Shown here: positions 1 through 64,000 of the stretch, piece after piece | Position numbering within the stretch: the stretch's first letter is position 1 | Layout of the letters: every line of letters starts with the position of its first letter | Virus record (IMG/VR): IMGVR_UViG_3300020576_003639 | Location: 1 to 64,000 of that record | Length of the DNA stretch: 64,000 nucleotides | Reading direction: 5' to 3' (one strand) | Source of the DNA: a virus | The notes under the pieces: generated by a model | What the model saw: the letters and a program-made list of their open reading frames with translations, nothing else | Told to the model about the DNA's origin: nothing | Databases searched by the model: none | Program-made: the position numbers and the translations under genes

Positions 1-147
1 GGATCGGACGGAGTATCTCCTACATCTACAGGTGGTACGATAACAACAAGTGGAGGACAGACAATACATACATTCACGACTTCCGGTACATTCACAATGG
101 TAGCCTATACAAATACATTTATTCCAAGAGTCATGATAATAAATTAA
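1..147 (+). CDS. 3' end of a tail-fiber-like gene (partial; the start lies upstream of the window)
   Basis: Frame ends ...SGGQTIHTFTTSGTFTMVAYTNTFIPRVMIIN then TAA. The Thr/Ser/Gly-rich beta-repeat character matches the tail-fiber ORF at the other end of the window. Confidence 0.35.
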   Translation, partial: GSDGVSPTSTGGTITTSGGQTIHTFTTSGTFTMVAYTNTFIPRVMIIN

Positions 148-183
148 AAAAACTTCCTATTTTATCAATAATCGTTATATTCT

Positions 184-348
184 ATGGAGAACTATTCAGG
201 CGTAATTGACATGGCAATAATAGACGAACTTTGACTAGACAGTGCACGAGAATATCTCCGGGAAAAATACTGACACGACTTCGCAGAAGACACAATAAGA
301 ATTATAGAAACGAGGCAGAAAATCATAGAAAGGGATCCAACACTATAA
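184..348 (+). CDS. small hypothetical protein (54 aa, two TGA=Gly)
   Basis: ATG at 184 to TAA at 346 once TGA is read as Gly. Polar composition. No recognised domain. Confidence 0.25.
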
Positions 349-613
349 TTCTATTACATTACCACTTCTGATATGGAGCAAATCATAGCAACGATATTTT
401 CTGAAAAAGGTATCATATACGGTTTATTTGCACTCTCTTTCTTAATTTTACTATTATGAACGCACACAGACTTATAGAGCTTGTAGAAGAGAATCGGGAA
501 ACTGATCTCTTTACATTCGCTAAAATAATCGAACAAGAAGAGCGTGCCTTTATTTCAGATAAAGTTGCAGCTCTTTGATTTCCTGGAATTATTCCTCTTA
601 TTGAAAACAACTA

Positions 614-1339
614 ATGTTACTCTGAAATTATTCAGTCATTCACAAGTCTCCTTGAAAATTCTTAGCAGGTAATACAGTATCAAATGTACCTGCTAATTTT
701 CTGAAGAATGGATCATATAGATGAATCTATTCTGAGGTGAGTATTCCTGATCAATGGGGATTACCTGTAGGGTATTCTTCAGGATGGATGCTTCCAAGAA
801 CTGCGGGATATCTTAAAGGTTATTCAGATAATAATCTAAGTGGAATATGAAACTGAGTAAGTTGAGTAAACGCTACTGGATCAGTAGATATTATTACTAT
901 AGCATTATGAGTTCTTTCTTTGATAGTATCAGCAAATGGTACATGTAGTGTTGTTATTACTGCGACAGGTCAAAGTATCGCTACAATTACTTGATCGGGT
1001 ACAGCTAATATATCATTTTCAGCAAATGGAAGTATTGGTGCAAATGCTTTCCTCTTATGAGCAGGAAGTATTAATGTAAGTGGCCAGGGAAATATATCAG
1101 CATTATGATTTATGACTGGTACGATGACACCATTTACTGAGCTATCGCCTCAATGACTTGCACAGGCAATTTGGTCATCATTAGCAAGTGAAAATAATGA
1201 TCCAAATACGATGGGATCGAAGTTAAATGCTGCAGGATCTTGAGGTATAGATTTAAATGCTCTCGCTCAAGCATTATGGGAATATAATAATAAGCCACTT
1301 ATTCTAAACCTAAATGACAAATTATCGAAAATACTTTAA
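614..1339 (+). CDS. tail-fiber-associated protein (241 aa; Gly/Ser/Thr/Asn-rich)
   Basis: Continuous frame with 11 in-frame TGA, all sitting in glycine-like contexts (SGIGNGVSGVNATGS..., NAAGSGGIDLNALAQALWEY). The C-terminal AIWS...ALW motif pair resembles tail-fiber and assembly proteins. Confidence 0.4.
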
Positions 1340-1399
1340 AAAAAGTTGCATAGAAAACCTTTTGTAGTATACTTTTCTTATACAACTTACTATAATTCT

Positions 1400-1879
1400 A
1401 TGGCGATAATCGAATCTGCTACCGCAAGTGCATGGATCGGATGATTAAAAACAGCTTGATATATTGTTTCAGTTTGAATGTTTGAATATCTTGCTATTCC
1501 TACAGAACAACTTAGCATTCTTGCATTACTTATGTTTATCGACTTCATTACTGGGGTTGGTAAACAATTTCGTATAGATCCTAAGGAGATTACGAGTCAT
1601 CTTGCATGGCTATGAGTCATGAAGAAGATTGCTACACTAGTATCGGTACTCTCAGTAGCTCTTGTTTTCAAAGGATTGAGTATCAATGAACAGAGATATG
1701 TCGTAGGCATTCTTTCTATCTTTATTACTGCTGAAGGATATAGCACTCTACAGAATGTATATGCTATTCGTACTGGTAAGATCCTTCCGGAATTTGATGT
1801 CATATCTATTGTACTTAGAAATATCGGAGATTTCTTCAAACAGAAGATCGAAGATATGGTTAAGAAAGGTAATCAATAA
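1400..1879 (+). CDS. holin (phage_holin_4-like)
   Basis: 159 aa with 2-3 TM segments and the motif LALLMFIDFITGV typical of the LL-H/phi29 holin family. It sits immediately upstream of an amidase endolysin. Confidence 0.6.
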
Positions 1880-1882
1880 TTT

Positions 1883-2086
1883 ATGGAAAAAACAATCCCT
1901 GCTACATTCTCATTAAATTCATATGATCCTATAAGGGAAGTTATATGGGCTCATGAAGAACCTCAGAGAATTGATCTCCTATATTACACACAGACTATGG
2001 TCTCTCAAAGAACTCGTGATCTTATTGATTCGATTCCGGCAGGAGATCTTTTTTCTATTCAGGCTGAACTTTCTAAATTCATTTAA
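1883..2086 (+). CDS. small hypothetical protein
   Basis: ATG-initiated 67-aa ORF in the lysis cassette. Confidence 0.3.
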   Translation: MEKTIPATFSLNSYDPIREVIWAHEEPQRIDLLYYTQTMVSQRTRDLIDSIPAGDLFSIQAELSKFI

Positions 2087-2087
2087 T

Positions 2088-2246
2088 ATGGAAACTCCTA
2101 TTCAAGATAATGCACATAGGCCAGTTCCTATGGCTGATAATGTAAAGAAGCTTACTCAGAGAGAAATCGCTGAGTTACTTAGAGAGGCTAGTAATGAAGA
2201 AGAGCCATGACAATATTTCTGAGCTAATTACCCTAGAATCGACTAA
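2088..2246 (+). CDS. small hypothetical protein
   Basis: ATG at 2088. TGA readthrough extends the ORF to TAA at 2244. Confidence 0.3.
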
Positions 2247-2309
2247 TGTGAGTATTTTCTTGTTCATCTTGTAACAAGCCTATAAAGACTATTCTTCATA
2301 GATGTTGAT

Positions 2310-2528
2310 TTGAAGACCCCCTTACTTGCCAATTATATGATACTAGCGAAAGTCCACGAGCTGCAGGCGGATGCCATGCACTATGATGAGGATCTGAAGA
2401 TAGCTTATTCGAAGGCGATTCAGGATGTCCTATCGGGGAGGATTGATTATCCGACATTCCTTGAGAATACGGACACTATACAAGATGAGTTCCGCTTTAG
2501 AGTATTTAAAACATTAAATAGTAAGTGA
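2310..2528 (+). CDS. small hypothetical protein (start uncertain; TTG 2310 or ATG 2337)
   Basis: ORF-track frame with a polar helical sequence. Confidence 0.25.
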   Translation: MKTPLLANYMILAKVHELQADAMHYDEDLKIAYSKAIQDVLSGRIDYPTFLENTDTIQDEFRFRVFKTLNSK

Positions 2529-2578
2529 GCTTGCTTTTAATAAAATATGGTTATAATCACTTTATCTTAATTATTTCT

Positions 2579-3166
2579 ATGAAAAATATATTTATAAGTT
2601 GTGGTCACAATAATGCTCGCAACTGGATTAAGGATGAAAATGGTAAGTGGGTACTCGGATTATACAAAGATCAATGATCTGTTAATCCTCTTGATAAAGA
2701 ACAAACAGAATATCGATGGGTATCTCGTGTGGCATATTCTCTACAGAAACTAGTAAATACTACTAATCCTCAAAATAATTATTTATTTGTACCAGCATGA
2801 CTCAATCTTGATAGTCGTATCAAATGGATTAATGCCAGGTCAAAGGCTGATGATATATGTATTGAGCTTCATATGAATTCATGAGGCGGTACAGGGCTTG
2901 AAGTATTCGCCCATGCAGGATCAGTTTATGCTATGGAAAAGGCGGCGACTATATCTGCAGGATTATCTAGCTCTATAGGCATAAAGAATCGATGAGCTAA
3001 GGTTGATACTTCTACTAGGCACGGCAAGAATGGACTTGGATTTATCCGAGAGACCAAACCATTAGCATTTCTTATCGAGCTTGGCTTCATTGATAATGAA
3101 ATCGATTGAAATGCTGTATGGGTAAAATGAGCATCATCACTTAAACTTATTCTATGAACACTGTAA
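2579..3166 (+). CDS. endolysin, N-acetylmuramoyl-L-alanine amidase (Amidase_3 type)
   Basis: With TGA=Gly the frame reads MKNIFISCGHNN..., ELHMNSGGGTGLEVF and ...RETKPLAFLIELGFIDNEID. These match the Amidase_3 GHGG, SIHANA and ELGFIsN motifs. Four in-frame TGA. Confidence 0.65.
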
Positions 3167-3639
3167 GGTCTAAATATGGTGCTCGTAAGACTGAATTTGA
3201 CGGAATTATGTTTGATTCGCAGTTAGAGCTTTCTTTTTATAAGAAATTAAGGGAAAACAATGTCGTGATTCTTGAGAGGCAAACCAAGTTTGTTCTTCAG
3301 GAATCATTTCATATAGGAAAAGAACTCATACGAGAGATAGCCTACAAAGCAGACTTCTTAATTGAGTGGTGCTGAAGAAAAATCTATATAGATTCTAAAG
3401 GTATGGAAGTACCCGAGTTCAAGATCAAGCATAAGATGTGGCTATTCAAATATGGAAATACTCACGAGCTTATCGTTACCGGAAGTTTTATTCGTTTAAT
3501 GGCAACACTTAATGCTATCAAAGATCCAACCAACAATCTCGAAAAACTGGAAGGTTGAAGCCTGATTAATACAAGGAAGCCCCAAAAAAGAAAGAAAAAG
3601 AATTCCTCAAGTATCAAAGAAAAAGCAGTTAAGGCTTAA
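3154..3639 (+). CDS. DUF1064-domain protein (resolvase-like fold)
   Basis: SKYGARKTEFDGIMFDSQLE...YKADFLIEW...IDSKGMEVPEFKIKHKMWLFKY matches the DUF1064 pattern. Extended through two TGA codons. Confidence 0.5.
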
Positions 3640-3968
3640 AGAAGGCTGATGAGAATGGCCTCTTTTTCTTCTTATATGGGATGAACGAGATCATTGCTGT
3701 GAAGAATGCTGAAGAGCATTGTTTATCCCTCGGCCACATAACTTCGATCATACCATAGGAAAGTCTCATGGAGAAGAATATCGTCTTGATAAAAAGTGAA
3801 TCAGAATCTTATGTTTTCCTTGTCATTTTACAAAGACAAATTGAGGTGAATGGCACGGTATCGATTACGATGCACCGTAGCCTACAAAAACTTTCTTAGT
3901 GAGATAAGAAAGTAAAAAATAATACAAACTAAACTTGTATTATTTTTTATTTCATTATAATCATATTT

Positions 3969-4547
3969 ATGAATGAAATTTGGACACCAATCATATGATT
4001 TGAAGAAGATTATGAAGTAAGTAATCTTGCAAGAGTTCGAGCTTTTAGAGATTCTTGAATAAAATATGTTGCTCTTAATACCTTAAAAAGTTGATATACA
4101 CAAGTATCTCTTAGAAAGAATTGAAAACAATATACATTTTATATTCATAGATTAGTATGAATTCATTTTGTAGATAATCCAAATAATTATCCATGTGTAT
4201 TGCATAAAAAAGAATCAGACCCTATGGATGATACTGCATGAAATTTATTTTGGTGAACACATAAAATGAATACACAAGATATGTATTCAAAAAATAGAGA
4301 TAATAGTTGGCTTAGAAAAAATCATCCAATGAAATGAGTATTTTGAAAAGATAATCCACAGAGTAGAAAAATCTGAAAATATTCTAAACAATGAAAACTT
4401 ATTGATATTTATTATTGAGTTCGAGAAGCTGAAAGAATTACATGATTATCTCGATCAAATATTTCTCAATGCTGCAGATGAAAAGCTTATAAAACCGTAT
4501 GATGATTTATATGGAAATATATTAGTGATGACTGCATCGTGGGTTAA
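3969..4547 (+). CDS. HNH homing endonuclease (NUMOD4 + HNH_3 type) with C-terminal HTH
   Basis: WTPIIGFEEDYEVSNLARVRAF...GYTQVSLRKNGKQYTFYIHRLVGIHFVDNPNN...VLHK...NL.WGT. C-terminal GLSRSNISQCCRGKAYKTVGGFIWKY. Nine TGA=Gly. Confidence 0.7.
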
Positions 4548-4644
4548 TCCTACGATGGAGTTATTTCTGCCTACAAATACTTTTTAGTAGGATAGGCAAA
4601 TAAATCTCTTTGGCAATTTAGCCATTTCTTAACCCCTCTTATTT

Positions 4645-5709
4645 ATGACTACTACACAAGAAGTAGCTCCTATAGATCAAACAGCCATGATGGCCATGAT
4701 GGATCGTGCTGAATCTGATTCAGGTACCTCATCAGTCATGAGTTGTCTTCATACTTTGAAGATCTATAATCCGGCACCTGGCGATATTCCTGATCCTGAA
4801 AAAGCAGGAAAGTTTAAGCTTAAGGAGGCCAATACCGGTGATGAGAAATTACTTGAATGAGAAATCAAATTCAATGTACTTTCTATCGCATATAACTGGA
4901 CTGGTGGGATTTATCCTACACACCCTGATGGATCTATTTCTGATGAAGAAGTAGTATTCTCAAGTTCAGAGTTTGGTAAGTATGAGAAGCGTACTGATGT
5001 CATCGGTCTTTCTGTAAAAGGAAGAGCTTATGCATTCTTTACAAAAGGCGAGTTCGAGACTATGATTAAGACTCCTATGCTTAATGGGATTACTAATCAA
5101 TTCTACGATAAGAAGAAAGATAAGGAAGGTAAACCTTATCATGGAACACTTCTCCGCAGATCTGCTGTAATTTACGGTCAATTCATCGGAGGTGAATATG
5201 ATAAAGAATACTTCCGAATGTTTACTTCTCCAAACAACATCGGTATCACTTATGATGCTGAAGCAGGTACAGCAATCGAACCTGATGAAGGAACTCTTGA
5301 GTATGTGACTATTCCGGCACTTGCTCAAATGAATGAGATTCGTACTCAGAATGGAAAGAAAGCTCTTAGTCGTGTATCTCACGATCAATGTGATGTTCTC
5401 CTTACTATTCGTACAAATGATAAGGGAAACTTCCTTCCGGTATTCTCATTTGCAGGGCTTACTGCTATGCGAGGTTACGACAATAGCGAGGATATTAAGT
5501 ACATTCATGATCTTAAGGCTGAACAATTCCGTTCAATCTTTGGTGTAATGGGTGCTGTTACTCCTATCACTATTGATGGTACTAAGGCTACTGTAGCTCT
5601 TCCGAGCGCTCCTCAGGATCATCATGCTATTGAAGCTCCTAAGGCAGCTATAACTGCAGCTGATGTAGATGATACATTTGATGGACCTTCTAAAGAAGAT
5701 TTCTAATAT
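4645..5709 (+). CDS. hypothetical protein (355 aa). Candidate single-strand annealing protein by position only, because it lies upstream of a PD-(D/E)xK nuclease.
   Basis: Single frame (ORFs 4645 and 5062 share phase, joined via one TGA). No motif recognised. Confidence 0.4.
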
Positions 5710-6295
5710 GTTTGATCTCTTAAAGCAATTCGCATCTGAGAACAAATTGAACCTACTCGATTCTATCCCAAGAGATTGGGATAGATATTGAGATGGTATT
5801 TGATCTGTGACTGCATTACTGAAACTCTTTCAGGAACCTGGATTTGAATATGTGAAAAGAAACTATGCTGATGAGGTAGCTGTCGCTTGTAAAAGGGGTA
5901 CAGATATTCATCAATGAGCAGAAGATTTCTTCTCGTGAGTATCGGATGATATTTATAAACAGATTCTTAAATTCCATGTTCTCTATGATTTTAAGATACA
6001 CGCCCAAGAACAAAGAGTATTCAAAGACATTAGTTGATGAATCGATGTGATCGGAAGTAGCCCCTTATTATCTAATGGGGTTTTAGTAAATGTAGATTAC
6101 AAAACAAATATCAAACAGAATGTAAAGTATAAAATTCAGATGTGAGGATATAATTATCTGAACGGAAATCCTGGATATATTCTTTATATGAGCGATAAAA
6201 AGTTCGAGCTAGTAGAAGTGGAGATGGATATCTATCTACCACTCTTTCTCGAATTAAAAGAATACTTTTTTTACTTACTAAAATTTCAAGCATAA
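5708..6295 (+). CDS. PD-(D/E)xK-family nuclease (lambda-exonuclease/Cas4-like)
   Basis: GTDIHQGAEDFF ... IDVIGS ... VNVDYKT gives a D...(D/E)xK arrangement. Six TGA=Gly. Confidence 0.45.
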
Positions 6296-6818
6296 TGACA
6301 ACAATAGTCTACAAAGCATGAAAATACATAGCTTCTGATAAGCGATGAATTGGAGGAGAGGCAGGGTGGATTGATAATGGATCTAAGATATTCACTCATG
6401 TTGGTGACAACTATACGGTATATCTTTTGAATTCTTGAATCAAACAGATGCCTGAAAAGATTCATTCTCTTCTCAATAAATATTTTGAGAAGTCTTTTGA
6501 TCCTATATCTCTCTATGATCTTCAAGAAGATCTTAAGGTTACTCAGCAATGAAATACCTTTGTTTGTATCGTGGTTCTTAAGAAGACATCATTTAATGAT
6601 GATTGAACTACTGAGGCTACTACTCGAGCATGGAAGCTATGAAATAATGCCTGTGAAGAAACTGATTGGCATTATGTGGCTGCATGATCGTGAGCGGATT
6701 ATGTAGATGGGATTATGCTTATAAAGCCTGATATTGAACCAAGCGAATTATTCGAGTTGGTTGCATCTAAGGATTTATATACTTCTCCCACTTTCGATCT
6801 TATTAACCTTTCCATCTA

Positions 6819-6819
<1 letters not shown>
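6295..6819 (+). CDS. HslV/proteasome-beta-like Ntn hydrolase
   Basis: N-terminus MTTIVYKAGKYIASDKRG (N-terminal Thr, as in HslV MTTIVSVRR...) and a late AAGSGADYV (GSG motif). Confidence 0.45.
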
Positions 6820-7976
<1,157 letters not shown>

Positions 7977-7977
7977 T

Positions 7978-8256
7978 ATGCAGTACTTATGCTACATGGA
8001 AAAGAATAATCCACAGACCTTGGTGAAGGTTGAATACCAAGGTAATATGGATATTAAACTCATTGCTGCCCTAACTTTCATTATTGGAAAATGATGAATG
8101 GACACATCTCTATCTCTCGTGATCGATGCTATTCAAGGCGAGATCGAATATCAGAAGATATTTGATACCTTTGATAAGCATTGTATCATAGTGAAAGATG
8201 ATCTCCATAATACATTGAACAAGAAGATAGTTACTGCGGCAGATTTATTTTCTTAA
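7978..8256 (+). CDS. hypothetical protein
   Basis: 92-aa ORF with a TGA pair read as GG. Confidence 0.3.
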
Positions 8257-8265
8257 CTTTCTACT

Positions 8266-8463
8266 ATGAAAGATTTTATTCAGAAATACGAAGGCATCTT
8301 CAGATGACTTGCAGTATTTTTTCTCCTATTCGGAGATATGCATCTTATTACATTTACGACTTCGCTCGTGAATAGTAATCCTCTCGGTGGCGTGTTCATG
8401 TTCGTTGTTGGTTTCGTTGCTAATCTTTACTTTTATCACCTCTATACTCTATGAAAGCACTAA
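8266..8463 (+). CDS. small membrane protein (short NfeD-like partner of the downstream SPFH protein)
   Basis: 65 aa with two hydrophobic segments. Its end overlaps the start of the SPFH gene, as in NfeD-SPFH operons. Confidence 0.35.
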
Positions 8464-9296
8464 TCGCTTCTATCGTTGTTATCTTCCTTATTTGGTTCGT
8501 ATCATTCATGTCTTCTACTAAAGTCCCTGCAGGTTATGAGGCTATCCTCGTAAACCAATATGGACAGAATGGAGTACAAGATACACCACTCGTTACTGGT
8601 CGAGTCTACTACAATCCATTTACTCAGGATCTTATTAAGTATCCTGTGTATGTTCAGACAAAAGATTATGAACCATTTGAAGTGAAGGCTAAAGATGGAT
8701 CTAAATTTGTTGTTGATCCTACGATTTCATATCGTGTAAATGTTGGTGCAACTCCTACAATCTATCAGAAGTATCGTAAAGATATTAATGAGATTACTGA
8801 TGTTGTAATGCTTCAAATGGTAAAAGATACATTTCGTATTGTATTGAATAAATACACTACTGATGAAATGATTTCTAAGGCAGGAGATATCGATAATGAG
8901 CTTTCTAAAACTCTTATAGATATGCTTGCTCCTGAGAAGATTACAGTAGAGCGACTTACTTCAGGACTATCGTATCCTGAAAGTATGACGAATGCTATTG
9001 CTGCTAAGAATCAGGCAGTGCAGGATGCTCAGCGTGTAGAAAATGAACTTCGTAAAGCTGAAGCTGAAGCGAAGATCAAACAAACGAATGCTGAAGCTGA
9101 TGCGAAAGCTAAGATTACTGAAGCTAAAGCTAATGCTGAATCTATCGAGATTCAGAGTAAAGCGATTCAGTCTCAAGGTTGAGCTGATTATGTGAAGCTT
9201 CAATGGATCAAAGAAGTTGGAGCTAAGTGGAATGGACAACTCCCTTCTACATCTCTTTCTGATGGAGTAAATGCTTTTGTTACTTTACCACAATAA
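8451..9296 (+). CDS. SPFH/band-7 (stomatin/prohibitin/HflKC-like) protein
   Basis: N-terminal TM segment, an SPFH-like core, then a coiled-coil tail (AEAEAKIKQTNAEADAKAKITEAKANAESIEIQSKAIQSQGG...). One TGA. Confidence 0.6.
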
Positions 9297-9405
9297 GTAA
9301 CTCCTCTCGTAGAGAGGAGTGTGTGGAGACCGCCCAAGTATGCGCACCACTTGGCTTCGCTATCCACACTTCTCTCTATGAGATTTATTTCTTAATCATA
9401 TTATT

Positions 9406-9642
9406 ATGTCTTCTGATATATCTCTGTGTACATCTACTGATTGCCCAAAAAGAAAGACTTGTAAGCGTGCTATGCAAGCTCCGAGTCGTTATCATCAATC
9501 GTATTTTAATCCGTATTTATACGGAGAAATTTGTAAATTCTTTATTCTTTATCAATCGTATAATGCCGAACTTTCTACCTGAGGATCAATGGAAGGAGAA
9601 GAATGTACAGAAAGCTCTGAATGAATACATTGAGAAGCTTAG
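9406..9642 (+). CDS. small Cys-rich protein. The frame is ambiguous because an overlapping alternative frame also looks coding at 9562-9712.
   Basis: MSSDISLCTSTDCPKRKTCKRAMQAPSRYHQSYFNPYLYGEICKFF... Confidence 0.25.
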
Positions 9643-9702
9643 AATTGAACATGCTAAGCGAGTTGCAGATTGTTTAAAATCTTTATCTACTAATTTACCA
9701 TC

Positions 9703-10191
9703 ATGAAAATAATCTTTCTCGATATTGATGGAGTATTGATTCCTTTATTTCGAAGGGATCGTTGACTCAAAACAATGAATGGAGTTCTTGCCGATATTCC
9801 AAAAGAAGTATCTAATAATCTTGTAAGAGTATTGCAAGATCCGTCTGTATTTATTGTTATCTCATCTTCTTGGAGACATCATTGGGAAGGTTGTAAAATT
9901 CTTCTTGAACAGATTCCTATCAATGATAGATGAGATACGGTATGGAATCGAGTTATATCTAAAACCTGAAGTAAAACTGATGGTGGAAGATCTACTGAAA
10001 TTCTTATGTGGCTTAATGAGTATCATCGTACTGCAAAGTTCTGATATCATATTACCCATTGGGTAGCTATTGATGATGAACAATTTGATATGAAAGCTAT
10101 TCGTAGAATAGGAAAACTTATCAAAACAGAAGCAGCAATTGGTCTTACTTCAGAACAGGCGGATGAAATTATTTCTTTACTTAACCACTAA
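9703..10191 (+). CDS. HAD-superfamily phosphatase (5'-nucleotidase/PNK-phosphatase-like)
   Basis: MKIIFLDIDGVLIP (motif I DxDGV), ISSSW (motif II), AIDDE (motif IV). Seven TGA=Gly. Confidence 0.55.
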
Positions 10192-10517
10192 TGGATATTC
10201 AATTCATTGCAGGCAAATGAATCTCTACTAAGAGTATTGCAGATAGAGTGATTACTGCACACTTTACGGTTCCGGCATCATTCGTAGCTAAGGATTATTT
10301 GAATAAACCTTTGGTATTTGAGATGCGTGTGAATCATTCCGACAAGGTTCTCGAAGCTGATGCAAGTATGTGTAATGATCCTGGTACGAATTATTACTAT
10401 AATCCTACCCATGACACTTACGCTATAAAACTTGATATAACACTCCCTGATCTTTTGATCATGGGATTTATTTTTACTTCCTCTCTTGGACTTTATGTCC
10501 AGGATAACAAAATTTAA
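10191..10517 (+). CDS. hypothetical protein
   Basis: 108-aa ORF extended through an early TGA. Confidence 0.35.
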
Positions 10518-10771
10518 TTATGTGGCAATGAAAAAGAAATCCTAAGCCTCGTGCTGCGGAAGTTTGAGATTACTATGATAATACTCGCTGATGGTCACGA
10601 AGACTTTTAGTTCGTGTATGAATTGATACATGTTCATATGATACATATTATCTTAATGATAAGACTTGAGAGTTTGAGCATGGTTGATATCCTCCTAACA
10701 TTTGTACTCTTGCACATATTCGTGCATGGTCACAAAGATGAACTCGTTAATATTCCTAACCCTTTATTCTT

Positions 10772-11278
10772 ATGTGAACTCGTTCTATAATAGCTATTAA
10801 GAAAGATGGTGAATTCAAAGTGTCTCAGTACAGTCAATGGGATTGATATCCTATGTGACAATGACTTACTCTACTTAAATTGTTACAAGAAATAGATATC
10901 AAAGTACTCTCTAAGAAAGTAGATCTTGTACGCAAGATTACTGATGATGAGATTGATGCTATACCTGATGATGGTAAATGGACTGAAGAATATCCTTGGC
11001 TCTCAAGAGACTGCTGAGCTGAAATAGTAAAATATATTATGGAGGATAAATATATCTTGAAGATTGATCTTATTGATCTCGAGCCAAATATCTGGATCGA
11101 ATGGAGCTATCTTATTGATCTCGATAAGAATGTTTTCCAGATCTATCATGGTACAATTCTTTCGTGAGAAAGATATGTATCTAAACCTGGACATAAGTAC
11201 AGAAAACCTATTGCTAGTTTTCCACTTGATGAACTTCCTACTGAAGAACAGTGGACTAAGAAGTATACGAAGTACTAG
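10772..11278 (+). CDS. hypothetical protein (168 aa)
   Basis: Frame traced codon by codon with several TGA=Gly (MGTRSIIAIKKDGEFKVSQYSQWDGYPMGQG...). It ends at the TAG that begins the recurring TAGCCTACAAATACTGAT motif. Confidence 0.4.
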
Positions 11279-11303
11279 CCTACAAATACTGATAGAGTTT
11301 ATG

Positions 11304-11333
11304 CCCTAAGTTAAATCTTGGGGTTATTTTTTA
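11304..11333 (+). terminator. rho-independent terminator
   Basis: ccctaag-ttaaat-cttgggg hairpin followed by ttatttttt. Confidence 0.5.
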
Positions 11334-11344
11334 ATTTTATAATT

Positions 11345-11953
11345 ATGCTTATCCCTAAGTTTATTAAAACCATAGCATCTCGTATTTCTGCTAATGGTAA
11401 TATCAGACCTGCACTTGCAGGTGTTCGTATTACACCTACTCATCTTGAAGCTACTAATTCTTTTATGGCTGTCAGTATTAAGAATCCATTCGGTGAAGTT
11501 GATGTAAAACATTATCCTGGTTCACTCAAACGCACTCTTTCTGATGGAAATATTATGATTCATAAAGATGAGATCGCGCTTATTCCATTTAAGAATAGTA
11601 AAAAGTATCGTCACCTTAGTGATCGTGCTGCACTTGTATCTAATGGAGAAGCTTGAGCTGCATCTATTGAATGTTACTATCCGAACAATAATAAGGTGAA
11701 AGTAACTGCTCAAGTGATTAACGGAAAATTCCCTGACATTCGTGCATTCTGTACACCATATGCTGATCGTGTTTGATATATAGAGAGTTGAGTATGTACT
11801 CAAAATCTTATTGATACTCTTACTGTCATGCGTGATGCAGGATATAACAATGTTATTGTATCTATCTGTCCTAATAAGCCTATCTTCATCGAACCATACG
11901 ATAAAGTAAAGGATGATGATTCTATTGGATTGGTTATGGGTCTTAAAATGTAA
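11345..11953 (+). CDS. hypothetical protein (faint resemblance to the sliding-clamp N-domain)
   Basis: MLIPKFIKTIASRISANGNIRPALAGVRITPTHLEATNSFMAVSIK... Joined across three TGA codons. Confidence 0.35.
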
Positions 11954-11964
11954 CCCTTATTCTT

Positions 11965-12180
11965 ATGCAATGTCCTTATTGTGAAAGTGATTTAATTTAT
12001 CACGATTATTATTTCTCATGAAACTATGAAGCATATATAAAATGATATCAGAATTCTTGATTCAAAAAGAAATGAGATATTTATAAATGTAACAATGAAG
12101 ATTGTGAAGCATGTATTAATAATATTTCATTTCATACAAGATGAGATTCAGATGAATTATTTGAATGACACCCTTGTTAA
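11965..12180 (+). CDS. zinc-ribbon protein
   Basis: MQCPYCESD...YKCNNEDCEAC, which is CxxC...CxxC. Confidence 0.35.
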
Positions 12181-12197
12181 TTTTTAATTTTTATTTT

Positions 12198-12641
12198 ATG
12201 ACTACATTAGATAGAGTTGAGACTCAGAAATTATTTGATGCTATCAATACTCGTATGGCTTTTATGCCTATGTGATTAGATAGTAGTTGAGATATACTAT
12301 GGCATTTTAGAATGCCAAATCCAATTGCTTGAAAAGAATTTAGAGACAAAGATAAAAATCTTTGGAAGATAAATCCTTGGGACATTCTTGTTTCTATTGA
12401 AGCCTGAATTAACAAGGCTTGAGTATGAGATTGAAAAGAACCAACTCATGCCATGACTTATTCAATCAATTACAGTATGTATTGAATGGTAAGAAATTAT
12501 CGATGTAAGAACTGGTATGAGTCTAAGTATGTACATCAGTATGCGTACTCTCGAAATATTGAAGATGTAGTATCTAAATTTATTACTCATCTTCAAATAA
12601 ATGTTCCTGGTTATATAGATCATAAATTCATAATTAATTAA
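12198..12641 (+). CDS. hypothetical protein
   Basis: 147-aa frame with many TGA=Gly. Confidence 0.3.
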
Positions 12642-12644
12642 TCT

Positions 12645-13382
12645 ATGATAGAAATTACACCTGAGAATTTCATTGAATATCTTCAGAATCCCTGACAGAT
12701 TAGTAAATGTTATTCTGCGTTTCATAATTATTCCACATTGAATCAATGGTTGGCAGCCTCACAGTGTCTACAGATTTGACCACTGAACACATTCAAATGA
12801 TGGGAGAAGCTTGGTAGGCATGTAAAGAAATGAGAGCGTGCTATCGCCCTAATAATGCCTGTTATTACGAAGGAGAAAAACGAGAAGTGAGAAGACGAAA
12901 TTAAATCTATGTTCTTTATGCCTCGTAGAAACTGGTTCACTGTCTATCAAACTGAAGGTGATGAGTTCATTCCTGAAGTACCTGGCTTTGACTTCACTCG
13001 TATAGATGAAGAACTCCAACTCGAAAGAGTAGAGTTCAATCATACAGATGGAAATTGCCAGGGATATGCTTCAGGGAATAAGTATGCTATTAATCCTGTA
13101 GCTGCGAATCCTATGAAGACTATGTTCCATGAAATGGCTCATATACTTCTTGGCCATACTGACATGCCTATGTCTGATAGTACCACGCTTGCGCGCGATA
13201 TCAAAGAATTCCAAGCTGAATCTGTAGCATTAATCTGTGCAGCCATTATTGGACAAACAGATGAGCTGAAGTATTCACTTGGATATATTCAAAGCTACTG
13301 AATACCAGAGGTTTTGGATAAAAAGATGATAGAAAAACTTTTTTCCGTATCAAATAAAATAATAAATGCTTGTAAAATTTAA
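12645..13382 (+). CDS. ardC: ArdC-like antirestriction protein (N-terminal ssDNA-binding DUF1738-like domain + HExxH metalloprotease domain)
   Basis: N-terminal ...LNQWLAASQCLQIGPLNTFKGWEKLGRHVKKGERAIALIMPV and C-terminal HEMAHILLGH. ORFs 12645 and 12909 are in phase and joined via TGA. Confidence 0.5.
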
Positions 13383-13400
13383 TGTATGCTATATCTTAAT

Positions 13401-13428
13401 TTGACATAAAATATATTATTAATACAAT
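13401..13428 (+). promoter_or_regulatory. sigma70-like promoter (TTGACA-N16-TACAAT) upstream of an HNH gene
   Basis: ttgaca at 13401-13406 and tacaat at 13423-13428. Confidence 0.4.
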
Positions 13429-13449
13429 CACATTTATTAATATAATTAT

Positions 13450-13974
13450 ATGGAAGAATGGAAAATAATTGGTAACTCTGTTTATGAAATTTCTAACTAT
13501 TGAAATGTGAGATCTAATTCTCATTTTCATAAGTGATCTTCTTATAAGAAATTACTTCGAAAAACTAAAACTTGATATCATCAGGCTTGTTTATATGTTT
13601 GAAAAAAACATATATATCCTTATATCCATAGACTTGTTGCTTTTTATTTTATAGAAAATCCTAATTGATATTTAGAAGTAAATCATATTGATTGAGATAA
13701 ATCTAATAATCATTTTTCTAATTTAGAATGGACTACTAGAAAAAATAATATGAAACATGCTTTTGCATTAGGATTAAATAAATCTCCTTTAACTTGAAAA
13801 TTTTGAAAAGATAATCCATTATCTAAAAAAGTTTATCAGTATAAAGATTGAATTCTTATCAAGGAATTTGATTCTTTAACTCAATGTGCTAATGAATTAT
13901 GATTTGATTTATCTGATTTATCTAAAATAGTAAGATGAATCAGAAAACATAAACACTTTACATTTACTTATTAA
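13450..13974 (+). CDS. HNH homing endonuclease (NUMOD4 + HNH_3)
   Basis: MEEWKIIGNSVYEISNYGNVRS...GYHQACLYVGKKHIYPYIHRLVAFYFIENPNGYLEVNHIDGDKSNNHFSNLEWTT. Confidence 0.7.
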
Positions 13975-13984
13975 TATTTATAAT

Positions 13985-14635
13985 ATGGGCTACACACACT
14001 ATTGGAGTGATCTTGAAGTAGATAAATATCCTGAATGATTGATTAGTATATTCAATCAGGCATATCAAGACTTCCTTAGATCCTGAGTTACGATTGATTG
14101 AAAACATATCAACCTATTTTCATTGTTCTTTACGAGTGATGAAAATGAAGATCTTTTTAATGAGCATTTTCATGAGTATACTCAATGAGCTTCATGAGAA
14201 CCATTACTATTTGGTTATGATGAAGACTCATGGAACTTCTGTAAGACTGCACGCAAATCTTATGATGTTGCCGTGGTACTTGCTCTACATCTTGCATCTG
14301 TAGTTATCTGAAAAGATTATTCTTCTGATGGATCTCTAATTCATTCATTCTGAATGCTTGAAGAATACATCAAAGATGAATTAGATTGTTCTTGAAATTA
14401 TGTATATGATCTTGAAAAACTTGAAGTATTATATGATTTATGGCTTAATAGAGCTATATCTTATATAGCTGAACATGAAGAAGAAATGCAGAAGATTGAA
14501 GATGAAAAACAATACGATCGTATTTGTGATCTTCCTGATATAGATCTTGAATATATTGCTAGTGAGATAACAAAAGGTATTACGACTATTTATTTAAATA
14601 ATTGACAAATAGTAGATGTCTCATTCAGAAGATAA
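13985..14635 (+). CDS. hypothetical acidic protein
   Basis: 216-aa frame traced with nine TGA=Gly. Confidence 0.35.
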
Positions 14636-15167
14636 ATATTTACCACCAGTAGTCGTTCGGGCTATCGATAACATCTCGAGAATTAAATGAAGCTCATATC
14701 CTATAAAGATACCTGAGCTTCAGGTTGCTGTTTATTTACTTCTTAAAAAAAGAACTATGGGTTATTATACTTCTTGGAACACTGATGTATCTCTCTCGAG
14801 AAAACTCACTCGAGAAGAGTTTGTTATATTTTCTAAGTGAATTGAAAATTTTACTTCATGATGGCATATAGAAGAATTATGATTAGTTGATAAGCTATGT
14901 GTTTATGAGGATTCATTCAAGTCTTATGATCTTGAAGTAGAACTTACCAAAGTTATTTCCATTCTTAAAGATATGTGAATCAAACTTAATGGTACTATGA
15001 AATGGGACTGAGAAGAATCGGGAGATGAATGAACGATTTATCTTATCGATAGCATTTCCAATTCTGTAAAAAACTGAGATCCTCTTACGATAGTAGATTT
15101 TCTTGAGAAGAATTGATTTCCTGAAGCTGCTAAAGCTGCAAGAATCTTTGTCGCTCAAAACTTTTAG
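14616..15167 (+). CDS. hypothetical protein
   Basis: 183-aa frame with about ten TGA=Gly. Confidence 0.35.
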
Positions 15168-15227
15168 CTTGCATTAAGTATAGTTATTACTATACTATAG
15201 ATACTTTATTATTAACAATTTATACTT

Positions 15228-16670
15228 ATGCTTTCACGCATTGAAATAGATTATCCCGATTTTGGAGTGAAGATCGAAAGAGATTTTACTCCCGGGATTA
15301 ATCTTATTGAAGAGGCAAATGGATATGGAAAGAGTACTATACTCAACACAATCCTTTCTCTCTATTCGAAAAAGTATCCTGGACTCCGCACTCTTCCGAG
15401 TGGGTTGGCTAAGATTCATGCAGACGATAAAGTCTATATGATGTCTAAAGGTATGTGGGTAGGTCTCGATGAGACTCCTAACCCACTGATTCGATTCTGT
15501 TTGCCAGGAGAATTCTTTAATCTTGGATCAACTACTGAGCAGCGTAAAGCTATCATTGATCTTCTTCAGATTGATTATCCTCAGTTCATGAAAGGTGCTG
15601 TACCTGAATGGCACGAGGATATTGAGAAAGAAATCAAGGATCGTATGAAGCAGAATGAATGACGAGAAGATATTATTCTTAAGGATATTACTCGACTCCG
15701 TTCAGCTGTGATTGCATACGAAAAGAATCCTGTAGTTCTTGAAGATAATTCGCAAGAACTTCTTCAAGAATATAATGCTTGGCTTGCTAAGCAGAATGCT
15801 GAGCGTACTTCTATTATGAATGATAACAATGCTATCGTTCGTCAAAAGAATGAGCTTCAGAATATGATCAATCAGGATAAGCGTAGTATCTCAAATTATG
15901 AAGAAACTCTTCAGAGACTTCGAGAGAAGCGTGATGCTATCAAGAAGAGCGAATGTCCTACTTGTAAACAGAAAGTTCCTTTTGATCAGCCGGCTATCGA
16001 TAAGATAGTACAAGAGGCTGAAGGTATTAAGGCTGCTATTGCTAAGCATAATACAAGTATTGATTCTCATCAAACTGAGCTTGATACTCTCGAGACTAAG
16101 GCTGTACCTAATGAGGTATTGTACACGAGTGATCCATTTGCACGAGCTAAGATTCTTTGAAAGGAATTGAAAGTAAATACAAATGAGGAGCGTGATGCTG
16201 TATCTCAGTATGAGAACAATAAGCGTGAGCTAGGACTTAAGGAAGATCAACTGAAGAAGCTTGGTGAGATCAATGATAAGGTTCTCCTTTCATCAATTGA
16301 TTCTGCAAAAAAGCTCTTCACAAAGAATCTTCAGGATGATATCAAAGAGTTTAATCTCGAGATCGAACTGTTCAAAGAGCAGGCAAATGGTAAGCTTGTT
16401 GAATCATTTATCATATCACTCAATGGAAAACCATATAGTGAATTGAGTAATGGTAATAAGCTACTCCTTCAGATTCGTATGGCTCTTGCATTTATTAAGA
16501 AGCTTGGACTCGATTTCATTCTTATTGATGAGCTTGGAACTATGAGTCAAGATAACTTTGATATGGTGGTTCAGGAAGTATGATCTCTTCAGATGATCAT
16601 TGCTCGTGCAACTCCATTTGTAGTGCCTACAAATACTGATTCAGTTAAGGTGAAGCCGAAGAAAAAGTAA
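15228..16670 (+). CDS. SbcC/Rad50-family ATPase with a zinc hook
   Basis: Walker A EEANGYGKST, central coiled coil with CPTCKQ (CxxC hook), C-terminal FILIDELGTMSQDN (Walker B/D-loop). Three track ORFs share one phase and are joined by two TGA. No Mre11/SbcD partner is adjacent. Confidence 0.6.
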
Positions 16671-16697
16671 TTCGTTTATTCTTTAATCTATATCCTT

Positions 16698-17264
16698 ATG
16701 ATATCGATGACCAAACTTTATGAGTATCTTGATAAGTGGCAAGACGATCTTGGTACTGTTCTCGGGTGACTCATACTTGTTCAGTTAATTATCCTTGGTC
16801 TTGTAGGTTGGGTTCTATTCCACCCATTTGATTGACAGGAACTTCATACTGCTATTGATACAGCTCGTATAAATATCAGAGAAGATATAGTTAATCTTGA
16901 TAAAAAAATTGATTCAAGATTCTCTACTTATGATGTTCAGCTTGATGTCATTCAATGACGAACTGATTGGATTGCTGATAACATTAAGCCATCTCACTCA
17001 TGAGTCACAAACATATCTAATATTCAGCTTATACACTACATCGCTGAGGTTGAGATATGTTCTGATAAACATTCTTCATACAAAGTCAAAGTTGATTTTT
17101 ATGGAATCAACCCTAGAATTGAAAGTAATCGTCTTCTTATTTTAGATGAAAGATACTTCTCAGACTACGAGGCTGCTAATGTTTATCTTCCTATCTATGA
17201 TAAGAACACTGATTACGATGCTAATCTTTGTTCGATCAAGATTCTTTCTTCTTCAAACAAATAA
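16698..17264 (+). CDS. hypothetical membrane protein
   Basis: 188 aa with an N-terminal hydrophobic segment. Confidence 0.35.
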
Positions 17265-17286
17265 CTTTTATTCCTAATTTCTTTAT

Positions 17287-18483
17287 ATGAAATTCGAATT
17301 CCCACAAATATCTAAATTTACTCTTACCCTTCTGACACTTATTGTGTTGGGAGGGATTTTTATTGTACTCTTTTATCCAACTGAATCTCGCGTTGCTGCA
17401 AAATGGAATGCTAAGATTCAAGTTCTTTCCACTCAAATTGAGGAGAAAAGAACTGAAAGGATAAAAGCTAGGGAGGACTACTTAAAACTTGATAGCACCC
17501 TATCAGGTGCAATCGTAGACCTCATATCACAGATGAATAGATACGAAGAGTGTAAAGCTAATCTATCTATTTGATGTGATGAAAACAAAAATGTTAAGAT
17601 GATCCCATCTGTAAGCGCAGCTGAAGAAACAAATACTACCTGAACGGTCACACCTGCCATTACAGGTGTACCCTTATGAACTTGAGATCAAGACATTCAG
17701 ATAAAAAAAGAATGTGAACTCTGAGTTCGAGGGGGTAAGGTAGAATGAATTGAATTCCACTACACTGCATCTCAATCCTGAACTACTCTTACATCTATCA
17801 AGGCTAGCCATGAAGATAAATATGGTATCGATCATATCGGATATCATTATGTCATCAAGGCTAACGGAGAGATTACGAGTACTCGGGATGAGAAATGTGT
17901 AGCTGCTGCTGACAAATGGCATAAGAATAACTATAGGTTTATTCAAGTAGCTTTCGTTGGAGATGATAAACCAACTGAAGCTCAGACAAAATCTATGGTT
18001 GAATTAACTAAGGCTATTCAATTTAGATACAAGCTCCCGATCGATAGTGTCTCATCGCATCAAGAATGGGGGCCTAAATCTGAGAAAGAGAATCTCATAT
18101 ACTGGTATGGAAGCAAGGCTAACTTCATTAAGAAGATTAGAGAATCACAGTCTATCACGATATACGGTAAGGATATTAAAGCCTTATCGTATGCGTGGGA
18201 GGCTTGGTGAGATATTGATTTCATCGCTACAGTATGGCAAGAGTCTCGCTTTGATTGATGAGCTATTGGAGATGGATGAGATGCTCATTGATTCTGTCAG
18301 ATTAATAAAGCTCAGAATCCTGGATGGCATCGTGAGTACAATGCATTCAAGACATGGCAAGAGCGGATGAATTACTGTCATGAACTGTATACATATGCTG
18401 CATCTTTGCCTTGATGAGTTGGCTCTAGGTTTCACGGATATAATGTTCGCAAGAAACATATACCTTTTATTTCTATAAAGTAA
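17287..18483 (+). CDS. membrane-anchored peptidoglycan hydrolase: Amidase_2 (PGRP/T7-lysozyme-like) domain + lytic transglycosylase (SLT/GH23-like) domain
   Basis: N-terminal TM segment. FHYTAS...GYHYVI...NNYRFIQVAFVGD...SSHQEWGPKSEK matches Amidase_2. C-terminal WQESRFDGGAIGDGGDAHGFCQIN matches the SLT ES...GxxQI motif. About 25 TGA=Gly. Confidence 0.6.
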
Positions 18484-18488
18484 CTTTT

Positions 18489-18662
18489 ATGTTTCAGATT
18501 ATTAAATACATCTTGATGTTGAATGCTACTCGGTTCAAAGATAATCGTATAGGAATAAGAGAAGCTCTTCTTTCTATACGATGACTCGGGAAAGATGAGT
18601 ACCTACATAGGTTACGGAAGATGTACAATGAACACTTCCACTATGATGAAGAAACTCTTTAA
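18489..18662 (+). CDS. small hypothetical protein
   Basis: 57 aa. Confidence 0.25.
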
Positions 18663-18672
18663 CTATATTTTT

Positions 18673-18807
18673 ATGAGTAAGTCTGATATAAAACTTATTG
18701 ATGATCTTATATCTGCAATGAATAGACAAAGGAATAAGCTTCCTAATTGAATCTATACTGCAGATGAGATAATCAAATGGCTTGAGAAACAGAAACCATT
18801 TATTTAA
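18673..18807 (+). CDS. small hypothetical protein
   Basis: 44 aa. Confidence 0.25.
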
Positions 18808-18820
18808 TAATCATATTCTT

Positions 18821-19027
18821 ATGAGTAATCTTGTAAATAGTTTGAATAAGATTTATCCGGGTGAGTTGGAGCCATGAATGGTTGTATACTACATACCATT
18901 CGAAGGATCAGATGAACGAGAACGATGAGTGGTGTCTTCATTATGTGAGGACACCGCCTTTGTATTCGTTCGATACACTGAAGGCATTACTGCAGCTCGT
19001 ACTGCAATCAAAGATTTAATTCGCTAA
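18821..19027 (+). CDS. small hypothetical protein
   Basis: 68 aa. Confidence 0.25.
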
Positions 19028-19037
19028 CCTTACTTCT

Positions 19038-20048
19038 ATGCTTACTCAAGAACAAAAAGATAAAGTTATTGCTGCTATTAAGCATTCCGAGATCTATTAT
19101 GTAGATCGCAATGATAGTCTTGATCATCTATCTTCAGACCAATGGCTCGAACTCATTCGAGATGGATATCTTTCTGAAGACATCACAATGAATTGGGACA
19201 CAGATATCACTTGGATTATGGATGAAGCCTATAAAGCTTTGGACATAGAAGATCGTGATGATGATGACCTTCGTGAAGAGATCCAGGATCTTATTTATGA
19301 GCATTGCTCTAATGATCCTATGGATCAGTTACTTCGTAACACTCGTCACCAGAATATCATTCATGTCATCGGAGATCTTGATGATGTGGAACTTCCATCT
19401 GAAATCGAAGACTCAGATGATTACGGTGAATATGATCTCTATGCATTTCGTACAGGTATTCTTCTTTGAAGAACTCTTGAAGACATGCTTGCTATGTTTA
19501 CCAAGGATGAAGAGTGGAAGTCTTCTGAGTATCGTAAGTACTATAGTATATACAATGAAGGCTTTGGTTATACCAAACTCTGTGTTGCTTATAAGATAGA
19601 TGCTGATGATATCCCGAAGATCCATACTTCATTCACCAATGGTGATAAGGTTAAGCTTCGCAACTGAGATGTCGGAGTTATTAATAACTCTGAAGGATCA
19701 GGATGGATGGCAAGTAATACATTCGTAGTAGATCCTGTATTTATATTTGATATCAATCAATGCTATCATGATAAAGCTATGGGTCGCTATGGTTATTACG
19801 ATCAAGTAGTCGGAGATGATGCTGATCATGGTCAGATTATTGTAGTTGAGAAGGCTACAGTACCTATGGTTACTGAAGATCCTCTTGCTGCTACTCGTGA
19901 ACTCGAGGCTCAGTATGAAGCTACCTACAAAAACTGAGGTTGTACATTTGGTGATACCAAATACGATAGGCATCGCAATAAAGAGTATGTTAATCAATAC
20001 CCTTGTGGTACTCATTGTCATTCTTGTGGCCAATTTTGGATAGACTAA
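19038..20048 (+). CDS. highly acidic protein with a Cys/His-rich C-terminus (DNA-mimic or anti-restriction candidate)
   Basis: Three track ORFs in one phase. Asp/Glu runs (DIEDRDDDDLREE..., SEIEDSDDYGEYDLY). C-terminal CGTHCHSCGQ. Confidence 0.35.
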
Positions 20049-20072
20049 TCCTATATTTTAATCATACATTTT

Positions 20073-20948
20073 ATGTCACATTTTACTGTGCTTGTTATCG
20101 GAGATGATGTCGATGAAGCTATGTCTCCATTCGATGAGACGATTGAGCTTGCGAAGTATGTCGAGTATACTCGAGAAGAACTTATAACTAAGTCTCGTCA
20201 AGAGGTTGAAGATTATAAGAACTGAATCTATGCAGAGTACATTGCTGATCCTGAAGCTTATGCACAAACTCATAAGTCTGATCAGCATATTCGATATCTT
20301 GAAATAGACTTTCCAAAGAAGCTCGAATGGACTGATCAAGAACATTATGAGGAAGCTACTCGTTGGTATGAGCCTGAAGATATTGGTATCAATGGCGAAG
20401 TATATTCAACTCGTAATCCTCAGGGTTACTGGGATTGGTATCAGATCGGTGGTCGTTGGGCAGGACAGATTATTGTTAAGCCTGGCACAACATTTGATAC
20501 TCCTAACTTTAGTTGGGGATGGAGTGAAGAAGAGAAGGAGAAGATTATGAATACACTTCGTACTGATTCTGCTCTTCTCAAAGACATAGACTTTGATGCT
20601 ATGCAAGTTGATGATATCAAGAACTATACTGAAAGATATGGTCTTCTCAAACGATGGGATGATCTTACTACTGAAGAAAGATTCGGTAGATTCTGGTGAG
20701 CTACTGAAGAGATTGCATTTGTAAAAGAATGACACTCTCTTGAAGAGTATCTTGATGAGTATATGCCACACCCATTGCAAGCTTATGCTTACATACACAA
20801 TGGTATATGGAATGCTCGAGGTAAGATGGGATGGTGGGCATGTTCAGATGATAAGTTTACTGGATCACAATGGAAGAAATTCTTTACTGAATTCATTAAG
20901 ACTCTTGATCCTGAGACTCGCATCACCTTTGTTGATTGTCATGTCTAA
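20073..20948 (+). CDS. hypothetical protein (291 aa; WDWYQIGGRW motif)
   Basis: Continuous frame with five TGA. No family assigned. Confidence 0.4.
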
Positions 20949-20965
20949 TCTTAATCTTTATTCTT

Positions 20966-21529
20966 ATGCCTAACTGGTGCAACAATTACCTTGATCTCTT
21001 GACCAAGGAGAAACCTACATGGGTTGATGCTGATCTCGTATGAGATGATGCTTTAGAGTTACCGAATGCTGATCATTATGCATTTGGGGCAGACATATCT
21101 TGTATGCCTGGCGATAAATGTTGGAGGACTATGATCCACTTCCAAACAAAGTGGTCTCCACCTATTGAGTTCTATAAATGGTTACTCGATGAAGGTTGCT
21201 TAGATATTTATGCAGATTATTCTGAACCTGGATCTTGCATCTATGGTAAGTTCGATATGAACTGACATGATGAAAGGTCTTGGCCTGATACTTTCTACTC
21301 AGACATGATCGATATGACAATACACTTGACTGTACCACCTCAATTATTTATGGATGTGGTACAGGATGAGTATTGTTTATTCGAAGATTATCTGAAAGAA
21401 ATGTACGATAGAACTACACCCGAGAACTGATCTGATATACAAGCTGAGATCGAAAGCTGTGCTGAGATTCTCAATGTGAATCTTGAGGATCAGAAATGGG
21501 TTGAGTTAGTTGCATCGTTTACTTCTTAA
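20966..21529 (+). CDS. DUF1281-like phage protein
   Basis: MPNWCNNYL... N-terminus and a ...HFQTKWSPP signature recalled for DUF1281. Confidence 0.4.
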
Positions 21530-21539
21530 TCATATTCTT

Positions 21540-22058
21540 ATGAATTCTTTTACGAATAGAATGAATGAAATAGAGAATCTATTTATTCTTCTAAGAACAG
21601 ATATCAACTGAGATATATGTGGACTCGAGCCTGTCATTGCTATCAATGATGGCGAACAGTTCATTAAGTGTTATCAATGTGAAGACTGAATCATGTACGA
21701 TATATATGATAAAGATCCTCGCGATAATGGCAACGAAGATCTCGAGCCTACTGATGGATGATGCTTAGTTAATACTGAAGAAGATCTTGATATAGATTTC
21801 TATGGTATACTATCCAAGCTTGAGTTCATTGGTAAGGCTCATCTTCCTATGGAAGTTACTCCGCTCTATGCTACATGTAGATATGTAGATGGAAGCGGTG
21901 GTATCGTAGCTGATCAGATGTTTCATCTGTCGCTTGACTATCAGAATGATCAGCTCAAAAAAATGATAGCTCACGAAATGAGTTATCATGAATCTTCTGA
22001 TATGATTACTGAGTTCCTTAAAACTCAAGACTTCTCAACTGCTGTTGAAGTTGATTGA
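21540..22058 (+). CDS. hypothetical protein
   Basis: 172-aa frame. Confidence 0.35.
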
Positions 22059-22200
22059 GATTCTCAGGAACATCTTTCTTATGGAAAGAATTCTGATTGA
22101 TGAATCTACTTTTATTATTATGATGGTGATTGTAATTACTATCACTTTCAGGTATTCAAAGTAGAACCGACTACCTATTTAGATCTTCACTATTAATCTT

Positions 22201-22335
22201 ATGTCTACTCCATTAGATGATATGCAAGCTCGCTATGATAGCGAGTATAAGGAACAACTTGAGTATGCTGAAGCTCGTAACTGGCAATGATTTCTAAAGG
22301 AATGAATTGCAAAACTTATTTTAGATACTAAATAA
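22201..22335 (+). CDS. small hypothetical protein
   Basis: 44 aa. Confidence 0.25.
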
Positions 22336-22569
22336 TTTATTATTATGTTTAGACATTCTTATACTATACAGATCTTATGATCTGGACTTTGAGAATATCA
22401 TGTAGTTATGTTTGATTCTCCGAATCAAGTTCCTACTACAACTGAGTATCAAGAGAAACTTGTATGATCTTTGGATTGTTATAAGGATCAATATCCTGAT
22501 AAGATTCAACGTGTCATAGAATGAAAGTATCACTTCGTATGTCATACCTATTTTCTAATAGTTTAATCT

Positions 22570-22842
22570 ATGGATCATTACACACAAATGTCTAATCGAT
22601 TGACTGAATTAAAGTCATATCCAAATCCTACTAAGGAGCAACTCACTGAGATTGTTTCAATACTTGAAGGCATTATTGAATGAGTATGACCTAAGGTAGT
22701 AGCAGTTCCTTTTACTATAGAGGACTGTGAAGATCTTCGAGACTGAGGATCATTCGAATGGGAGTTCAATTGAGTCACGCTTGATATCTACAACTGTGAT
22801 ACTGATCCTCGGGATGATGAAGATGAAGATGTTCCATTCTAA
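22570..22842 (+). CDS. small acidic hypothetical protein
   Basis: 90 aa. Confidence 0.3.
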
Positions 22843-22858
22843 TATTAATCTTATTCTT

Positions 22859-23179
22859 ATGAGACTCTGGGAATTTTCTGATAAATTAATAAAAGAATTA
22901 TTATTCGGTGACTCATTTTATTTTGAGGTTACTTGAGTAACTAATCGAACTAGTGCATATCATATAAATGATAAGAAATCTATTAAACTATTCACTGTTC
23001 ATTTATATAAATGTTGTTGAAGTGATATTACAGAACTAGAATCTTACATCCAAAAAGAACTTGAACTTGTAAAAGAATCTAGAATTGATTTCTCTATCAA
23101 GAGTACAGAACAATTTACTTTTTATGTAAAAACAAAATGTAATAAAAATAAAGTTACTGTTTATGTAGATGCTGAATAG
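22859..23179 (+). CDS. hypothetical protein
   Basis: 106 aa. It ends at the TAG of the recurring TAGCCTACAAATACTGAT motif. Confidence 0.3.
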
Positions 23180-23231
23180 CCTACAAATACTGATTCAGTT
23201 TCGTATAGAAAAGAAATCATTTTGTTCCCTT

Positions 23232-23258
23232 GTCTATACCATTTGGTATAGATTTTTT
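23232..23258 (+). terminator. rho-independent terminator
   Basis: tctatacc-attt-ggtataga hairpin followed by ttttttaat. Confidence 0.5.
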
Positions 23259-23269
23259 AATCCTATTAT

Positions 23270-23425
23270 TATGGACACACTTATCGGACTCGCTATCATA
23301 GCTTGAAGTATCTTCTCTTCAGTATACACACTTGGTATATGGGAAGAGATGCCTAAATGGTTGAAGGTTACTTCAGGTATTATGAATGTAATCTTTATGG
23401 TTATATTCTTCTACCTCGCTCATAA
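23270..23425 (+). CDS. small membrane protein
   Basis: 51 aa, hydrophobic. Confidence 0.3.
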
Positions 23426-23524
23426 GATGTAGCCTACAAATACTGATTTAGTAATTGAGGTACAGATCAGAGCAATAAATTTTTTTGGAATAGCATTTGC
23501 TATTCTTATTTTAACTTCACTATT

Positions 23525-23896
23525 ATGGAAGTAATCGCATGTTCAGTTGAATCAGTACAAGCACCAGTTATATCAGTTCGTGAGCCTCGTGTTGAACGAA
23601 AGTTTGAAGGCATTGAGAATGTCCTCAACTATTTGGTTGTCTCTCGTGACATCAAAGTGTATTCTGTTATGTCTCATCTCCCTGAATCTGAAGCTACGGA
23701 TATGAAGACAGGAGAAGTTAATACTCTTCCTGAAACTGTTTCATATCAGGTGAAGAAATGATTCTTGAATGTAACCGCTAGCTGATCTATCTTCCACAAG
23801 AACAACTGACGGAAGGAGAATGTTGGTTACATCAACGATGAAGGAGTTCCTGCAATCACTGATAAGTGAGCAAAGATCCTTCTCGCCATTAGTTAA
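23525..23896 (+). CDS. hypothetical protein
   Basis: 123 aa via TGA readthrough. Confidence 0.3.
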
Positions 23897-23954
23897 TACT
23901 ACCTTGGGACTACAGGAAACTGTAGTCCTTTTGGTATTCTTAACCCTTAATACT

Positions 23955-24110
23955 ATGTCTCTTTACGGAACTAAAAACATCTCGACATCTCGTGCAAAAT
24001 CTATTAATGAAATGCAAGCTCGTGAGTCTGCATCTCGTCAAGCTACTCGAGAATCTATGGCACATGCCACTAAGATTAAGCGTATTGATAGACTCGTTAC
24101 AATCGGGTAG
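23955..24110 (+). CDS. small hypothetical protein
   Basis: 51 aa, polar and basic. Confidence 0.25.
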   Translation: MSLYGTKNISTSRAKSINEMQARESASRQATRESMAHATKIKRIDRLVTIG

Positions 24111-24117
24111 TAAAATC

Positions 24118-24150
24118 TTCTGCCTCTTTAGGGAGGCAGGTATTTTATTA
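24118..24150 (+). terminator. rho-independent terminator
   Basis: ctgcctc-ttta-gggaggcag hairpin followed by gtattttattatt. Confidence 0.55.
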
Positions 24151-24163
24151 TTAAATCTGTATT

Positions 24164-24343
24164 ATGAAATCGTTCATTATCACATTCTTCACTTATTCTA
24201 TGTATGTAATATCATTATCTACCATAGGATTAGGTGCGTTAACTATGTTCGTACCTATTGATCACTCTGTCATCATAGGATTACTTCTTATTCTTATAGG
24301 AGGAAGAACATTCTTGGAGATAAGAAAACTTCTAGGCATATAG
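24164..24343 (+). CDS. small membrane protein
   Basis: 59 aa, hydrophobic. Confidence 0.3.
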   Translation: MKSFIITFFTYSMYVISLSTIGLGALTMFVPIDHSVIIGLLLILIGGRTFLEIRKLLGI

Positions 24344-24365
24344 CCTGGATTTTTTCGGAGATCCA

Positions 24366-24393
24366 CCATCCTCCCCGACCACCACCCTAGTCT
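24366..24393 (+). repeat. 28-bp GC-rich direct repeat, copy A (CCATCCTCCCCGACCACCACCCTAGTCT)
   Basis: Exact second copy at 25169-25196. It forms a C-rich island in AT-rich DNA. Confidence 0.8.
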
Positions 24394-24517
24394 TTTTAAG
24401 TATGAAAAACATTTGCAATTGATACGGATTTTCATATAATAAAAGAAAGAAATCAAATTAGTTTGAGTCTTCATAAATGTGGTTACAATTATTTGTAATT
24501 GGTTGCGGAGATCCTCG

Positions 24518-24568
24518 AGAAAGAGAGATAATAAATGACATTCAGTCAGGAACTTATCTCTCTTTTTT
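24518..24568 (+). terminator. long hairpin + T-run (terminator-like)
   Basis: agaaagagagataa ... ttatctctcttt followed by ttttag. Confidence 0.4.
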
Positions 24569-25088
24569 AGTTGTTCGCTCTCGGGGGAACTGATACTATG
24601 TATTCAATCCATTGGAATCCATATATTATAATCTCTATATATATCTCATAGTATTATATCTCTTCCTATTCATTCCTTATAAGAAGAATAGAAGGGATTG
24701 CCCCGTTGCTCCGTTGCCCTGAGACCTATAACACTCCTGACTACAAACGACTTACTGAGAGAGAGATTACAGTAATCTATACAGGGACTATGTTACTGAA
24801 GTCTTTGTTAAATACTAATATTAGTGTATGATATAGAATAAGAAAACAAAAGGTGAGAGGGGAGTACTCCCACAATACTCTTTTTTTGTTTCTCTTATCC
24901 TACTATCAAACTATATTATACAATATATTATACCACAAATAGCATCGCTTTTCTCGTGGTTATATCAACTTATAGATAGTGCGTTTTATTTATAGCACTA
25001 GGCTAAAGGTTGCTTGACAACTTTTAGCTAATTATTTAATGTCAAGTATTACTATTATTATCTTATTATTTATTCCTTACAGCAGGTA

Positions 25089-25121
25089 ACTTGTTTTATA
25101 TATTACCTGTTTTTTGTGATT
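25089..25121 (+). terminator. hairpin + T6 (terminator-like) inside the non-coding region
   Basis: caggtaa-cttgttttatatat-tacctg followed by tttttt. Confidence 0.45.
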
Positions 25122-25168
25122 AGTTCAGAGAGTAGGAGAGTATGGTAGGAATCTAGTTATCAGTTCCG

Positions 25169-25196
25169 CCATCCTCCCCGACCACCACCCTAGTCT
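25169..25196 (+). repeat. 28-bp GC-rich direct repeat, copy B
   Basis: Identical to 24366-24393. Confidence 0.8.
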
Positions 25197-25457
25197 ACGC
25201 AGGTTCTCTCAACTAAAACTTTGCTATCCTTTCTCAAAACAACAGAGGTTCATTCTAAAGGAAACTTCCCTTCCGCAAAGGTAAGAGATCTGATGTTATA
25301 AAGTAAGCGGATACGACGGCGTGCGCAGCACAGAACAATGCAACTTGCCTACTTGTCCCCAAGTAGTACAGATCATAAGACGTAAAGTCTTATACAGGAA
25401 AGAGAAAGTTCTTAGCTATTAGTTTCTCGCTAAAGAAACTAATCATTAAATATAATA

Positions 25458-25708
25458 ATAAAAAAACACAAATCAAAAAACAACAAACACCAATATAAAA
25501 AAACAAAAAAACATTTACTTAGTTAATTAATATCAAAAATAACTTGGGACCATAACACTCTAGAGAGAGAACTATATTAATATCTCAGTGTGTATATAAT
25601 AATACTATACCCTATCTATCTATCTATATATATTATTTTTATTTTATTTTATTATTTTTTTAGTTTGTTTTTTGTGTTGTGTTGTTGTTTTGTGTGTTTA
25701 GTGGGGGG
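25458..25708. repeat. strand-asymmetric low-complexity block: A/C-only tract, (CTAT)n microsatellite, T/G-only tract ending in G7
   Basis: aaaaaaacacaaatcaaaaaacaacaaacacc ... ctatctatctatctat ... gtttgttttttgtgttgtgttgttgttttgtgtgtttagtgggggg. Confidence 0.7.
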
Positions 25709-25778
25709 TATATGTGGACCAGTGAGTGTATGATGTAGGTTAGTAGGCAAGTGGTCAACTATTTTTTGGACAATATAC

Positions 25779-26504
25779 CTAAATATACTTCCATTGATAT
25801 CATCAATGGAATTTCCTTTCTCACCTACAACACTTTCTAATAAGAGATCAAGTATATCAATCTCAAACATCATTAGCTCATTCATATATATTTATTAAAA
25901 TTCATTCTTTTGAAAATTTTCCAACACATTTTTTTGGATTATATATTTTTTTAAAATATTTATTTACATTTATTTCATTATCATGGGACCATATATATCA
26001 TCAAAATCTATGAGACTTATATAATCTAGCAAGAAATGATCTTTTTTTAAATAGATTTACAGTAATAACTTCATCAACCGATTTATACTTTTTAATAAAA
26101 TTTCATTCCAATGAATATTGAAATATTGGAGTACACTTTTTAAATGTAATAATACCACATCATCTTGCATGAATAGAATTTTCTTTGGCAGTACACCATT
26201 CTAAGGCCCACCAATAGTTAAATGTTTTAATAGCAGTAATATGATTCACTTGAGTATGAAAAGATTCTTTGAAAAGAAAAGCATTAGCTACAAGTTTATG
26301 TATTCTATATAGTGAATGCTTTCATTTATGCTTAAATGAAACTTGTAGATATCATTTTGGATGAATATGATTAGGTACAAATTTTAAAGTATACATATTC
26401 ATAACTCTACCAAAAGAACTTATCTGATATTTATCATCATAACCCGGAATATCTTTCCAGATCTCTATAGTAAAGAATTGAAATAGTAGAAAGTAGTAAT
26501 TCAT
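25779..26504 (-). CDS. HNH homing endonuclease (NUMOD4 + HNH_3)
   Basis: Minus frame ...IWKDIPGYDDKYQISSFGRV...GYLQVSFKHKGKHSLYRIHKLVANAFLF...VNHITAIKTFNYWWALEWCTAKEN... Nine TGA=Gly. Confidence 0.6.
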
Positions 26505-26812
26505 AATAACAAAAAAAAGACCATTCATCTGCGAGAACGAATAGGTCTTTAAATAAAGCAAGATTGCTCCCTCTCGCAGTTGGGAATAATCTTATGAACG
26601 AAGTATATTGATAAGTATTACATAGTCAATATGATAAGTAGGTCAAAAAAAATAATCGCTTTGGTATCAGTATACATGGGGCATAATGCTAAGTATTGGA
26701 TTATCCGAATGCTAAGTGTTCAAAAATAAAAAATAGGATAGCCACATATAGAGCGCCAATAAAAAACCCCCGGGATTGTTCCTGAGGGCTTTTCTTCTAT
26801 ACGAGAATGTTT

Positions 26813-27337
26813 TTACGGTTCGAGAACGATCACATTTATGGTTGCTGTATCACTCGCAGAGAGAGTCACAGTAAGAGTAGTAGAGGTAATAGATGCACTC
26901 TTTACGAATGCAGTACCAGTTACGGCAGATACATGATATCCGAGGATTTGAGATGCCGCGATTACTGTAGCTGTACCGGAAGTAGCAGCGGTAATAGTGA
27001 CAGTTTTAACTGAGTACTTGAGTTTACTCTTCGTAACTGCAGCTGCAGCGAGTTCGTTAGTACCAACACCACCAGTAGGGATATCAAATGCACCATCTTG
27101 GTTCGTATCTTTATTCTCATTTGGGAGAAGTACCCATGCAGAACCAGACCAACGATATTTACGACCAGTAAGTTTATCCTCACGGACATCATCGATGTAA
27201 CGACCTGTAGGAAAACCTGTAGAACTTGGAGTACCTGAACCATCTACGATCCATGCAGAACCAGTCCAACGATATTTGAGTGAATCAGCAGGATCAACTC
27301 GAGTTTCGCCAACTCTTCGACCATTAGGGAGAGCCAT
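26813..27337 (-). CDS. virion structural protein (tail-fiber or decoration-like) with no TGA codons
   Basis: MALPNGRRVGETRVDPADSLKYRWTGSAWIVDGSGT...KYRWSGSAWVLL... and a Thr/Ser/Ala/Val-rich beta tail. GC-richer codon usage and zero TGA. Confidence 0.5.
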   Translation of the reverse strand: MALPNGRRVGETRVDPADSLKYRWTGSAWIVDGSGTPSSTGFPTGRYIDDVREDKLTGRKYRWSGSAWVLLPNENKDTNQDGAFDIPTGGVGTNELAAAAVTKSKLKYSVKTVTITAATSGTATVIAASQILGYHVSAVTGTAFVKSASITSTTLTVTLSASDTATINVIVLEP

Positions 27338-27376
27338 ATAAAAAAAGAAAAGAAATAAAGGGACATAAATAGTATA

Positions 27377-27391
27377 TGGCAATAATTGCCA
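27377..27391. promoter_or_regulatory. inverted repeat TGGCAAT-a-ATTGCCA about 40 nt upstream of the structural gene start
   Basis: Perfect 7-bp arms. Operator-like. Confidence 0.3.
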
Positions 27392-27488
27392 ATAGCAAAT
27401 AAAAAATCCCTCGGCACGACTCGAGAGATAATTTGGATTAATTGTTTGGTTCGTATTGCATCAGCGTTTCGATCCACTTTCTTATCTC

Positions 27489-27830
27489 TCAATGAGATTG
27501 ATATGGCAGAGTCTCGTTGTAATCGGATAGAGTATACCCCATAGCATCGAGAGTATTCATAACATTATGCCATTCATTCCAATTCTCAAGAGTATACTCT
27601 TCTAATTGGTTAGATACATGTGGCAAAAGATCTGGAATATCTTTATATTGAATAAGCTTGAAGGAATGTCGGAAACTTTTTTGTCTTCCATTTACATGGA
27701 CTACAAATGAGAGTTGAAGATACGGAGTTCTGATTACTTCTTTAGAAGCATCAGTGAGCTTAGTCTCTTCGGAATAGGAGATCTCTCCTAGGATAGTCAT
27801 ATTATCTGACTGATGGGCGATTATCGACAT
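27489..27830 (-). CDS. hypothetical protein
   Basis: 113-aa ORF on the minus strand. Confidence 0.35.
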   Translation of the reverse strand: MSIIAHQSDNMTILGEISYSEETKLTDASKEVIRTPYLQLSFVVHVNGRQKSFRHSFKLIQYKDIPDLLPHVSNQLEEYTLENWNEWHNVMNTLDAMGYTLSDYNETLPYQSH

Positions 27831-28126
27831 ACTTTATAATAGAAAAAATAATAAAAGAATTTGTCGTGCAGAAATATTATATGAATTTTCAGATAATTAC
27901 AATCATTATTTGATTTTAATATTGATTCACATAATTCTGATCTCATTTACAAAAACGAGATAATATTTTCGAGTAATAAAAAGAACCCATCATGAGTATC
28001 TTTTTCATTCTATGCGAGATTTCCAATAAACCCGGGTAAAGATTCTGATGTCATCATCGGTAGGTAATCTTTTTACAAGTCTTATCATAATTGTAAATAG
28101 TAAGTAATGGCTTCCCAATGCGGAAG

Positions 28127-28702
28127 TTAATATTTCCAAATAAATAATCATGCAGTTTTCTGCCCTCATCTTGCACACCTAGAAATTCAAGATCAATGTA
28201 TTCATAAAAATTCTCATGCTTCATAAGCTGATCAGTATGTCTTGATTAGATTTCAATTTAAATCATATTGAGATACATTTTTTGATGTTGGATGATTTGA
28301 TCATTTTTTTCATTCCCAAAATTTTGGATGTTTAGTTTGAAATATATTATTAGCAACTCAATGCTTATATTGATCTAATACATTTGAACTTCTAGTACCA
28401 TATCTCAAGTTATCAGGATGATTATTTTTTGGATTACCATCATTATGACAAACTTCCATTCATTTAGGGCAAGGTCATTCTTTTATAAGCATAACTATTT
28501 GATGAATTCAAAATGATTTTGATAATCAATGTTTATATAATGCAGTTTGCATGTGTCATGATTTTCAAATTCATAATGACATTATTTTAACTTTTCAATT
28601 GTATAAACTTCTGATCTGATTAGTAGAAATTTTTATTTCATAAATCCAATCATATCATGGAATTTTTATCCAAGAATCAACATCTATTGTTTTTCGCTTC
28701 AT
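28127..28702 (-). CDS. HNH homing endonuclease (NUMOD4 + HNH_3)
   Basis: MKRKTIDVDSWIKIPGYDWIYEIKISTNQIRS...GHMQTALYKHG...IHQIVML...EVCHNDGNPKNNHPDNLRYGT...GISRCARGGQKTAGLFIWKY. About 17 TGA=Gly. Confidence 0.65.
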
Positions 28703-28810
28703 AACTATATATTATATTATATTATATATTACTAGTATAGTACTATAGTATTAATAAGCAAGTTTATTTAACGAGTCGATAGCGAAGAGATAGAAATATT
28801 TCCGATATAA

Positions 28811-29185
28811 CTATCGTCTAATGATTTTTTCTCAAGAGATAATTTCAACAACAAGTCACATCCAGTGCTCTTTTTCTTCTTCTATAAGAAATTCCCATTT
28901 TTTATATGCTTTATTTTGATTGAATAATATATAGATACTTTCTGCCATATCTTTGATCGATCGTCTTTTATCCGATTGGATAATTCGAACAAAATTTCTC
29001 GATCGAGATAATGCCTCTTGAGTTTCTTCAAGTTTTATCTTGAGTTCATTCGCAGCAGTATTTGCTACAAGAATTTCTTCATCCTTACGAATGATCGCAC
29101 CATCTTGGATTTGCATATGTCGTTCGTTCATACGAATGAAATCATCAAGTCATGTAATGATTTTTTTGAGTTTTGCTTTTTTCAT
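28811..29185 (-). CDS. coiled-coil hypothetical protein
   Basis: MKKAKLKKIITGLDDFIRMNERHMQIQDGAIIRKDEEILVANTAANELKIKLEETQEAL... Confidence 0.35.
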
Positions 29186-29354
29186 ATTATTGAGGGTTAG
29201 CTTTTTTATAAATTTTACGAACCAAGTTTAATCTTCGAAATGATCAACTCGGAAATGAATATCATTGATGAATATAGGTATAATCTTCAGCAAATCATTC
29301 AAGCTCGTTTGTTTTAGAGTATTCACTGAAGAAATTATCATTTGAGGATTTCTT

Positions 29355-29591
29355 TTAAAGATTTGTGTAGAGTTTTTTTTGAGTATCATTCATAAGTTCG
29401 AACCAAACATAGTGGCCAGTTTCATGAGTGAGAACATATTCCTTTCGTACAGGCTCAGTAACACAGTATTCGATAGCCTTACGCTCGTGATAGTACATTC
29501 CGTCATAATCTTTTCAGCAGGGAGAAGGAACTCCGGAGAAGTTCATTCATAGTGGAAGTAAGATAATGCTTACTATCGGTAAGATATTCAT
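29355..29591 (-). CDS. small secreted HExxH metallopeptidase-like protein
   Basis: N-terminal signal-like segment and LTHETGHYVWF. Confidence 0.3.
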
Positions 29592-29842
29592 ATAAAATCA
29601 TTAATAAGTATTCTTTAATTATAGTATTGAATAATTCTAAGAATGCAAATCTATTTATAAAAATCCCCTAAAGTAGAGGATTATTTATTTTATATCTGAT
29701 ACAAAGTGAATCGAAATCAGATCTTGTTAATGCACATTCGGTATTTTCTATCAAGCCTAAACCTGTCTGAATAAGATAAGGCCTCTTCCAGAGATCTCGA
29801 ATATCGAGAAATGTTTTCGGTATGATAAATCATGTGATGTTT

Positions 29843-30055
29843 TTAGAGCGTGGCACGAGGATAGTGGTTATATGCAGGTGGAATTGGATCAGGCTTTACG
29901 AGAGTATATATAACGACTCATCGAATGGTGGATCGCTTATACTTCTTTCAAGCCGTATCGGTAGATCCACTTGCATACCCACATGCCGAACAAATGTAAC
30001 ATGAACTATGTTCGTGCTTTTTCATCTTTGCTCAATGGCAATTTGAGATCTTCAT
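29843..30055 (-). CDS. small zinc-ribbon protein
   Basis: CYICSACGYASGSTD motif. Preferred over the + strand ORF 29822-30004 because of strand context. Confidence 0.3.
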
Positions 30056-30057
30056 AA

Positions 30058-30513
30058 TTATTCAGAGATAGTAGTAGGTCAAACTGCATTTTCTGATTGA
30101 GCATTTCCAGTAGGAACTTCAGGAGATTGAACATCACCAGAGTAAGGAACTGCTTCTGTTTGAGGTACAGCTTGCTTTACTTCAGGAGCTTCACAAGGTT
30201 CAGTGTTAACACTATATGTAGACTTGATCTTGAAGTATTTAGATACCTTCTTTTGGTACATACTCATTTCTTGAACGAGTCCATCCTTCTGCATAGTAGC
30301 ATGAGTTTGAAGCATATATCCGCGATCCATAGCCCATCCGTAAGATTGGTTGAATCCAGTTTTCTGCTCAACTCCATCTCCATCGACATAAGTCTTAGGA
30401 AGATCAAGGAAGGCAATCATGAATTGATTACATTCTTCAGCAAAGGAATCACCCATAGCGTTAGCGAATTGCTGCATCTGTTGTTCAACGAACTGATTGG
30501 TAAGATTATTCAT
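30058..30513 (-). CDS. hypothetical protein (151 aa)
   Basis: ORF track (-) extended through a terminal TGA. Confidence 0.4.
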
Positions 30514-30531
30514 AAGAATAGTGGTAAAAAA

Positions 30532-30813
30532 TTAGGAGTTTTTAATCAACGATCGGAATTTCACCGAGAATCTACACCAAACCTTTTTGTAAGGTTTAGC
30601 TTCCATGAGGATTCCAGTAGTAGGAACTACGACTGTACGCCCCATAGCTTCTTTTACTCAGAGAGTACATAGCTCGTAAATCGAGATATCAGATCCATTA
30701 AGAAGTTCTTTTTTGATTTTATCAAAAATCACATTGATAACATGTGTTGCTTCAACTTGAGTCATTCAAGTTTCTTTTGCAAGATGTTTTGCCAAGTCTC
30801 GATTCCTTATCAT
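30532..30813 (-). CDS. hup: HU/IHF-family DNA-binding protein
   Basis: ...LAKETGMTQVEATHVINVIFDKIKKELLNGSDISIYELCTLGVKEAMGRTVVVPTTGILMEAKPYKKVWCRFS matches the HU fold pattern. Confidence 0.6.
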
Positions 30814-30825
30814 ACTATAGGTGTT

Positions 30826-30852
30826 TAAAGTAATACTATGATAGTTACTTTA
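30826..30852. promoter_or_regulatory. inverted repeat TAAAGTAA-N11-TTACTTTA upstream of the HU gene
   Basis: Perfect 8-bp arms with a partly palindromic spacer. Confidence 0.3.
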
Positions 30853-30866
30853 GAAATAAATGCAAA

Positions 30867-31145
30867 TTAATCTTCGAATACAAACCAATCATTTGCAAGA
30901 ATATCCGTTTGTGAAATTGTCCATGGAACAACTTTATTATCTGTAGTCTTCATTGCTACATATGCTCCATAAGGAACCATATCACCAAAGTGCTTTCTAG
31001 CAGCATCAGTTTGTGCCTGATATGCTGAAGCATCTACAAGATATATGAACATGTTCTTTCCATTCCATCATGCACGAGCTAAACAGCGTCAAGCATTGAG
31101 ATAGTCCATAACTATTCCAATACCAAAATTATCTTTAGGTCCCAT
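30867..31145 (-). CDS. DUF2829-like small phage protein
   Basis: ...AGWNGKNMFIYLVDASAYQ...MKTTDNKVVPWTISQTDILANDWFVFED, a family pattern recalled for DUF2829. Confidence 0.4.
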
Positions 31146-31169
31146 AAAATAAAAAATAAAAAAATAAAA

Positions 31170-31442
31170 TTAATCTTTCCAAGTAATAGCTTTCACACAC
31201 CACATTTGTGATCCTTGAAGTTCAGTAATTGCTACAGAACATAGGCGTTTCACTTCTTGAGATTTTGTAGAAGATCGAAGATCATTCATCTCATCAATGA
31301 CAACAGCCATAATCTGCTTCACTTTATTAACTTCATCTGATCATCCAGGATTGAAGGTAAGGCCTACAGCCTTTTGTCCAAAACTAAGTTCAGGAACAGG
31401 AAGAGTAGATGGATCTGATTCAGGTACATCGTTAGGATTCAT
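31170..31442 (-). CDS. small conserved phage protein
   Basis: MNPNDVPESDPSTLPVPELSFGQKAVGLTFNPGGSDEVNKVKQIMAVVIDEMNDLRS...ITELQGSQMWCVKAITWKD. Confidence 0.35.
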
Positions 31443-31465
31443 ATAGAAAAATAAGGAAATAAAAA

Positions 31466-31540
31466 TGGAGCTACTAGAAAGACTTGAACTTTCACACCAA
31501 GATTTGCAGTCGAGTGCATTAACCTTTCTGCCATAGTAGC
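31466..31540 (-). tRNA. tRNA-like element with a GCA (Cys) anticodon and an imperfect anticodon stem
   Basis: Minus-strand 75 nt: perfect 7-bp acceptor stem gctacta/tagtagc, D-loop with GG, T-arm gaaag-ttcaagt-ctttc, discriminator U + CCA, anticodon loop ctGCAaa. Two mismatches in the anticodon stem. Confidence 0.4.
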
Positions 31541-31670
31541 ATAAGAGCCATTTAGCTCTTACAGAAGTGATTAACACTTCTTTGTTCCGCCTTTCTTTTT
31601 CATAGAAAAATAAAAGTTAGAATATCTCTAAAGAGATACGAAACCAGGAAGACCCTGATCTCGTTCCTAC

Positions 31671-32168
31671 CTAGAGAGTAGGAGTTTTCTTCTTTTCAAG
31701 AAGTCGTCTTGGTCGAATGAGTATGATTCATTCCGGTCCATACTTTCTGATGCGATATCCTTTGTAGGGAATGATCTCGAGTATTCGATACTTCTGACAC
31801 ATGTACATTACATCATCTCAGATGTCGTATCATTTGCGGACCCACTTCTTTTGTGATTCTTTTCAAGCTTTTGTTTTTCTATATGCAAGATTCTTCTCTC
31901 GAAGTTTCTTTGCAAGTTCAGGATCAGAGAGTCTACGCTCTTTTTCATGATCTCGTTTATGCTGAAGATACTTTTCACGATTGATGATTCTCCAATTTGT
32001 ATAGGCTATCTTATGCTTATGTGCATTATCTTTTCGATATTGTCTAGCATATGCGGCATCGCACTTCTTACATATTGATCTGTATCAATTCGTTCGATCA
32101 TTTCTTTTAGCAAACTCTTCGAGATCCTTTTCGGTATTACACCGACTACAGATCTTTATCGAGCTCAT
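31671..32168 (-). CDS. basic zinc-ribbon DNA-binding-like protein
   Basis: MSSIKICSRCNTEKDLEEFAK...CKKCDAAYARQYRKDNAHKHKIAYTNWRIINREKY... Lys/Arg-rich. The stop TAG lies inside a cctac-ctagaga-gtagg hairpin. Confidence 0.4.
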
Positions 32169-32581
32169 AGAATCTTAAGTAATGAAAGTACATCTTCTGA
32201 TTTGTGTCCATCCCACTCAGGAGCATTATCTATTTCTGAACATGCCATATTATCCCATTCAGATTCTGGAAGATGATATGTAAGAGTCATTCCTGGTGAA
32301 GTTCATATTCATGCGATGAACCATCAATCCCACATAGTTCAATCAAAATGTTTCTTAGATTTCCATGGAATCATATCAGTGACAAGACTATCGTTTCATT
32401 CACTTACTTCTTCAATAAGAAGCTTGAAATCATTCATCTTATTACAGAGAGTAACAAATAATACCACTCGATGATCATAGAGTTCTTTGAACGAATGATA
32501 TCAATCGGTGATTAATTCTTTCTGATCCTCGGGAAGTTCTGAAATCATTTTATTGATTTCTTCTACAGTAGGGTTTGCCAT
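32156..32581 (-). CDS. hypothetical protein (141 aa)
   Basis: Minus frame traced through nine TGA=Gly (MANPTVEEINKMISELPEDQKELITDGYHSFKELYDHRVVLF...). Confidence 0.4.
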
Positions 32582-32598
32582 AGTGTGAAATTAAAAGA

Positions 32599-32673
32599 TG
32601 GAGCGAAACGCGGGATTCGAACCCACGATGCCGGATTTGAAATCCAGAGTCTTAACCGCTAAACGAGTTTCGC
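32599..32673 (-). tRNA. tRNA-Gly with UCA anticodon (reads UGA)
   Basis: Minus-strand cloverleaf: acceptor gcgaaac/gtttcgc (G1:C72, C2:G71, G3:C70), discriminator U73 + CCA, T-arm gtggg-ttcgaat-cccgc, anticodon stem ctgga/tccgg with loop ttTCAaa. The Gly identity elements point to Gly and not to Trp or Sec. Confidence 0.75.
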
Positions 32674-32834
32674 GAGCTATTGGTTCTAGCTAGAGCCAAT
32701 AAGAAGTATCATTTTGTGGTGGCCATAAATGATAAAAACCTCTAATGTTTATCCAAATCAATTCGCTCGAAGCGCTAGAGATCGTTTAGCATATTAGTAT
32801 GCGTTTATGGAGATCCTTTAAGCTAGGATCGTAT

Positions 32835-32910
32835 ATGGTTCGGGAGGTAGGATTCGAACCTACGATCTTTGGATTATGAGACCAATGAGTTGACCACTTC
32901 TCTACTCCCG
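32835..32910 (-). tRNA. tRNA-Met (CAU), initiator-like C1xA72
   Basis: 76 nt: acceptor ccgggag/ctcccga with a C1:A72 mismatch, T-arm gtagg-ttcgaat-cctac, anticodon loop ctCATaa, CCA end. An Ile-lysidine (CAU) identity cannot be excluded. Confidence 0.65.
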
Positions 32911-33077
32911 GAAATAATTATAGTATTTTTATTTTTCACTTAAATCTTTTTTTAACTCAGTTGTCACTTATTCAAAAATGAATTCATGCAGATCATACTG
33001 AATCTTTTCATACGGGGAAATCTAGTATATATGGATTATATTTTATTGATTCTGTTGGTAGTGAGAAAATCATATGA

Positions 33078-33440
33078 TTATAAATTTAGTAAAGTGATAG
33101 TAATATCTTTGTAGATTTGTTTTCTAACTTCATGATATCTTTTCCAGCTTCATATTCAAGGTAGATTTATAAAGTTTTCTTCGGATTCAATGTATTTTAG
33201 TAAAATCTCTCTTATTTGTTTTTTAGATATAAGTTCCTCTTCTTCCATTCAAGTTAAATAATACTTTGTTCATTTTCTCTCTAACATTCAAAGCTCTATA
33301 AGTTCTGCATAGATTAGTGAGATTGAACGAGTAGATTTATATCAGATATATTTTTGAAGTTCTCTAATAGAAGGCATTCTATCAAATTCTGATACAAACT
33401 CTTTTAGTTTAGAGTATAGATATTGTGTATTGAATTTCAT
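33078..33440 (-). CDS. winged-helix transcriptional regulator (LexA-N-terminal-like wHTH; candidate repressor)
   Basis: ...MPSIRELQKYIGYKSTRSISLIYAELIELGMLERKGTKYYLTG. Divergent from the replication module. Confidence 0.45.
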
Positions 33441-34221
33441 AATTATAAAGTGTAAGTAACCTGACTTTCAGATTTACTCATGTCAGTAGTATACAGATCT
33501 GTAAATAATTCTATTTTCTTTGCCATACTAAAAGTTGTGTTTACTCAGTTACATTTAATATTAGTTTCTTTAATCTTTTTATGTAGGTCATCGGATATCA
33601 ATACTGTTTTAATTTACCATATCAATCAGCATCAGTATGTCATTGATATTCAATACATCAAGATTTCGATATAAATGTTTTTTCTAAGATTCTATCTATC
33701 ATGAAAATATATTGAAAGAAATAAGCTGCTTCATCGTATAACCGACAAGATAGAAGCAAGGTTTAGGTTTTGACCGAATGGACATACATCCGAGCTTTAG
33801 GCTCAGAAACCTTTTTGACAAGAAGGCAACCCAAACTTGTTCTCGGGGAAGATCGATGAGTGAAAAGTTCATTTAATCTTTTATCTCGGTTTCCTTTTGA
33901 ATGCTTATTGGCTATTCCATTATATACATATTCTAAAGAAAGCAAATAATTTATTAACTTTATTCTATAATTAAGGAATACTTATAGATAAGAAATTTTA
34001 TCAAAGACAAAATCGAGACAAAAGATTTGACTTCAAATAAAAAAAGAATACATTCTCTTCCGTGGTGACTTGTCGTTGCCCTCATGTATTTGCCTAAGAC
34101 CCAGGTACATGAGGTGTAACTCCTAAAAACTTTTACACCACACACTAACTCCAATCATGGCGGTCTTACACTCTCACGAGTGGCTGTGGTTGGAGTTTTT
34201 TATTTACTTAAAATTTCCAAT

Positions 34222-35055
34222 ATGCTCGATCAAGGTTACGGCATTATGCCAAATTCCATTCTTTTTAATAAAGAACTTTCAGATAAAGAAAAATTACTCT
34301 ATTGTCTGATATCGAGTTTATGTGCAAGTGAATGACATTCATGGGCCACGAATCAATATCTTTGAGAAAAGCTATGATTACATAAAGATAATATTTGAAA
34401 GTATCTATCTAAGATGGCAAAATCATGAATTATATTTCTACAAGATATTAATAATACAAGATATATCACAATATGTAAGATAGACGAAAACGCCTGGGGG
34501 GGTAGGTGAATTCACCTAGGGGGGGTAGACGAAAACACCTACCCTATATATAGGATGAATAGTATAAGTGAAGAAGATAAAGGAAAAGAAGAAACTTCTC
34601 ACATAGAAGAAAAGAATTCAACAGAGAAGTCTACAAAAAAGCTTTCTTCTTCTATACGAAAAGGTTCCAAACCTATCAGAGAAATTATTGTTCCGCCGGA
34701 AAAGCGATACATTGATGAAGTTCTCTGACAGAAACGATGAGTAGATAAGCTTTATGAGATACTTACTCTTCCTACGATGAAAGATTACGATGTTCTTGCA
34801 CTCGATGATAAAGAAGATCCACGATCATTCACGAAGATTATTTCTCTATACGAATGGCTTCTTGCATTCTTCCAGGAGAAATACGATGGAAAAATCTATA
34901 AAGACGATAATGGAAAAATGGTAGGATCAGGAATCATACTCAATGAACTCGATAAATTCATTGCATATTATTCCGAAAAAAAGGATGAAGACATTCTCGA
35001 TATCAAGGCAAGACTTCGAAAATGGGTTACAAATTCTCTCAAGTATGCGCTTTAA
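34222..35055 (+). CDS. phage replisome organizer / DnaD-like replication initiator (N-terminal wHTH)
   Basis: MLDQGYGIMPNSILFNKELSDKEKLLYCLISSLCASEGHSWATNQYLGEKLGLHKDNIGKYLSKMAKSGII matches the organizer N-domain pattern. Frame traced without a stop from 34222 through the G7 palindrome into the ORF starting at 34558. Confidence 0.55.
34481..34544. promoter_or_regulatory. ori-like element: direct iterons TAGACGAAAAC x2 flanking a palindrome cctGGGGGGGTAGGTGAATTCACCTAGGGGGGGtag, inside the replisome-organizer gene
   Basis: Repeats and palindrome read directly from the sequence. Confidence 0.5.
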
Positions 35056-35075
35056 TTCTCATTAACTTATAACCT

Positions 35076-36812
35076 ATGGTGGACATATTCAAAGAAATAA
35101 AAAATATAACTCTTACAGAAATCCTTGATAAGCTCTGAATCTTCTATGAAGTCGTATGAAATAATATCGAACTCTACGAAGGCGACAAACATACCGACTG
35201 ATGGCGTTGAGATATCGGATGAGGGTTTATCAAGGATTTTACTTGAAAGCGTGCACAGGGGGATAGAATCACTTTTGTGATGGGCTATCTTGGAATGGAA
35301 AAGGGTGAAGCAGTTCGATGGTTTAAAGATGAATTTCATCTTTATGATGATGGAGAGAAGGTAAATGTACGCCAAGAGATGCTTGCAATCGGTAGAGCTA
35401 CTATGGCAAAAGAGGAAACCGCATTAGCAGTAATAGAACCGAATCATGTTGATGTAAAGGCAAAGTGGGAAACAATGTGAGAACTTTCCCAGATTCAAAT
35501 TGATTATCTTACTTCTCGATCGGTAGATTATTCCAAGGTAAAAAGATATATTCGAAATAATATCTGATATGTTTGCTGTCCTGTTTCAGCGATATCATGA
35601 GCGAGTATCGATATGATCTCACTTCAAAGTCGTGATATTCATACTAAGAAATTCGTTATTGAGAAAGGAACACCAAGTAAATGATGCTTCATTTCTGCAA
35701 TAGATAAATCAAAAAAATATATCTATGTTGTCGAAGGAATGTTTGACTTTCTCACACTTGCACAGTACACAGATAATGTTATCGGTATGAAAAGTGCGAG
35801 TGATGGAGCTGATGTAGTAAAAGAATTTGCTAAGAAATGATATCTTCCGATTCTCATTCCCGATAATGATGAGGCAGGAAAAACTATGCTTACTTTGATG
35901 GCAAATGTCCCACATTCAGTATTCGATTTAGCTGAATACAATGTGAAAGACATCAATGAACTCCTGGTAAAATCAGAATATGGAGCATCTATACTCGAGA
36001 TTATTGAAGATCAGAGAACTCGACCACCACGAAATATCGATTCAGCTATGAAGAAACTTGATTCACTTCAAGCTCTTACTACCAAGCGATGACGACTCGG
36101 AGTTGATGGGCCACCTTCAATGAAGAAGATTACTGATCTGCATCAAGGAATTATTGAAGGGAAAGTATATACAATCTGAGCTTATTCAGGTCATGGAAAA
36201 TCTACACTCAGTTATGAGTATGCTTCATACTTTGTAAAGCAGAGAAAAAAAGTGCTATACTTTTCTGTCGAAGTAGATTCAGGATTACTTCTGAGTTATA
36301 TCGCTCGAAACTTTTACAAAGTTCCTCATAAAAGCATTATGGATCGTCAGCATAAAATCAATGCAAATGATTTTGATACACTTTATCTCTACGACAATGT
36401 TCGTGATCTCGAGACTATGAGTAAAATTGTTATGGAGGAAAAGCCTGATTATGTATTTATCGATTATGCACAGGGAGTTCGATGTGAATGAGCATGAATT
36501 TATGAAAAGACTACAAACTATGCACAGTCTATACAGGCATTGGCTATCGAAAGTAATGCAACTATCTTCTCGCTTTCTCAGCTCAATAACGATTCAAGGA
36601 ATAAAGATGGTGGAGATGTAACCCTTAAAGGATCAGGAGATCTATTCTCTGCAAGTGATGTAATCATTACTATTTCTAAGGATTGAGAATTTACAAAATG
36701 TGGTCTTATGAAAAATAAGTTCTGAAAAAAAGATTCATACTTTATTGAGTTTAATTACGATGTCGGAGGGCTTATGCTTATATCACAATCATATCAAAAA
36801 GATTGAGTTTAG
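35076..36812 (+). CDS. primase-helicase (TOPRIM primase + DnaB/gp4-like helicase)
   Basis: TOPRIM YIYVVEGMFDFLTLAQ and ILIPDNDEAGKTM. Helicase Walker A TIGAYSGHGKST (first Gly = TGA), Walker B VFIDYAQ, H3 SLSQLN, H4 GSGDLFSASDVII. Four track ORFs in one phase joined by TGA. Confidence 0.75.
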
Positions 36813-36865
36813 CTTGCATTAATGATTATTTAAGTATACTTGTAGTATATTAACTTAATCAAACT

Positions 36866-37657
36866 ATGTTTATTCAACAACTTGATGCAGCCATGGAACC
36901 TCATAGAGTTCAATTTGGTGGAAAGAAATCAATGAATCGTCTTCTTATGATGAAGACATCTACCCTTGATGAACGATTCATGTTACTTCTCGAACTTCTT
37001 ACACTTTCCGGAACATTCAGTTATGGAAAGATTCAAGATCCTGAAAGCACTGATTATCAATTTGATTACAACAAACTCTACAAACTTCTTGCTGAAGCAA
37101 GTATGTATGTAAATAATCCTGGAATTGTATCAACTCGATTCAAAGAAGCTATTCAATACCTTTCAGGAGAGTTTATTCGAGAAGCTGTAGAATGAGGCGA
37201 CTTTACTTGTATCTCCGATATCTATAACGGAAAAGTAAAAGTAATTCAGTTCATTACCAAAAAGAATAAGAATGCACCTGGTATATCATTTGCATTCAAA
37301 GGAAAAAGCGGAAAGGTCTATGATGGGAATAGACTCCCAGATCTTATGGTCTTCAATCAGGAAGAGCTTCTTGATATCGTAGAGGGAATTGCAGGAGATC
37401 CTGACTTCATGATGGATGCTACTCAAAAGCAAGTTATTGATTATGTTCTTGCAAACAAAGATTCTCTTCAAAAGGAATTCCGAAACTATCGAAATACTCT
37501 CATAGCATATCTCAACTGGATTAAAGCTCCTGAGATCAGAAACAGTATTATCGTTTATATTCTTGAGACTCTCAAGATAGAACATACATACGGACCAAAA
37601 GATCAGAAAGCTGTCATTGCAGCAAAAAAAGCTATTTCTAAAAAAGTAAAAGCATAA
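36866..37657 (+). CDS. hypothetical protein (263 aa)
   Basis: ORFs 36866 and 37346 are in phase, joined via TGA. Confidence 0.4.
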
Positions 37658-37665
37658 ATATAATC

Positions 37666-37690
37666 CCTACAAACCGTAGGGATTATATCA
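37666..37690 (+). terminator. hairpin terminator
   Basis: tccctac-aaacc-gtaggga followed by ttatatc. Confidence 0.45.
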
Positions 37691-37718
37691 GTTTCTACAA
37701 TAACATAACTATATTACT

Positions 37719-40700
37719 ATGGCCAACGATATTACAGCTCCACTAGAAGGTGCTGAAGCTCCTGGATTTTTCTCTCGAGGATGAGCGCTCGATAAAGGTA
37801 TACAATCAGTAGACTCTTTTTTCGAATGAGCAGCCAACATGGTTAAGGATACTACTGTAAAAGTAGTTACTTGACAATTTGATCTCAATCCAATGCTATC
37901 TGATCAGGATAAAGCAAAATATAATGTTCCACAACCGATCAGTGATAATGACCGAGCTCTGGCAAAAGAATCGAAAGCTATATCTGGTTGGCAGATGGCT
38001 AAAGATATTGGATGAGCTTTGATTGATTTTGGAAAAGATAAAATAGTATGAACAAATCTTTCCAGTAAATTGAATCAATGAATATCAGAAGATGACTTCA
38101 ATAAAACGATATCGAAATATCGTTGAGATATATCAAGCACGAATAAAATAATATCCGATATCATGTCCGCAGATCCTAAGTTTGCACAGTATCGTGATTT
38201 TGATTTTGCTTCTTACAAAAAATATCTTGATGCTAGGGGAATTACTTCAGTTCAAGATCCTGCAGATTATGAAGCATTTAAGAAAGCAGAAATGAGTAAG
38301 CTTAATGCTCTTGATCAACAACTCATTGTGTCCCAGTATCAGGAACTTCAGAATACTGTAAGTAAATATCAGCAACAGGCTCAGGCAAAACAAGCTGAAC
38401 TTGATTGATATCTCAACTCTGCAATCAAATGAGACTGAGAAAAAACTGGTGTACAGGTATTTGAGGATGTAGAAAAGGAATCACAGAACAGATTCAAGGA
38501 TAGCCAATACCTACAGTATAACCAAAAGGTAGCTACCTATGTTGACGAGATGGTCACTAAGGAACTCGAGAAAGATGGAAAATCAATATCTGGATTAGGA
38601 CAATCATTCACAAATCTTAAGGACTCTGTTGTGGAACAAATGACTGCATCTGAGATGTATCGTTTGGATCTTATCGGTATGGATGATCTTCCTGATAACG
38701 AAAAGTACGCGCAGATGTGGGGAGAAGCAAGTCAGAAATTCTACAACTTCAATTACGAGTTCATGCGTAGACTTTCTGCAGAGAAAGACAAGCCTGAAAA
38801 TAAATGAGTTGATGAGGTTGCGCTTCGTCAGAGAGTGCAATTAGAAACGTGGAGAGCTACTTCTCCTGAAGATAAAGAAAAGATGCGATGACGAGAAGCA
38901 TTAGCTACTGGAATTAATGCTATGGTAAATGCCAAACAATTGGGAGAACGTATTACTGATCTCAATCCTCAAGCTCTTCTTGATGGGCTATCTCTCGTAG
39001 GTACTACATTTCAATCCTATGTAGACCAAGCATTTGATTATAATCAGGAAATCCCACACTATATTCAGCAGGAGACTAGATCACTTCTTTATTCTGATGA
39101 GGGAAACCTCAGGAAATTTTGATCATATCTATCATACAATGCTGATGCTCTTGCATCGATGGCTATTCCAATAAAGGGAACTGGAATCGTGACTAAGGGG
39201 GTCGATAAGCTTATTGATGTACTCGCAAAGAATACAGATAAATTTGTCGGGATATCTACTAAGGTATGATTTACTCAATGATTTTTGAAGTTTATTCCAA
39301 ATGCAGCGAAGGGTATTTCTAATAGCCTAGTTAATGGAGCAGTAGGTGATCCAGTATTTGATAATCTCATGATGCAAGCGCCTACGGCTGCAGTTGAGAC
39401 AATGAATAATATTGCCAATCTATTCTTTGATGCCAGTCTATTTACTGGAGGTAAGTGACTTGTATACGGTTTAGAATGAACAAAAAATATGAATGGATTA
39501 ATGTTCAAGTTTCTCCACTGAGATGAGGCTGCAGCTGTTAAAGACTGGACTAAAGCATTCAATGATCACTATAATCCTGGACAAGCAATTAGCGAGGCAC
39601 AAGGTCGAGAGATTCTTGAGCAAGGCAAGAAGCTTTATGGTAACATGTATTCACCTCAAGAAATCAAAAAAACCTTCAATGAAAAATGAGGGATTTATCG
39701 TTATCTTGCGGACAATGTTTCCCAGATGACTGACTCTTGAATAAAAGAAGTACTCACTGGTAATGGTCTTGGAATTCGTATTGAGGATCTTGTAGGCATT
39801 CCAAGAAAAGAAATTGATAATCTCAATGGTCTTTTCGATGTTCATGCAAAAGTTTCTAATGATGAGACAAAGACTCGATTAGTATCGACTCGTATAGAAG
39901 AGAAACTCAATGCCATAAATGATTTTGTATCTAAGTGATCCCCTTATGATGATGTTATCATTCAGCAAAAGATGAGAACTAATCCTGAGTTTCTGAAGGA
40001 AGCAAAGGTAGTTGAAATAAAACTCGCTCAGATAAAGAGTCTTATGAAGGTTCCTAATTCTACCGATGAGATCAAGGGTCTTATTGGAGAAGTAGATGAT
40101 AGTATCCGTATGATGAAGGAGAACTATACCAATAGACAGTGGCCAACACAGGTCACGCTTGTAGATAGTGCATCCAAAAATGAAATCAAGATAGGGATAA
40201 AGGATCTCCGAGCAGATCTTGATGGAAAGAATTTCTCTGATATCGTAGCCGAAGGTCGTGTTACAATCAAGAAAGATACCAAAAATATCAAGCAATGAGA
40301 CTATTTCATCAAAGGAGCTGAGAACAATGTCTTTTCTTCTTATGTGGAAAGTTTCATGAAAAACATCGAGAATGATATTTCTGAGTTTGAAATAGCAAAT
40401 AATCTCGATCCTCTTACGGACAAGATTCGTCATTCTATTCAGAATGGTCTTCTCAATACTGGTAAGGTAGAGTTCTGATACCTTGCTAAATTTACCGGGG
40501 AGCAATATGATACTCAGATAAAGGCTCTTTGAGAATTCGTTAATAAGACTCTCAAGAATTTCTATGGTGAAAAATTTGTTAATCCTGAAGTACATTTTCT
40601 TGGAAAACAGCTTGTTAGTAATGAAGATGTAATAAAGGGATTCAATAATAATCCTGGATACATCAATCTCACATATGGTACATTTGCTAAGACAGATGAT

Positions 40701-43700
40701 GTTACAAAGATTACTGGTACAAAAAATATATTCTATGTATCTTTTGGAAAAGATATTGCTTCATCTGAAGTATTTGCCAAAAAACTCGATGGGAATCCTA
40801 AAGGAACATGAGCTACCGTTACTGCATATATCGCAAGCGCATCAAGTATCAACAAGCTTATTGTGAAATATGGCATTCAATCGGATTGATCTATTGATTT
40901 TTTCAAAGGGTTACAGAAGGCAAAGATTGTAGAATCTACAGCTAATGTAGATGGACTATTTATCGATTGAAAAATATCTCAATCAGCTATTGCAAAAATA
41001 CTTGATGATGCTATCAAGTGAGAAGATATGGATGATCTTACTAGAAAATGAATTCTTGACCTTGCTAATGGTCTATTCTCGGCATCAAGGCAAGAGGACT
41101 CTATGGTAATTAAGCCAATGATATATTCTCTAGTATCAAAATACTATGATAATAAGCCACTTATTGACGAGTTATTCACAAGATTCAGAATAGATAAGCC
41201 AGACTTCATCAAGGCATTTGCTGATATATTGATGAGTCCTGATACGTATAAAGACATTGCAGCGAAGATGGCATCTCGATGAGATCAAAAAGTTCTTACG
41301 GAATCATTCAGAGTAAAACATCAGCAAGCTTGGCTCGAGTATCATAATAGGCTTCAGTCTATTGTGGATAAACTTGATATCCAGATTGATGATGCTAAAG
41401 CCACGCGTAAGCTCACTGGATCAGCTGAGGCTCGAGAATTTATCGACATGAATATTGAAACTCTCAAGTCCAAAAAGTCTTCAGTACTCAAGGTAATGAA
41501 GAAAGAACAGGAGTTCAAGAATAATCTTCTCGAGAAAAATCTCCAAAATATCAATGTGGAATACTTGAAAAATATCTCTAATGATTTTTCTTTTACGAAA
41601 CTTCTTCGTAGAGAAAACCTAATAGGCAAAGGAAATCCAGAAGACCAACTCAAACAATATGTCTCAATGCGAGAACAGATCAAAGATCTCTATCCAAAGC
41701 ATAGAGATGTCTTTGATAGTCTCATTAGAGATATTGAGAAAGTCACTGATCCTATGGCTACTATGGCCGATCGTGCTAATCTTATCCAGAAATATGAGGA
41801 TATGGCGTTCTCATCTGATATTCTGAAGGATACCGTAGACAAGATGATTAGGCAGTATCTGTTTCCCCAGGATGGTATTTCTCTATACGATGTATCATAT
41901 CTCAGTAATATGATTGATTCGATGAAGGGAAAATACACTTATAATTTTGCCAAAGAAAATAACCCACTCAAGAAATGGTTATGAGGATGGATCAATAATA
42001 CGAACACCGGTCGTAATGATGTACTCGAGGCAAAGATCTCTGAGTATTTCAAAGAACCAACAGTCAAATCTGCTGATGAGATGTATGATAAGAATCCAGA
42101 GTTCAGAGATATGATTGATAGCCTTCGAGCTCAATCATCTTCAGAATGAGATGTAGATGTTCCAAAAGTCTATGTTAAGGCTATTCGTGATGGAAAAGAA
42201 TCTGTTCGAAAATTTATCTCTGAGATATTTCATAACATCGAGATAGATACCGATAGTCGTTGAAATATTAGCGCTGAGCTAGTGGATGACATATTAAATG
42301 AGTATGACATCATCAAGAAGCTTAAAGCCATCGCAAATCGCAAATTATCGAAGAATGATATCAATGTGTCGCTCATAGAGTGAGAAACAGAATTCGATAA
42401 GGTATTTTCAATCCGCAATGATAAGTACAATGAGAAGGTTCTTCAGATAGAAAACATGGAGAAAGCATGAATGAACTTCAGAGCTATCCGTGGATTTTCT
42501 GTAAACCAAGCATGATATATTAAAATTGGGGATACTACTCTCAACAAACTCTACGACCAGCATATAGTAGATTCTTTCATCAAAGATAAAGAGAATCCAA
42601 ATTTTGCTTACTCTACATCTTCAGAGAAGTATAAGCTTCTTACTAAGATTATAAATAATACCTTATCTGCTGAAGATTATAAAATATTAAATATTCAATG
42701 ATGAAAAGAGACAGTATCGTTAAATAAAATTAAAAATTTAATTGCTAAAAATGATAAGGAATTACTTACTAAGTATTTATCATTATCAAATAAAAAGTCA
42801 GACTCAATTGAATGAATCGTAGATTATATATCTTCTGATCTTAGATCTTGGATATTTGATTGAGATTGAACACTTAAAGAAAATATAAAAGCTAATTTAT
42901 CTGAAAAACAAATAGAGCAAAATTATAATACTTTTAAATCAAATTATTGAGAATGAAATAAGGATTTATTTGATTTTGAAGTATCTCTTATTAAGAAAAT
43001 ATATGAGAATATTGATTCTATAATTCAAGTAGAATGATCAGTTATTGATCGGAAATCAATTATTTCTCAGCTTGGAATCCCTGAGGATCATGTATTCGTA
43101 GGAAACTTTGGTGATAAAGATTCTCTCTACACTACTTACAAATCTGGTCTTGATATCTATACTGGTAAGGTTATTCCGGAAATAGAGGCATCCATCTACA
43201 AATATGAGTATGCTTTTGCTAATGGATATACTACTGGTAAGATGGAAAGTTTTGAACAATTCAAAAACAAGTTTCTTACAAAAAAGTTCTCTTCGTTCGA
43301 AGAATATAAGAACTATATGCATGATAATGTTTATGAAACTGTCAATGGAAAACGAGTGAACCAGTATATTCTTCCTCGTGATACTATCCGTAAGAGAGAG
43401 GCATTCAACATGAGTAACGATACTACTTTCGAGGATTATGTTGTGCCTACAAAGACTTATATCATCGAGAAGGAACTCAAGCAAATACCAGAACTCCAAA
43501 ATTTCCCTATGGTAAATGGAGAGTTTGATGGTGGAATAGATGATCTCATGAAACTTATCTCCGACTATCCTGAAAGTGAGGTAGCTACAGTTGTCCAAAA
43601 GAATTTGGATAACAATGTCTCAGTAGAGAAGATTATAAACTTTCTGAACACGACCTACAACAATGATCTTCAGGATGGTACTTCATTCGTATCCAATGAT

Positions 43701-46700
43701 CTCGCGAGAACTCGTGCATTTATACAGTGAGGGAACCGTGGGGTAAAAGATTTTGATGAAGGAAAACGACAATTCAAGGATCATTACTATGGAGATCTCT
43801 GAAACAAAAGATTTTGAGCAAAGACTTTGTTCAATGCTTCAGATATTCAGTTTGAATGAGCTCCTATCAAAAATGCTGTAGTCGTTGGTGATTCATCAAT
43901 GAAGCTCAAGGGTGGATACAAGAAGTATGATGAGCCGAAGGAGATCATGATCGATGGCAAGATGCATAAAGTTCTCGGGGAAGTGGAAGGAACCAATACT
44001 TCATTCTTCAAGAATGCAGCAAGTGATTCATTCAAAGACCATTCAGATCTCACGATGAGTGATTCTATCAAGGGTAGGATACCTGTAGAGCACGCAAAGG
44101 CTATTGAGCAACTTCAGATCCGTGATATAAAGCTCGCATTCCAGGAGGCCCTTTGAAGTCTTTCTGACTATAAGATATCTCTGAATTCCTTTGGAGATGT
44201 TACGGAACTTATCAAACTTATCAGTTCAGAGGCTAAGATTGGTATGGGTGCTGATGCAATAGTGAAGGGGAAGATGACAGATCTTCTCGTCAAGATTGAC
44301 GGTATTATCAACAAGCCAAAGAATCCAGGACAATCTATGTTCATCCGAGAATCGAATCTCGATATCGGTCGAAATGAAGTTATCATGAGTAAGGACTCGA
44401 GTTTCGTTATTCAGGCTCGTAAGGAAATTCAGGATGAGATCGATAAGCTCGATCCAAATACTGATGTAGAGAAGATCGCAGAGCTCAAGAAAGACATGAA
44501 GGATGGTCTATACACGGTAGGATACCGATATCCGGTTCCATCTATCTACAATCTTGGAGTATATAAGATCCGTATCCAAGAAGATCTTGATCCAAAAATA
44601 TTTGGACAGTACAAGAACATGGGTAAGGATCAGGTTATTACACATCCACTCACCACGTATATGAAGCTCGAGGGAGATAATGACGGTGACCACGTCTTCT
44701 TCTTATCTGCGAGATGAGAGATGGGTAAGATACTTTCCAATGCTGTTCTTTGAAAAAAACCAACAGAAGAAATCATTCCTATCCTCAAGTCAGGAAACTG
44801 GGATAATAAGTTTATCGTGGCAGAACAGGTTGAGAAGGGCATAGTCAATGACTCTGAGGATGTATCTCTCCTCGATTCTCGATCGATAGCACTTGAGGCA
44901 AAGGCTTCTATCGGTGTAGTATCGGCTACTCTACGTACTCTCGGTACACTGAGTCAGATGATGTGAGATTCGCTGAATGATGATAAGAAACTATTTTTCC
45001 AGGAGATTATTCCTTCTGAATCTGGGAAGGCAAAATCTTCTAATAGTGTGAAGACTCTCAAATTTATCAAGGATAAGATCGGTGACCTATCTTCAATAAA
45101 GAACAATCCAGAATTTGATGCACTTGCTGCATCGATTCTTCAGACAACTCTCGACTTTGGTAACTCAGGAAAGACAACATTTGACAAGGATTGGTATATG
45201 GATCTTTTGGAAAAGGTATGAATACCTCGAGAAAAGATTCCTGATATATACTACTCTATCATCTCCCCATTATCTATTGGGTACAATAAGACTGACATCA
45301 AACAAGGATACAAGCTTTGACTTGCTACGTTTGCACCTTCGTATAAAAAAGATCTCCTCTATTGAGTTACTGGTTCAAAAAGAGATATCTATGAGTTTCT
45401 TCTTGAGGGAGAAGTGTACAATAAGCGATCGATAGCTCAATTTGTAAATGATGTGAACAAGACTCATGATCTCAAATTCATCACAGATACATTGATGTCA
45501 TCATCAAAGGATATCAATGTGAAAGCAATTATCGATTATATGAATAAAGAGATCAAGAACTTCTCTACTCTTGGTTATATCAAGAAAGAGTACCGTGGTG
45601 ATTTCAAAAAATTCATAGGATCTCTTGGACATTCAGATCAGGTTCTGGAAACAATGAAAATGATAGATGACTATCATGAGATCCAAGATAACTACCTGGC
45701 AAAGAAAGAAATCAGTAAGAATCTTATTTCAAAAGTAAATAGTTTGAGCCCTGATGAGCGTGCTATAGCTGCACTATATGGTGCAGCTAATGGGGAAAGT
45801 AATCTATTCAATTACTTCACTACTCCTGAGAAACTTCTTTATCTCACGTCATCTGATCAGACATTTGTAAAAGATATAGGATCAGTATATGGAATAAAAC
45901 TTCCAAAAGATTCTCTTGATTATTGATCATTTAAAGATGAGATCATAAAAAATATATCAGATCTTACTAATGATCTGAAGTGAGAAAAGGATGAGTGAGC
46001 AATAGATGCAATCGAGTATAATCTCGAGAAACAGAAAGCAGCACTCAGCGATATCGATCAGCTTATTACAGATCTCGAGGCTAAGAAGGATATTCCTGAT
46101 GACATTGTGATAGATGAAGTCAAGATCCCAGAAGTATGAGAAGTCGTGTTTCCAGAGTTCACATTTGCAGAACTCGATACATCTCCACAATCCGCTAATG
46201 AAATTCTTTCAGAGCATGTCGATATGGTAACGCTCGCTAGAGATTGATGGAAGCTCACTATGCAAAGCATGTTCAATAAGTATAGTCCTCGATTGGCTCT
46301 CAATTTTGATACATTGGCAGACTTCCTCAATGCCAAGAATAGGGTTCTATCGAATGCTAGTAACGAACATGTCCGTCAGTTCGGTGATCTATTCTTTGGA
46401 TACAAAAATTCTATATACCGACAACTCAAGAAAGCATGAGTTCCTAAAGAGAAGCTCGATCGTTTAGGTCTTGTTATTCAACACTCTCTGATTGGTAATG
46501 CTGGTGGAGTATTCCATTGAATGGAACAGGATGTAATCATCAAGAAGCTTACTGGTACTCTCGAGGAATATGGTGTAGGTCATCTTATCAATGATCCAAA
46601 ATTTATGGATGAGATCTTTGACTACAATGATAAGGTAATATCTGTAGCAGTAGAGAAGCTTAATCAGATTCAAGAATCATTTCACTTCGATATCTACAAT

Positions 46701-49700
46701 TCGTATAAGGATCTCGATCTCTCTATGATCACAGATCTCTTCGAGGCTCATAAGTGAGATGCACAGTTTGCCCTTAAGCTCACTGGTATTAAAGATCGAC
46801 AAGCATTCGAGAAATACATAATGGATAATGCAGCACAGATGGGGGAAAAACCATTGGAAGCAACAGTCAGATCAATGGGGAATGCGGTATATAAGAATCA
46901 TAGTGGTATGGACTTCGTATTGAACTTTGTGAAATGAGTTCATTACGAGATGACATATGGAACCGCAGCAACATTACTCACTCAGAATAATATAGTTGCC
47001 GGCCTTACTCAGATTCTTCCAAATTATACAGAGCTCCGATCGTTTATTGATAAAGATCCTTCTGCTATACGAGAATGACTTTATGTAATGTCGAGATATA
47101 ATCTCCTCGACGCTGAAGATGTACTGCAAATGGGTACATGATTCTGAAAGAATATGAAGAATACTTGGCTCGGATGAGTAATCCAGAAAGCAACGAAAGA
47201 TCTCACAGAGGGAACACTATCTGCAGTTTGAGTTACGAAGAATAAAGCTATACGAGCATCAGAGTTCGTTGATTCCGTAATGAACAATATGCTTGGATTC
47301 AATGACTGGCCGCTTGAGAATCTTCGTAAGATAGTCGCTACCAAGAAAGCAATGGATCAGCTATGATATAAAACTGCGAAAGAACTAGAGGATGCAATAG
47401 AAAGAGGGTGATTAGATTTTGAGATGGCATTCAGATCACATGTAAGAAGAAACTTTGCCAATACTGGATGATGAGTAGTGTCATCTTCCCCAATTGCGTC
47501 AGGAACAGTATTCGAAAATTCATATGAATACTTGAGAACAGGAATAGTCCCAGTAGACTTCTTCGTAGAATTTGGTGTGAAGTCCCTCTGATATCTTATG
47601 TGATGGTCATTTCATAAGTCGGCTACTCTCTTAGAGAAAGAATCAGCATTATTCACATGATTAAAGAAGCTTGTCATAGACAAAGATCCTAGAGCATTCA
47701 AGGCACACTTCAGTGATTGGGCTGCATATAACCTCATGTTGGGAAGACAGGTAGGAACAACAATGGGTCTCTATCTTAAATTCCAGAAATATGAGAAAGA
47801 TAATGATGATCGTATATCTTTGGCATCATTTCAGAAACAGTTCAATAATGCTTTTGTAGCAATACTAATTCCTCTCGAACGACATTTCGCAGCATTCGAA
47901 ACTGCTGAAAAACTTGGGACTGGATCAGATGCAACCCTCTATACCATGAATAGTGTCTTCAAACAGATGACTCGTCTATTCAAACAATGAGCGTTCTTCA
48001 ATACAATGTTTGATCGTTATAGGGAGAAAGAGGCATTAGGTGAAGCAGATATGCTTGATGCAATGCAATATGCAATGGATGTTCATTATACTGCATATAT
48101 GAGATTCTCTGGGATGCAGACTACCAATGATTATTATAACACCCTTGGACAGCAAACTAATCTTGGAATCTTATGAGTAGGTGGTAATACACTTCAAGAT
48201 GATATTGCAAAAGAATTGATGGAATGAAGTACCTTTACATCTTGGAAAGAAAAATGATTCATCTGAAGTCTTCTATCAGGATTCAGTCAAATGTTTAGGA
48301 CATCGGATACAGATCTCTCAATGAGCGTAGCACAGGATCTTGCAAAAGAGATTCGTGATAGAGTCACTCGTGATCCACAGTTATCAAAACTTCTTAAAGG
48401 ATGACAGATTGGTACTGGAATACAGGACTATAATATCACTAATCTTGTAGGAAATAACAAGATAATGTCTCCTGAGGAAGAATGAGCTACATCAGATATA
48501 TGGAAAGAAATTCAGTACTATGCCTATAAGAGCATCGATAAAGATGGAAAGCTTAAGGTGTACGGATCTGATGGAAAACTTATTGTCCAGGACAAGATTC
48601 AACAGATTCTCGAAGAGAGAATCACCAAGGAGCTGGCAAAGAAATGAATCAATATTTCTGATATCATTGCTAGATGACCTGGTTACGATCCAGCTCTTTT
48701 GAAAACTATTGCAGTACTAGGTCTTGATTCAGAGCTTAAGACTCCGCTAGTGATTGCAACTCTTATGGAAATGGAGAATAAGAAGCTCAATGCAGATAGA
48801 AAGAAGACGGAGTGAGTTCTCACCGGTGAGAAGTCGGCATATGGAACTCCATATAAAACTCTTACAACAGAACAGTATATCCGATCTCAGCGAGATATTA
48901 TTCTGAAGTACCAAGAATACTTCAATCTTGATAATAATCTAGTGCAGTCCATCATAGAGAAACACATTGCCAAGAATAATGTTGATCTTTTCGAGAAGTT
49001 CGATAAGGTGACAAATCTTAAATTTATCAAGAACGATGTATACGATCTGGTGAAGAGAGAGTATCTAGCTAGAAGTGTTATGAATAACTGAGATACGAAG
49101 GTTTCATCACTTCAGAGTAGATACGCTCTTGCATATAAGGGAATAAAAGATTCAGAGACATGAGTACAAGTTGTACTTAATCATCTCAGAGAAATTGAAT
49201 CGCTTCCTGCTATGGATGCTAAGACGAAGCTCGCGAATCAAGCAGCAGCTCTTATGAGCCTTAATACAACTCAATACGGATTACTCAAGAATAATAAAGA
49301 GTTTGCTAAACTTACGGAAGATTCTCAGAAGCAAATTACCAATTGGTTATTCAAAGTATCATCAGCAAGTCTTGATTTTGATAGCAATACAATGGCATCA
49401 AAAATGAATCAGGCTGCATGATCTCGTCAGGCCACTGGTAAATGATATGCAAGAGTTCTTCCTAAGCCTCAAAGCTCATCATTCTCATGACAGAGACCAA
49501 ACTTTTCTCAGCAGTTTTCTCCTATTAGAGATTTCATTCCTGGAAAGGAGAAATATCTTTCTTCTGATCCGAATAGATTTCTACAGGCAAAACAAGATTT
49601 TATTCCTCGGAATAATCTCTTTAATCCTGCGCAATTCCCAATCGTTCAGGAGTATGCAAAAATTATGATTAGTAACATATACTACGGTTATGAATCAAAA

Positions 49701-49877
49701 GGAACTATTCGCACTGGTTCTTGAGATAAAAAGTTTGATAAAACTCAGAATACGAGTATAAAGATAGCGAAACCAAAGAAAGCCAAAGCCACAAAAGAAT
49801 TTAAAAAATTCAAGATAGCTCCAAAAGTATCTATGTGAATGCGGCCGGATCTTCCACTCGCTAACTATTGAGACTAA
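37719..49877 (+). CDS. giant protein (about 4052 aa) with a multisubunit-RNAP beta-prime-like DPBB catalytic domain (DxDGD). Candidate crAss-like virion RNA polymerase / giant virion protein.
   Basis: Twelve track ORFs all in phase 0. The gap 39122-39972 was verified codon by codon: nine TGA and no TAA/TAG. Frame-0 stops are at 37701 (TAA) and 49875 (TAA). The region near 44520-44700 reads YRYPVPSIYNLGVYKIRIQ...GKDQVITHPLTTYMKLEGDNDGDHVFF. This parallels beta-prime NRAPTLHRLGIQAF...[26 protein letters not shown]. Confidence 0.7.
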
Positions 49878-50221
49878 TGTCAGAACAATTCAACGATTCA
49901 TTCGAAATAGTCTCCGCTGAGGAGAAACAAAAACAACTAGCTGCGTTATGAGTTCCTCATGACACAGCTAAGTTTGTGGTTAAGCTTCAACAAAGACTTA
50001 TGAAAATGAATGTAAATGAGGATTTTATTGTTGATAAGATTATTGATCTTCTTGACACTACTATCACAACAAATTCATGAGAAACGTATAAGGATGGGAA
50101 GACAAATCTTGAAGCATTAAAATTAGTGCTTCAGATTCTTGGAATGAAATGATTAGGTAATACCACAAATATTGCCTTCTTTTCAGGTACACCTGTTAAT
50201 AATTGAAAACTAGAATATTAA
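49877..50221 (+). CDS. small protein upstream of terminase (terminase small subunit candidate)
   Basis: 114 aa. The call rests on position only. Confidence 0.3.
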
Positions 50222-50222
50222 T

Positions 50223-52286
50223 ATGATCAGTTTATCTGAGTTTACGAATGCACATCTCTCGTATAAATCAAATGAAGATTACAAGAAGTTTCTTGGATCG
50301 TTTGTTGTTGATCGATGAGTACTAAAAAATAGTAAGAAACTATTCTATACTGATGCAGATCTTCAGGTATATGATGTGTTTCGTGTACTTGATGAATCTT
50401 ATTTCAAGAAGTTCAAACCATTTGAATTCAAGAAGATCGAGTTCAACTATGATAAAGGAATGATTAAAGAGTTCTTTGATAACAAACCTTTTACTCTTGA
50501 ACTTCCTATATGTCGAGATGGAAAAGACATCACCGATAACTTCATTCAGCATTTTATCGGTCCTATGGCCAAGGAACGAATGATTGATGATATTCTCTTT
50601 AGTATCATTAAGACCATCTGTTACTCATTATGAGTCTATTACAATGTAAAGACTGGAACAATCTGATTCTGAACTACGAATAGGAAATCAGTTGTAGGAA
50701 AATGAAGCGAAAGAACTTCAGTATCTATTACTGAGATCAATCTCGAAGATGTTCTTCTCGCAGAAATTCGACAGGGATATATCAATCATAAGATTGGCGA
50801 CAAAGATAGACAGTATGCTTATTCTCATATGCTTCGCGCACATGGAAAATTTAAGCTATTCAACTGGGCCAAGAAGGTTACACTTCAATGGACCAAGTAT
50901 AATATCATTGCAGCCTCTCGTACTCAGGGAAAGACATACTTCTGTTCAGAAGTAGCTGCACGAGAACTATTAAAAGAATGAACTGGATTTTGATGAAGAC
51001 CATATAGAGAAATCAAATACTTTGTACCTGATAAAAGTAATATTGGTGATCAGGCCATGACCTATATCGAATCATTACTCGGAGATCTTCTTGAGAAAAA
51101 GATCGATGGTAAGATGGCATTTGAGATTAATCGAGCCAAACAGGTCATTAAGTGTAATATTACCGGGAATATATTCAAGGTAGTATCACTTTATAATCTT
51201 GATCGATGAGATCCTGAACTTGGTAACTCAACTGGTGAAGGTATCGCCTGTGACTTTGCTATCGTAGATGAGGCAGCTCGTATTCCTGATTCATTTTGGA
51301 TATCATTCCATCAGCGTGCTGCATTCGAAACAGATACATTCCTTATCGTTACTACTATCAATAAGGAAACTCCTGTGGATCATTGGTTCTATAGGCTTCT
51401 TATCGATGGGGAAATGGGTAATCCACTTATAACATCATATCGTCTTACAGTAGATGATAACGAAGCCATGAGACAATGAAAGACTGAAGAGCAATTTCAA
51501 GTTCAGCTTGAACAGGTTAAGAATGCACTTCGAGCATGAGGTGATCGTGAGTTCTATGCTAAGGGATATTGTATGATTCTCGAGGAATCAAACATCTTCA
51601 ATACTGGAACATATCTCTCAGCTCCATCTACATCAAGTATAGACTATAATGATCCGAGAATCCTTGGATTCGATCTTGGTAAGCTTACTGATACCTGTGG
51701 ATTAGTGCTTATCAATCTTCGTACTCGTAAGATTGAAATAGCTGATAAGGTACTTAATGCAAGTTATGGTACTCAGCTTCAGTATGCTAAAGAATTCAAG
51801 GAGAAATATAAACATCTTCTTGTTATTTGAGATCGAACCTGAGTAGGGGAAGCAGTATCGGAGCAAGATGTAGAGTGAGTCGTAGATTGTTGGATTAAAT
51901 CTACAGGAGCCGGAGAGCTTTCATATAATAAACAATTCTGATTTTATACCTGTAACAAGGGAAAGATCATTAACACTCTCGCTACTGTATTCAATTCAAA
52001 CATTCTTAAGATATCTTCAGATCTCGGAGATCTTATCGATCAGTTGAACAACTTCGTAAAGATGAAGTCTGCTCGGGGTGAGGTTATTCTCTATAAGGGA
52101 AAATGAAAAAAGAAAGATGATCTTGTATTATCTGCAGCTTACGCAGTGATTTATATGTATCTTATTCTTGGACTAAAGTCCATTGCGGATATCGAAAACT
52201 ATGTAAATGAAACTTGCGAAATGCAAACCTACCAATACAATGATACTCAAGAGTCGGAATCTAATTATCATAACTGATTATACTAA
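50223..52286 (+). CDS. terL: terminase large subunit. The ORF is open from 50223 (688 aa). The core may start at ATG 50829 (486 aa).
   Basis: Walker A IIAASRTQGKTYF, Walker B FAIVDEAARI, nuclease domain ILGFDLGKLTDTCGLVLI. No TAA/TAG between 50223 and 52284. Confidence 0.7.
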
Positions 52287-54301
52287 TGGAAAATAATCTT
52301 ATCACTACTTGAGAAACTACTTTTTCTCCTGAAGATAAAAAACATCTTGATGATGTTAAGCAGGTAATCTATTCCACGATGATGGAATTTCATAATTATG
52401 ATTTCCCAAAATATATTCAGAACTACAAAAAGTATCTTGGCTTTGTGGCTGATCGTATGAAGGATCTTGATCCTTGGCAATCAAATGTTAGCTACCCTCT
52501 TGTAGCATCGACTATCGACACTATGTTCGGTAATCTTTTTGATTTCGGATATGAGTTTGGAATCAATGAATCAAAACTTAAGAAGGCTTGTAATGAGGCT
52601 TTTGATTTCCGAGGATCAGGTAGATCTACTTTTAAAGAAGTTACAAAGGAAGCTCTTATCTGTGGTAAGGCTTATGCAAAAGATTATCTTATCAAAGAAA
52701 CAAAGAAAGATACATTCTTCAATAAAGACATTACTACTGAGATTAAGACTCCATCAATGCATTATGTTTCAGTATTTGATGTGATGTATGATCGATCTCG
52801 AGGATTAACTGAATCACCATTCAAGATCATTCGAACCTTTACTACTGGTGAATCTATTAAGCAGAAAGTTCTTCCGCTTATTCTTCAGTCATATCCTACT
52901 GAAAGACATAAAGAGGTAAGAAAAAAGTTTGATGGTCTTCTTAAAACATATAAAGATAGTCCTGGATCTCGATTTAGTATGTATGATTATAATCCTGTAA
53001 AGTCTCTTACAGCTACTACTCAATACTATAATAGTAAGGCAGGAGATATGAACTATGTTCTTCCTCATTGTGAAAAGAGAGAAGGACTTCTTGCATGATA
53101 TACTGCCGATGGAACCCTCGGACAAAATGCAGAGAAGAATAATTATTTTCTTTCAGCAAATCAGTCAAACTATGAGCTTGTAGAATATACAACTTGTGAT
53201 GAGAAAATTATCTATATCAATGGTAATGTTATCTATAAAGGTCCTAAGCCTTTTTCTATATGAGATATTCATGAAATTAATTACTCAATGATCCCTGGTA
53301 CTGGTAATGCGAATGGTGTAGCAGATGATCTTGGAAATCTTCAAGACATCAATGAGTCTCTTTGGAATGCGTTCATTGATAACATCAAACTTATCCTTGG
53401 ACCTATGTTTGCTGTATCAGGTAATCTTCCTATAGGAAAGAGTGGAACTATTGACTTCAAGAAATTTAAAGCTATTCGTACAAACGGACAATCTTCTATT
53501 GAGAAGATTCAATTAGGTGTCACAGACTTTGCTCCTATCAACTTTATGCAAATGACTGAAGGCCTCGCTGAGAAGCGTTCTGCTACTGGTAACTATATTA
53601 CCGGTGGTGGTGGTTCAATCGAGCGTGTATCAGGCGGTATTGATATGAAGTTCAATCAATATAAATCTAAACTTTCTCCTATCACCGATAGTATCGATCA
53701 GATGATGGGGAACATCGCTCGTAACTGGGTATTCATGTTCTTTAAATTCTATACGAAAGAAGAGCTTGAATCTATGGATATCATAGTTGAAGAAGTTACT
53801 AATCCTGATACCAATGGAGTAGAGAAGTTTGATACCTTCACCGTTAATAAGATTGATATCAGAAAGATTATTGATGAGCGACAAATCACATTTACCTACA
53901 ACTCTCTTGATAAACTTACCAAGGAGAATAGTCGTAAAACAATTATGGAATCTCTTCCTGCTATGCTTCAATATGTTGCAGGTCAGGTGAATATGAAAGA
54001 GCTTATTAAAGTTCTTGCATGACAAGACTTTGATCCAGATCAAATCATCAAAGAGCAAAAAGAACCTGGTGCGTATGGATGAAATGATCAAGTTGCTCTC
54101 GGAGATAATTCTTGATATAATACACAGAAGGGGGAAAGCGATTGGAAGTATGATAAGCCTTATATGAAATGATCAAGTCAATTCATGCCTAAGGCCCCCT
54201 ATAATCCTCAGGATACATGAGCTGAGCCTGCTGCACCTGTAGATCAAACACAATTGTCAGATGAACAATTAATTGCTGAATTATCTAAAGTAACTGCTTA
54301 A
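52286..54301 (+). CDS. portal protein (candidate; 671 aa)
   Basis: Immediately downstream of terL. Three track ORFs in one phase joined via TGA. Acidic, Gly-rich C-terminus. Confidence 0.5.
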
Positions 54302-54308
54302 TCATACT

Positions 54309-54671
54309 ATGAATACATTCATTATCTTTCTGCTAAAGAAAGCCAAAAAATTTATTGACAATCTCTACTACAATAAATACTATATTAACAAGCAGGAACC
54401 ATTAGTTAGAAAAATGTTTCCTTGAATAACACAAGTATCTGAATACAGATTCGTGTGAGATTATCTTAAAGATAAAACCGCTCATGATATTTCCGACCTG
54501 AACAAACTCGTACTGAGTTACTACTGGTGAGAAGTAAACATGGCAACAACAAACAAGAAGTTCGATCGTATCGAACATCTTAACTCCCTGGTCGAATTTA
54601 CGGAAAGTATTTCCGATTATCATTCTGAAGTTCTAATCTCTAACAATACTGAAAATGCCGAATCCAAATAA
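54309..54671 (+). CDS. hypothetical protein
   Basis: 120 aa. Confidence 0.3.
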
Positions 54672-55389
54672 TGATGGTATTCTCTTCTGAGAAGAAGATA
54701 AGTCACCTGCTGAAGTTAAAGCTTCAGATATTACACTATCTAGTGATGATAAGAAGGATGCTCCTGTAGAGGACAAAAAAGAAGAAAAGGTTGAAGCTGA
54801 AACAAAAGTTGAAGATACTACCAAAGATAATGACTCTGATAAAAAAGAGCCTGCAGTCGAGGTAGAAACTAAAGCTCAAGAAGATGCTGAAGACCTAGAT
54901 CTCTCTGATCTATTTGCAGATCTTGATGATACAAAATCTGCCATTGATGATTCTAAAAAGATCATAGATGATATTACCGCTTCAGGTACTATCACTCCTG
55001 ATCAAGCTAAAGAACTTCAAGCTCAGAATGCTATTCTTCGTGATATCAATGATAAGAATGAGAAGACTATTAAACGCCTTCTCAACGACTCAGTTGATAT
55101 CTCTTATAAGAATGCAGAACTCGAAGCATTCGGATGACTATGAACAAATCCAAATGTATTGATTCTTTCTAAGAATCTCGAGAAGGCACAGGCCGGTGAT
55201 GATAAATCTAAATCTAAGGTTATATCAGTTCTGAAAAGTCTGTATGAAGAATTTACTGGTGAGGATCTTGAGAAGTCAAAAGTGTCACAGCAAACAGATT
55301 TACTCGCTGCTGTTGATAGTTACAACTCTTCTTCAAATCCAAACATCAAAACAAAGACTTCAAACGCTATTGAGTGACTCTCAATGTAA
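54655..55389 (+). CDS. scaffolding protein (acidic coiled coil)
   Basis: KKEEKVEAETKVEDTTKDNDSDKKEPAVEVETKAQEDAEDLDLSDLFADLDD... Positioned between portal and major capsid protein. Confidence 0.5.
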
Positions 55390-55413
55390 TTTATATTCTA
55401 TATTTTTTCTATT

Positions 55414-56751
55414 ATGGCTGATGCTGTTGGTACTACTGGTACCGTGGACTGAGTCCTAAATGTCGTTACATCTAAGGGAATCCAAACAATCAACGCTTGG
55501 ATCCGCGATTTTCCTGCCCTCATGTATGTTGGTATGAATCTTCAAAACATGTTCAAAGATGGAGGAACTCTCAAACGAGGTGGTCTTTCATTCGCTGATC
55601 AGCAATCTCTTAAGTTTAAGAATATCGGTTCTCTTGAAGCTGATATGTCAGTAACTAAGAATGAAGTAAAATGGTACGAAGTTGGAGCATTCGCTGATAG
55701 CGCGCTCATTACTGAGGCTAATGCATCTGCAGATACTACTGTTAAGGTAGCACTCGCTGATCTTGATATCTTCAATGTTGGTGACGTTGTTGCTATTCGT
55801 GCTAAGTCAGGAGGTACAACTCCTAATGCTCAAGCAGAAATTTCTTCTATCAATACTAGTACTGGACAGATTACTCTCGATACTGCAGTTGTTACTGCTG
55901 TCGGTGATTCAATCATGTTTGCTTACAACCTTATTACTCATAAGGCTGAAATCGATCGTACTGTAAATGGTACAAATCAAACTCCTGTTACTACTTACTT
56001 CCAAAAGTTTGGTGGTTCAGTTGAATTCGATTCTCAGGATCTCAATGTTACTCGTCTTCTTACAGACGCACAGGAGTATGTTAAGGGTAAATTTGCTGTT
56101 ACGATTAATCTCGCCAACAACACATTCGCTCGAACATTCTACCTTGGTCGTAATATTTCAGGTACTAAGAGTGAGACTCAGGGTCTTGATGCACTCATTA
56201 CTGAGAAGGCAGTTCGTGATGGATCTGCAAATGTAATCATTGACTTTACTGGTGTGACTGTTGCTAAGGATAAGGCTAAACTTCTTGTTAGGACTCTTAA
56301 CGAAGCTTCTTCTGCTCCTGTCTATGTTGGTGGTGAAGTTCCTACAGTTTACTGTAACTACGCATTCATCGATGCTCTCTCTGAGATCCTCTATGATATG
56401 GGTAACTTCTATACTCTTAAGGATAAGGAAATCGAATTTGGGCTTACTCAATATTCTTCTCCTTACTTCAAGAATGTACAGTTCATTGTTGATACTGTCC
56501 TCAATAATCTTGAGCAATATCAGTCAGTTGCTTACGTCTTCCCTAAGCATCTCGTTACATTCAAGACTCCTGAGTACCAATCAGTAAATGAATCTGGTGC
56601 GCTCGTTAAGTCTTCAATGGGTGGATATACAGTTCTTAAGATGCCTCAAACATCTGTAGACTTCGTTAAGTATACTGCACAAATGACTATGGCCAATGTT
56701 TTCGCAGGTCAAACATTCAAGAATACTTATAAAAAGATCATCGGATTCTAG
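55414..56751 (+). CDS. major capsid protein
   Basis: 445 aa after scaffold. Only one TGA, at codon 13. Strong terminator downstream. Confidence 0.6.
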
Positions 56752-56767
56752 TATCTATTCTACTAAA

Positions 56768-56800
56768 GAAACCGCTATAACAAGCGGTTTCTTTTTTTGT
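56768..56800 (+). terminator. rho-independent terminator
   Basis: aaaccgct-ataacaa-gcggttt followed by ctttttttg. Confidence 0.7.
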
Positions 56801-56853
56801 ATTGCTTTTATTATAGAAATACATACACTGCTCTTGTTACTTAATTTAATATT

Positions 56854-57453
56854 ATGACTGCTAAATTAGTCCCAGTAGTATGAGAAGTATATTATTGATA
56901 TACATTTATTAAAGAGCTTGAGAAATATCCATGAGGACATAGACGAGCTCTTGTTCGAGATATATTTTGAAAAGATATCTCTGTTAATCTTAAACGGATG
57001 ATGCGATGAGAATTGAAATGACCAGTACATCATTCTACTACTCATTGAATGCACAAGACTCGATTTTATCATATCTATCAATGAATACTTAAAAGATGTA
57101 GGAATCCTAAAGATGTACATTATCATCGATATGGATGAAGATGAATTCAATGTGAGTGGAATACTTTTGAAGAATTCAAAGATGCTATGTATGAATCATA
57201 TCTTAATACTCGTGATGAACTTACTACGATTGATCGTATGGATAATGATAAAAATTATAATAAAGATAATTGTAGATGGGTTAGTAGATTGATACAGGCA
57301 AATAATAGATCTACATGAATTGATATCCCTGATAAATATAAATGAAAAACAATGGGAGAATTATGTATAGAGAATTGAATAACTAGAAGTGTATTTTCTT
57401 GAAGAAGATTTCGCTGATGGTCATTTGAAGAATGCTTACATTGAAAGAAATAG
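56854..57453 (+). CDS. HNH endonuclease (HGM...RC..P...Y..YGGRGI type) inserted after the major capsid protein gene
   Basis: ...STTHGMHKTRFYHIYQGILKRCRNPKDVHYHRYGGRGIQCEWNTFEEFKDAMYESYLNTRDELTTIDRMDNDKNYNKDNCRWVSRLIQANN. Confidence 0.6.
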
Positions 57454-57504
57454 TTGCATTTCTTCTTATACGAATTATACTGGCTATATAATTAAAATAT
57501 ATTT

Positions 57505-58101
57505 ATGAGCATTACCTACGCACAAATGCAAACTCTCGTAAAGCCATACTTCCTTTCTCGAGGATGAGATGATCTTTGTAATCCTGATAGATTAATGTTT
57601 TATACAAATTCATCTATTCAAGATATTTATAATTTTGATGGAATGTCAGAACGATATATTACCGAGACAATCACTTCTTATGTTGATGAAGGGATTTATC
57701 GTAAATTTGTTTCTACTTATCCTATAGACAAAATGGAAGAAGCATTTGATCAAAATGGATCAGAGCTTAGTCCTACACTTTATATTCCTTGTGCTTGTGA
57801 ACTCAAGTTCCAGGGAAAGAATATTTTTACATCTCAGGATGTAGAAAGTATATCATGTACTTATATCAAGCTTTATGAATGGGCTCAATGGCCTTTAGAT
57901 AAAGATGCTATTATTCCTTTATCAGATAAATACATTCCTGCTCTTACAAAATTTATTTATGATTGGGCTGCACCGATAAATCTTATGGCAGGAGAGTCAG
58001 CTACATTTGACTTTTTCTCTCATGGTATGAATCGTCTTACTACCATTTCTAATAATGATGGTATCACGAATACTTTTAATGTTAAACCTGCAAGAAAATA
58101 A
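57505..58101 (+). CDS. structural protein (head-tail connector/completion candidate)
   Basis: 198 aa. Position only. Confidence 0.35.
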
Positions 58102-59906
58102 TGGATAAATTACCTTTCATGCTTGAAGTCGGTACTCTTAATCAGACATATAATAAGATTAAGAACTGTCGAGTAGTAAAGCCATCTTATGAACTTGATG
58201 GTTCATACAGTACAGAATTCTTCTTAGATAAAAGATTCGGACTCGAGTCTTATTTTGCTGATGCAACTAAGAAGTTTCTTGATTATATTGATGTAAAAAG
58301 CATTAGATACTACTTATATAAAGAAGGATCAAAACATTACATTGGTACTTATGATGGATCATCATTCCATGTAATTACTACTGGATGATTTACAGTAGAT
58401 GCTAACTCCCCAGTTAGACTCGCTACATGAAGGGGGGGGTATGGATCAAGCAAAGGCGTAGGAACTATTGATACAGGCATTGCCCTCGAACAAGATACAT
58501 GATCAACCTTCACTGAACTCCCTGGATATACAGGGGGGTATGTTAAATTTCATTATACTGGATGAGGAACTCCTGTAGCCTGAGATTATATTACTTTCAA
58601 AGATTGAGTTCTCAAAGGAGGAACAAACAAAATTATGAAAGTTGCAGCAGGATATATCTATATCATAGGAACAAATGCTCGTGGATCATTGCCTATGGTA
58701 TGAAATACTTTCGAGGTCTTTTCTTCTATATGAACAACTCTATTACTTGGCCATACTACTTGAGTATCTATGGCAGTATTAAATGGTCATAATGAAGCAA
58801 AGCTTATTAATGTACTTACTACTACTGAGTCAATTATTGATGTACTCAATTTTGATGGAAGTATATTTGCAATGACAGAGACTCATGTCTATTTTTCTCG
58901 AGCGAAGTTTGATGATAATACTCAGTTCTATCCTCTTGATAATTTCCCAGTTGATGGGGGCTACAAGCTTTTTCCAATAGGGAAGGCTATGTTGGTATTC
59001 GGAAGACAGAATAAACTCATAGCAGCGGCAAATGCTACTGGTACGACCATAGGATATGTGATGTACGATGCCAACTATAATGGCGATCTCTATTCAAAGT
59101 ATTCATTCATCTTCGCTGATCAGACTATCTATATGCTTCAGGCTGATAAACAGTTGATGCAAGTAGATCTTGTTCAGAATAATAATACGAGCTTCAATGT
59201 ATCGGTAAAAAATATTCTCACTCAGAATCGTGGGAAGTTTGAAGATCTTTCAGGAGGAGAAGTATTCATTAATATATCTGATCGGTATATTAATTTTCTT
59301 TGGGTTAATGGTGCTGATACTACAAATATTCAGTATGATAAACAATATACTCATTGGATTGAAAATGTATATGTAGGAAAAAAAATATATTCATTTGGAT
59401 CATGAGCAGGAGTTCTTACTGATGGAGCTATCTTCTCTGAAGGAGGATATCTTGATGGCCTTGTAGAATACGCTCAAGAAATAAACTTCTCTATCAATGG
59501 TAATGATCAGATATTTATGCCATACACAGTAAGAACATTATTCTGAATGCTTCCTAACTGGCTTATAGATGTAGCGGAACCAAAATGGATATTTGATATT
59601 GATCTTGAGATAAGTCTCGATCTTGGAGCTAAAATGAAATCAATCAAGAAATCATTGAAGAACTTCAAATTTGATTCAAGACTTGAATCAGTCGCTACAG
59701 GTGATGAGCTTATCTGATTTGATTGAGCTCTCAACGAATGAATCGAATATAATGGTAACATTGCCTCTATTCAAAGTAATATACAGAAAACTTGAAGATA
59801 TACTTATTTTAAATATACTTCTATTAATAGATTCATTATAGGACATAGCTATGTCTTTACTGAAAAAACTAAACCATTTATTAATGAAATGGATCTTAAC
59901 AATTAA
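58101..59906 (+). CDS. tail protein (601 aa; Gly-rich segments encoded largely by TGA)
   Basis: ORFs 58101 and 58770 are in phase. Sequence includes GRGGYGSSKGVGTIDTG...YTGGYVKFHYTGGGTPVAGDY... Confidence 0.5.
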
Positions 59907-59917
59907 TTTTTACTTTT

Positions 59918-61396
59918 ATGTCTAATAATAATGATATATCATTTTGGGATTGAACAAAATATGCCTGAGAACTTATTGCTAATGCAGGTATCTGAGTTTG
60001 AAAATGAGTAGTAGATCTTGCTGATCTATGATGAGATGTCTTAGCATTTTGAACTGATCTTGCTACTAATGCAGCTGCAGATCTAACTGGAAAAGACTGG
60101 CTTAGAACATCATTATCTGCTAATGAATGACTTATGGATATGACATGAGATCATTTAAATAAATGATTTGATCAAATGAAAGATGCAGTAAGAACAAAAA
60201 TTTGAGAAACAAAAGGTTGAAAGTTTTGAGCTGAAGCAGCATGATTTGTTTGAGAACTATTTGCTCCTGCATGAATAATTAATAAATGAGGTAAAGCTAT
60301 CTCTAACTGAGTTGAATGAACTAAAATACTTGTTGGTGAATTAAAGAAAATTCCATGAGCATTTGAAGAAGTTAAAAAATTAATGAGCTCATGAAAAAAA
60401 GCTAGTGATCCTGAAGTTATGCAGCTTATTTCTAAATATGTTCCAACTGAAAGATTCCAAAGAATTCAAGATTATTTGATTTGAAAAGCTGATGATGTCA
60501 TTGATTTTCAATGACTTCCTAAAAATCTTTCATGAGATCAATTATCTGTTATGCAGAATGCTGCTGAAAATTTAAAGAACTGAAAACTTGCTACAGAAGT
60601 AGATTGATTTTTACAACTTCCTCAAGATGTTCAAAAATATATACTTAAAGAAAATGGTGCAATTTCTAGTGTTGCATGAAAAGCAGATGAAGCTACATCA
60701 TCATTTATAAAATGAGGTAAAACTCCTGAAGAATTTAAAGCAGGAAGAGCTGCAAGAATGGAAGAAAGTTCAACAGATAATATGTTTGATTTTCCAAAAT
60801 GAAAAACTGCAGAAGAGTTTACTGCATGAAGGGCAAAGTCATTGCAAGATATTGAAAATGCTTCAGAGGAAGTTCTTACTGATCCTGAATCATTAAACGC
60901 TATTGAAAAATGAAAATCAATTTTATCAAGATATTCACCACAGGCATTAAAGGAGCTATTAGATAAATATCCAAAACTTAAAACATGATCTAAACTTGCT
61001 TTAGCAATTTGATTAAATCATGTTGCAGAGATCTCAAATGAAGATGCTCCAATTGATTCTGGAATAACATTACCTAAAGCTGATGCTAATAATAATAGTA
61101 ATATTAAAAATGATTCTAAAACGGAAGAGCCTAAAACAATTTCAGATAAAAAGAAAGAACTTGAAATCATGAAAGAAAAAAATGCAGGAACACTTAATGC
61201 AAGTACTTCAGTAGTTGATCTTATGAAAATGTTATGAGCAAATTCCACTATGGAAGCTCGTAAGATGTTATATGAAAAGATCACTTCAAAACCATATGAA
61301 GGTACTGCTGAACAAAATATACAACTTAAAGATCTTGTAGAAGAGATGTTTGCAAAATGAACTTTAAGTGATGCAATACAACCTATTAAACGATAA
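59918..61396 (+). CDS. tape-measure-like / tail protein (492 aa; about 36 TGA=Gly)
   Basis: AGIGVGKGVVDLADLGGDVLAFGTDLATNAAADLTGKDW... GxxxG-rich N-terminus, helical Lys/Glu-rich remainder. Confidence 0.45.
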
Positions 61397-61407
61397 CCTT
61401 TCTTTCT

Positions 61408-62931
61408 ATGTGAATCCCTTCATTTCAAGTATCGGTTGATAAGGCACTAGCTTCAGGTAAAAGTCCTGATGCTATGCGCAAGGCTCTTGAAAACAATCCT
61501 AATAATAGTGTTGTTCAAAAAAACGCTCTAGCTTATCTCAATACACTTCACCCTGTTGTAGCAAAACTTCCTGATGCTACAACAGGGGTTTATACTAAAC
61601 AGAATGCAGACAATGTCTGATCATCTATTGGTACAAATAGTATTACAAATCCTAGTAAGCCTAATGATTATTCTATTGGTGAAACCTCATCTACAAACTC
61701 AGGAGTAGATCGTTTAAATGCTACTATGAATCAATATGAAGCTAATGCTAAGAAGACTGCAGCTGATACTGAAGCTAATGCTCGTAAGTTCGGACAAGAG
61801 GCTTCTAATGTTACATCTCAACGAGATGCTGAGAAACTTATTCGTACAGCTAATCAAGAAGCTGAACTCAAAGATATTCAGAATACTCGAAAGACTAATA
61901 TAGATCTTCGTAGAAAAGATGCTGATACTCTTCTTAAGAAACAAGATGAGATCGCAGCTATGAACTCTAACATTGCTATGGCTGATGCAGGTAAGTCAGG
62001 ACTCCAACTCTCTCAAGGAGACCTCACTACAATTCAGAATGATATTATGAGTAAGTATGCTACCAACATAGCCAATGCTATGGACTTCAAGAACAAGACT
62101 AATATGACTCTTGATGAAGCCCTTACGAATACAGGACTTTCTATCTTCTCTAAGCAATCTGAAATAGATACATTCAAGAATGCTATTCAAGATGCTAAGT
62201 ACGCGCCTATCCTTGATGCAATCAATAAAGCTGCAGCAGGTAATCAGAAGGCTATTGATGATGTCAATACTTTTTACCAAACAATGACTCAAAAGAAAGT
62301 TGACTCTGAATTTACTGGAGCAAACATTGAAGAGATCATCTCTACTAAAGAGAAATCATTTCAAGAAGCTTCTGCACAAAAGAAAGAGAATCTTATCGCT
62401 GAAGATCTCAAGGATGTTCCATGAGCAAATTATATTATTTCTCAGATCGCTACAGTTATCAATAGATATCCTGGAAAGAGTAGAACATTTATCATGGGAG
62501 AGCTTGCTAATATGGCTATGGCCAAGAGTGATGCTCAAGCACAGATGATTCAATCTATAGCACAAGGGAAACAGGTCTCATCTGAGATTAAAAAACTTGC
62601 AGATAGTCAGACTGCCAATGCATTAGATTCAGGTACTCAAACAGTTTCAGGTAAAACAACTCAAGAAGGAATTCTTGAAGCAGCCAATCCTGCTAAGGTT
62701 AATAATACAGTAGTTCCATTTGTTCCACCTACACCTACTGGATATCAGTTATCTGATGCTAATAAGATATTTATTAGCAATGCAGTTAAGGCAGGTACAG
62801 CTGTAACTCTTCAAAATGTTAAGAATCTTTTAAAGGAAAGATTAAGTAAAGGGACAATACGACAAGATCAATTTGATGCAGTATCAAATGCAATTGCAGC
62901 ACAGAAACCTATATGGAATACTTTAAAATAA
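61408..62931 (+). CDS. tail protein (coiled-coil, Ala/Gln/Asn-rich; tape-measure or baseplate-hub candidate)
   Basis: 507 aa. ORFs 61726 and 62494 are in phase. Confidence 0.45.
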
Positions 62932-62932
62932 T

Positions 62933-64000
62933 ATGAGTATTCTCACTAGCACACAGGATTACAATCCGCTCACCTGAGACATACAGTTAAACCCAGCGGC
63001 TTGGTGACTATCATTAAAGGATATCAACTCGGCCGCTTCTGTCGAATTGAAGTCTTCACTCTATAGTGGGAATCTTAATCTTACAGCAGATCAATATCGA
63101 GAAGTTCAAAGTCTAGTGGCTGATAAATATTCAGCAATAGATGTAAGTGGTATCATAGCTCCTGGTGCAATCACAAAAGATTGAGAACTTGCAGGAGGAA
63201 TAGATATGACTTGAAAAGATCCAGGGCTCTATATGAGTAATGATCGATTATGATTCTATGATGGTACGGCTTGGCAAGTATGGATAGGAAACAATGGTGA
63301 TTTCTTTTTTGGATGAGATGCTAGTAACTATATAGAATGGTCTGGTAGTACACTGACAGTGAAGTGAGACATTGAAGTGGCAGATGGTAGCATAACAGCT
63401 CCAAAACTTGCAGCAAGCTTACTTTATGCCTGAGAAATCGTTATAGATACTTCAGGTAAAATTAGATCAGGGCAAACAGCTTATGATACTGGTACATGAT
63501 TTTGGATATGAGATGTAAGTTGAGTAAAGAAATTCTCAATAGGTAATGGAACTAAGTGACTTAAATGGGATGGAAGTGATCTTACTATTCGTGGTAATAT
63601 TTATGCAGAAAGTGGTACATTTACTGGGTCTATTACATCTACAGCTACAATTACATGAGGTATATTACAATCTGCTACAACTTGAAAACGTATTGTAATA
63701 GAAAGTAATACATTTAAATCTTATGATTCCTCTAATGTACTAAGAGTTCAGACTGCAAATGAGTGAATGCGAATAACAGATACTACATGAGCCTATTATG
63801 CTGATTTCTCTACTAGATCATTTAGTGGACCATGAGCTATTGAATGGCCATACATTCTTGTATCTGATACTAGTACACCATCAACTAGAGTTTGATTAAG
63901 AACATCATTTTTAGCAGGGCATCCATCAGCTACTGATAAATCTCTTTCAATATATTTAGACTGAGCCAGCTGATGAATGATTACATTTAGATCTATTTGA
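62933..64000 (+). CDS. tail fiber protein (partial; continues past the window end)
   Basis: With TGA=Gly: ...GFWIGDVSGVKKFSIGNGTKGLKWDGSDLTIRGNIYAESGTFTGSITSTATITGGILQSATTGKRIVIESNTF... At least 23 in-frame TGA. Confidence 0.6.

Follow-up and report, generated by a model that had tools for sequence, protein, structure and literature searches.

Absconditabacteria and Gracilibacteria were already known from publications to have phages and prophages that use code 25, in which TGA is read as glycine (Borges et al. 2021 preprint; Liu et al. 2023 mBio), and about 90% of the genes in such phages are recoded, versus 26-71% in the recoded phages of standard-code hosts. The latter phages (crAss-like, Lak and related clades), in which TAG is read as Gln (code 15) or TGA as Trp (code 4), show a bias of recoding towards late or lysis genes and often carry release factor (RF) or aminoacyl-tRNA synthetase (aaRS) genes. 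As a cellular code, in Absconditabacteria (SR1) and in Gracilibacteria, code 25 combines UGA=Gly with a heavy use of TGA for glycine. For Absconditabacteria a Trp reading of CGA and CGG is predicted as well, at a CGA frequency below 37 per 10,000 codons, and the only reports of this signature to date concern Absconditabacteria and some Gracilibacteria.

The stretch of 64,000 nucleotides analysed here (the window) covers about 64 kb of a tailed dsDNA phage genome of about 66 kb, from a lineage that is absent from reference phage collections. Our overall reading, to which we give a probability of about 85%, is that of a code-25 tailed phage whose host would itself read UGA as glycine, the tRNA of the phage being accessory. 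The TGA=Gly phage phenomenon is real and already described, and the window adds another lineage to it. As in the published code-25 phages, TGA is dense in nearly all genes and aligns to Gly, code 11 permits almost no annotation, and the host is inferred to share the code; unlike them, the window belongs to a lineage of its own and carries a tRNA-Gly(UCA) that is missing in its close relatives.

The initial annotation had held that the standard code chops the genes into pieces that are fused when TGA is sense, and this was borne out by stop-to-stop frames of at least 100 aa, counted over the 64,000 nt with alternative stop sets. With TGA as a stop there were 72 such ORFs, totalling 10,800 aa (longest 432 aa; one of at least 300 aa), and with TGA as sense there were 188, totalling 39,721 aa (longest 4,057 aa; 23 of at least 300 aa); making TAG or TAA sense instead gained almost nothing (longest 437 and 432 aa). 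The frame at 37704-49877 holds 94 in-frame TGAs and no TAA or TAG over 4,057 codons, which cannot be due to chance. TGA is a sense codon in the window, and UAA and UAG are the sole terminators, with TAA at 61 gene termini and TAG at 15. None of the 68 curated ORFs is free of in-frame TGA, so that UGA=Gly is shared by essentially all genes, and TGA is the commonest Gly codon of the window (39%). That early as well as late genes are recoded was likewise upheld, since TGA density was similar in every functional module (2.3-4.0 per 100 codons): across the modules of the 68 ORFs there was no late-gene enrichment, and the richest module was a minus-strand cluster at 4.0. The lysis-timing pattern, i.e., early genes that can be translated with the standard code and stops concentrated in late or lysis genes, was not seen in the window.

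The features on which the comparisons draw are the following:

1400..1879, plus strand: holin (Pfam Phage_holin_4_1, E = 5e-7)
2579..3166, plus strand: Amidase_3 endolysin (Pfam; PlyPSA in the PDB, E = 4e-12)
3969-4547, plus strand: homing endonuclease gene (Pfam)
6819..7976, plus strand: PIF1-family helicase with 11 in-frame TGAs (PDB PIF1 matches, E = 7.6e-54)
6876..6899, plus strand: PIF1 P-loop, G-K-A-TGA-T-TGA-K-S, read directly from the sequence
13450-13974, plus strand: homing endonuclease gene (Pfam)
17287..18483, plus strand: Amidase_2-domain protein (Pfam, E = 1e-13)
25779-26528, minus strand: homing endonuclease gene (Pfam)
28127..28702, minus strand: HNH/NUMOD homing endonuclease (Pfam HNH_3, NUMOD1, NUMOD4)
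30532..31442, minus strand: HU-like, Tad2-like and Acb2/Tad1-like proteins, each with TGA (Pfam; Bac_DNA_binding 6e-14, Tad2-like 1e-18, Acb2_Tad1_hairpin 1e-7)
31466..31540, minus strand: tRNA-Cys(GCA) (ARAGORN, Rfam), absent in the close relative L011
32599..32673, minus strand: tRNA(UCA) with Gly identity elements, CCA encoded (ARAGORN; Rfam tRNA, 55.5 bits)
32836..32911, minus strand: tRNA-Met(CAU) (ARAGORN, Rfam), conserved in L011, L014 and L015
35076..36812, plus strand: primase-helicase (Toprim and DnaB_C, Pfam) with 18 TGAs
37719..49877, plus strand: giant ORF of 4,052 aa containing 94 TGAs, DNDGD motif conserved
50223..52286, plus strand: large terminase subunit (TerL) with 17 TGAs (five-orthologue profile)
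52286..54301, plus strand: probable portal protein, from its location after TerL and before the capsid gene
55414..56751, plus strand: major capsid protein, predicted HK97 fold (AlphaFold2 and Foldseek)
56854-57453, plus strand: homing endonuclease gene, assigned by motif alone with no Pfam match

That this is a phage, as first proposed, was supported by the capsid protein, TerL, the holin, the two amidases, and related contigs of ~66 kb with shifted starts. The capsid protein is predicted to have the HK97 fold from an AlphaFold2 model built on 70 sequences (pLDDT 78), for which Foldseek returned 226 PDB matches at E <= 1e-3 (best 9in6, 5.8e-14), the top matches listed being all capsid or encapsulin shells. 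TerL had been placed at 50223-52286 by the initial annotation; it was undetected with Pfam, and PHROGs gave just one uncharacterised family, but a profile of the five orthologues matched the nuclease domains of solved TerL structures (5m1q, 5m1f, 5tge; E = 2e-7) and confirmed the assignment. Its putative ATPase domain was assigned from Walker motifs only (Walker A-like QGKT, Walker B-like VDEA), and for the portal candidate the SU10_portal match was sub-threshold (E = 0.0085). The structural proteins matched no PHROGs family of known function, and the lineage was not found among GenBank phages or when IMG/VR was searched with the capsid protein. TGA usage varied among genes, there being one TGA among the 34 Gly codons of the capsid gene and 20 among the 23 of the endonuclease at 28127..28702, with a TGA share of 0.85 for the five homing endonuclease genes pooled. 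The minus-strand cluster of HU-like, Tad2-like and Acb2/Tad1-like proteins, which adjoins the tRNA genes, probably includes anti-defence genes expressed immediate-early.

Comparison with homologues showed that TGA in the window is, as far as sequence can tell, read as glycine (code 25). Among 66 standard-code homologues of PIF1, the columns of the TGAs at residues 23, 25 and 123 held G in 66/66, and those at residues 248 and 266 held G in 60/66 and 62/66; W never occurred at the conserved TGA columns, and the TGG columns held W in 66/66 and 55/66. The TGAs of motif III (FGG), the P-loop and motif Ia all lay in glycine columns, in agreement with the earlier statement that motifs Ia and III carry TGA at invariant glycines. 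The P-loop GKAGTGKS does have two TGAs as described (6885-6887 and 6891-6893, both at invariant glycines), but its true place is 6876-6899, one codon earlier than the 6879-6902 first given. In the primase-helicase, the relatives hold either TGA, which the database prints as W, or G at the TGA columns. The TGA at residue 368 precedes AYSGHGKS by one residue and is thus the G of a GAxxxxGKS-type P-loop; relatives have G (25) or TGA (20) in this column, and the only two standard-code homologues have G and A. Its description as the first Gly of the Walker A motif was therefore correct as to a P-loop glycine, though in the strict sense the Walker A motif does not begin with it. Residue-by-residue alignments with solved PIF1, PlyPSA, I-HmuI and TerL structures also agreed with TGA=Gly: the TGA in the endolysin motif NR-TGA-AK lay opposite G in 3/3 solved homologues, the TGAs of the endonuclease at 28127..28702 were opposite G in 6/10 and W in 0/10 positions of I-HmuI (1u3e), and those of TerL aligned to the solved nuclease domains were opposite G in three of four and never opposite W.

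The tRNA gene with a UCA anticodon and Gly identity elements was found exactly where it had been reported, at 32599-32673 on the minus strand. It forms an ordinary 75-nt cloverleaf, not of the Sec type, and its acceptor (G1:C72, C2:G71, G3:C70, U73) satisfies the published rule for tRNA-Gly(UCA), which is shared with cellular code 25; Trp acceptors have G73. We infer that it is charged with glycine by GlyRS, in which case UGA would be decoded as glycine by this tRNA and UGG would be the sole Trp codon. The close relatives L011, L014 and L015 have no such gene in the collinear region (at most ~38 of 69 kb seen) and are as heavily recoded as the window. Within the parts of the relatives covered, the tRNA was shown to be dispensable, and no indispensable code-switch machinery (suppressor tRNA, RF or aaRS) was evident. 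It would be an accessory gene comparable to other phage tRNAs, one that most likely tops up the supply for the most used Gly codon of the phage and would not itself create the code.

The competing amino acid is tryptophan, as in a Mycoplasma-like host or a TGA=Trp recoded phage, and code 4 is the reading under which the public protein database renders relatives as 'GKAWTWKS'. TGA=Trp is also the commoner TGA reassignment among published recoded phages, and the GC content of the window is low, which the initial annotation had counted in favour of code 25 over code 4; that argument fails, since low-GC lineages exist for both codes and the TGA=Gly relative L016 has 50% GC. Against tryptophan stand not only the PIF1 columns empty of W but also the codon pairs between the window and seven related loci. 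TGA was paired there with another codon 555 times, in 283 cases with GGN, in only two with TGG, despite the single transition between the codons, and in two with Cys; the remaining partners were distributed among Ser, Ala, Asp, Asn and Lys, the pattern to be expected if TGA is glycine, and TGG lay opposite TGG or aromatic residues. Across the five TerL orthologues the sum of TGA and GGN (52-56) and the number of TGG (4-6) were both stable, and TGA itself rose from 6 to 44, i.e., from a share of 11% to 81%, with falling GC. The TGA columns faced GGN of other orthologues 117 times in TerL and 116 times in the portal, TGG being absent from the eight commonest partner classes in both. Composition pointed the same way: Gly is 7.0% under code 25, but code 4 would imply an implausible 3.7% Trp, and in some relatives 9% Trp with 0.7% Gly. 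The tRNA, too, has U73 with G1:C72 and not the G73 of Trp acceptors. The initial preference for code 25, with TGA at invariant glycines, was hence sustained by homologue columns, codon exchange, composition and tRNA identity; the code-4 reading may be regarded as already refuted by the alignments, and we consider it exceedingly improbable.

It is also very unlikely that the phage imposes TGA=Gly on a standard-code host through its own early tRNA(UCA), even though that tRNA is encoded in the minus-strand cluster with probable early genes, making a tRNA requires no translation, and suppressor-tRNA phages of standard-code hosts (Bacteroidota, Firmicutes) are well documented. The window does resemble such phages in reading an in-frame stop as sense, in its suppressor-type tRNA and in its low GC, but differs from them in that 100% of its ORFs are recoded with no late bias, the minus-strand cluster being the richest, in that the amino acid is Gly, and in that the collinear region of three close relatives does without the tRNA. 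Pfam scans of most ORFs found no gene for a release factor or an aminoacyl-tRNA synthetase, RF1 and GlyRS included. Position 36 of the tRNA is A, versus the C36 of canonical tRNA-Gly, which is an identity element for standard GlyRS. No phage-autonomous TGA=Gly case is given in Borges et al. 2021 or Liu et al. 2023. A further alternative, that the window is a prophage integrated in a code-25 bacterium or some other piece of its chromosome or of a plasmid, has in its favour that code-25 prophages with dense TGA have been described and that a related contig of 15 kb is part of a bacterial MAG. We judge it unlikely, as the relatives form contigs of their own (63-69 kb), near-identical contigs of 65.6-65.9 kb begin at differing points between assemblies, the window has complete gene sets for packaging, head, tail and lysis, and Pfam scans of most ORFs found neither a bacterial housekeeping gene nor an integrase.

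Returning to a phage of a host that already uses code 25, the presence of TGA in every module, including the probable immediate-early genes, implies that the cell must read UGA as glycine beforehand; from the first minute of infection it would need UGA=Gly and no UGA-specific termination. The earlier suggestion that the host itself uses the code was strengthened by the absence of tRNA(UCA) in the three close relatives, and stays a deduction from the phage genome. The most likely host is one of the Patescibacteria with UGA=Gly, from the Gracilibacteria/Absconditabacteria group. The sole match in genome collections, the related 15 kb contig, is in a MAG labelled only 'bacterium'. The sample names suggest cold freshwater as the origin of part of the relatives, and Absconditabacterales are present in glacier-fed streams according to one table.

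The arginine codons refine this picture. CGA occurs in the window at 73 per 10,000 codons and pairs with Arg and Lys, never with TGG, and CGG likewise behaves as Arg, so the host probably lacks a reassignment of CGA and CGG. The window thereby fails the narrow-sense Absconditabacteria signature, which calls for rare CGA and CGG codons aligned to Trp, and of the host type first proposed, Gracilibacteria/Absconditabacteria, a Gracilibacteria-type host fits better than Absconditabacteria with CGA/CGG=Trp. CGG or CGA did appear at conserved Trp positions in the low-GC distant relatives L013, L018, L019, L020 and L021, and in about 12 primase homologues; as this signature is the one reported for Absconditabacteria and some Gracilibacteria, it also favours hosts that themselves use code 25. 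We tentatively suggest, at somewhat less than even odds, that code variants within the phage family follow those of the hosts, with CGA/CGG=Arg in the group of the window and CGG/CGA=Trp in the distant relatives. If so, these would be the first phages seen with CGG/CGA=Trp, for which a full-text search of a library of papers found no report in phages, and the codons would be a marker assigning members of one family to hosts with different codes.

The crAss-like phages (Crassvirales) offered a last comparison, as phicrAss001 was among the best fold matches of the capsid model. The virion RNA polymerase of crAss-like phages is a giant ORF with a DxDGD-type motif, of which the DNDGD of the giant ORF is reminiscent, although we treat this as a lead only. 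The window is unlike crAss-like phages in its genome of about 66 kb and in that the giant gene immediately precedes TerL. Membership in the Crassvirales was not supported: the capsid similarity is at the level of fold only, tblastn gave no sequence similarity to any GenBank phage, and neither the giant ORF nor its DNDGD region had a match in the PDB or Pfam. The region around DNDGD is the most conserved part of the giant ORF, and the motif with its flanks is retained in the 27%-identical orthologue of L012.

The window (64,000 bp, 35.0% GC) decodes only when TGA is treated as a sense codon, as the initial annotation had proposed. With the standard stops, 72 stop-to-stop ORFs reached 100 aa, just one of them reached 300 aa and the longest had 432 aa, and reading TGA as sense raised these figures to 188 ORFs, 23 of at least 300 aa and a longest of 4,057 codons; making TAG or TAA sense instead brought no comparable gain. 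The frame at 37704-49877 has 94 in-frame TGAs and neither a TAA nor a TAG, each of the 68 curated ORFs contains at least one TGA, and genes end on TAA (61) or TAG (15). Taken together, these counts exceed by far what chance would give and show that TGA is truly read as sense. Reading TGA as sense also opens long antisense ORFs (up to 513 codons), e.g., 42966-44507 (-), 15195-16229 (-) and 20058-20942 (-), whose negative codon-usage scores identified them as artefacts, and which are a trap for gene callers under code 25 (TGA as Gly) or code 4 (TGA as Trp). The curated list is the greedy gene list less approximately nine such antisense artefacts, filtered by codon-usage score; among the spurious ORFs dropped on that score were 20058-20942 (-) again, 26807-27358 (+) and 31947-32480 (+).

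Features of the window
6819-7976, plus strand, PIF1 helicase
30532-31442 and 32156-32581, minus strand, HU-like, Tad2-like (anti-Thoeris), Acb2/Tad1-like (cyclic-nucleotide sponge) and WDGH-family proteins, adjoining the tRNAs
35076-36812, plus strand, Toprim-DnaB primase-helicase
37719-49877, plus strand, giant ORF (4,052 aa), directly 5' of TerL
50223-52286, plus strand, TerL
between the TerL and capsid genes, probable portal (sub-threshold match only)
55414-56751, plus strand, major capsid protein (HK97 fold)
3969-4547, 13450-13974, 25779-26528 (-), 28127-28702 (-) and 56854-57453, HNH/NUMOD homing endonucleases, four plus a fifth (56854-57453) by motif only
also present, holin, Amidase_3 protein, Amidase_2 protein, SPFH protein and ArdC-N protein

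That TGA specifies glycine was most apparent in the PIF1 helicase, which has 6,422 homologues in the database and whose columns were scored on 66 distant standard-code homologues, including named ones from ordinary bacteria. TGA residues 23, 25 and 123 are G in all 66, residues 248 and 266 are G in 60 and 62 of them, respectively, and at residue 58 G is the most frequent residue in the column; the other TGAs fall in variable columns, with W at none. The three TGG codons of the gene lie in columns that are W in 66/66, W in 55/66, or aliphatic/aromatic (L, F, Y, I). Residue-level alignment to solved PIF1 structures agreed with TGA as Gly. The proposal that TGA occupies invariant glycines of the PIF1 P-loop GKAGTGKS was thus borne out, and only its coordinates (6879-6902) had to be shifted by one codon, to 6876-6899. 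Solved structures of other proteins gave the same picture: the TGA of the amidase motif NR-TGA-AK is opposite G in three of three PlyPSA-type amidases, as are six of ten TGAs in a homing endonuclease aligned with I-HmuI, and three of four in the TerL nuclease domain. The primase-helicase could not be mapped onto standard-code homologues in this way, because 58 of its 60 database matches are themselves recoded.

The alternative meanings of TGA were weighed by threading the DNA codons of relatives through protein alignments and counting exchanges. TGA was found opposite a different codon in another genome 555 times, the partner being GGN in 283 instances, TGG in two and Cys in two, with the remainder (Ser, Ala, Asp, Asn, Lys) being the residues that commonly replace glycine. 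TGG, for its part, was opposite TGG in 82% of cases and otherwise opposite Tyr/Phe. Five TerL orthologues spanning 27-50% GC have 17, 11, 6, 43 and 44 TGAs, yet the sum of TGA and GGN hardly varies (52, 53, 56, 55 and 54) and TGG numbers 4-6, i.e., as GC falls, TGA simply takes the place of GGN. Composition points the same way: GGN, TGA and TGG make up 4.3%, 2.8% and 1.0% of residues in the window, so code 25 gives 7.0% Gly and code 4 gives 3.7% Trp, and under code 4 the primases of some relatives would reach 9% Trp against 0.7% Gly. Low GC itself, which the initial annotation had counted in favor of code 25, is not a discriminating argument, because L016, a 65 kb relative (contig of SRR11476867) at 50% GC, still uses in-frame TGA as Gly, at six of the 56 Gly codons of its TerL.

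The tRNA evidence bears on the same alternatives. The minus-strand tRNA at 32599-32673 is an ordinary 75-nt cloverleaf with the anticodon UCA and an encoded CCA, and the "SeC" label that ARAGORN gives it stems from the anticodon alone. Its G1:C72, C2:G71, G3:C70 and discriminator U73 match exactly the rule by which Shulgina and Eddy assigned glycine acceptance to the tRNA(UCA) of Absconditabacteria and Gracilibacteria, upholding the glycine identity that had been read from it initially, and their provisional rule for a Trp acceptor requires G73. Code 4 is therefore ruled out by the homologue columns, the two TGG among 555 exchanges, the constant TGA plus GGN sums, the composition and U73. Selenocysteine is ruled out by 542 TGAs together with the ordinary cloverleaf, Cys, the other residue with a U73 discriminator, by the exchanges (Cys in 2/555), and Arg by the same counts. 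Glycine is the meaning left by all of these comparisons.

Genomes of this family do not always carry tRNA(UCA) at this place. Three close relatives (L011, L014 and L015; primase identity to the window 80-89%) keep the neighboring tRNA-Met in the collinear region and have no tRNA(UCA) there, and a more distant relative (L012) has a tRNA(UCA), with A3:U70 instead of G3:C70, within another tRNA set. All four are recoded to the same degree as the window.

tRNA complements of the window and its relatives
window, 31466-32911: Cys, UCA, Met
L011 and L014: Met only
L015: Leu, Leu, Ser, Gln, Pro, Tyr, Met
L012: UCA, Gln, Tyr, Leu

Each module scored has 2.3-4.0 TGAs per 100 codons, from lysis and plus-strand replication through the minus-strand cluster and the giant gene to packaging, head and tail, and no late-gene bias was seen across them, in keeping with the original view that early and late genes are recoded alike; the richest module is the minus-strand cluster of HU, Tad2-like and Acb2/Tad1-like genes and tRNAs. 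Given this evenness, the recoding of 100% of ORFs, the lack of tRNA(UCA) in the three close relatives, and the lack of any release factor or aminoacyl-tRNA synthetase gene seen in the window, it is simplest to take UGA=Gly decoding as a property of the host itself, in which case the phage tRNA would merely supplement the supply. In code-25 phages Borges et al. found recoding in approximately 90% of genes, versus 26-71% in recoded phages of standard-code hosts, against which the 100% of the window can be set, and the supply-only role is paralleled by the argument of Liu et al. that dense TGA use is codon optimization in code-25 hosts. As to where such a host might be found, a scan of GTDB genomes produced a sole match, a contig of 15 kb from a MAG whose title is just "bacterium". 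Sample names suggest that some relatives came from glacier-fed streams, and Absconditabacterales MAGs have been recorded in biofilms of such streams. The Tad2-like and Acb2/Tad1-like genes of the minus-strand cluster suggest the presence of Thoeris- or CBASS-type defenses in the host lineage.

A further constraint on the host comes from CGA and CGG. Shulgina and Eddy predicted that Absconditabacteria read both codons, which they use rarely, as Trp, and that in some Gracilibacteria CGG alone has this meaning. In the window, by contrast, CGA is common (73 per 10,000 codons versus 97 for TGG) and is opposite Arg and Lys codons in relatives, never TGG, and the rare CGG likewise behaves as Arg. Since a host with CGA as Trp would mistranslate 134 positions of the window, the host is more likely from a UGA=Gly lineage without the CGA reassignment. 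L016 also uses CGG as Arg, and heavily. Several distant low-GC relatives fit the Absconditabacteria prediction instead, with CGG and/or CGA at conserved Trp positions in L013, L018, L019, L020 and L021, and in the primase homologues P0156, P0167-P0171 and P0177-P0187. The TerL of L018 has CGG where four orthologues carry TGG, the single CGG of the L013 primase is aligned with W in 43 of 60 other sequences, and twelve distant primase homologues carry R in at least one of the three true-Trp columns (21 R in all, never K). Among the IMG/VR relatives, CGA is opposite TGG in 9/14 pair counts in L019 and 7/13 in L020, and CGG in 7/20 in L021, all of these counts being small and non-independent. A full-text search of a literature library found no report of CGG or CGA as Trp in phages; phages adapted to AGG as Met were noted by Shulgina and Eddy. 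If real, the CGG/CGA counts would mark the first phages with these codons as Trp, and would link the family at large with hosts of the Absconditabacteria type.

Recoding of this kind is already known: Borges et al. and Liu et al. described phages and prophages that use code 25, are dense in in-frame TGA and have predicted hosts among the Absconditabacteria and Gracilibacteria. The window agrees with that class in every feature that can be tested on sequence, and departs from both code 4 and the class with late-gene "lysis-timing" recoding. What is new is the lineage, which is well sampled. UGA=Gly Patescibacteria are uncultured and their phages poorly known, and correct decoding adds a lineage to the very small set of viruses linked to them. 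Gene callers and databases mishandle such a genome, and annotation with the standard code yields fragments only. One large public protein collection applied code 4 throughout the family (P0001-P0054 and P0134-P0191), placing Trp at each TGA glycine, e.g., a "GKAWTWKS" P-loop, and these entries will distort profile building and composition statistics.

The window belongs to a tailed phage of a so far uncatalogued lineage. The 55414-56751 product is an HK97-fold capsid protein, in that its model, built from 70 relatives (pLDDT 78), matched capsid proteins of that fold (226 PDB chains at E <= 1e-3), the best being the Vibrio phage VP1 capsid (5.8e-14), with the phicrAss001 capsid also high. The 687-aa TerL had nothing useful in Pfam at E <= 10 and matched only an uncharacterized PHROGs family (phrog_27743, E = 3.9e-6); a profile of five orthologues matched solved TerL nuclease domains (E = 2e-7). 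PHROGs searches with the TerL, portal, capsid, tail and other proteins found no family of known function, GenBank phages had no match to 12 kb of DNA, the capsid protein or TerL, a capsid protein search of IMG/VR found none, and the primase-helicase had none in a PDB sequence search. The giant ORF is 3,900-4,500 aa long across the family, and its DNDGD motif and flanks, within the most conserved stretch, are kept in an orthologue of 27% identity; that region had no PDB sequence match and nothing useful in Pfam at E <= 10. A two-barrel/virion RNA-polymerase-like role for the giant ORF is a guess that no search supported. The capsid protein has at least 77 relatives, and related contigs are 63-69 kb long. 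Near-identical contigs of 65.6-65.9 kb begin at differing points across assemblies, a sign that the genome, approximately 66 kb long and nearly all of it in the window, is circular or circularly permuted.

The family ranges from 22 to 50% GC, and TGA use is inverse to GC, the TGA share of Gly codons rising from 11% to approximately 80-90% as GC falls. This natural series and the possible second, sense-codon reassignment are both useful for studying how viruses respond to a change of host code. The share is also uneven between genes of the window (chi-square 234.7, 37 df). The capsid gene stands at only 3%, and of five capsid orthologues four have 0-1 TGA irrespective of the genomic level, even where TerL is at approximately 80%; the five homing endonuclease genes have a high share, 85% together and 74-94% individually. 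Expression level or a different origin may account for this unevenness. All five TerL orthologues, even that of the TGA-poor L016, share the TGA that lies three codons ahead of the stop (N-TGA-L-Y-stop; 52274-52276 in the window), an agreement within chance, approximately 0.25 such columns being expected by a rough estimate.

What the first reader, a model, noticed from the sequence alone, without database searches (positions are those of the whole stretch)
24343..25779. 1.4-kb non-coding convergence zone: 28-bp GC-rich direct repeat pair, stacked terminator hairpins, palindromes, and an AC-tract/(CTAT)n/TG-tract block
No convincing ORF in either strand under code 25. Features read directly: the exact repeat CCATCCTCCCCGACCACCACCCTAGTCT at 24366 and 25169 (776 bp apart, C-rich and G-poor on the + strand, G-run-rich on the - strand); + strand hairpin+T-run terminators at 24518-24568 and 25089-25121; the palindromes gggagtactccc and agattacagtaatct; the tandem ccgttgc; about 55 nt of A/C-only sequence, then (CTAT)4-5, then about 48 nt of T/G-only sequence ending in G7. 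Possible roles: a bidirectional termination zone with a rut-like C-rich element, a structured ncRNA between the two + strand terminators, a replication-terminus or packaging element, or a small integrated element bounded by the repeats.
Basis: seen in the sequence. Interest (0 to 1): 0.65.

Follow-up and report, generated by a model that had tools for sequence, protein, structure and literature searches.

The report
Conserved non-coding RNA island in phage
This 1.4-kb gene-free stretch of a TGA-recoded phage is a conserved island that holds at least two previously undescribed small structured RNA genes, several transcription terminators and two unusual C-rich boxes; it is not junk, not an inserted mobile element and not an assembly error.

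Summary
The 28-nt repeat is exact at 24366 and 25169, an independent assembly reproduces it, and no ORF is conserved between 24344 and 25778 under code 25. Ten related phage sequences carry the same zone. It is conserved as well as or better than the flanking genes.

Three components are supported:
1. U1 (about 24447-24572, + strand) is a small RNA gene with a sigma-70-type promoter conserved in 9 of 9 close relatives, covarying hairpins and an intrinsic terminator.
2. A structured "core" RNA (25240-25365, + strand, extending to about 25445) has 11 base pairs changed on both sides across 11 genomes. It matches no Rfam family.
3. An invariant promoter-like centre (about 25505-25611) is flanked by A-rich and T-rich tracts that are not a hairpin.

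The repeats do not bound an insertion. Relatives with one box or none keep the DNA between them. What is conserved at both box sites is C-runs on + (G-runs on -). They are the two strongest G4Hunter peaks in the 64-kb window, also where the sequence is not homologous. Box function is unresolved.

The convergent gene arrangement is derived. In two distant relatives the right-hand gene follows the zone on the same strand.

The parts
24164..24343 (+). Last protein gene of the left module: a 59-aa predicted membrane protein. It marks the left boundary of the zone.
   Evidence: The ORF is kept at full length at 41-52% aa identity in L142, L143, L148 and L149, and at 98% in L147. It has no Pfam hit.
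24331..24355 (+). Intrinsic terminator of the 59-aa gene: TCTAGGCATATAGCCTGGA followed by T6. It is also usable on the - strand, where a U-rich tail follows.
   Evidence: The terminator scan found it. A hairpin is present at this position in relatives.
24359..24393 (+). C-rich box, copy 1 (exact 28-mer at 24366-24393). It lies 7 nt after the terminator T-run and 19 nt upstream of the U1 -35 element.
   Evidence: locate it. Its G4Hunter score of -1.76 is the strongest peak in the 64-kb window. It is present in L139, L142 and L147, degenerate in L145 and L149, and replaced by a different C-run element in L137, L143 and L148.
24413..24440 (+). U1 promoter: TTGCAA, 16 nt, TATAAT.
   Evidence: It matches 10 of 12 consensus positions. 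The -35 and -10 elements are conserved in 9 of 9 close relatives. L150 and L152 have a CATTTGCA..TATAAT promoter of the same type.
24447..24572 (+). U1 small RNA, about 125 nt. It has hairpin GGUUACA/UGUAAUU, the invariant stretch GGUUGCGGAGAUCCUCGAG, and a terminator hairpin (24520-24565) with conserved loop AUGACAUUCAGUCAG followed by a U-run. The start position is inferred from the promoter.
   Evidence: RNAalifold predicts 29 pairs, 6 of them with changes on both sides. 96.9% of cells are paired against about 50% in slid controls, and 12 double-change cells compare with 3.9 +/- 1.5 in shuffles, 0 of 500. G.U pairs fit only the + strand.
24573..24887 (+). Middle unit. It holds the conserved motif TCGGGGGAACTGATAC, a hairpin at about 24603-24620 with variable stem sequence, the CCGTTGC tandem (24703-24717), the palindrome AGATTACAGTAATCT (24764-24778), and a terminator GGGGAGTACTCCC (24853-24873) followed by T7 (24881-24887).
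   Evidence: The alignment of eight genomes (the window and seven relatives) shows these features. The GTACTCCC hairpin and T-run are conserved in all eight. It is terminator-like on both strands. Nucleotide identity is 70-92%.
25014..25047 (+). TTGACA, 17 nt, TAATGT: a promoter-like element, also readable as the hairpin CTTGACA..TGTCAAG.
   Evidence: It is conserved in L139, L143 and L148. L142 and L147 have TTGACA at an equivalent distance. Its function is inferred.
25080..25115 (+). Hairpin CAGCAGGTAAC..GTTACCTG followed by T6. This is a + strand intrinsic terminator or attenuator just upstream of box copy 2.
   Evidence: L137 has a compensatory U-A to C-G change. In L143 and L148 a non-homologous hairpin plus T7 sits at the same place.
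25125..25196 (.). Box copy 2 module. The invariant box (25162-25196, exact 28-mer at 25169-25196) pairs with a variable upstream purine-rich partner (about 25131-25157) to form a long hairpin.
   Evidence: The fold beats shuffles with z from -2.3 to -8.5 on the - strand, and from +0.7 to -4.1 on the + strand. A 17-pair consensus forms on the - strand and none on the + strand. Its G4Hunter score of -1.72 is the second peak of the window. It is present in all 7 class 1 genomes, including the window. A diverged form occurs in L152 and a short form in L150.
25240..25365 (+). Core structured RNA (model R1): six helices and invariant single-stranded motifs GAUGUUAU, GGAUxCGA and GAACAAUGCAACUU.
   Evidence: The model scores 137-159 bits in 9 genomes, 41 bits in L152 (E 5e-9) and 12 bits in L150. 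94.8% of cells are paired against 36-45% in slid controls, and 11 double-changed pairs compare with 2.4 +/- 1.2 in shuffles, 0 of 500. G.U pairs place it on the + strand. It has no Rfam match.
25366..25445 (+). 3' extension of the core: hairpin ATAAGAC/GTCTTAT (25375-25393), purine stretch GGAAAGAGAAAG that can close on CCUUUCUC (25226-25233), and hairpin TTAGTTTCT/AGAAACTAA (25419-25442).
   Evidence: The hairpins keep their position while their sequence changes: AAAGGAC/GTCCTTT plus a T-run in L143 and L148, ATAAGC/GCTTAT in L152, and GCACTT/AAGTGC in L150.
25449..25511 (.). A-rich, C-containing, G-free tract.
   Evidence: Composition was counted. Its sequence varies between relatives while its composition is kept. 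It is not complementary to the T/G tract beyond composition. It is weak in L150 and absent in L152.
25505..25611 (+). Near-invariant centre: TTAATTAATTAAT, TTGGGACCATAAC, TAGAGAGAGAAC, and AGTGTG-TA-TATAAT (-10-like hexamer at 25595-25600). It is the probable rightward promoter region.
   Evidence: It is almost identical in 8 genomes. The motif CTAGTGTGTGTGTATATAATAATA is retained in L150 and ACTGTGTGTGTTTATTATT in L152, where a gene follows on the same strand. Promoter function is inferred.
25612..25708 (+). (CTAT)4, then an AT-only run, then a T/G tract ending in G6 (25703-25708). It is the probable U-rich leader of the rightward transcript.
   Evidence: One search gives the counts. A T-rich tract is present in all relatives: T/G in most, T/C in L148 and L152.
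25779..26528 (-). NUMOD4 homing-endonuclease-like gene occupying a variable cargo slot. It is not part of the conserved zone.
   Evidence: Pfam NUMOD4 hit at 2.4e-11. It is absent from L139, L142, L143, L145, L147 and L148. The slot holds 3 tRNAs in L139, 6 tRNAs in L147, and another gene in L149.

Best explanation
The zone is a conserved island of phage non-coding RNA genes and transcription signals. It lies at the end of the leftward-encoded (+ strand) module of a family of roughly 57-69 kb phages that read TGA as glycine.

Reading left to right on the + strand:
1. The last protein gene ends in an intrinsic terminator.
2. A host-type promoter drives U1, a small RNA of about 125 nt with its own terminator.
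3. A less conserved middle unit ends in a third terminator.
4. A TTGACA promoter-like element and a fourth hairpin plus T-run precede a structured RNA. Its conserved core of about 126 nt folds into six helices.
5. A near-invariant promoter-like centre launches a U-rich leader to the right.

In distant relatives that leader runs into a structural gene on the same strand. In the window's lineage the right-hand block has been inverted, which created the convergent appearance.

The two 28-nt repeats are not ends of an insertion. They are two instances of a C-run element (G-runs on the - strand) kept at two fixed positions, each just downstream of a + strand terminator. I infer that they act as structure-forming punctuation of transcription. 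Candidate actions are a G-quadruplex or G-rich hairpin on the template or antisense strand, or a G-free C-rich RNA platform, either of which would stop or insulate read-through or antisense transcription around the RNA genes.

Shown: conservation, absence of coding, promoter and terminator motifs, RNA covariation, strand of U1 and the core, and the composition property of the boxes.
Inferred: actual transcription, RNA ends, what the RNAs do, and how the boxes act.
For: - Non-coding status: no conserved ORF in the zone, and indels of 1-2 nt occur in the conserved blocks.
- Conservation: window 25062-25787 is 82.6% identical to L142, where coding flanks are 68-71%. It is 93.7% identical to L145 and 86.7% to L149. 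The same architecture is found in distant L150 and L152.
- U1: promoter conserved in 9 of 9 close relatives, with covariation support.
- Core RNA: covariation support.
- Terminators: enrichment over shuffles, compensatory changes, and non-homologous replacements at the same sites.
- Boxes: presence and absence pattern. The two box sites are the top two G4Hunter peaks in the window and in most relatives, regardless of sequence homology.
- Orientation of the right-hand gene in distant relatives.
- No Rfam family matches.
Against: - There are no expression data, so none of the RNAs is shown to be made.
- Covariation rests on 11 sequences. Nine of them are close relatives. Most double changes come from L150 and L152, and the alignments were fitted to the model.
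- The strand evidence conflicts. U1 and the core fit the + strand, but the box copy 2 hairpin gives a consensus only on the - strand.
- The exact 28-nt identity of the box across genomes that differ by 12-30% elsewhere suggests a sequence-specific partner. A purely structural role does not explain that.
- The invariant centre and its AT-rich flank could be a DNA-level element rather than a promoter.
Confidence: 0.55

Rival explanations
1. The zone is a bidirectional termination zone that relies on Rho. The C-rich boxes, and the A/C-rich tracts met by transcripts entering from either side, would be rut-like loading sites that back up the intrinsic terminators where two transcription modules converge.
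For: - Both boxes lie 7-47 nt after a + strand hairpin and T-run.
- The boxes are about 65-70% C with a single G.
- Tract 25457-25511 is G-free on the + strand, and 25708-25663 is G-free and C-containing on the - strand.
- In some relatives, - strand tRNA clusters or genes end just to the right without an obvious - strand intrinsic terminator.
Against: - In L150 and L152 the elements exist without convergent transcription.
- Box copy 2 is sequestered in a hairpin.
- The boxes are only about 30 nt, shorter than typical rut sites (established knowledge of Rho).
- The A/C tract is weak or absent in L150 and L152, and the T-rich tract is T/C rather than T/G in L148 and L152.
- Whether the hosts encode Rho is unknown.
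- This model does not explain the covarying RNAs or the invariant centre.
Confidence: 0.2
2. The right half of the zone is a DNA-level element such as a replication origin or another protein-bound site. The invariant centre would bind proteins, the (CTAT)n and AT run would be an unwinding element, and the A/C to T/G switch would reflect strand asymmetry. The G-run boxes would be quadruplex-forming fork or polymerase barriers.
For: - The centre is near-invariant while its flanks keep composition but not sequence.
- There is an AT-only run at 25628-25662.
- Keto/amino skew flips sign exactly at the centre.
- L150 carries 9 copies of AATCCC across its zone.
- The boxes are the strongest G4Hunter peaks.
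Against: - A better origin candidate exists: G7-TAGGTGAATTCACCTA-G7 at 34495-34526, inside the replication-initiator gene and conserved in L143.
- Cumulative GC skew shows no extremum here beyond what gene orientation gives.
- No iterons occur in the window's zone.
- The centre carries a -10-like TATAAT and is followed by a same-strand gene in L150 and L152.
- Contig ends of relatives do not fall here.
Confidence: 0.15
3. The two 28-nt repeats are the attachment-site or target duplications of a small element (775 bp) that inserted into the phage genome.
For: The repeats are exact, direct and 803 bp apart. Homing endonuclease genes lie nearby.
Against: - No relative lacks the segment.
- Genomes with one box or none keep homologous inter-box DNA at 70-92% identity.
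- The segment encodes no recombinase or any other ORF.
- Copy 2 is part of a conserved hairpin upstream of the core RNA.
- The box recurs in L150 and L152 in the same relative positions.
Confidence: 0.02

Closest known systems
Phage-encoded small RNA genes with their own promoter and intrinsic terminator (for example lambda OOP, P22 sar, P1/P7 c4)
   Same: Both are short, independently transcribed units with a sigma-70-type promoter, a structured body and a hairpin plus U-run terminator. Both sit between protein-coding modules. This comparison applies to U1.
   Different: There is no sequence or Rfam similarity. No antisense target was identified: U1 pairing with the box region is no better than shuffles. 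In L150 and L152 the same promoter drives a 29-aa ORF instead.
Large phage-associated structured RNAs GOLLD and ROOL (Rfam)
   Same: Both are non-coding, structured, carried by phages, and found next to tRNA clusters in some genomes (L139 and L147).
   Different: There is no match to either model even at E up to 10. The conserved core here is only about 126-200 nt. The zone is punctuated by terminators rather than being one large fold.
Lambda nutL/nutR and HK022 putL/putR (two copies of a conserved cis-acting RNA box per phage genome that modify termination)
   Same: Both involve two near-identical copies of a short sequence on the same strand of a phage genome, placed next to terminators. The sequence is conserved far better than its surroundings.
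   Different: The boxes here lie downstream of terminators, not upstream. They have no boxB-like or put-like stem-loops. No N-like or Q-like antiterminator was identified. Non-homologous C-run sequences can replace them. This is a resemblance from memory and was not tested.
G-rich termination element CSB II of human mitochondrial DNA (PMC4176368, PMC3488243)
   Same: Both are short G-run elements in an AT-rich genome. CSB II forms a quadruplex during transcription when the G-rich strand is non-template, and that stops transcription. The boxes would behave this way for leftward (- strand) transcription.
   Different: The system and polymerase are different. The main box has only two runs of three or more G. 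No quadruplex formation was tested. A link to replication priming is not indicated.

Membership tests
Rfam families (GOLLD, ROOL, group I/II introns, tmRNA, RNase P, 6S, riboswitches, ribozymes) | A score at or above the family's gathering threshold with its covariance model | tested here: not met
   Only 3 tRNAs were found in the window, all elsewhere. In 24000-26000 at E up to 10 the only hits are chance eukaryotic miRNA and snoRNA models far below threshold. Relatives give only tRNAs.
tRNA or tmRNA gene, or its 3' end (the box contains ..CCCGACC-A-CCA) | A cloverleaf or tRNA-like domain with T-arm and acceptor stem | tested here: not met
   ARAGORN finds nothing in the zone. No complementary 5' acceptor strand lies upstream. 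The 22-mer core is absent from 185,579 GTDB genomes.
Intrinsic (Rho-independent) terminator | A G+C-containing hairpin followed directly by a U-run on the transcribed strand, with the hairpin maintained in evolution | tested here: met
   7 sites were found against 1.1 expected. The stems at 24520-24565 and 25083-25109 covary. Non-homologous hairpins plus T7 sit at the same sites in L143 and L148. Termination activity itself was not tested.
Sigma-70-type promoter (U1) | -35 TTGACA-like and -10 TATAAT hexamers 16-18 bp apart, conserved in position | tested here: met
   TTGCAA-16-TATAAT at 24413-24440. Both hexamers are conserved in 9 of 9 close relatives. Transcription start was not tested.
Structured non-coding RNA (core, U1) | Base pairs maintained by compensatory changes above background | tested here: met
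   Core: 11 double-changed pairs against 2.4 +/- 1.2, 0 of 500 shuffles; 94.8% paired against 36-45% slid. U1: 12 double-change cells against 3.9, 0 of 500. Caveats: few and related sequences, and a model-fitted alignment.
Integrated mobile element bounded by direct repeats | Empty sites in relatives, and a recombinase or transposase | tested here: not met
   There is no empty site. The inter-repeat DNA is retained where the boxes are missing. The segment has no ORF.
CRISPR repeat or solitary repeat unit (anti-CRISPR RNA mimic) | Identity to a host CRISPR repeat | tested here: not met
   The 22-mer core has no match in the GTDB genomes or IMG/VR. This applies only to hosts that are sampled there.
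G-quadruplex-forming sequence | Four or more G-runs with short loops; absolute G4Hunter score of about 1.2-1.5 or more | tested here: met
   Scores are -1.76 and -1.72 in the window and up to 2.36 in L143. GGGTGGGTGGGCGGG occurs in L150. This is in silico only. The main box has mostly two-G runs. Folding was not tested.
Rho utilisation (rut) site | About 60-80 nt of unstructured, C-rich, G-poor RNA upstream of Rho-dependent 3' ends, in a host that has Rho | not testable with these tools
   The composition fits. The boxes are about 30 nt and copy 2 is paired. Host Rho status is unknown.
Replication origin | Iterons for the initiator together with an AT-rich unwinding element | tested here: inconclusive
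   An AT run is present. The window's zone has no iterons, while L150 has AATCCC nine times. A stronger candidate lies at 34495-34526 inside the initiator gene.

The most novel reading that the evidence does not exclude
The island encodes a new class of phage RNA machinery specific to phages of Gracilibacteria or Absconditabacteria-like hosts. In this reading the core RNA is a functional RNA with its own activity, for example ligand or protein binding, or catalysis. Its long invariant single-stranded motifs suggest this. The conserved C-run/G-run boxes would be quadruplex or hairpin switches that gate its transcription or block antisense transcription. That would be a structure-based insulation system not described for phages.
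Probability: 0.15. Interest if true: 0.75.

Novelty: new member of a known kind. Interest (0 to 1): 0.5.

Why it matters
Phages of the candidate phyla radiation are known almost only from predicted proteins. The paper I checked on phages of these hosts (PMC10746230) mentions no non-coding elements, and I found no other report. This work gives the following:
- Two testable RNA families with defined coordinates, structures and a covariance model. Neither is in Rfam.
- A promoter consensus for a host group without cultured representatives or Shine-Dalgarno sites.
- A clear example where the same genomic positions keep G-run/C-run elements although the sequence is replaced. This suggests that non-B DNA or RNA structure is under selection in an AT-rich phage.

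It also shows that about 2% of a compact phage genome is held non-coding across divergent relatives. That DNA is likely to be important for the infection programme.

Tried and rejected
- **Host tRNA, tmRNA, attB or CRISPR origin of the box.** ARAGORN finds nothing and the box is absent from GTDB and IMG/VR.
- **18-mer metagenome scan.** This was a poor choice of mine. One low-GC contig (L106) shares a 25-mer, but there it lies inside an ORF that I read by eye as methionine-aminopeptidase-like (untested), so I judged it chance.
- **Small ORFs in the zone.** All frames on both strands give hits because the DNA is conserved, but frames break between relatives. The 84-codon frame across U1 is broken by a 1-nt insertion in L137 and L147.
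- **U1 as antisense regulator of the box region.** Duplex energies are no better than shuffles, z from -1.6 to +0.9.
- **Box as anti-Shine-Dalgarno or ribosome decoy.** This phage has no SD motifs; 3 of 64 starts have anything SD-like.
- **AC tract pairing with TG tract as a giant hairpin.** Not better than composition predicts.
- **Similar DNA in phage GenBank records.** None found.
- **IMG/VR exact scans with window-family 21-22-mers.** None found. A gapped motif found L152, plus one false positive, L151.
- **Viral-contig relatives of the 174-aa protein (L002-L016).** These are too distant and are not syntenic.
- **Literature on code 25 phages and on Rho distribution.** Nothing bears on this zone.
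Full report
**Context**

The window is a phage genome fragment that reads TGA as a sense codon. Open frames cover 87.9 kb when TGA is recoded, against 15.5 kb under table 11. A tRNA with anticodon UCA lies at 32599-32673.

PHROGs places a replication initiator at 34222-35055 and a primase-helicase at 35076-36812. A 4052-codon ORF and structural genes follow. The terminase, portal and capsid labels used elsewhere in this report for the ORFs at about 50-57 kb are my reading of size and gene order: PHROGs gave no named match for them. Genes run on the + strand up to 24343, on the - strand from 25779 to about 33.4 kb, and on the + strand again after that. Start codons have no Shine-Dalgarno motifs.

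**The observation**

The 28-mer is exact at 24366 and 25169, none of 100 shuffles had a match, and it extends to 35 nt at 94% identity. A Logan contig from another run (L001) is identical to window 22703-27243, so the repeat is not an artefact of one assembly. Terminator-like sites are enriched (7 against 1.1 expected). There are minor corrections. The 'A/C-only' tract contains 4 T. The T/G tract ends in G6, not G7. The gap between the repeats is 775 nt.

**Relatives**

The 96-aa ORF at 23820-24110 and the 174-aa ORF at 26813-27382 led to ten related sequences:
- L137, L139, L142, L143, L145, L147, L148 and L149 are close to moderately distant.
- L150 is distant.
- L152 is a further distant relative found with a gapped motif.

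The five whose contig is close to full genome length (57-69 kb) show a gene-poor gap of about 1.5-2.8 kb at this place. The short contigs L137 and L139 show the same homologous non-coding sequence.

The zone is conserved as well as or better than the coding flanks. Window 25062-25787 is 82.6% identical to L142 where flanking genes are 68-71%. It is 93.7% identical to L145 and 86.7% to L149.

No ORF is conserved inside the zone. Because the DNA itself is conserved, every frame gives hits, but frames break between genomes. The conserved blocks also contain 1-2-nt indels. The 59-aa ORF at 24164-24343 is real: it is full length at 41-52% identity in distant relatives. It sets the left boundary.

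On the right, the slot between the T/G tract and the 174-aa gene is variable. It holds a NUMOD4 homing-endonuclease-like gene in the window, three or six tRNAs in L139 and L147, another gene in L149, and nothing in the others.

**U1**

A promoter TTGCAA-16-TATAAT (24413-24440) is conserved in all nine close relatives. It is followed by about 125 nt that contain three things:
- a hairpin whose stem changes from UUACAA/UUGUAA to GUUAU/AUAAC;
- an invariant stretch GGUUGCGGAGAUCCUCGAG;
- a terminator whose stem covaries while its loop AUGACAUUCAGUCAG is conserved, followed by a U-run.

On nine sequences, 96.9% of cells pair against about 50% when partners are slid. Twelve cells carry changes on both sides against 3.9 +/- 1.5 in shuffles, 0 of 500. 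Numerous G.U pairs fit only the + strand. In L150 and L152 a promoter of the same type drives a Lys/Pro/Cys-rich ORF of about 29 aa instead.

**Core RNA**

The most conserved block starts at box copy 2. A covariance model of 25240-25365 scores as follows:

| Genomes | Score |
|---|---|
| Nine close genomes | 137-159 bits |
| L152 | 41 bits (E 5e-9) |
| L150 | 12 bits (E 0.013 in 4 kb) |

In the two distant sequences the single-stranded motifs GAUGUUAU, GGAUxCGA and GAACAAUGCAACUU are kept. The helices are changed on both sides:
- UCCGC/GCGGA becomes UCCCA/UGGGA or CCAA/UUGG.
- GUGC/GCAC becomes UCAG/CUGA, with a hairpin inserted in the loop.
- CUACUUG/CAAGUAG becomes UCCUUU/AAGGAA or UACUUUU/AAAAGUA.

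On 11 sequences, 94.8% of cells pair against 36-45% slid. Eleven pairs are changed on both sides against 2.4 +/- 1.2, 0 of 500. G.U pairs that would be A.C on the other strand place the RNA on the + strand. In L143 and L148 the hairpin after the core is followed by a T-run, which makes a + strand terminator.

Rfam has no match.

Caveats: the sequences are few and related, the alignment is fitted to the model, and most double changes come from two genomes.

**The boxes**

The distribution of the box is as follows:

| Genomes | Boxes |
|---|---|
| Window, L139, L142, L147 | Both copies |
| L137, L145, L149 | Only the copy 2 position |
| L143, L148 | Neither |

All of these genomes keep the DNA between the two sites. 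The inserted-element idea therefore fails.

At the copy 1 site, the genomes without the box carry other C-run sequences. An example is CCCACCCACCCCTAGCCCCTCCCT paired with GGGAGGGG, with a compensatory change in L137. At the copy 2 site, L143 and L148 carry a long perfect hairpin followed by CACCCAAACCACAGCCCCGCAACCC. L150 has the box after a terminator and about 20 nt upstream of a perfect promoter, plus a short second version CCCGCCCACCCACCC. L152 has CCACCACCTTCCACCGACCACCACCC about 120 nt upstream of its core.

A G4Hunter scan shows that these two sites are the two strongest peaks of the whole 64-kb window (-1.76 and -1.72). They are also the strongest peaks in most relatives' loci, whatever the sequence. 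In L145 the copy 1 site ranks only fourth, and L152 has a single peak at its one box. The conserved property is therefore C-runs on the + strand and G-runs on the - strand.

In class 1 genomes, box copy 2 pairs with an upstream partner that differs between genomes. The fold beats shuffles with z from -2.3 to -8.5 on the - strand and from +0.7 to -4.1 on the + strand. A 17-pair consensus exists only on the - strand. I cannot reconcile this with the + strand assignment of the core, other than by proposing that the G-rich strand acts as DNA or as antisense RNA.

The exact sequence identity of the box across diverged genomes also hints at a sequence-specific partner, which I did not find.

**AC/centre/TG block**

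The centre (about 25505-25611) is nearly invariant in eight genomes. It ends in AGTGTG-TA-TATAAT. The flanking A-rich and T-rich tracts change in sequence but keep their composition. They are no more complementary than their composition predicts, with z from -0.4 to +1.4.

L150 and L152 keep the GTGTG...TATAAT-like motif and the T-rich tract. In both, the homologue of the 174-aa gene follows on the same strand, 0.7-1 kb downstream of the core. I read the centre as a rightward promoter with a U-rich leader. I read the window's convergent layout as the result of an inversion of the right-hand block.

**Alternatives**

- A Rho-based termination zone fits the composition. It does not fit the non-convergent relatives, the short paired boxes, or the covarying RNAs. 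Host Rho status is unknown.
- A replication origin fits the invariant centre, the AT run, the skew flip and the AATCCC repeats of L150. However, a better candidate is the palindrome G7-TAGGTGAATTCACCTA-G7 at 34495-34526, inside the initiator gene.
- A packaging site or genome terminus has no support.

**Verdict**

The zone is a conserved non-coding RNA and transcription-signal island with two new RNA families and two conserved G-run/C-run elements of unresolved function.

Noticed in passing
window 34495-34526: The palindrome TGGGGGGG-TAGGTGAATTCACCTA-GGGGGGGT lies inside the replication-initiator gene (34222-35055). It is conserved in L143 at 6205-6236, and a related repeat GTCTACCCCCCC occurs twice in L147 at 4886-4933. 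It is a likely origin of replication, as in lambda, where ori lies within gene O.
   Followed up: partly
window 32599-32673 (- strand); also 31466-31540 and 32836-32911: A tRNA with anticodon UCA (ARAGORN calls it SeC) lies beside tRNA-Cys and tRNA-Met. It is probably the phage's own TGA decoder. L149 has the same tRNA, while L143, L145 and L147 show only tRNA-Met in the fetched loci.
   Followed up: partly
window 25779-26528 and 28127-28702 (- strand); by eye also 3969-4547 and 13450-13974 (+ strand): The window carries several free-standing HNH/NUMOD homing-endonuclease-like genes. The one at 25779-26528 has many in-frame TGA codons and only a NUMOD4 hit, and it is absent from six of the seven relatives that cover this slot (L149 carries an uncharacterised gene there).
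   Followed up: partly
L150 7392-7484; reverse complement of L152, positions 601-687: A tiny Lys/Pro/Cys-rich ORF (MACKTTPKKAPMKSSPMKKGSTCKPGKKGC in L150, MAKCAPKKSMPVPGKKGGACKPGKKGCK in L152) sits behind the U1-type promoter in the two distant relatives, in the place of the U1 RNA.
   Followed up: no
L150 8400-9570: The motif AATCCC (TAATCCC) occurs nine times at irregular spacing across the zone of L150. It does not occur in the window's zone. It looks like iterons or protein-binding sites.
   Followed up: no
L106 421-445 (contig SDBS01000626.1, 28% GC): An exact 25-mer of the box (CCACCATCCTCCCCGACCACCACCC) lies inside a coding frame that I read by eye as methionine-aminopeptidase-like (...NFGVVVGEDGGLTTNQ...; no family search was run). 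It may be a 10-aa insertion relative to typical homologues. I judged it chance, at about 1-3% given 120 core hits, and did not resolve it.
   Followed up: partly
L145 5419-6145, L147 5767-6795, L148 8405-8683, L149 5632-7387 (equivalent to window about 29-33 kb, - strand block): Relatives carry genes with precomputed Pfam hits to anti-defence families (Tad2-like; Acb2/Tad1 hairpin, weak; WDGH) and a Bac_DNA_binding protein in the block next to the zone.
   Followed up: no
L145 about 12653-13158, and L145/L149 insertions within the middle unit: Insertions of about 450-500 nt with no obvious gene occur at two places in the zone in L145 and L149. The spacing between the conserved elements is therefore flexible.
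   Followed up: no
window 37719-49877: A single 4052-codon ORF lies between the replication genes and the terminase-like gene. It is conserved in length (3934-4045 aa) in relatives, with no Pfam hit on record.
   Followed up: no

What the first reader, a model, noticed from the sequence alone, without database searches (positions are those of the whole stretch)
32599..32910. Phage-borne tRNA-Gly(UCA) paired with an initiator-like tRNA-Met(CAU) between divergent gene blocks
The UCA anticodon reads UGA. The acceptor stem G1:C72/C2:G71/G3:C70 plus discriminator U73 are Gly identity elements. Carrying its own UGA decoder lets the phage support dense TGA use (up to about 7% of codons in tail genes) whatever the host tRNA supply. 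An 11-bp perfect hairpin (32683-32705) lies between the two tRNAs.
Basis: seen in the sequence. Interest (0 to 1): 0.7.

Follow-up and report, generated by a model that had tools for sequence, protein, structure and literature searches.

The report
Phage tRNA that reads TGA as glycine
A roughly 67-kb phage that uses TGA as a glycine codon carries its own TGA-reading glycine-type tRNA next to an initiator-like methionine tRNA; this is real, but the same thing has been reported in another phage of these bacteria and close relatives manage without it.

Summary
Both tRNA genes are real, lie at the stated coordinates, and are on the minus strand. A third tRNA, Cys(GCA), sits 1.1 kb further along.

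- **tRNA(UCA):** it is a normal 75-nt cloverleaf with G1:C72, C2:G71, G3:C70, U73 and an encoded CCA. This meets the published rule for glycine-type tRNA(UCA). It is not Trp-like and not Sec-like.
- **Meaning of TGA:** TGA means glycine here. It swaps with GGN in relatives and never with TGG or TGY. It fills invariant Gly positions of helicase motifs.
- **TGA use:** 73 of 74 ORFs contain TGA, and it is the most used Gly codon (38%).
- **tRNA-Met:** it is initiator-like, with a C1xA72 mismatch and A11:U24, but has only two of the three anticodon-stem G:C pairs.
- **Hairpin:** it is a 24-nt near-palindrome at 32678-32701 with 11 of 12 positions complementary. It is one of several conserved hairpins in a structured spacer.

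The Met-UCA pair is patchy among relatives. It is present in four other lineages and absent from at least five with equal or higher TGA density. The tRNA is therefore an optional supplement in a code-25 host, not a requirement.

A patescibacterial phage with tRNA-Gly(TCA) plus tRNA-Met is already published (mBio 2026). This is a new member of a known kind.

The parts
32599..32673 (-). tRNA-Gly-type tRNA(UCA), 75 nt, CCA encoded
   Evidence: ARAGORN. Rfam tRNA model 55.5 bits. G1:C72, C2:G71, G3:C70 and U73 read from the sequence. It meets the Gly rule of PMC8629427. A near-identical copy with one A4->G change is in relative L011.
32836..32911 (-). initiator-like tRNA-Met(CAU), CCA encoded
   Evidence: ARAGORN. 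Rfam 65.9 bits. It has a C1xA72 mismatch, A11:U24, A73, G29:C41 and G30:C40, with U31xU39. A homologous tRNA sits at the syntenic site in L001-L005, L011, L206, L207, L209 and L210.
32674..32835 (-). 162-nt structured spacer between the two tRNAs. Supported hairpins are at about 32812-32830, 32702-32743 and 32678-32701.
   Evidence: Three-sequence alignment with L011 and L210: 38 predicted pairs, 96.5% of cells paired, and 12 pairs changed on both sides against 1 in every slid control. The window copy alone folds with z = -2.4. No Rfam family matches.
   Evidence: the repeat finder pair I8: 12-nt arms, 92% complementary, 0 nt between the arms. Four pairs show compensatory changes in L011 or L210 (helix 6).
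31466..31540 (-). tRNA-Cys(GCA), the third tRNA of the same leftward block, with U73 and two mismatches in the anticodon stem
   Evidence: ARAGORN. Rfam 55.1 bits, with two non-standard pairs marked in the anticodon stem. ARAGORN finds no tRNA-Cys in any fetched relative.
33078..33440 (-). first ORF of the leftward block, upstream of the tRNAs, 120 aa with 6 in-frame TGA
   Evidence: ORF call with TGA as sense. Weak, sub-threshold match to the LexA DNA-binding domain (E 0.0025).
32156..32581 (-). WDGH-domain ORF, starting 17 nt downstream of tRNA(UCA)
   Evidence: Pfam PF25311, E 7.5e-32. In relatives without tRNA(UCA) this gene follows tRNA-Met directly.
30867..31442 (-). two anti-defence-like ORFs downstream in the same block: Acb2/Tad1-hairpin-like (31170-31442) and Tad2-like (30867-31145)
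   Evidence: Pfam PF24729, E 1.1e-7, and PF11195, E 9e-21.

Best explanation
The window is nearly the whole genome of a roughly 67-kb tailed phage that uses genetic code 25 (TGA = Gly). Its host therefore almost certainly is a code-25 patescibacterium of the Gracilibacteria/Absconditabacteria kind.

Near the start of its leftward gene block the phage carries a small tRNA cassette:
- an initiator-like tRNA-Met(CAU);
- a 162-nt structured spacer;
- a glycine-type tRNA(UCA);
- a tRNA-Cys(GCA) 1.1 kb further on.

This block is probably expressed early and also holds anti-defence genes.

The proposed mechanism is as follows. The tRNAs are transcribed with this block, cut out of the precursor, and charged by host enzymes. 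The host glycyl-tRNA synthetase would recognise G1:C72, C2:G71, G3:C70, U73 and C35 on tRNA(UCA). The charged tRNAs add to the host pool during infection. TGA is the phage's most used Gly codon, at 38% of Gly codons.

The cassette is an accessory trait that is gained, lost and swapped among close relatives. It is not what makes TGA readable.

Shown here: the tRNA genes and their features, TGA = Gly, and the patchy distribution. Inferred: charging with Gly, early expression, and a benefit through tRNA supply.
For: - **tRNA genes and features:**
- **TGA is a sense codon:** ORFs of at least 100 aa cover 92% of the window with TGA as sense and 40% under code 11.
- **TGA = Gly, first codon comparison:** at well-aligned codons against six relatives, window TGA faces GGN 48 times and TGG 0 times. 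Window GGN faces TGA 137 times.
- **TGA = Gly, second comparison:** against seven relatives, window TGA faces Gly 80 times, and relatives' TGA faces window Gly 148 times. Trp and Cys are faced 0 times.
- **Standard-code homologs:** TGA aligns with Gly in solved Pif1-like helicases. Examples are GKAxTxKS against GRAGTGKS, PFGxIQ against PFGGIQ, and LKVxARVM against LKIGAQVM.
- **Codon use:** 448 of 1193 Gly codons are TGA, and 73 of 74 ORFs contain TGA.
- **Published Gly rule for tRNA(UCA):** PMC8629427.
- **The Met-UCA pair recurs:** it is in L011, L210 and L206/L207. L006 and the IMG/VR contig L170 also carry a tRNA(UCA).
- **Indel:** a 237-nt indel (spacer plus tRNA) separates the window from L001-L003.
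- **No code-switch accessories:** no release factor or aminoacyl-tRNA synthetase was found among the larger ORFs scanned.
- **Precedents:** RSA-ATP1, a code-25 Absconditicoccaceae phage with tRNA-Met(CAT) and tRNA-Gly-sup(TCA) (PMC13059738). Code-25 phages with about 90% of genes holding TGA are read as infecting code-25 hosts (10.1101/2021.08.26.457843).
Against: - No host is identified, and no host tRNA-Gly(UCA) could be fetched for comparison.
- Charging with Gly is inferred from identity elements only.
- A supply benefit is not demonstrated. Carriage of tRNA(UCA) does not track TGA density: carriers score 0.31 and 0.35, and non-carriers range from 0.22 to 0.96.
- The likely capsid gene almost avoids TGA (1 of 34 Gly codons). 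This could mean TGA decoding is limiting, or simply reflect gene history.
- Only about 10 kb either side of the primase gene was visible in relatives. A tRNA(UCA) elsewhere in their genomes is not excluded.
- The tRNAs sit among anti-defence genes, which fits the counter-defence rival equally well.
Confidence: 0.6

Rival explanations
1. Counter-defence or insurance. The phage tRNAs replace host tRNAs that are cleaved by tRNA-targeting defence nucleases, or that are lost when the host shuts down. They would not serve to match codon usage. The initiator-like tRNA, the single-isoacceptor tRNA(UCA) and tRNA-Cys would be the targets in this host group.
For: - The tRNAs are embedded in a block with Acb2/Tad1-like and Tad2-like anti-defence ORFs.
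- The cassette is patchy and exchangeable. L210 keeps the spacer but carries a quite different tRNA(UCA) allele (U2:A71, A3:U70).
- Carriage is unrelated to TGA density.
- Every initiator-like copy in the clade has a 31x39 mismatch next to the anticodon loop.
- Published cases show phage tRNAs evading anticodon nucleases and retron effectors (PMC10264068 and PMC11555353, listed).
Against: No tRNA-targeting system is known or shown for the unknown host. Nothing in the anticodon loops was shown to differ from host tRNAs, because no host tRNAs were available. Co-location with anti-defence genes may only mean that all are early genes.
Confidence: 0.25
2. Code-switch suppressor. The phage infects a standard-code host and uses its own tRNA(UCA) to read through TGA stops, as proposed for code-4 and code-15 gut phages.
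For: A phage-borne stop-codon decoder is the hallmark of those systems. Liu et al. report code-25 phages matched by spacers of non-code-25 bacteria (PMC10746230).
Against: - 73 of 74 ORFs have in-frame TGA. These include the ORF upstream of the tRNAs (6 TGA), the primase (18) and a 4052-codon ORF (94). No set of early genes is readable under code 11.
- Close relatives with as much or more TGA lack the tRNA in the syntenic region.
- No release factor or synthetase gene was found.
Confidence: 0.04
3. The tRNA(UCA) is not a glycine tRNA. It would be a Trp (code 4) or Sec tRNA, a Cys-accepting tRNA (U73, C35 and A36 are shared with tRNA-Cys), or a pseudogene.
For: ARAGORN labels it 'SeC' from the anticodon. 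Public protein databases translate this clade with TGA = Trp, giving W contents of 3-9%. U73, C35 and A36 are also CysRS determinants (established knowledge).
Against: - The discriminator is U73, not the G73 of Trp or Sec tRNAs.
- The tRNA is 75 nt with a 7/5 acceptor/T-stem arrangement and a 4-nt variable loop. True Sec tRNAs found are 95 nt with a long extra arm and G73.
- The general tRNA model outscores tRNA-Sec within the Rfam clan.
- TGA never aligns with TGG or with Cys codons.
- The cloverleaf is intact, and the one change in L011 (A4:U69 to G4.U69) preserves pairing.
Confidence: 0.03

Closest known systems
RSA-ATP1, an Absconditicoccaceae tailed phage (PMC13059738, mBio 2026; preprint 10.1101/2024.03.08.584096)
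   Same: It is a code-25 phage of a patescibacterium and carries tRNA-Gly-sup(TCA) together with tRNA-Met(CAT). Most of its genes hold in-frame TGA, and it is read as adapted to a code-25 host.
   Different: [quoted passage not shown] This phage is about 67 kb, has a 4052-codon ORF, and carries tRNA-Cys(GCA) instead. No sequence relationship could be tested. Neither the tRNA nor the capsid-like protein matched any GenBank phage record in the collection searched.
Cellular tRNA-Gly(UCA) of Absconditabacteria (SR1) and Gracilibacteria (Campbell et al. 2013; rule in PMC8629427)
   Same: The anticodon is UCA, and G1:C72, C2:G71, G3:C70 and U73 are present. The surrounding genome reads TGA as Gly.
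   Different: This copy is encoded by a phage, inside an accessory cassette. Other phage copies in the clade relax 3:70 to A:U (L006, L206) or change 2:71 as well (L210). Direct similarity to a host copy was not measured.
Suppressor tRNAs of code-4 and code-15 gut phages (Borges et al.; 10.1101/2021.08.26.457843)
   Same: It is a phage-borne tRNA that decodes a canonical stop codon.
   Different: Those phages infect standard-code hosts, keep their early genes free of the recoded stop, and often add release factors or synthetases. Here TGA is in 73 of 74 ORFs and no such accessory genes were found.
Bacterial initiator tRNA-fMet, and phage-encoded copies of it
   Same: It has a 1x72 mismatch, A11:U24, A73 and the CAU anticodon. 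The relatives' copies also share the 5' CGCGG, GAGCAG, AGCUCG and CUCAUAACCC segments with the E. coli initiator (recalled from memory; alignment).
   Different: Only two of the three conserved anticodon-stem G:C pairs are present. Position 31x39 is mismatched in every copy of the clade. The window copy also has C2:G71/G3:C70 instead of G2:C71/C3:G70.

Membership tests
Glycine-type tRNA(UCA) of genetic code 25 | Canonical cloverleaf tRNA with anticodon UCA | tested here: met
   ARAGORN finds anticodon tca at position 34. Rfam RF00005 scores 55.5 bits over the full model.
Glycine-type tRNA(UCA) of genetic code 25 | G1:C72, C2:G71, G3:C70 and discriminator U73 (rule used in PMC8629427) | tested here: met
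   Read directly from the minus-strand sequence. The rule is quoted.
Glycine-type tRNA(UCA) of genetic code 25 | The genome that carries it uses TGA as a glycine codon | tested here: met
   TGA interchanges with GGN and never with TGG or TGY. TGA sits at invariant Gly positions of helicase motifs against solved structures.
Glycine-type tRNA(UCA) of genetic code 25 | Charged with glycine by GlyRS | not testable with these tools
   This needs an aminoacylation assay or tRNA sequencing of charged tRNA.
Glycine-type tRNA(UCA) of genetic code 25 | Sequence similarity to tRNA-Gly(UCA) of Gracilibacteria or Absconditabacteria genomes | not tested
   The single genome-contig scan returned only tRNA-Glu(UUC) loci, because the pattern was too loose. 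No host tRNA was obtained.
tRNA-Trp(UCA) of genetic code 4 | Discriminator G73 (plus A/G1:U72), with TGA interchanging with TGG | tested here: not met
   The tRNA has U73 and G1:C72. There are 0 TGA-TGG exchanges.
tRNA-Sec | About 90-95 nt, extended acceptor/T helix, long variable arm, G73 | tested here: not met
   The tRNA is 75 nt with a 7/5 arrangement, a 4-nt variable loop and U73. Genuine 95-nt Sec tRNAs were seen in L256 and L269 for contrast.
Bacterial initiator tRNA-fMet | Unpaired 1x72 | tested here: met
   C1xA72 in the window and C1xU72 in the relatives.
Bacterial initiator tRNA-fMet | A11:U24 in the D stem | tested here: met
   Invariant in all six aligned copies.
Bacterial initiator tRNA-fMet | Three consecutive G:C pairs, 29-31 with 39-41 | tested here: not met
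   G29:C41 and G30:C40 are present, but position 31x39 is U.U in the window and U.U or A.C in the relatives.
Bacterial initiator tRNA-fMet | G2:C71 and C3:G70 (formylase determinants in E. coli) | tested here: not met
   The window has C2:G71 and G3:C70. The relatives L001-L005 and L011 do have G2:C71 and C3:G70.
Code-switch suppressor tRNA of phages that infect standard-code hosts | The recoded stop is absent from early genes, so they can be read with the host code | tested here: not met
   73 of 74 ORFs hold TGA, including the ORF ahead of the tRNAs and the replication genes.
Code-switch suppressor tRNA of phages that infect standard-code hosts | Accessory release factor or aminoacyl-tRNA synthetase genes (frequent, not universal) | tested here: not met
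   None was found among the ORFs scanned with PHROGs and Pfam. The N-terminal half of the 4052-codon ORF and most ORFs under 150 aa were not scanned.
Code-25 patescibacterial phage with its own tRNA-Gly(TCA) (RSA-ATP1 type) | Phage genome readable only with code 25, carrying tRNA(TCA) | tested here: met
Code-25 patescibacterial phage with its own tRNA-Gly(TCA) (RSA-ATP1 type) | Sequence relationship to RSA-ATP1 | not tested
The GenBank phage collection gave no match to the tRNA or to the capsid-like protein.

The most novel reading that the evidence does not exclude
The Met-spacer-UCA unit may be an exchangeable tRNA expression cassette with a new structured RNA leader. Three conserved hairpins are kept even where the downstream tRNA(UCA) allele has been replaced. 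Its job would be counter-defence or host-range control: keeping UGA-Gly decoding and initiation running when the host's single tRNA-Gly(UCA) or its initiator tRNA is attacked or scarce. Simple codon matching would not be its role.
Probability: 0.2. Interest if true: 0.55.

Novelty: new member of a known kind. Interest (0 to 1): 0.35.

Why it matters
It adds an independent and much larger phage lineage to the single published case of a phage that carries the UGA-to-glycine decoder of code-25 bacteria. Comparison with about ten relatives shows that the decoder is optional, patchy and exchangeable. That argues against the view that the tRNA is needed for recoding. The question then becomes what accessory benefit it gives: supply or counter-defence.

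There is also a practical point. Public protein databases hold this clade translated with TGA = Trp. Every TGA-encoded Gly is therefore wrong in those entries, which can mislead homology and structure work.

Tried and rejected
- **Metagenome scan.** A 20-mer of the anticodon arm gave two chance hits inside ORFs of GC-rich contigs, with no tRNA.
- **IMG/VR, primase and first tRNA pattern.** Neither the primase protein nor the first tRNA pattern found relatives.
- **IMG/VR, looser Gly-type pattern.** It found 65 loci. Only 5 hold a tRNA(UCA), and only one of those (L170) is TGA-recoded.
- **IMG/VR, 16-mer of the anticodon arm.** It gave mostly chance hits plus two genuine Sec tRNAs.
- **GenBank phage collection.** No match to the tRNA or to the capsid-like protein.
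- **Spacer loop motif TTATGGCCACCACAAA in IMG/VR.** Only chance matches.
- **Nearest-neighbour classing against locally collected tRNAs.** I reject this as an identity test. The collection had been selected by my own patterns, so it was enriched for Glu and for GCU-ending tRNAs. It did reveal the near-identical copy in L011.
- **Rfam at a permissive threshold.** Nothing was found in the spacer.
- **Campbell et al. 2013 (PMC3619370).** The paper is not held.

Full report
**1. What is in the sequence**

ARAGORN finds three tRNA genes in the 64-kb window, all on the minus strand:
- Cys(GCA) at 31466-31540;
- a tRNA with anticodon UCA at 32599-32673;
- Met(CAU) at 32836-32911.

Rfam's general tRNA model matches all three over its full length, at 55.1, 55.5 and 65.9 bits against a gathering score of 29.

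Read from the minus strand, the UCA tRNA is a standard 75-nt cloverleaf. It has a 7-bp acceptor stem, a 5-bp T stem, a 4-nt variable loop, G1:C72, C2:G71, G3:C70, discriminator U73 and an encoded CCA. ARAGORN's 'SeC' label comes from the anticodon alone. Two genuine Sec tRNAs met later are 95 nt long, with a long extra arm and G73.

**2. The genetic code of the window**

With TGA as a stop, ORFs of at least 100 aa cover 40% of the window. With TGA as sense they cover 92%, and one ORF reaches 4052 codons. TGA makes up 2.8% of codons and occurs in 73 of 74 ORFs of at least 70 aa.

Three independent lines show that TGA means glycine.
- **Codon exchanges, six relatives.** At well-aligned codons of four orthologous genes, window TGA faces GGN 48 times and TGG never. 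Window GGN faces TGA 137 times.
- **Residue exchanges, seven relatives.** The commonest non-TGA partner of TGA is Gly (80 and 148 cases). Ser, Ala, Lys, Asn and Asp follow. Trp and Cys score zero.
- **Standard-code homologs.** Against solved Pif1-like helicases from standard-code organisms, TGA falls on invariant glycines. GKAxTxKS aligns with GRAGTGKS, PFGxIQ with PFGGIQ, and LKVxARVM with LKIGAQVM.

TGA is the single most used Gly codon, at 448 of 1193 Gly codons in ORFs of at least 150 aa.

The database homologs of the primase carry 3-9% Trp and as little as 0.2% Gly. They were translated with code 4, so W and G alternate at the window's TGA columns.

**3. What kind of genome this is**

PHROGs and Pfam identify the following:
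- a Dda/Pif1-like helicase;
- a primase/DnaB-like helicase;
- an amidase endolysin;
- an HU-like protein;
- an HNH homing endonuclease;
- an SPFH protein;
- an ArdC-N-like protein;
- Acb2/Tad1-like and Tad2-like anti-defence proteins;
- weak portal-like matches.

Relatives occur on contigs of 67.0, 67.1, 67.7 and 68.8 kb from four different samples. The window is therefore nearly a whole phage genome.

No release factor or aminoacyl-tRNA synthetase was found among the ORFs scanned.

**4. Identity of the two tRNAs**

Shulgina and Eddy classed tRNA(UCA) genes of Absconditabacteria and Gracilibacteria as glycine acceptors if they have G1:C72, C2:G71, G3:C70 and U73. They classed them as tryptophan-type if they have G73 (PMC8629427). 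The window's tRNA meets the first rule in full and fails the second.

The Met tRNA shows these initiator hallmarks:
- an unpaired 1x72 (C1xA72);
- A11:U24;
- A73;
- G29:C41 and G30:C40.

Two features are atypical. The third G:C pair is replaced by U31xU39. Positions 2:71 and 3:70 are C:G and G:C, rather than the G:C and C:G of the E. coli initiator.

The homologous tRNA in relatives has C1xU72, G2:C71 and C3:G70, and also carries a 31x39 mismatch. 'Initiator-like' is a fair description. Full membership is not shown.

**5. Context**

The tRNAs lie inside the leftward block, not in the gap between the blocks. The order on the minus strand is as follows:

| Feature | Coordinates | Note |
|---|---|---|
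| ORF | 33078-33440 | weak LexA-DBD-like match, 6 TGA |
| tRNA-Met | 32836-32911 | |
| Spacer | 32674-32835 | 162 nt |
| tRNA(UCA) | 32599-32673 | |
| WDGH-domain ORF | 32156-32581 | starts 17 nt after the tRNA |
| 165-aa ORF | 31671-32168 | |
| tRNA-Cys | 31466-31540 | |
| Acb2/Tad1-like ORF | 31170-31442 | |
| Tad2-like ORF | 30867-31145 | |
| HU-like ORF | 30532-30813 | |

The rightward block starts at 34222 with an HTH_36 protein, followed by the primase gene.

A TATAAT hexamer lies 5 nt upstream of tRNA-Met (32917-32922, read). The promoter scan did not call it, because there is no matching -35 element, and the scan as a whole found no more sites than shuffled sequence.

**6. The hairpin and the spacer**

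Its arms are 12 nt, 11 of 12 positions are complementary, and no loop separates them. It ends 4 nt before the tRNA(UCA).

It is not an isolated feature. The spacer is shared with L011 (131 nt) and L210 (143 nt). On the three-sequence alignment, 38 predicted pairs are 96.5% paired. Twelve pairs changed on both sides while keeping the pair, against one in each of six slid controls and 0 of 500 shuffles.

The best-supported helices are at about 32812-32830, 32702-32743 (with an invariant loop AUGGCCACCAC) and 32678-32701. G.U pairs fall mostly on the tRNA strand, which favours an RNA structure in the tRNA precursor. With only three sequences this is suggestive, not proven. No Rfam family matches.

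**7. Do relatives carry the pair?**

The primase has 59 homologs, almost all from TGA-recoded contigs. I fetched the neighbourhood of twelve of them.

| tRNA content of the locus | Loci |
|---|---|
| tRNA-Met plus tRNA(UCA) | L011 (UCA tRNA differs by one base), L210 (same spacer, different UCA allele: U2:A71, A3:U70, U73), L206/L207 (the two tRNAs 1 nt apart; A3:U70) |
| tRNA-Met only at the site | L001, L002, L003-L005, L209 (L209 has six other tRNAs 5 kb away) |
| No tRNA in the locus | L208, L009, L007/L008 |
| tRNA(UCA) with Gln, Tyr and Leu tRNAs at the same place | L006 (45% primase identity) |

An unrelated code-25 IMG/VR contig (L170) has a similar tRNA(UCA). Against L001-L003, the window has a clean 237-nt insertion made of the spacer plus the tRNA. 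The cassette has therefore been gained, lost and swapped repeatedly.

**8. Is the tRNA needed for dense TGA use?**

It is not. The TGA share of Gly codons in the same four orthologous genes is shown below.

| Locus | tRNA(UCA) in locus | TGA share of Gly codons |
|---|---|---|
| window | yes | 0.31 |
| L006 | yes | 0.35 |
| L209 | no | 0.22 |
| L001 | no | 0.34 |
| L003 | no | 0.48 |
| L208 | no | 0.48 |
| L002 | no | 0.54 |
| L009 | no | 0.96 |

TGA is also present in the ORF transcribed ahead of the tRNAs and in all replication genes. The host must decode TGA as Gly on its own.

This matches the published criterion for code-25 phages of code-25 hosts, in which about 90% of genes carry TGA. 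It argues against a code-switch role.

One caveat applies: only about 10 kb on each side of the primase gene was visible in relatives.

**9. Most likely mechanism and rivals**

The best reading (confidence 0.6) is an accessory tRNA cassette of a code-25 phage. It would be expressed with the probably early leftward block and charged by host enzymes. It would add to the pool for the phage's commonest Gly codon and for initiation.

The main rival (0.25) is that the tRNAs insure against tRNA-targeting defences or host shutdown. Four observations favour it:
- the neighbouring anti-defence genes;
- the allele replacement in L210;
- the lack of any link to TGA density;
- published precedents (PMC10264068, PMC11555353).

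A code-switch role in a standard-code host (0.04), and a non-Gly identity or pseudogene (0.03), are close to excluded.

**10. Comparison with what is known, and novelty**

- Code-25 phages of Absconditabacteria and Gracilibacteria are established (10.1101/2021.08.26.457843; PMC10746230).
- The Borges preprint (10.1101/2021.08.26.457843) tabulated suppressor-tRNA frequency by code, including code 25.
- RSA-ATP1, a 39-kb Absconditicoccaceae phage, was described as the first patescibacterial phage with tRNA-Gly-sup(TCA). It also carries tRNA-Met(CAT) (PMC13059738).

The finding is therefore a new member of a known kind, in a different and larger phage lineage. What this analysis adds is the patchy, exchangeable distribution, the absence of any link to TGA density, and the conserved structured spacer.

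**11. Verdict**

Interest is 0.35.

Noticed in passing
window 31466-31540 (-): A third tRNA, Cys(GCA) with U73, lies in the same leftward block. Its anticodon stem has two non-standard pairs (U28.U42 and C29.U41). ARAGORN finds no tRNA-Cys in any of the fetched relatives.
   Followed up: partly
window, all ORFs (e.g. 55414-56751 vs 59918-61396, 3969-4547, 28127-28702): The TGA share of Gly codons ranges from 3% to 94% among ORFs of at least 150 aa. It is about 3% in the capsid-like ORF (1 of 34) and in ORF 4645-5706. It is 77-94% in several structural-block ORFs and in the HNH endonuclease genes. This could reflect expression level or mosaic gene origin.
   Followed up: partly
window, whole; CGA is a common codon (6.9 per 1000) that interchanges with AGA, CGT and AAA, so it means Arg. 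CGG is nearly unused (0.6 per 1000). Absconditabacteria are reported to read CGA and CGG as Trp (PMC8629427). This phage therefore fits a host that keeps CGA = Arg, which would be Gracilibacteria-like rather than Absconditabacteria.
   Followed up: partly
L009 (JGI 3300028549, GC 24%) and proteins P0027, P0031, P0053: In some AT-rich relatives TGA encodes about 96% of all glycines (277 TGA against 12 GGN in four genes). The database proteins show about 9% 'Trp' and 0.2% Gly. The GGN box is almost abandoned.
   Followed up: partly
proteins P0001-P0058: Public protein entries for this whole clade were translated with TGA = Trp (code 4) instead of Gly. Every TGA-encoded residue in them is wrong.
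   Followed up: yes
window 37719-49877 (+): This is a 4052-codon ORF with 94 TGA, conserved in relatives (3934-4774 aa). It has no Pfam match in its C-terminal 1921 aa. It contains the segment EGDNDGDHVFF, which recalls the metal-binding DxDGD motif of multisubunit-type or crAss-like virion RNA polymerases. That resemblance is from memory only and was not tested.
   Followed up: no
window 30867-31442 (-) and 12645-13382 (+): Anti-defence-like genes are present: Acb2/Tad1-hairpin-like (E 1e-7), Tad2-like (E 9e-21) and an ArdC-N-like protein (E 2e-7). This suggests that the host group has CBASS/Thoeris-type signalling defences.
   Followed up: no
window 32836-32911 and L001-L005, L011 (alignment A1): Every initiator-like tRNA-Met of the clade has a mismatch at 31x39 (U.U or A.C) where initiators normally have the third G:C pair. 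The window copy has also exchanged its upstream region and about 20 of 76 positions relative to L011 and L001.
   Followed up: partly
L210 495-570 (-): L210 keeps the same structured spacer, but the tRNA(UCA) behind it is a different allele (G1:C72, U2:A71, A3:U70, U73, a different D arm, 76 nt). This allele does not meet the strict published Gly rule.
   Followed up: partly
L171, L184 and other IMG/VR loci: Several phage tRNAs that ARAGORN calls Glu(UUC) have a GC-start acceptor stem, U73 and an encoded CCA (GCAAAGG...CCUUUGC-U-CCA). This is unlike the acceptor end of bacterial tRNA-Glu. One locus gave an ambiguous 4-base anticodon call (ttca).
   Followed up: no

What the first reader, a model, noticed from the sequence alone, without database searches (positions are those of the whole stretch)
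34222..34560. Origin-like iteron + G7-flanked palindrome embedded in the coding sequence of the replisome-organizer gene
TAGACGAAAAC occurs twice (34481-34491 and 34526-34536). The copies flank cctGGGGGGGTAGGTGAATTCACCTAGGGGGGGtag, in which a perfect 18-bp palindrome is flanked by two G7 runs, and ACCTACCC follows. All of this lies in frame inside a DnaD/replisome-organizer-like gene that sits directly upstream of the primase-helicase. This recalls ori lambda inside gene O. The G-runs could also form G4 structures.
Basis: partly seen in the sequence, partly recalled or inferred. Interest (0 to 1): 0.7.

Follow-up and report, generated by a model that had tools for sequence, protein, structure and literature searches.

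The report
Replication origin inside phage initiator gene
A phage that reads TGA as glycine very probably carries its replication origin inside its own replication-initiator gene, as phage lambda does, so this is a well-supported new example of a known arrangement.

Summary
The window is a ~65-kb phage that reads TGA as a sense codon (code 25, Gracilibacteria-type). ORF 34222-35055 encodes a 277-aa initiator: an N-terminal winged helix (Pfam HTH_36), a disordered linker and a helical C-terminal domain. A Toprim-DnaB primase-helicase gene follows. The element is three 16-bp dyad iterons (34481-34541) with a central A-tract, separated by G7 runs at a 22/23-bp period. Then come CCC, a TATATATA box that is invariant among relatives, a purine-rich AT tract and a conserved inverted repeat. 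Eleven relatives keep this architecture at the same gene position. Each has its own iteron sequence, repeated within the phage (86% identity within, 56% between). Iteron 2 is read in a different frame from iterons 1 and 3, so selection acts on the DNA. Iteron sequence tracks the recognition helix. Three unrelated N-terminal domains, each with its own repeats, are fused to one shared C-terminal domain. The layout matches ori-lambda in gene O, the pSK41 Rep boxes and SPP1 oriL. No binding or replication data exist. G-quadruplex formation is unsupported. Verdict: new member of a known kind, moderate interest.

The parts
34222..35055 (+). Replication initiator gene, 277 aa, read with TGA = Gly (8 in-frame TGA codons)
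   Evidence: ORF under a TGA-sense code. Pfam HTH_36, 31.4 bits against a cut-off of 25. PHROG replication-initiation, O-like and DnaD-like families, E 1e-7 to 7e-10. 58 homologues.
34237..34482 (+). Coding region of the N-terminal winged-helix DNA-binding domain (aa ~6-87; HTH_36 match aa 18-71)
   Evidence: AlphaFold model of the 77%-identical P0005 gives pLDDT 80-92 for aa ~6-87. Nearest folds are the RepA_N initiators 4pql/5kbj/4pta and the DnaD NTD, with weak scores.
34481..34496 (.). Iteron 1, TAGACGAAAACGCCTG (its last base is shared with the G-run)
34496..34502 (+). G7 spacer 1 (G6 in L003, L004, L005, L006, L016)
   Evidence: A C6 spacer holds the same position in Butyrivibrio virus Ceridwen.
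34503..34518 (.). Iteron 2, TAGGTGAATTCACCTA. It is a perfect 16-bp palindrome, is read in a different codon phase from iterons 1 and 3, and contains an in-frame TGA.
   Evidence: codon phase 2 against phase 1.
34519..34525 (+). G7 spacer 2 (G7 in all close relatives)
   Evidence: AGGGGGGGT is invariant.
34526..34541 (.). Iteron 3, TAGACGAAAACACCTA. With its flanking GGG and CCC it forms an extended dyad.
34541..34564 (.). ACCCTATATATAGGATGAATAGTA: the CCC plus TATATATA box. It is the longest nucleotide-invariant run in the gene among five phages and is the proposed start of the unwinding element.
   Evidence: 24-nt invariant run against 11 nt for the next longest. 6 of 6 synonymous sites are identical against a 41% background, P=0.005. 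CCCTATATATA is kept in a different reading frame in L006.
34545..34644 (+). AT-rich tract that is purine-rich on the + strand (proposed DNA-unwinding region). It encodes part of the disordered linker.
   Evidence: 71% purine over 34545-34644, in the top 0.05% of 100-nt windows. Duplex stability is in the weakest ~3-10%. For 34545-34600, AT is 0.73 and purine 0.71, against 0.74 and 0.67 for the lambda tract.
34603..34655 (.). Conserved inverted repeat, ATAGAAGAA (34603-34611) and TTCTTCTAT (34647-34655), shared by all three N-terminal-domain types
   Evidence: I1; invariant runs of 11 and 10 nt; same repeat in L010 and L011; 4 of 4 synonymous sites identical, P=0.03.
34684..35052 (+). Coding region of the helical C-terminal domain (aa ~155-277). 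It is shared by initiators with three unrelated N-terminal domains and is the presumed helicase-recruiting domain.
   Evidence: pLDDT ~80-87. Conserved behind N-terminal types 1-3. No Pfam family.
35076..36812 (+). Primase-helicase gene (Toprim + DnaB_C), 578 aa. Its product is the presumed client loaded at the origin.
   Evidence: Pfam DnaB_C 2.8e-12 and Toprim_2 3.1e-6. PHROG 239, DNA primase/helicase, 1e-38. Syntenic in relatives.
34027..34205 (+). Context: a promoter-like site (34027-34054) and a strongly folding leader that ends in a long hairpin plus T-run 17 nt before the initiator ATG. This is probably regulated read-through into the replication genes.
   Evidence: z = -5.6 to -5.9; a hairpin plus U-run is present in all five phages examined.

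Best explanation
The element is the phage's replication origin (or its core), embedded in the linker-coding part of the gene for its own initiator protein. Proposed mechanism: dimers of the initiator's N-terminal winged-helix domain bind the three 16-bp dyad iterons, each made of 5-6-bp inverted arms around a GAAAAC-type A-tract. The 22/23-bp spacing, about two helical turns, puts the sites on one face of the helix, so the bound proteins can assemble into a higher-order complex. That complex destabilises the adjacent TATATATA box and the purine-rich AT tract. The conserved C-terminal domain then brings in the Toprim-DnaB primase-helicase encoded by the next gene. The peptide encoded by the origin DNA is only a tolerant, disordered linker. 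Shown here by computation: the identity of the genes; the three-iteron architecture; conservation at the DNA level; co-variation of the iterons with the DNA-binding domain; the invariant adjacent box; and the disordered linker. Inferred, not shown: binding, oligomerisation, unwinding, helicase recruitment and the actual replication start point.
For: (1) The gene is an HTH_36 initiator upstream of a primase-helicase. (2) Relatives keep 'three dyad iterons + G6-7 spacers + CCC + TATATATA' at the same codons. Each has its own iteron: L003 GACGTGGACGCC-type; L004 3 x TTGTTGAAAACGACAA; L005 TGGGTGAATTTACCCA; L006 AGGAAGAAAATTTCCA; L016 TAGTCAAAAATGACTA; variants without long G-runs occur in L001, L007, L008, L009 and L017. 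Mean identity is 0.86 within a phage and 0.56 between phages. (3) Selection acts on DNA. The 22/23-bp period puts iteron 2 in another codon phase, so L004's three identical copies encode IVENDK, CGKRQ and VVENDN. CCCTATATATA is kept in another frame in L006. The 24-nt box is invariant, with 6/6 synonymous sites fixed, P=0.005. (4) Specificity coupling. Window and L002 share the recognition helix, and their iteron arrays are 60/61 identical against 82% for the rest of the gene, P=6e-5. Helix distance correlates with iteron distance, r=0.69, P=6e-4. N-terminal types 2 and 3 carry different repeats in front of the same C-terminal domain. (5) The iteron pattern occurs nowhere else in the window. 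(6) The encoded segment, aa 88-154, has pLDDT <50. (7) The layout equals ori-lambda: iterons TCCCTCAAAACGAGGGAA and relatives at 20/24/23-bp spacing in mid-gene, then an AT-rich purine-rich tract and an inverted repeat (PMC7466680). It also equals pSK41 Rep (PMC5703833), the RepA_N iteron design (PMC7145576) and SPP1 oriL (PMC6316719). (8) A cultured relative, Butyrivibrio virus Ceridwen, has 3 x TGAACAAAWRTTCATG with ACCCCCCA spacers followed by AT-rich 15-mers.
Against: There is no experimental or read-depth evidence that replication starts here. The AT tract is only moderately unstable (weakest ~3-10% of windows). The least stable DNA nearby is in the upstream intergenic region at 33913-34013, in the top 0.1%. 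The skew minima lie 0.3-1 kb upstream and coincide with the switch in gene orientation, so they are not independent evidence. The helix-iteron correlation is partly explained by shared phylogeny. In this window the outer iterons have imperfect dyads (4 of 8 symmetric pairs). Iterons can also serve as autoregulatory or copy-control sites.
Confidence: 0.8

Rival explanations
1. The iterons are binding sites for the initiator but act only in control (autorepression by roadblock, handcuffing or incompatibility). Replication would then start elsewhere, for example in the AT-rich divergent intergenic region at 33441-34221.
For: The least stable DNA of the neighbourhood (33913-34013, top 0.1%) and the cumulative AT-skew minimum (33,697) lie in that intergenic region. 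Iterons of many replicons have dual roles (general knowledge).
Against: The intergenic region has no repeats that match or co-vary with the DNA-binding domain. Its conserved block is the same in L010, whose initiator has a different N-terminal domain. That block shows RNA-type compensatory pairing and promoter-like motifs, so an ncRNA plus promoters explains it better. An invariant box and an AT tract sit immediately next to the iterons, as in proven origins.
Confidence: 0.1
2. The repeat is a protein feature: a Gly-rich linker with a duplicated DEN motif, selected at the peptide level.
For: The protein alignment shows a twice-repeated short peptide around GG...GG in every lineage.
Against: The middle DNA copy is read in a different frame and encodes an unrelated peptide, yet it keeps the DNA sequence. 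L004 has three identical 16-mers. The repeated peptide differs completely between lineages while the DNA architecture is constant. The segment is modelled as disordered. Synonymous sites next to it are frozen.
Confidence: 0.02
3. A small mobile insertion: 34 bp flanked by an 11-bp target-site duplication (TAGACGAAAAC), inserted in frame.
For: The exact 11-bp direct repeats are 45 bp (15 codons) apart.
Against: No homologue lacks the segment. Every lineage has its own three-copy array at the same codons. The exact element is absent from the viral collection, and the window holds no other copy.
Confidence: 0.01
4. The G7 runs are the functional core. They would act either as slippage-prone tracts that produce truncated DNA-binding-domain-only isoforms, or as a G-quadruplex with a hairpin loop that regulates expression.
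For: G runs of 6 or more are rare in the window: five loci, 2.0 matches expected. G6-7 spacers are conserved in seven relatives, and C6 spacers in Ceridwen. Any frameshift truncates the protein soon after the DNA-binding domain.
Against: The distance to the next stop after a shift varies from 2 to 40 codons, with no conserved pattern. Ceridwen has the run as C on the coding strand, and L008, L009 and L017 lack long runs, so the feature is neither strand-specific nor universal. The canonical G4 pattern is not met: the central loop is 16 nt and the first spacer is G6 in most relatives.
Confidence: 0.04

Closest known systems
ori-lambda inside gene O of lambdoid phages
   Same: The origin lies in the middle of the initiator gene, between the N-terminal DNA-binding part and the C-terminal recruiting part. 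Several ~16-19-bp imperfect inverted-repeat iterons have a central A-tract and G/C tracts (lambda TCCCTCAAAACGAGGGAA; L017 ATCCTCAAAAATGAGGAT). Spacing is about two helical turns (20/24/23 bp in lambda, 22/23 bp here). An AT-rich, purine-skewed tract follows on the 3' side (AT 0.74 and purine 0.67 in lambda; 0.73 and 0.71 here), and then an inverted repeat. The N-terminal domain and the iterons are exchanged together as a specificity module (PMC7466680).
   Different: There are three iterons, not four to six. The iterons are separated by long homopolymer G runs. The protein matches Pfam HTH_36, not Phage_rep_O. The partner is a fused Toprim-DnaB primase-helicase encoded by the phage, rather than a P protein that hijacks host DnaB. 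The host uses genetic code 25, and one iteron contains an in-frame TGA.
RepA_N plasmid replicons (pSK41 Rep, pTZ2162 RepA, pAD1)
   Same: An N-terminal DNA-binding domain binds repeats located centrally within the rep gene. The central domain, encoded by the ori DNA, is a dispensable linker. A separate C-terminal domain recruits replisome parts (PMC5703833). [quoted passage not shown] RepA_N structures are among the nearest folds to the N-terminal domain (4pql, 5kbj, 4pta).
SPP1 oriL within gene 38 (replisome organizer G38P) and similar origins in phages of Firmicutes
   Same: Direct repeats bound by the origin-binding protein lie inside its own gene, next to an AT-rich unwinding element, upstream of the helicase genes (PMC6316719). 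Cultured relatives of the N-terminal domain are annotated as replisome organizer or replication initiator. Butyrivibrio virus Ceridwen shows the same layout of three iterons, homopolymer spacers and an AT-rich tract.
   Different: No separate helicase-loader gene lies between the initiator and the helicase. No second origin copy was found in the window. No biochemical data exist.

Membership tests
Pfam HTH_36 winged-helix replication initiators | Match to PF13730 above its gathering score | tested here: met
   31.4 bits against a cut-off of 25, aa 18-71; 32.7 bits for the N-terminal fragment.
Lambda O / ori-lambda type | Initiator belongs to the Phage_rep_O family by sequence | tested here: not met
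   No Pfam Phage_rep_O hit, even at E<=10. There is only a PHROG 'replication initiation O-like' profile hit (phrog_678, E=2.6e-9) alongside five other initiator PHROGs.
Lambda O / ori-lambda type | Iterons lie inside the initiator gene, between the DNA-binding part and the recruiting part | tested here: met
   Codons 87-107 of 277, against codons 117-145 of 299 in lambda O. The domain boundaries come from the structure model.
Lambda O / ori-lambda type | Three or more imperfect inverted-repeat iterons spaced about two helical turns apart, with an AT-rich tract on one side | tested here: met
   Three 16-mers spaced 22 and 23 bp apart, with the AT tract at 34545-34600. Lambda sequence for comparison.
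Lambda O / ori-lambda type | The initiator binds the iterons and unwinds the AT tract, and replication starts there | not testable with these tools
   Needs EMSA or footprinting, KMnO4 or P1 nuclease assays, and marker-frequency analysis.
RepA_N replicons | N-terminal domain belongs to Pfam RepA_N (PF06970) | tested here: not met
   No hit at E<=10. A profile search of PDB sequences finds only MarR/ZitR-type wHTH proteins at E>=0.013.
RepA_N replicons | N-terminal domain has the DnaD-NTD-like fold | tested here: inconclusive
RepA_N replicons | Semi-palindromic direct-repeat iterons that converge on a poly-A tract, located centrally in the rep gene and encoding a dispensable linker | tested here: met
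   Examples are TTGTTG-AAAA-CGACAA and TAGTCA-AAAA-TGACTA. The encoded segment has pLDDT <50. Dispensability itself was not tested.
G-quadruplex-forming element | Four G-tracts of at least 3 G with short loops (N1-7), conserved in relatives | tested here: not met
   Only GGG-G-GGG / 16-nt loop / GGG-G-GGG is possible in the window. The first spacer is G6 in L003-L006 and L016, the run is C6 in Ceridwen, and long runs are absent in L008, L009 and L017. Biophysical formation was not testable.

The most novel reading that the evidence does not exclude
The homopolymer G6-7 spacers (C6 in Butyrivibrio virus Ceridwen) may be a functional, conserved part of a distinct iteron class used by HTH_36-type phage initiators in unrelated host phyla. 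They might act as a rigid or wing-contacted phasing element. Alternatively, after unwinding they might form a structured single strand (a hairpin-looped G-tract structure) that serves as the loading signal for the primase-helicase. In that case the three co-circulating cassettes of N-terminal domain plus repeats would form a natural system of origin-specificity (incompatibility) types among phages of code-25 CPR bacteria.
Probability: 0.15. Interest if true: 0.6.

Novelty: new member of a known kind. Interest (0 to 1): 0.45.

Why it matters
No replication origin has been defined for any phage of Gracilibacteria or Absconditabacteria, which are uncultured CPR bacteria using genetic code 25. This locus gives a precise, testable prediction, about 180 bp at 34481-34655. 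The relatives offer a ready-made natural experiment: at least nine different iteron sequences paired with variant recognition helices, and three unrelated DNA-binding domains joined to one recruiting domain. This could be used to study how initiator-origin specificity evolves, to build replicons for these genetically intractable hosts, and to annotate origins in other phages with HTH_36 initiators. It is also a clear example of overlapping DNA and protein codes, because the same 16-mer is read in two frames. It does not reveal a new principle, since lambda, SPP1 and pSK41 already show the arrangement.

Tried and rejected
- **Table-11 ORFs.** They are misleading here. I replaced them with a TGA-sense gene map.
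- **Collection scans.** The exact element gave no hits in viral contigs. The invariant 21-mer gave none in viral or metagenome contigs and one MAG contig of the L005 lineage. The comparative set therefore came from protein homologues.
- **Extra iteron copies.** A search of the whole window found nothing above chance.
- **Rfam.** Only tRNAs were found in 31-37 kb.
- **Skew.** Minima lie near the element but coincide with the change of gene strand, so I treat them as uninformative.
- **Duplex stability.** The tract next to the iterons is only moderately unstable and the intergenic region is weaker. This is kept as evidence for the rival explanation.
- **Sequence membership.** Tests for Phage_rep_O, RepA_N and DnaD families all failed.
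- **Frameshift products at the G-runs.** No conserved pattern.
- **G-quadruplex.** Only a pattern-level check was possible. The 16-nt loop exceeds what the available folding tools model.
- **RepA_N review.** The PMC id I recalled is not held, so I used PMC5703833 and PMC7145576 instead.

Full report
**Context.** The window has 35% G+C. Under the standard bacterial code it holds only short ORFs. If TGA is read as a sense codon, stop-free stretches of at least 100 aa rise from 10.8k to 39.4k residues, and the longest reaches 4057 aa. The resulting gene map is that of a large tailed phage. TGA most likely means glycine (code 25), for three reasons:
- The phage carries a tRNA with anticodon UCA at 32599-32673. 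Its sequence has G1-C72, C2-G71, G3-C70 and U73. These are bacterial tRNA-Gly identity elements, from my own knowledge.
- In-frame TGA in the window aligns with GGA in L003 and L004.
- One homologue is deposited as a Candidatus Gracilibacteria protein.

Phages of code-25 hosts are described in PMC10746230.

**The observation.** The perfect palindrome is 16 bp, not 18. The repeat finder shows a 23-nt tandem unit. Comparison with relatives shows the true anatomy: three 16-bp units at 34481, 34503 and 34526, separated by G7, followed by CCC and TATATATA. G7 runs are far rarer than this by chance (0.32 matches expected). The iteron consensus occurs nowhere else in the window above chance.

**The gene and its neighbours.** ORF 34222-35055 encodes 277 aa. 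It has a Pfam HTH_36 domain at aa 18-71 and matches several PHROG replication-initiator families. The next gene is a Toprim-DnaB primase-helicase. An AlphaFold model of the 77%-identical homologue P0005, which carries the same element, divides the protein as follows:

| Residues | Region | pLDDT |
|---|---|---|
| ~6-87 | winged-helix domain | 80-92 |
| 88-154 | segment modelled as disordered | <50 |
| 155-266 | helical C-terminal domain | ~80-87 |

The iterons are codons 87-107, at the start of the disordered segment. The nearest solved folds to the N-terminal domain include the staphylococcal RepA_N initiators and the DnaD N-terminal domain. The scores are weak and sit among generic winged-helix hits. 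By sequence, only HTH_36 is significant.

**Comparative evidence.** This is the core of the argument. Fifty-eight homologues were found, and the DNA of twelve was retrieved. In the protein alignment, each lineage shows its own short peptide repeated twice around a Gly-rich centre. The DNA explains why:

| Locus | Iterons | Spacers | What follows |
|---|---|---|---|
| L002 | same as the window (1 nt different) | G7, G7 | CCC TATATATAGG |
| L003 | GACGTGGACGCC-type | G6, G7 | CCC TATATATAGG |
| L004 | three perfect copies of TTGTTGAAAACGACAA | G6, G7 | CCC TATATATAGG |
| L005 | TGGGTAAATTCACCCA, TGGGTGAATTTACCCA, TGGGTGAAAATACCCA | G6, G7 | CCC TATATATAGG |
| L006 | AGGAAGAAAATTTCCA-type | G6, G7 | CCCC TATATATATA |
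| L016 | TAGTCAAAAATGACTA-type | G6, G7 | CCCC TATATATATA |

L001, L007, L008, L009 and L017 have the same design with shorter or no G-runs and an AT-rich tract after it. Mean identity of the 16-mers is 0.86 within a phage and 0.56 between phages.

**Selection acts on DNA, not on the peptide.**
- The 22/23-bp period is not a multiple of three, so iteron 2 is read in a different phase from iterons 1 and 3. It keeps the DNA sequence although the peptide it encodes differs.
- The motif CCCTATATATA is kept in L006 in a different frame.
- The 24 nt after iteron 3 (34541-34564) form the longest invariant run in the gene among five phages whose proteins are only 55-81% identical to the window's. The next longest run is 11 nt.
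- All six synonymous sites in that box are fixed, against a gene-wide rate of 41% (P=0.005).

**Coupling to the DNA-binding domain.**
- Window and L002 have the same recognition helix, and their iteron arrays are 60/61 identical against 82% for the rest of the gene (P=6e-5).
- Lineages with altered helices have altered iterons. The distance correlation is r=0.69 (permutation P=6e-4), although shared descent contributes to it.
- Some homologues have a completely different N-terminal domain (type 2: L010; type 3: L011) joined to the same linker and C-terminal domain. They carry different repeats and palindromes at the junction.

The DNA-binding domain and its repeats therefore travel together as a cassette. 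This is how lambdoid phages exchange the O N-terminus with its iterons.

**Flanking features.** After the iterons come the TATATATA box and a tract that is 73% A+T and 71% purine on the coding strand. That purine bias is in the top 0.05% of the window. Duplex stability is only in the weakest ~3-10%. Next comes an inverted repeat, ATAGAAGAA/TTCTTCTAT, whose arms are among the longest invariant runs. It is shared by all three N-terminal types. Single-strand folding of the array gives hairpins comparable to those of ori-lambda.

**Comparison with known systems.** The lambda record shows four iterons (TCCCTCAAAACGAGGGAA and relatives) at codons 117-145 of O, spaced 20, 24 and 23 bp apart. They are followed by a tract with AT 0.74 and purine 0.67, and then an inverted repeat (PMC7466680). 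The pSK41 Rep protein binds four Rep boxes located centrally in its own gene. The ori-encoded central domain is a dispensable linker, and the C-terminal domain binds primase (PMC5703833). RepA_N iterons are described as semi-palindromic repeats converging on a poly-A tract (PMC7145576), which is the design seen here. SPP1 oriL lies within gene 38 next to an AT-rich unwinding element (PMC6316719). Distant relatives of the N-terminal domain in cultured Firmicutes phages are annotated as replisome organizer or replication initiator. One of them, Butyrivibrio virus Ceridwen, has three TGAACAAAWRTTCATG units at a 24-bp period with ACCCCCCA spacers, followed by three AT-rich 15-mers, at the same place in its gene.

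**Rivals.**
- An origin in the upstream intergenic region is the main alternative, because that region holds the least stable DNA and the AT-skew minimum. However, it lacks cognate repeats. Its conserved block is the same whatever the initiator's N-terminal domain, and it behaves like a structured RNA with promoters.
- The peptide-repeat, mobile-insertion and slippage/G-quadruplex readings are each contradicted by the comparative data.

**Limits.** Everything here is computational. Binding, unwinding, helicase recruitment and the actual start site are inferred by analogy. The role of the G-run spacers is unexplained.

**Verdict.** It is a new member of a known kind: an origin embedded in the linker-coding part of the initiator gene. 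It is the first specific origin prediction I am aware of for phages of code-25 CPR bacteria (a literature search, surfaced none), and it comes with an unusually informative set of natural variants. Confidence in the origin interpretation is about 0.8. Interest is moderate, 0.45.

Noticed in passing
whole window; tRNA at 32599-32673 (-): The phage uses TGA as a sense codon throughout, early replication genes included. It encodes a tRNA with anticodon UCA that has Gly-type acceptor features (G1-C72, C2-G71, G3-C70, U73). TGA aligns with GGA in relatives, so the code is 25 and the host is of the Gracilibacteria/Absconditabacteria type.
   Followed up: partly
window 33712-33918 (-), with a promoter-like TTGCTT...TATAAT at ~33925-33950 (-): A ~200-nt intergenic block is conserved in L002, L004, L005 and L010. 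Its consensus fold has 50 pairs, 16 of them with compensatory double changes. One hairpin has a constant CCUAAAGG loop and a stem that differs in every phage. There is no Rfam match. This is a candidate new phage ncRNA lying next to the tRNA genes.
   Followed up: partly
window 34027-34205 (+): A promoter-like site is followed by a leader that folds strongly (z about -5.6 to -5.9). The leader ends in a long hairpin plus T-run only 17 nt before the initiator ATG. A hairpin plus U-run at this position is present in all five phages, even where the sequence differs. This suggests regulated read-through (attenuation or antitermination) into the replication genes, or an sRNA gene.
   Followed up: partly
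window 34507-34509: The palindromic iteron 2 contains an in-frame TGA (AGG TGA ATT), as do the iteron 2 copies of L004 and L005. This origin sequence could not sit in this reading frame in an organism with the standard code.
   Followed up: yes
window 30867-31145 (-) and 31170-31442 (-): Two small genes in the divergent early operon match the Thoeris anti-defence Tad2-like domain (E=9e-21) and the Acb2/Tad1 hairpin domain (E=1e-7). These are anti-defence sponge proteins in a phage of a CPR bacterium. The same genes occur in relatives.
   Followed up: partly
window 30532-30813 (-): A phage-encoded HU/IHF-like protein (Bac_DNA_binding, E=3e-14) is conserved in relatives in the operon that diverges from the replication genes. 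It could assist origin bending or unwinding.
   Followed up: no
window 37719-49877 (+): A single ORF of 4052 aa with 94 in-frame TGA codons lies two genes downstream of the primase-helicase. Relatives have ~3980-aa counterparts. Its function was not examined.
   Followed up: no
window 58432-58439 and 58533-58538 (+), inside ORF 58101-59906: A G8 run and a G6 run lie 100 nt apart within a 601-aa late gene. Apart from the origin and one site at 25703, these are the only other G runs of 6 or more in the window. No iteron-like sequence flanks them. They could be slippage-prone tracts.
   Followed up: partly
window 33078-33440 (-): A 120-aa ORF with a weak LexA-type DNA-binding match (E=0.0025, below the cut-off) sits at the divergent junction facing the initiator gene. 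It is a possible early regulator or repressor.
   Followed up: no
L013 (Clostridium phage HM T) 1188-1355; L014 (Butyrivibrio virus Ceridwen) 1164-1273: The annotated 'replisome organizer' or hypothetical genes of two cultured Firmicutes phages contain unannotated iteron-like repeats and TAATAATAC-type AT-rich tandem repeats just after the winged-helix domain. These are probably their origins too.
   Followed up: partly
window 3969-4547, 13450-13974, 25779-26528 (-), 28127-28702 (-): Several ORFs are very rich in in-frame TGA (11-20 codons). Their N-termini resemble HNH/AP2-type homing endonucleases (for example ...IWKDIPGYDDKYQISSFG). I judged this by eye only.
   Followed up: no

Follow-up and report, generated by a model that had tools for sequence, protein, structure and literature searches.

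Single-chain two-barrel RNA polymerases (RNAPs) within giant phage proteins are known from few lineages, namely the crAss-like phages, the Thermus P23-45-like phages and SPbeta (YonO), each of which was found through a bare DxDxD motif. In crAss-like RNAPs, this motif reads DFD[I/V]D, position 4 being Ile or Val (10.1101/2020.03.07.982082). Those giant phage proteins already known to contain a polymerase core, gp66 of Cellulophaga phage phi14:2, gp96 of P23-45 and the N4 virion RNAP, are all virion proteins. The window analysed here is a 64,000-nucleotide stretch of viral DNA (IMG/VR record IMGVR_UViG_3300020576_003639, positions 1 to 64,000). Occupying 19% of it is one gene for one 4,052-residue protein (predicted mass 456 kDa, pI 5.8). 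We give a probability of about 0.6 to the overall reading that this protein, with TGA read as glycine, contains a two-barrel RNAP core, is packaged in the virion, and is injected for early transcription.

The gene runs in a single frame from ATG to TAA, with 94 in-frame TGA codons, no TAG and no TAA other than the terminal one, and the other five frames contain 66–234 TAA or TAG codons each across the same interval. At the TAA and TAG frequency of a neighbouring frame, the probability of 4,052 open codons is about 1e-60. A standard-code ORF finder (at least 60 aa) lists 17 ORFs on the + strand of the interval, 12 of which lie in the giant frame; these are the twelve same-phase fragments from which the first-pass annotation had proposed one protein of about 4,050 aa, and an in-frame TAA or TAG between them was looked for and none precedes the terminal TAA. 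Colinear with the entire ORF are ORFs of 4,138 and 4,084 aa at the related loci L001 and L003 (31–39% identity), whose TGA codons (29 and 15, respectively) sit at positions differing from those in the window; the interval is therefore a single gene, as had been proposed, rather than several adjacent ones.

Three full-length sequences were aligned, the giant protein and homologues from two other phage lineages; opposite TGA, the residue is Gly in 78 cases and Trp in none, which bears out the earlier suggestion of genetic code 25. Gly makes up 6.9% of the giant protein if TGA is Gly, and Trp 2.8% if TGA is Trp. Across the whole window, TGA accounts for 39% of Gly codons, and every complete ORF called, the giant gene aside, stops at TAA or TAG (a single ‘TGA’ in the stop tally is an ORF truncated by the window end). 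As judged from sequence, TGA encodes glycine in this phage, that is, the phage uses code 25. A phage-encoded tRNA with anticodon UCA could decode the 94 UGA codons in the giant gene; the sequence shows that it has G1-C72, C2-G71, G3-C70 and U73, the acceptor identity elements of E. coli tRNA-Gly. Code 25 belongs to Absconditabacteria, Gracilibacteria and the phages of both, and its use here indicates that the host is probably an Absconditabacteria or Gracilibacteria cell.

An exhaustive HMM search recovered 38 related proteins, 12 of them full-length (3,811–4,461 aa) with the homologous core near the middle of each. All 12 come from TGA-recoded genomes and, as called, are rich in Trp and poor in Gly, which shows that TGA was mistranslated in those records, where Trp stands in place of Gly in the catalytic motif as elsewhere. 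The giant protein founds a previously unannotated family, so far known only from TGA-recoded phages. No match to it was found in Pfam (RNA polymerase families included), PHROG, PDB sequences or, by tblastn, GenBank phages; neither single-query nor profile searches of PDB sequences gave a polymerase link, and hhalign to gp66 (probability 0.2% with the family profile), gp62 and gp96 gave no sequence-level link to any polymerase. Against the P74-26 tape-measure RNAP, the top local match by hhalign sets DNDGD on DFDGD but is not significant.

Table 1. Coordinates of the giant gene, its predicted elements and its surroundings in the window.
Feature	Nucleotides	Strand	Residues	Basis or remark
tRNA, anticodon UCA	32599..32673	-		ARAGORN; fits general tRNA model of Rfam
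Perfect 13-bp hairpin, gap between preceding gene and giant gene	37658..37688	.		30 nt before ATG
Giant gene	37719..49877	+		4052 codons + TAA; 94 TGA as Gly
Conserved polymerase core	43578..45302	+	1954-2528	Matches modelled stretch of P0002, aa 410-1010
First barrel, beta-subunit-like (DPBB-B), predicted	43680..44015	+	1988-2099	Strand-rich in model
Helical connector between barrels, predicted	44085..44312	+	2123-2198	Model helices 178-253, partly low confidence
Second barrel, beta-prime-like (DPBB-A), predicted	44334..44708	+	2206-2330	pLDDT mostly >90
YRYPVPSIYNLGVYKIRI	44523-44576	+	2269-2286	
ITHPLTTYMKLEGDNDGDHVFFLS	44637-44708	+	2307-2330	
DNDGD, predicted Mg2+-binding triad	44676..44690	+	D2320/D2322/D2324	Loop before last strand of second barrel
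Bridge-helix-like helix, 41 residues, DSRSIALEAKASIGVVSATLRTL	44868..44990	+	2384-2424	Model helix 460-500
Trigger-loop-like helix-loop-helix, ASILQTTLDFGNSGKTTFDKDW, putative	45129..45194	+	2471-2492	Conserved LQxxLDFGxS block; model
Second conserved block (FNDWPLENLRK, GGGVVSSSPIASGT, YLMGWSFHK, YLKFQKYEKDN)	47298..47804	+		C-terminal third
Conserved C-terminal motif RPNFSQQFSPIRD	49494..49532	+		Family conservation
TAATG, giant stop overlapping next ORF start	49875..49879	+		Sequence
Next ORF (114 aa)	49877-50221	+		Abuts TerL gene
Large terminase (TerL)	50223..52286	+		tblastn to Thermus phage TerL; GKT and VDEA motifs

The fold model was made on the homologue P0002 (34% identical), not on the window protein, and reached a pLDDT of 77.9 and a pTM of 0.80; the polymerase assignment draws on this predicted structure and on motifs. 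Conservation was read from 15 full-length sequences, comprising those of the window, L001 and L003 and the 12 database proteins. Two double-psi β-barrels (DPBBs) of the kind that form the active centre of these enzymes are present in the predicted structure. Among the family-invariant residues of the first are K2020, H2022, K2035 and K2062, and just upstream of it are the invariant D1986 and G1987. The three lysines lie on strands of barrel B in the model and are candidate counterparts of the catalytic lysines of the beta subunit. The second barrel is modelled with six strands, two short helices and one inserted helix, and has R2270, P2272, P2274, N2278, G2280, Y2282, P2310 and K2316 as invariants; R-x-P-x-P, N-L-G-x-Y, P2310, K2316 and the three aspartates of DNDGD are unchanged across sequences only 20–39% identical.

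D2320, D2322 and D2324 are invariant in 15 of 15 aligned sequences, within a motif that varies from DNDGD to DHDGD, DFDGD and DFDAD (DxD[G/A]D), and no other DxDxD protein was found to be encoded in the window. The first-pass annotation had correctly placed the DNDGD segment near 44520–44700 and had compared it with a β-prime DPBB; a barrel is indeed predicted there, and the second barrel with conserved lysines that it had proposed to look for is modelled, with invariant lysines, some 230–330 residues upstream. Following the second barrel is the bridge-helix-like helix, with K2395 and R2406 invariant, which by eye resembles the gp66 bridge helix (aa 1529–1559). The helix-loop-helix beyond it may be a trigger-loop-like element, resembling by eye gp66 1598–1636 (SAFLNAFVDNAKD). 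Membership of the core in the two-barrel RNA polymerases is well supported, and the core very probably synthesizes RNA.

In Foldseek searches of the PDB the first nine matches are all QDE-1, with RDR2 and Pol II/IV/V next, at weak E-values (best 6e-3); in BFVD, E-values as low as 6e-8 were obtained for segments of giant proteins from uncultured and crAss-like phages. The best structural match and most others are DNA-dependent RNAPs, and the second best is a non-virion phage RNAP. The resemblance to gp66 put forward earlier is borne out in the structure of the core and not in sequence. No N4-like or T7-like polymerase is among the structural matches listed; the N4 enzyme belongs to the right-hand polymerases of T7 type and is not a two-barrel one.

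Within the protein, conservation is highest in the core. On either side of it are about 1,950 N-terminal and about 1,520 C-terminal residues with no recognisable domain; 85% of the protein shows no polymerase features. In the C-terminal third, conservation peaks at aa 3200–3400, at the second conserved block, which has no Pfam or PHROG match. No hydrophobic stretch reaches the usual threshold for a transmembrane segment, and no peptidase domain was found with Pfam. The hairpin ahead of the gene (dG −17.4 kcal/mol, z −6.2), with a terminator-like match on the minus strand, is a candidate terminator or operon boundary.

Downstream on the same strand are the next ORF, TerL, and a putative portal and capsid, with TerL the first identifiable gene of this packaging and head module. 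By tblastn, TerL matches the annotated TerL of Thermus phages G20c, P74-26 and P23-45 (E 4e-6) and no others; the portal match (SU10_portal) is weak and below threshold, and the capsid protein matches nothing. Of the TerS/TerL-portal-capsid module described in the first-pass annotation, TerL stands, the portal is sub-threshold, and TerS and the capsid are positional guesses. The order giant gene, TerL, portal is kept in four relatives (L001, L003, L012 and L014), and the giant gene is well apart from the replication and recombination genes, which occupy the left arm. Many phage proteins of the window are unannotated, and no DNA polymerase was recognised there.

We propose that the central ~575 residues form a single-chain, DNA-dependent RNAP module, in which a β-like barrel with invariant lysines, a helical connector, a β-prime-like barrel, a bridge helix and a trigger-loop-like element would follow one another and the loop D2320-x-D2322-G-D2324 would bind the catalytic Mg2+. 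Made late, alongside terminase, portal and capsid, the giant protein would be loaded into the capsid, as an internal or ejected protein, and would enter the host with the DNA; there, the module would transcribe the first phage genes with no need of the host polymerase. The N- and C-terminal regions may act in packaging, in ejection, in handling of the template or promoter, or in auto-inhibition. Packaging is suggested by size, by precedent and by the gene's place at the start of the terminase-portal-capsid string, and we lean slightly towards packaging and an early-transcription role.

Such a polymerase could instead be made in the infected cell and left unpackaged, transcribing middle or late genes as do P23-45 gp64 and P74-26 gp62, the non-virion RNAPs of PhiKZ and AR9, and YonO. 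We consider this unlikely, as the matched non-virion phage two-barrel RNAPs have some 360–640 residues rather than 4,000, the approximately 3,400 residues outside the core keep their length and order throughout the family, and the gene stands first in the packaging and head string, at a distance from the replication and recombination genes. That no DNA polymerase was recognised would suit a two-barrel core with other chemistry, such as RNA synthesis on RNA templates (as in QDE-1), priming, or the synthesis of DNA (as in PolD DP2); a DNA polymerase may, however, be among the unannotated proteins or be supplied by the host, and the prevalence of DNA-dependent RNAPs among the structural matches, together with bridge-helix-like and trigger-loop-like elements as in transcribing enzymes, makes this quite improbable.

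Smaller still is the chance that the protein has a structural or ejection role (tape-measure-like or as an internal core protein) and that its polymerase fold is an inactive relic. P23-45 offers a precedent for a core fused to a tape measure, and most of the protein is without polymerase features, but the three aspartates and about 15 other core residues have stayed invariant in sequences down to 20% identity, the core is more conserved than the rest, and the transmembrane segments and peptidase domain typical of tape measures are absent. Least credible of all is a set of several genes at which some TGA codons are stops, or an assembly artefact: standard-code gene callers do break the gene into many pieces, yet the frame is open throughout, TGA sites vary between homologues and align with Gly, the other complete ORFs terminate in TAA or TAG, and full-length ORFs colinear with it are present in sequences assembled independently from different samples.

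The packaged polymerase remains our preferred reading, and the family adds a lineage without sequence similarity to the others and nearly twice the size of gp66. We tentatively entertain, at a little short of even odds, an undescribed family of ~4,000-residue single-chain two-barrel RNAPs found only in TGA=Gly phages of candidate-phyla-radiation bacteria (Absconditabacteria and Gracilibacteria), capsid-packaged and injected for host-independent early transcription, with the ~3,400 residues as a built-in ejection and regulation apparatus. These bacteria are mostly uncultured and the biology of their phages is very little known; self-supplied transcription may belong to the infection strategy in such reduced-genome hosts, and such genes are hidden or corrupted by gene calling with the standard code or code 4. 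The combination of a canonical catalytic loop containing Gly with an overall gp66-like core bears on the relation of these enzymes to the eukaryotic QDE-1/RDR polymerases; a core structurally between gp66, the Thermus-phage RNAPs and QDE-1 would, if confirmed, be a new deep branch and enter the debate on a phage origin of RNA-silencing polymerases. The core is also a compact, testable construct for biochemistry.

Among known systems, gp66 (PDB 6VR4; 2,180 aa versus 4,052 here) has a core structurally similar to the one predicted here, and the proposed order of elements is that in gp66 and QDE-1, with a motif correspondence of IGYRIP...TKTGSDFDIDKMYVML versus VGYRYP...MKLEGDNDGDHVFFLS. The first-pass annotation had likened DNDGD to a DxDGD motif of gp66, whereas gp66, like all crAss-like RNAPs, carries DFD[I/V]D; Gly at position 4 is of the cellular, QDE-1 and P23-45 type. 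Its crAss-like assignment of the phage is not supported either, as the TerL matches only Thermus P23-45-like phages and the capsid is unmatched, no Crassvirales hallmark TerL, portal or capsid being found; in phi14:2, moreover, the RNAP gene sits among other giant structural genes and not directly upstream of the terminase. With its DxD[G/A]D motif, lack of gp66 sequence homology and P23-45-like TerL, the protein was rejected as a gp66-family member, and the two phages differ in TerL, genetic code and presumably host phylum.

Of the tape-measure-fused virion RNAPs P23-45 gp96 and P74-26 gp95, gp96 has an N-terminal polymerase, whereas it is central here; gp96 is encoded in the tail module and has transmembrane and metallopeptidase domains, whereas this protein has no such domains and its gene precedes the terminase, and a tape-measure RNAP of that type was rejected on these grounds. 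Neither these nor the non-virion gp64/gp62 RNAPs of the Thermus phages (PDB 8H2M, 8F5M) are linked to the giant protein by hhalign, whose matches to gp96 and gp62 are not significant. The QDE-1/RDR enzymes (PDB 2J7N, 7Y7P) are eukaryotic, dimeric, about 1,400 aa long, RNA-templated in vivo and without phage context. Bacterial β-prime, Rpb1, RPA1, archaeal RpoA and poxvirus rpo147, all largest subunits of multisubunit RNAPs, belong to enzymes with the barrels on separate subunits, in contrast to the single chain here. The N4-like virion RNAP of Schitoviridae (PMC13434306) is a capsid-packaged, ejected protein of ~3,500 aa with a central catalytic module, the same life-cycle logic that we propose for the giant protein.

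The interval 37719–49877 (+) is a single gene for one 456-kDa protein, occupying 19% of the window. It runs from the ATG at 37719 to the TAA at 49875–49877 through 4052 sense codons, with 94 in-frame TGA codons and no internal TAA or TAG; the remaining frames of the interval contain 66–234 TAA or TAG codons each, and if stops were as frequent as in the neighbouring frame, so long an open frame would arise with a probability of about 1e-60. Two points of the first-pass annotation hold here, namely that the largest gap between the ORF fragments holds only TGA stops and that twelve of these fragments share one phase: a standard-code ORF finder places 12 of the 17 plus-strand ORFs of at least 60 aa in the frame of the giant gene. 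ORFs of 4138 and 4084 codons, likewise open through their TGA codons and colinear with the giant gene, are present on the contigs of two homologous fragments, and in a three-way alignment the window ORF is 31–39% identical to them over its whole length. These colinear homologues and the reading of TGA as glycine show that a single gene, encoding one protein, fills the interval.

Opposite TGA in the three-way alignment are 78 glycines and no tryptophan, so that the window, on this comparison with its homologues, uses genetic code 25. The homologues have TGA codons of their own (29 in the 4138-codon ORF and 15 in the 4084-codon ORF), at positions different from those in the window. The giant protein contains 6.9% Gly if TGA is glycine and 2.8% Trp if it is tryptophan. 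Window-wide, 39% of glycine codons are TGA, and every other complete ORF called terminates with TAA or TAG. A tRNA with a UCA anticodon, which reads UGA and is labelled 'SeC' by ARAGORN, may be a tRNA-Gly(UCA) that the phage carries in support of this code; the other two of the three phage tRNAs, Cys(GCA) and Met(CAT), occupy 31466–31540 (−) and 32836–32911 (−). The TGA share among glycine codons differs per gene, being lowest (0.03) in the 445-aa ORF 55414–56751 and a 353-aa protein (4645–5706) and highest (0.85–0.94) in several small ORFs that look endonuclease-like by eye (3969–4547, 12141–12641 and 28127–28702); such variation points to TGA avoidance linked to expression, to a mosaic origin or to a combination of the two. 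As called, the giant proteins of three database relatives (P0003, P0004 and P0007) contain 7% 'Trp' and just 0.3–0.4% Gly; judged by this composition, nearly all of their glycine codons must be TGA, an extreme use of the reassigned codon.

Database searching with the motif or core region returned two fragments only, and a word-indexed protein search with the profile returned nothing beyond the query itself. TGA-free fragments of the window protein served as queries for a representative search, and an HMM search run exhaustively over 1.84 billion representatives found 38 proteins. Twelve are full-length (3811–4461 aa), each with the homologous core near its middle, and contain 3–7% Trp and 0.4–3.9% Gly as called; the shorter matches are TGA-bounded standard-code fragments or code-4 calls that are just as Trp-rich, and no standard-code family member was seen among the 38. 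Because gene callers took TGA for Trp, the motif of the active site stands in databases as 'EWDNDWDH'; public protein databases thus carry Trp where Gly belongs in these proteins, even within the catalytic motif. A DNA pattern scan allowing TGA or GGN for Gly matched two viral contigs, six metagenome contigs and no GTDB genome contigs.

Conservation of the giant protein peaks at residues 1750–2500, 3000–3450 and 3800–3950. The motif peptide placed near 44520–44700 by the first-pass annotation is indeed there, beginning YRYPVPS at nt 44523 and reaching DNDGD at nt 44676–44690. Across 15 full-length sequences (the window, the loci L001 and L003 of two related phage lineages, and the twelve database relatives), with identity down to 20%, the Asp residues of the predicted metal triad (D2320, D2322 and D2324) are invariant, as are D1986, G1987, K2020, H2022, K2035 and K2062 in the upstream part of the core, R2270, P2272, P2274, N2278, G2280, Y2282, P2310 and K2316 in the second-barrel part, and K2395 and R2406 downstream of the triad. 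The fourth motif residue is G or A across the family (DNDGD, DHDGD, DFDGD and DFDAD).

Searches for known relatives were negative. Pfam and PHROGs gave noise alone for the whole protein (E above 0.1), and Pfam found no domain in common among the 12 full-length relatives, one of which has a lineage-specific DUF7831. Neither phmmer nor the 31-row family profile matched any PDB sequence at E up to 10, and no GenBank phage matched the core by tblastn. Alignment of the family profile by hhalign to gp66 (the virion RNA polymerase of crAss-like phage phi14:2), P74-26 gp62 and the P74-26 tape-measure N terminus yielded nothing significant; in the best, non-significant, segment against the P74-26 tape-measure RNAP, DNDGD is aligned onto the catalytic DFDGD. 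No description of the family was found in the literature searched, which is not proof of absence.

Structure prediction was performed on P0002, a TGA-free homologue 34% identical to the window protein. A first model of 1183 aa, from a shallow three-lineage alignment, was unusable (pLDDT 48); a trimmed construct of 601 residues, modelled with an alignment of 31 rows to which fragments of the window protein contributed, reached a pLDDT of 77.9 and a pTM of 0.80. The predicted core comprises a beta-like double-psi beta-barrel (DPBB; barrel B), a connector and a beta-prime-like barrel A. In this model of the 34%-identical homologue, DNDGD lies in the loop preceding the last strand of barrel A, consistent with the DPBB fold earlier proposed around the motif, and the suggested second DPBB with conserved lysines is predicted upstream as barrel B, containing the invariant K2020, K2035 and K2062.

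Features of the window (nucleotide positions) and of the giant protein (aa; model mapped to window)
Feature	Position	Strand	Remarks
GCCTACAAATACTGAT copies	4569, 11278, 16625, 23179, 23432	+	
TTAATCATATTCTTATG copies	9392, 18807, 21526, 22845, 23257	+	
GC-rich 35-nt repeat AGATCCACCATCCTCCCCGACCACCACCCTAGTCT	24359–24393, 25162–25196		94% identical, 803 nt apart; first copy inside ORF 24193–24612, just outside AT-rich stretch, second within it
AT-rich stretch	24612–25779		ORF-free, ~1.2 kb; genes switch from + to − strand
tRNA, anticodon UCA	32599–32673	−	fits Rfam general tRNA model; tRNA-Gly-like acceptor stem (G1-C72, C2-G71, G3-C70), U73
Replication initiator	34222–35055		upstream of giant gene
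Primase-helicase	35076–36812		upstream of giant gene
263-aa protein			between primase-helicase and giant gene; no assignment
Perfect 13-bp hairpin	37658–37688		30 nt before giant gene's ATG; dG −17.4 kcal/mol, z −6.2
Barrel B	aa 1988–2099		strand-rich
Connector	aa 2123–2198		long helices
Barrel A	aa 2206–2330		six strands, two short helices, inserted helix; pLDDT mostly >90
Bridge-like helix	aa 2384–2424		41 residues
Trigger-loop-like motif	aa 2471–2492		helix-loop-helix
TerL (large terminase)	50223–52286		687 aa; GenBank phage relatives only G20c, P74-26 and P23-45 large terminases, 23% identity, E 4e-6
671-aa protein			next after TerL; SU10-portal match below threshold
244-aa protein			acidic; after 671-aa protein
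445-aa protein	55414–56751		after 244-aa protein; no match, capsid presumed by position

In a Foldseek search of the PDB, the RNA-silencing polymerase QDE-1 occupies ranks 1–9, and RDR2 and members of the Pol II family come next; the E values are weak (best 6e-3). Among predicted viral structures, the best matches are segments of giant proteins from uncultured and crAss-like phages (E 6e-8 to 1e-3, TM up to 0.47). We consider it highly probable, and well supported by the model, that the core is a two-barrel RNA polymerase. A second polymerase or other DxDxD protein was looked for in the window and not found.

The stop of the giant gene overlaps, in TAATG, the start of a 114-aa ORF that abuts TerL, and the order giant gene, TerL, portal is conserved in relatives. 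The hairpin before the giant gene may close the replication operon as a terminator, or may have a regulatory or promoter function. The Thermus relatives of TerL belong to phages in which both virion and non-virion RNAPs of the two-barrel type are known, and the TerL similarity hints at a distant link with that lineage. Encoded in the left part of the window are a fibre-like protein, endolysin, exonuclease, Dda-like helicase, RusA, anti-restriction protein and amidase; no DNA polymerase is recognisable in the window. The contigs of relatives measure 64.9–66.6 kb, which makes it probable that the window covers nearly a whole genome; the Gly/Ser-rich fibre-like protein and endolysin at its start (614–3166) and the structural genes running off its end (58101–64000) likewise suggest a nearly complete genome with a short tail module.

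Four exact copies of the 16-mer GCCTACAAATACTGAT and one near copy are present, against a chance expectation of 0.5, and every copy precedes a plus-strand start codon in the left-arm replication/recombination region by 67–93 nt. This candidate promoter, specific to the phage, did not turn up in the examined parts of related loci. TTAATCATATTCTTATG has nine matches at up to three mismatches (1.5 expected); at several small genes its last bases are the start codon, and such a conserved element may belong to translation initiation or to a leader. The AT-rich stretch, which has no Rfam match, may function as an origin or in regulation.

In the mechanism that we propose, the giant gene would be expressed late, jointly with the packaging and head genes, and its product would be packaged in the capsid and ejected into the host, where the core would synthesise RNA, transcribing early phage genes after delivery. 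We give packaging a probability of about 0.55, because there are precedents for a polymerase core in a giant virion protein (gp66, P23-45 gp96 and N4 vRNAP; for N4, PMC13434306), because some 3400 extra conserved residues surround the core and because of the position of the gene. The main rival, a phage RNAP that is not packaged, is possible, if distinctly less likely. A core with a different catalytic activity is improbable; an inactive relic of the polymerase fold, which would have to retain the Asp triad in 15 sequences, is more improbable still. Fragmentation under the standard code would fit an artefact or something other than a single protein, and against 4052 open codons with colinear homologues this is the least credible reading. 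A tape-measure or membrane protein was rejected, there being no transmembrane segments and no peptidase. Genetic code 25, reported to be common to most predicted Absconditabacteria phages (PMC10746230), leads us to infer for the phage a host among the Absconditabacteria or Gracilibacteria.

The proposed way of working would resemble that of gp66 and QDE-1. Likeness to gp66 is visible by eye in GYRxP, K-x-x-G-x-DxDxD and the bridge-helix and trigger-loop patterns, with element boundaries from the gp66 paper. Of the first-pass proposal of a crAss-like virion RNAP, the polymerase core is upheld by the prediction, but the crAss-like assignment is not: crAss-like RNAPs carry DFD[I/V]D (10.1101/2020.03.07.982082), whereas the giant-protein family has G or A at position 4, there is no sequence homology, and the phage backbone differs. 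The giant protein falls outside the crAss-like family. It is also unlike the P23-45-type tape-measure fusion, its core being central and unaccompanied by transmembrane or peptidase domains, although the weak terminase similarity and a structural match to gp62, the non-virion RNAP of P74-26, point to some relationship with the P23-45 group. On the predicted fold, these proteins would represent a new family, orphan in sequence, whose members are giant two-barrel RNA polymerases of a single chain and have so far come from code-25 phages only.
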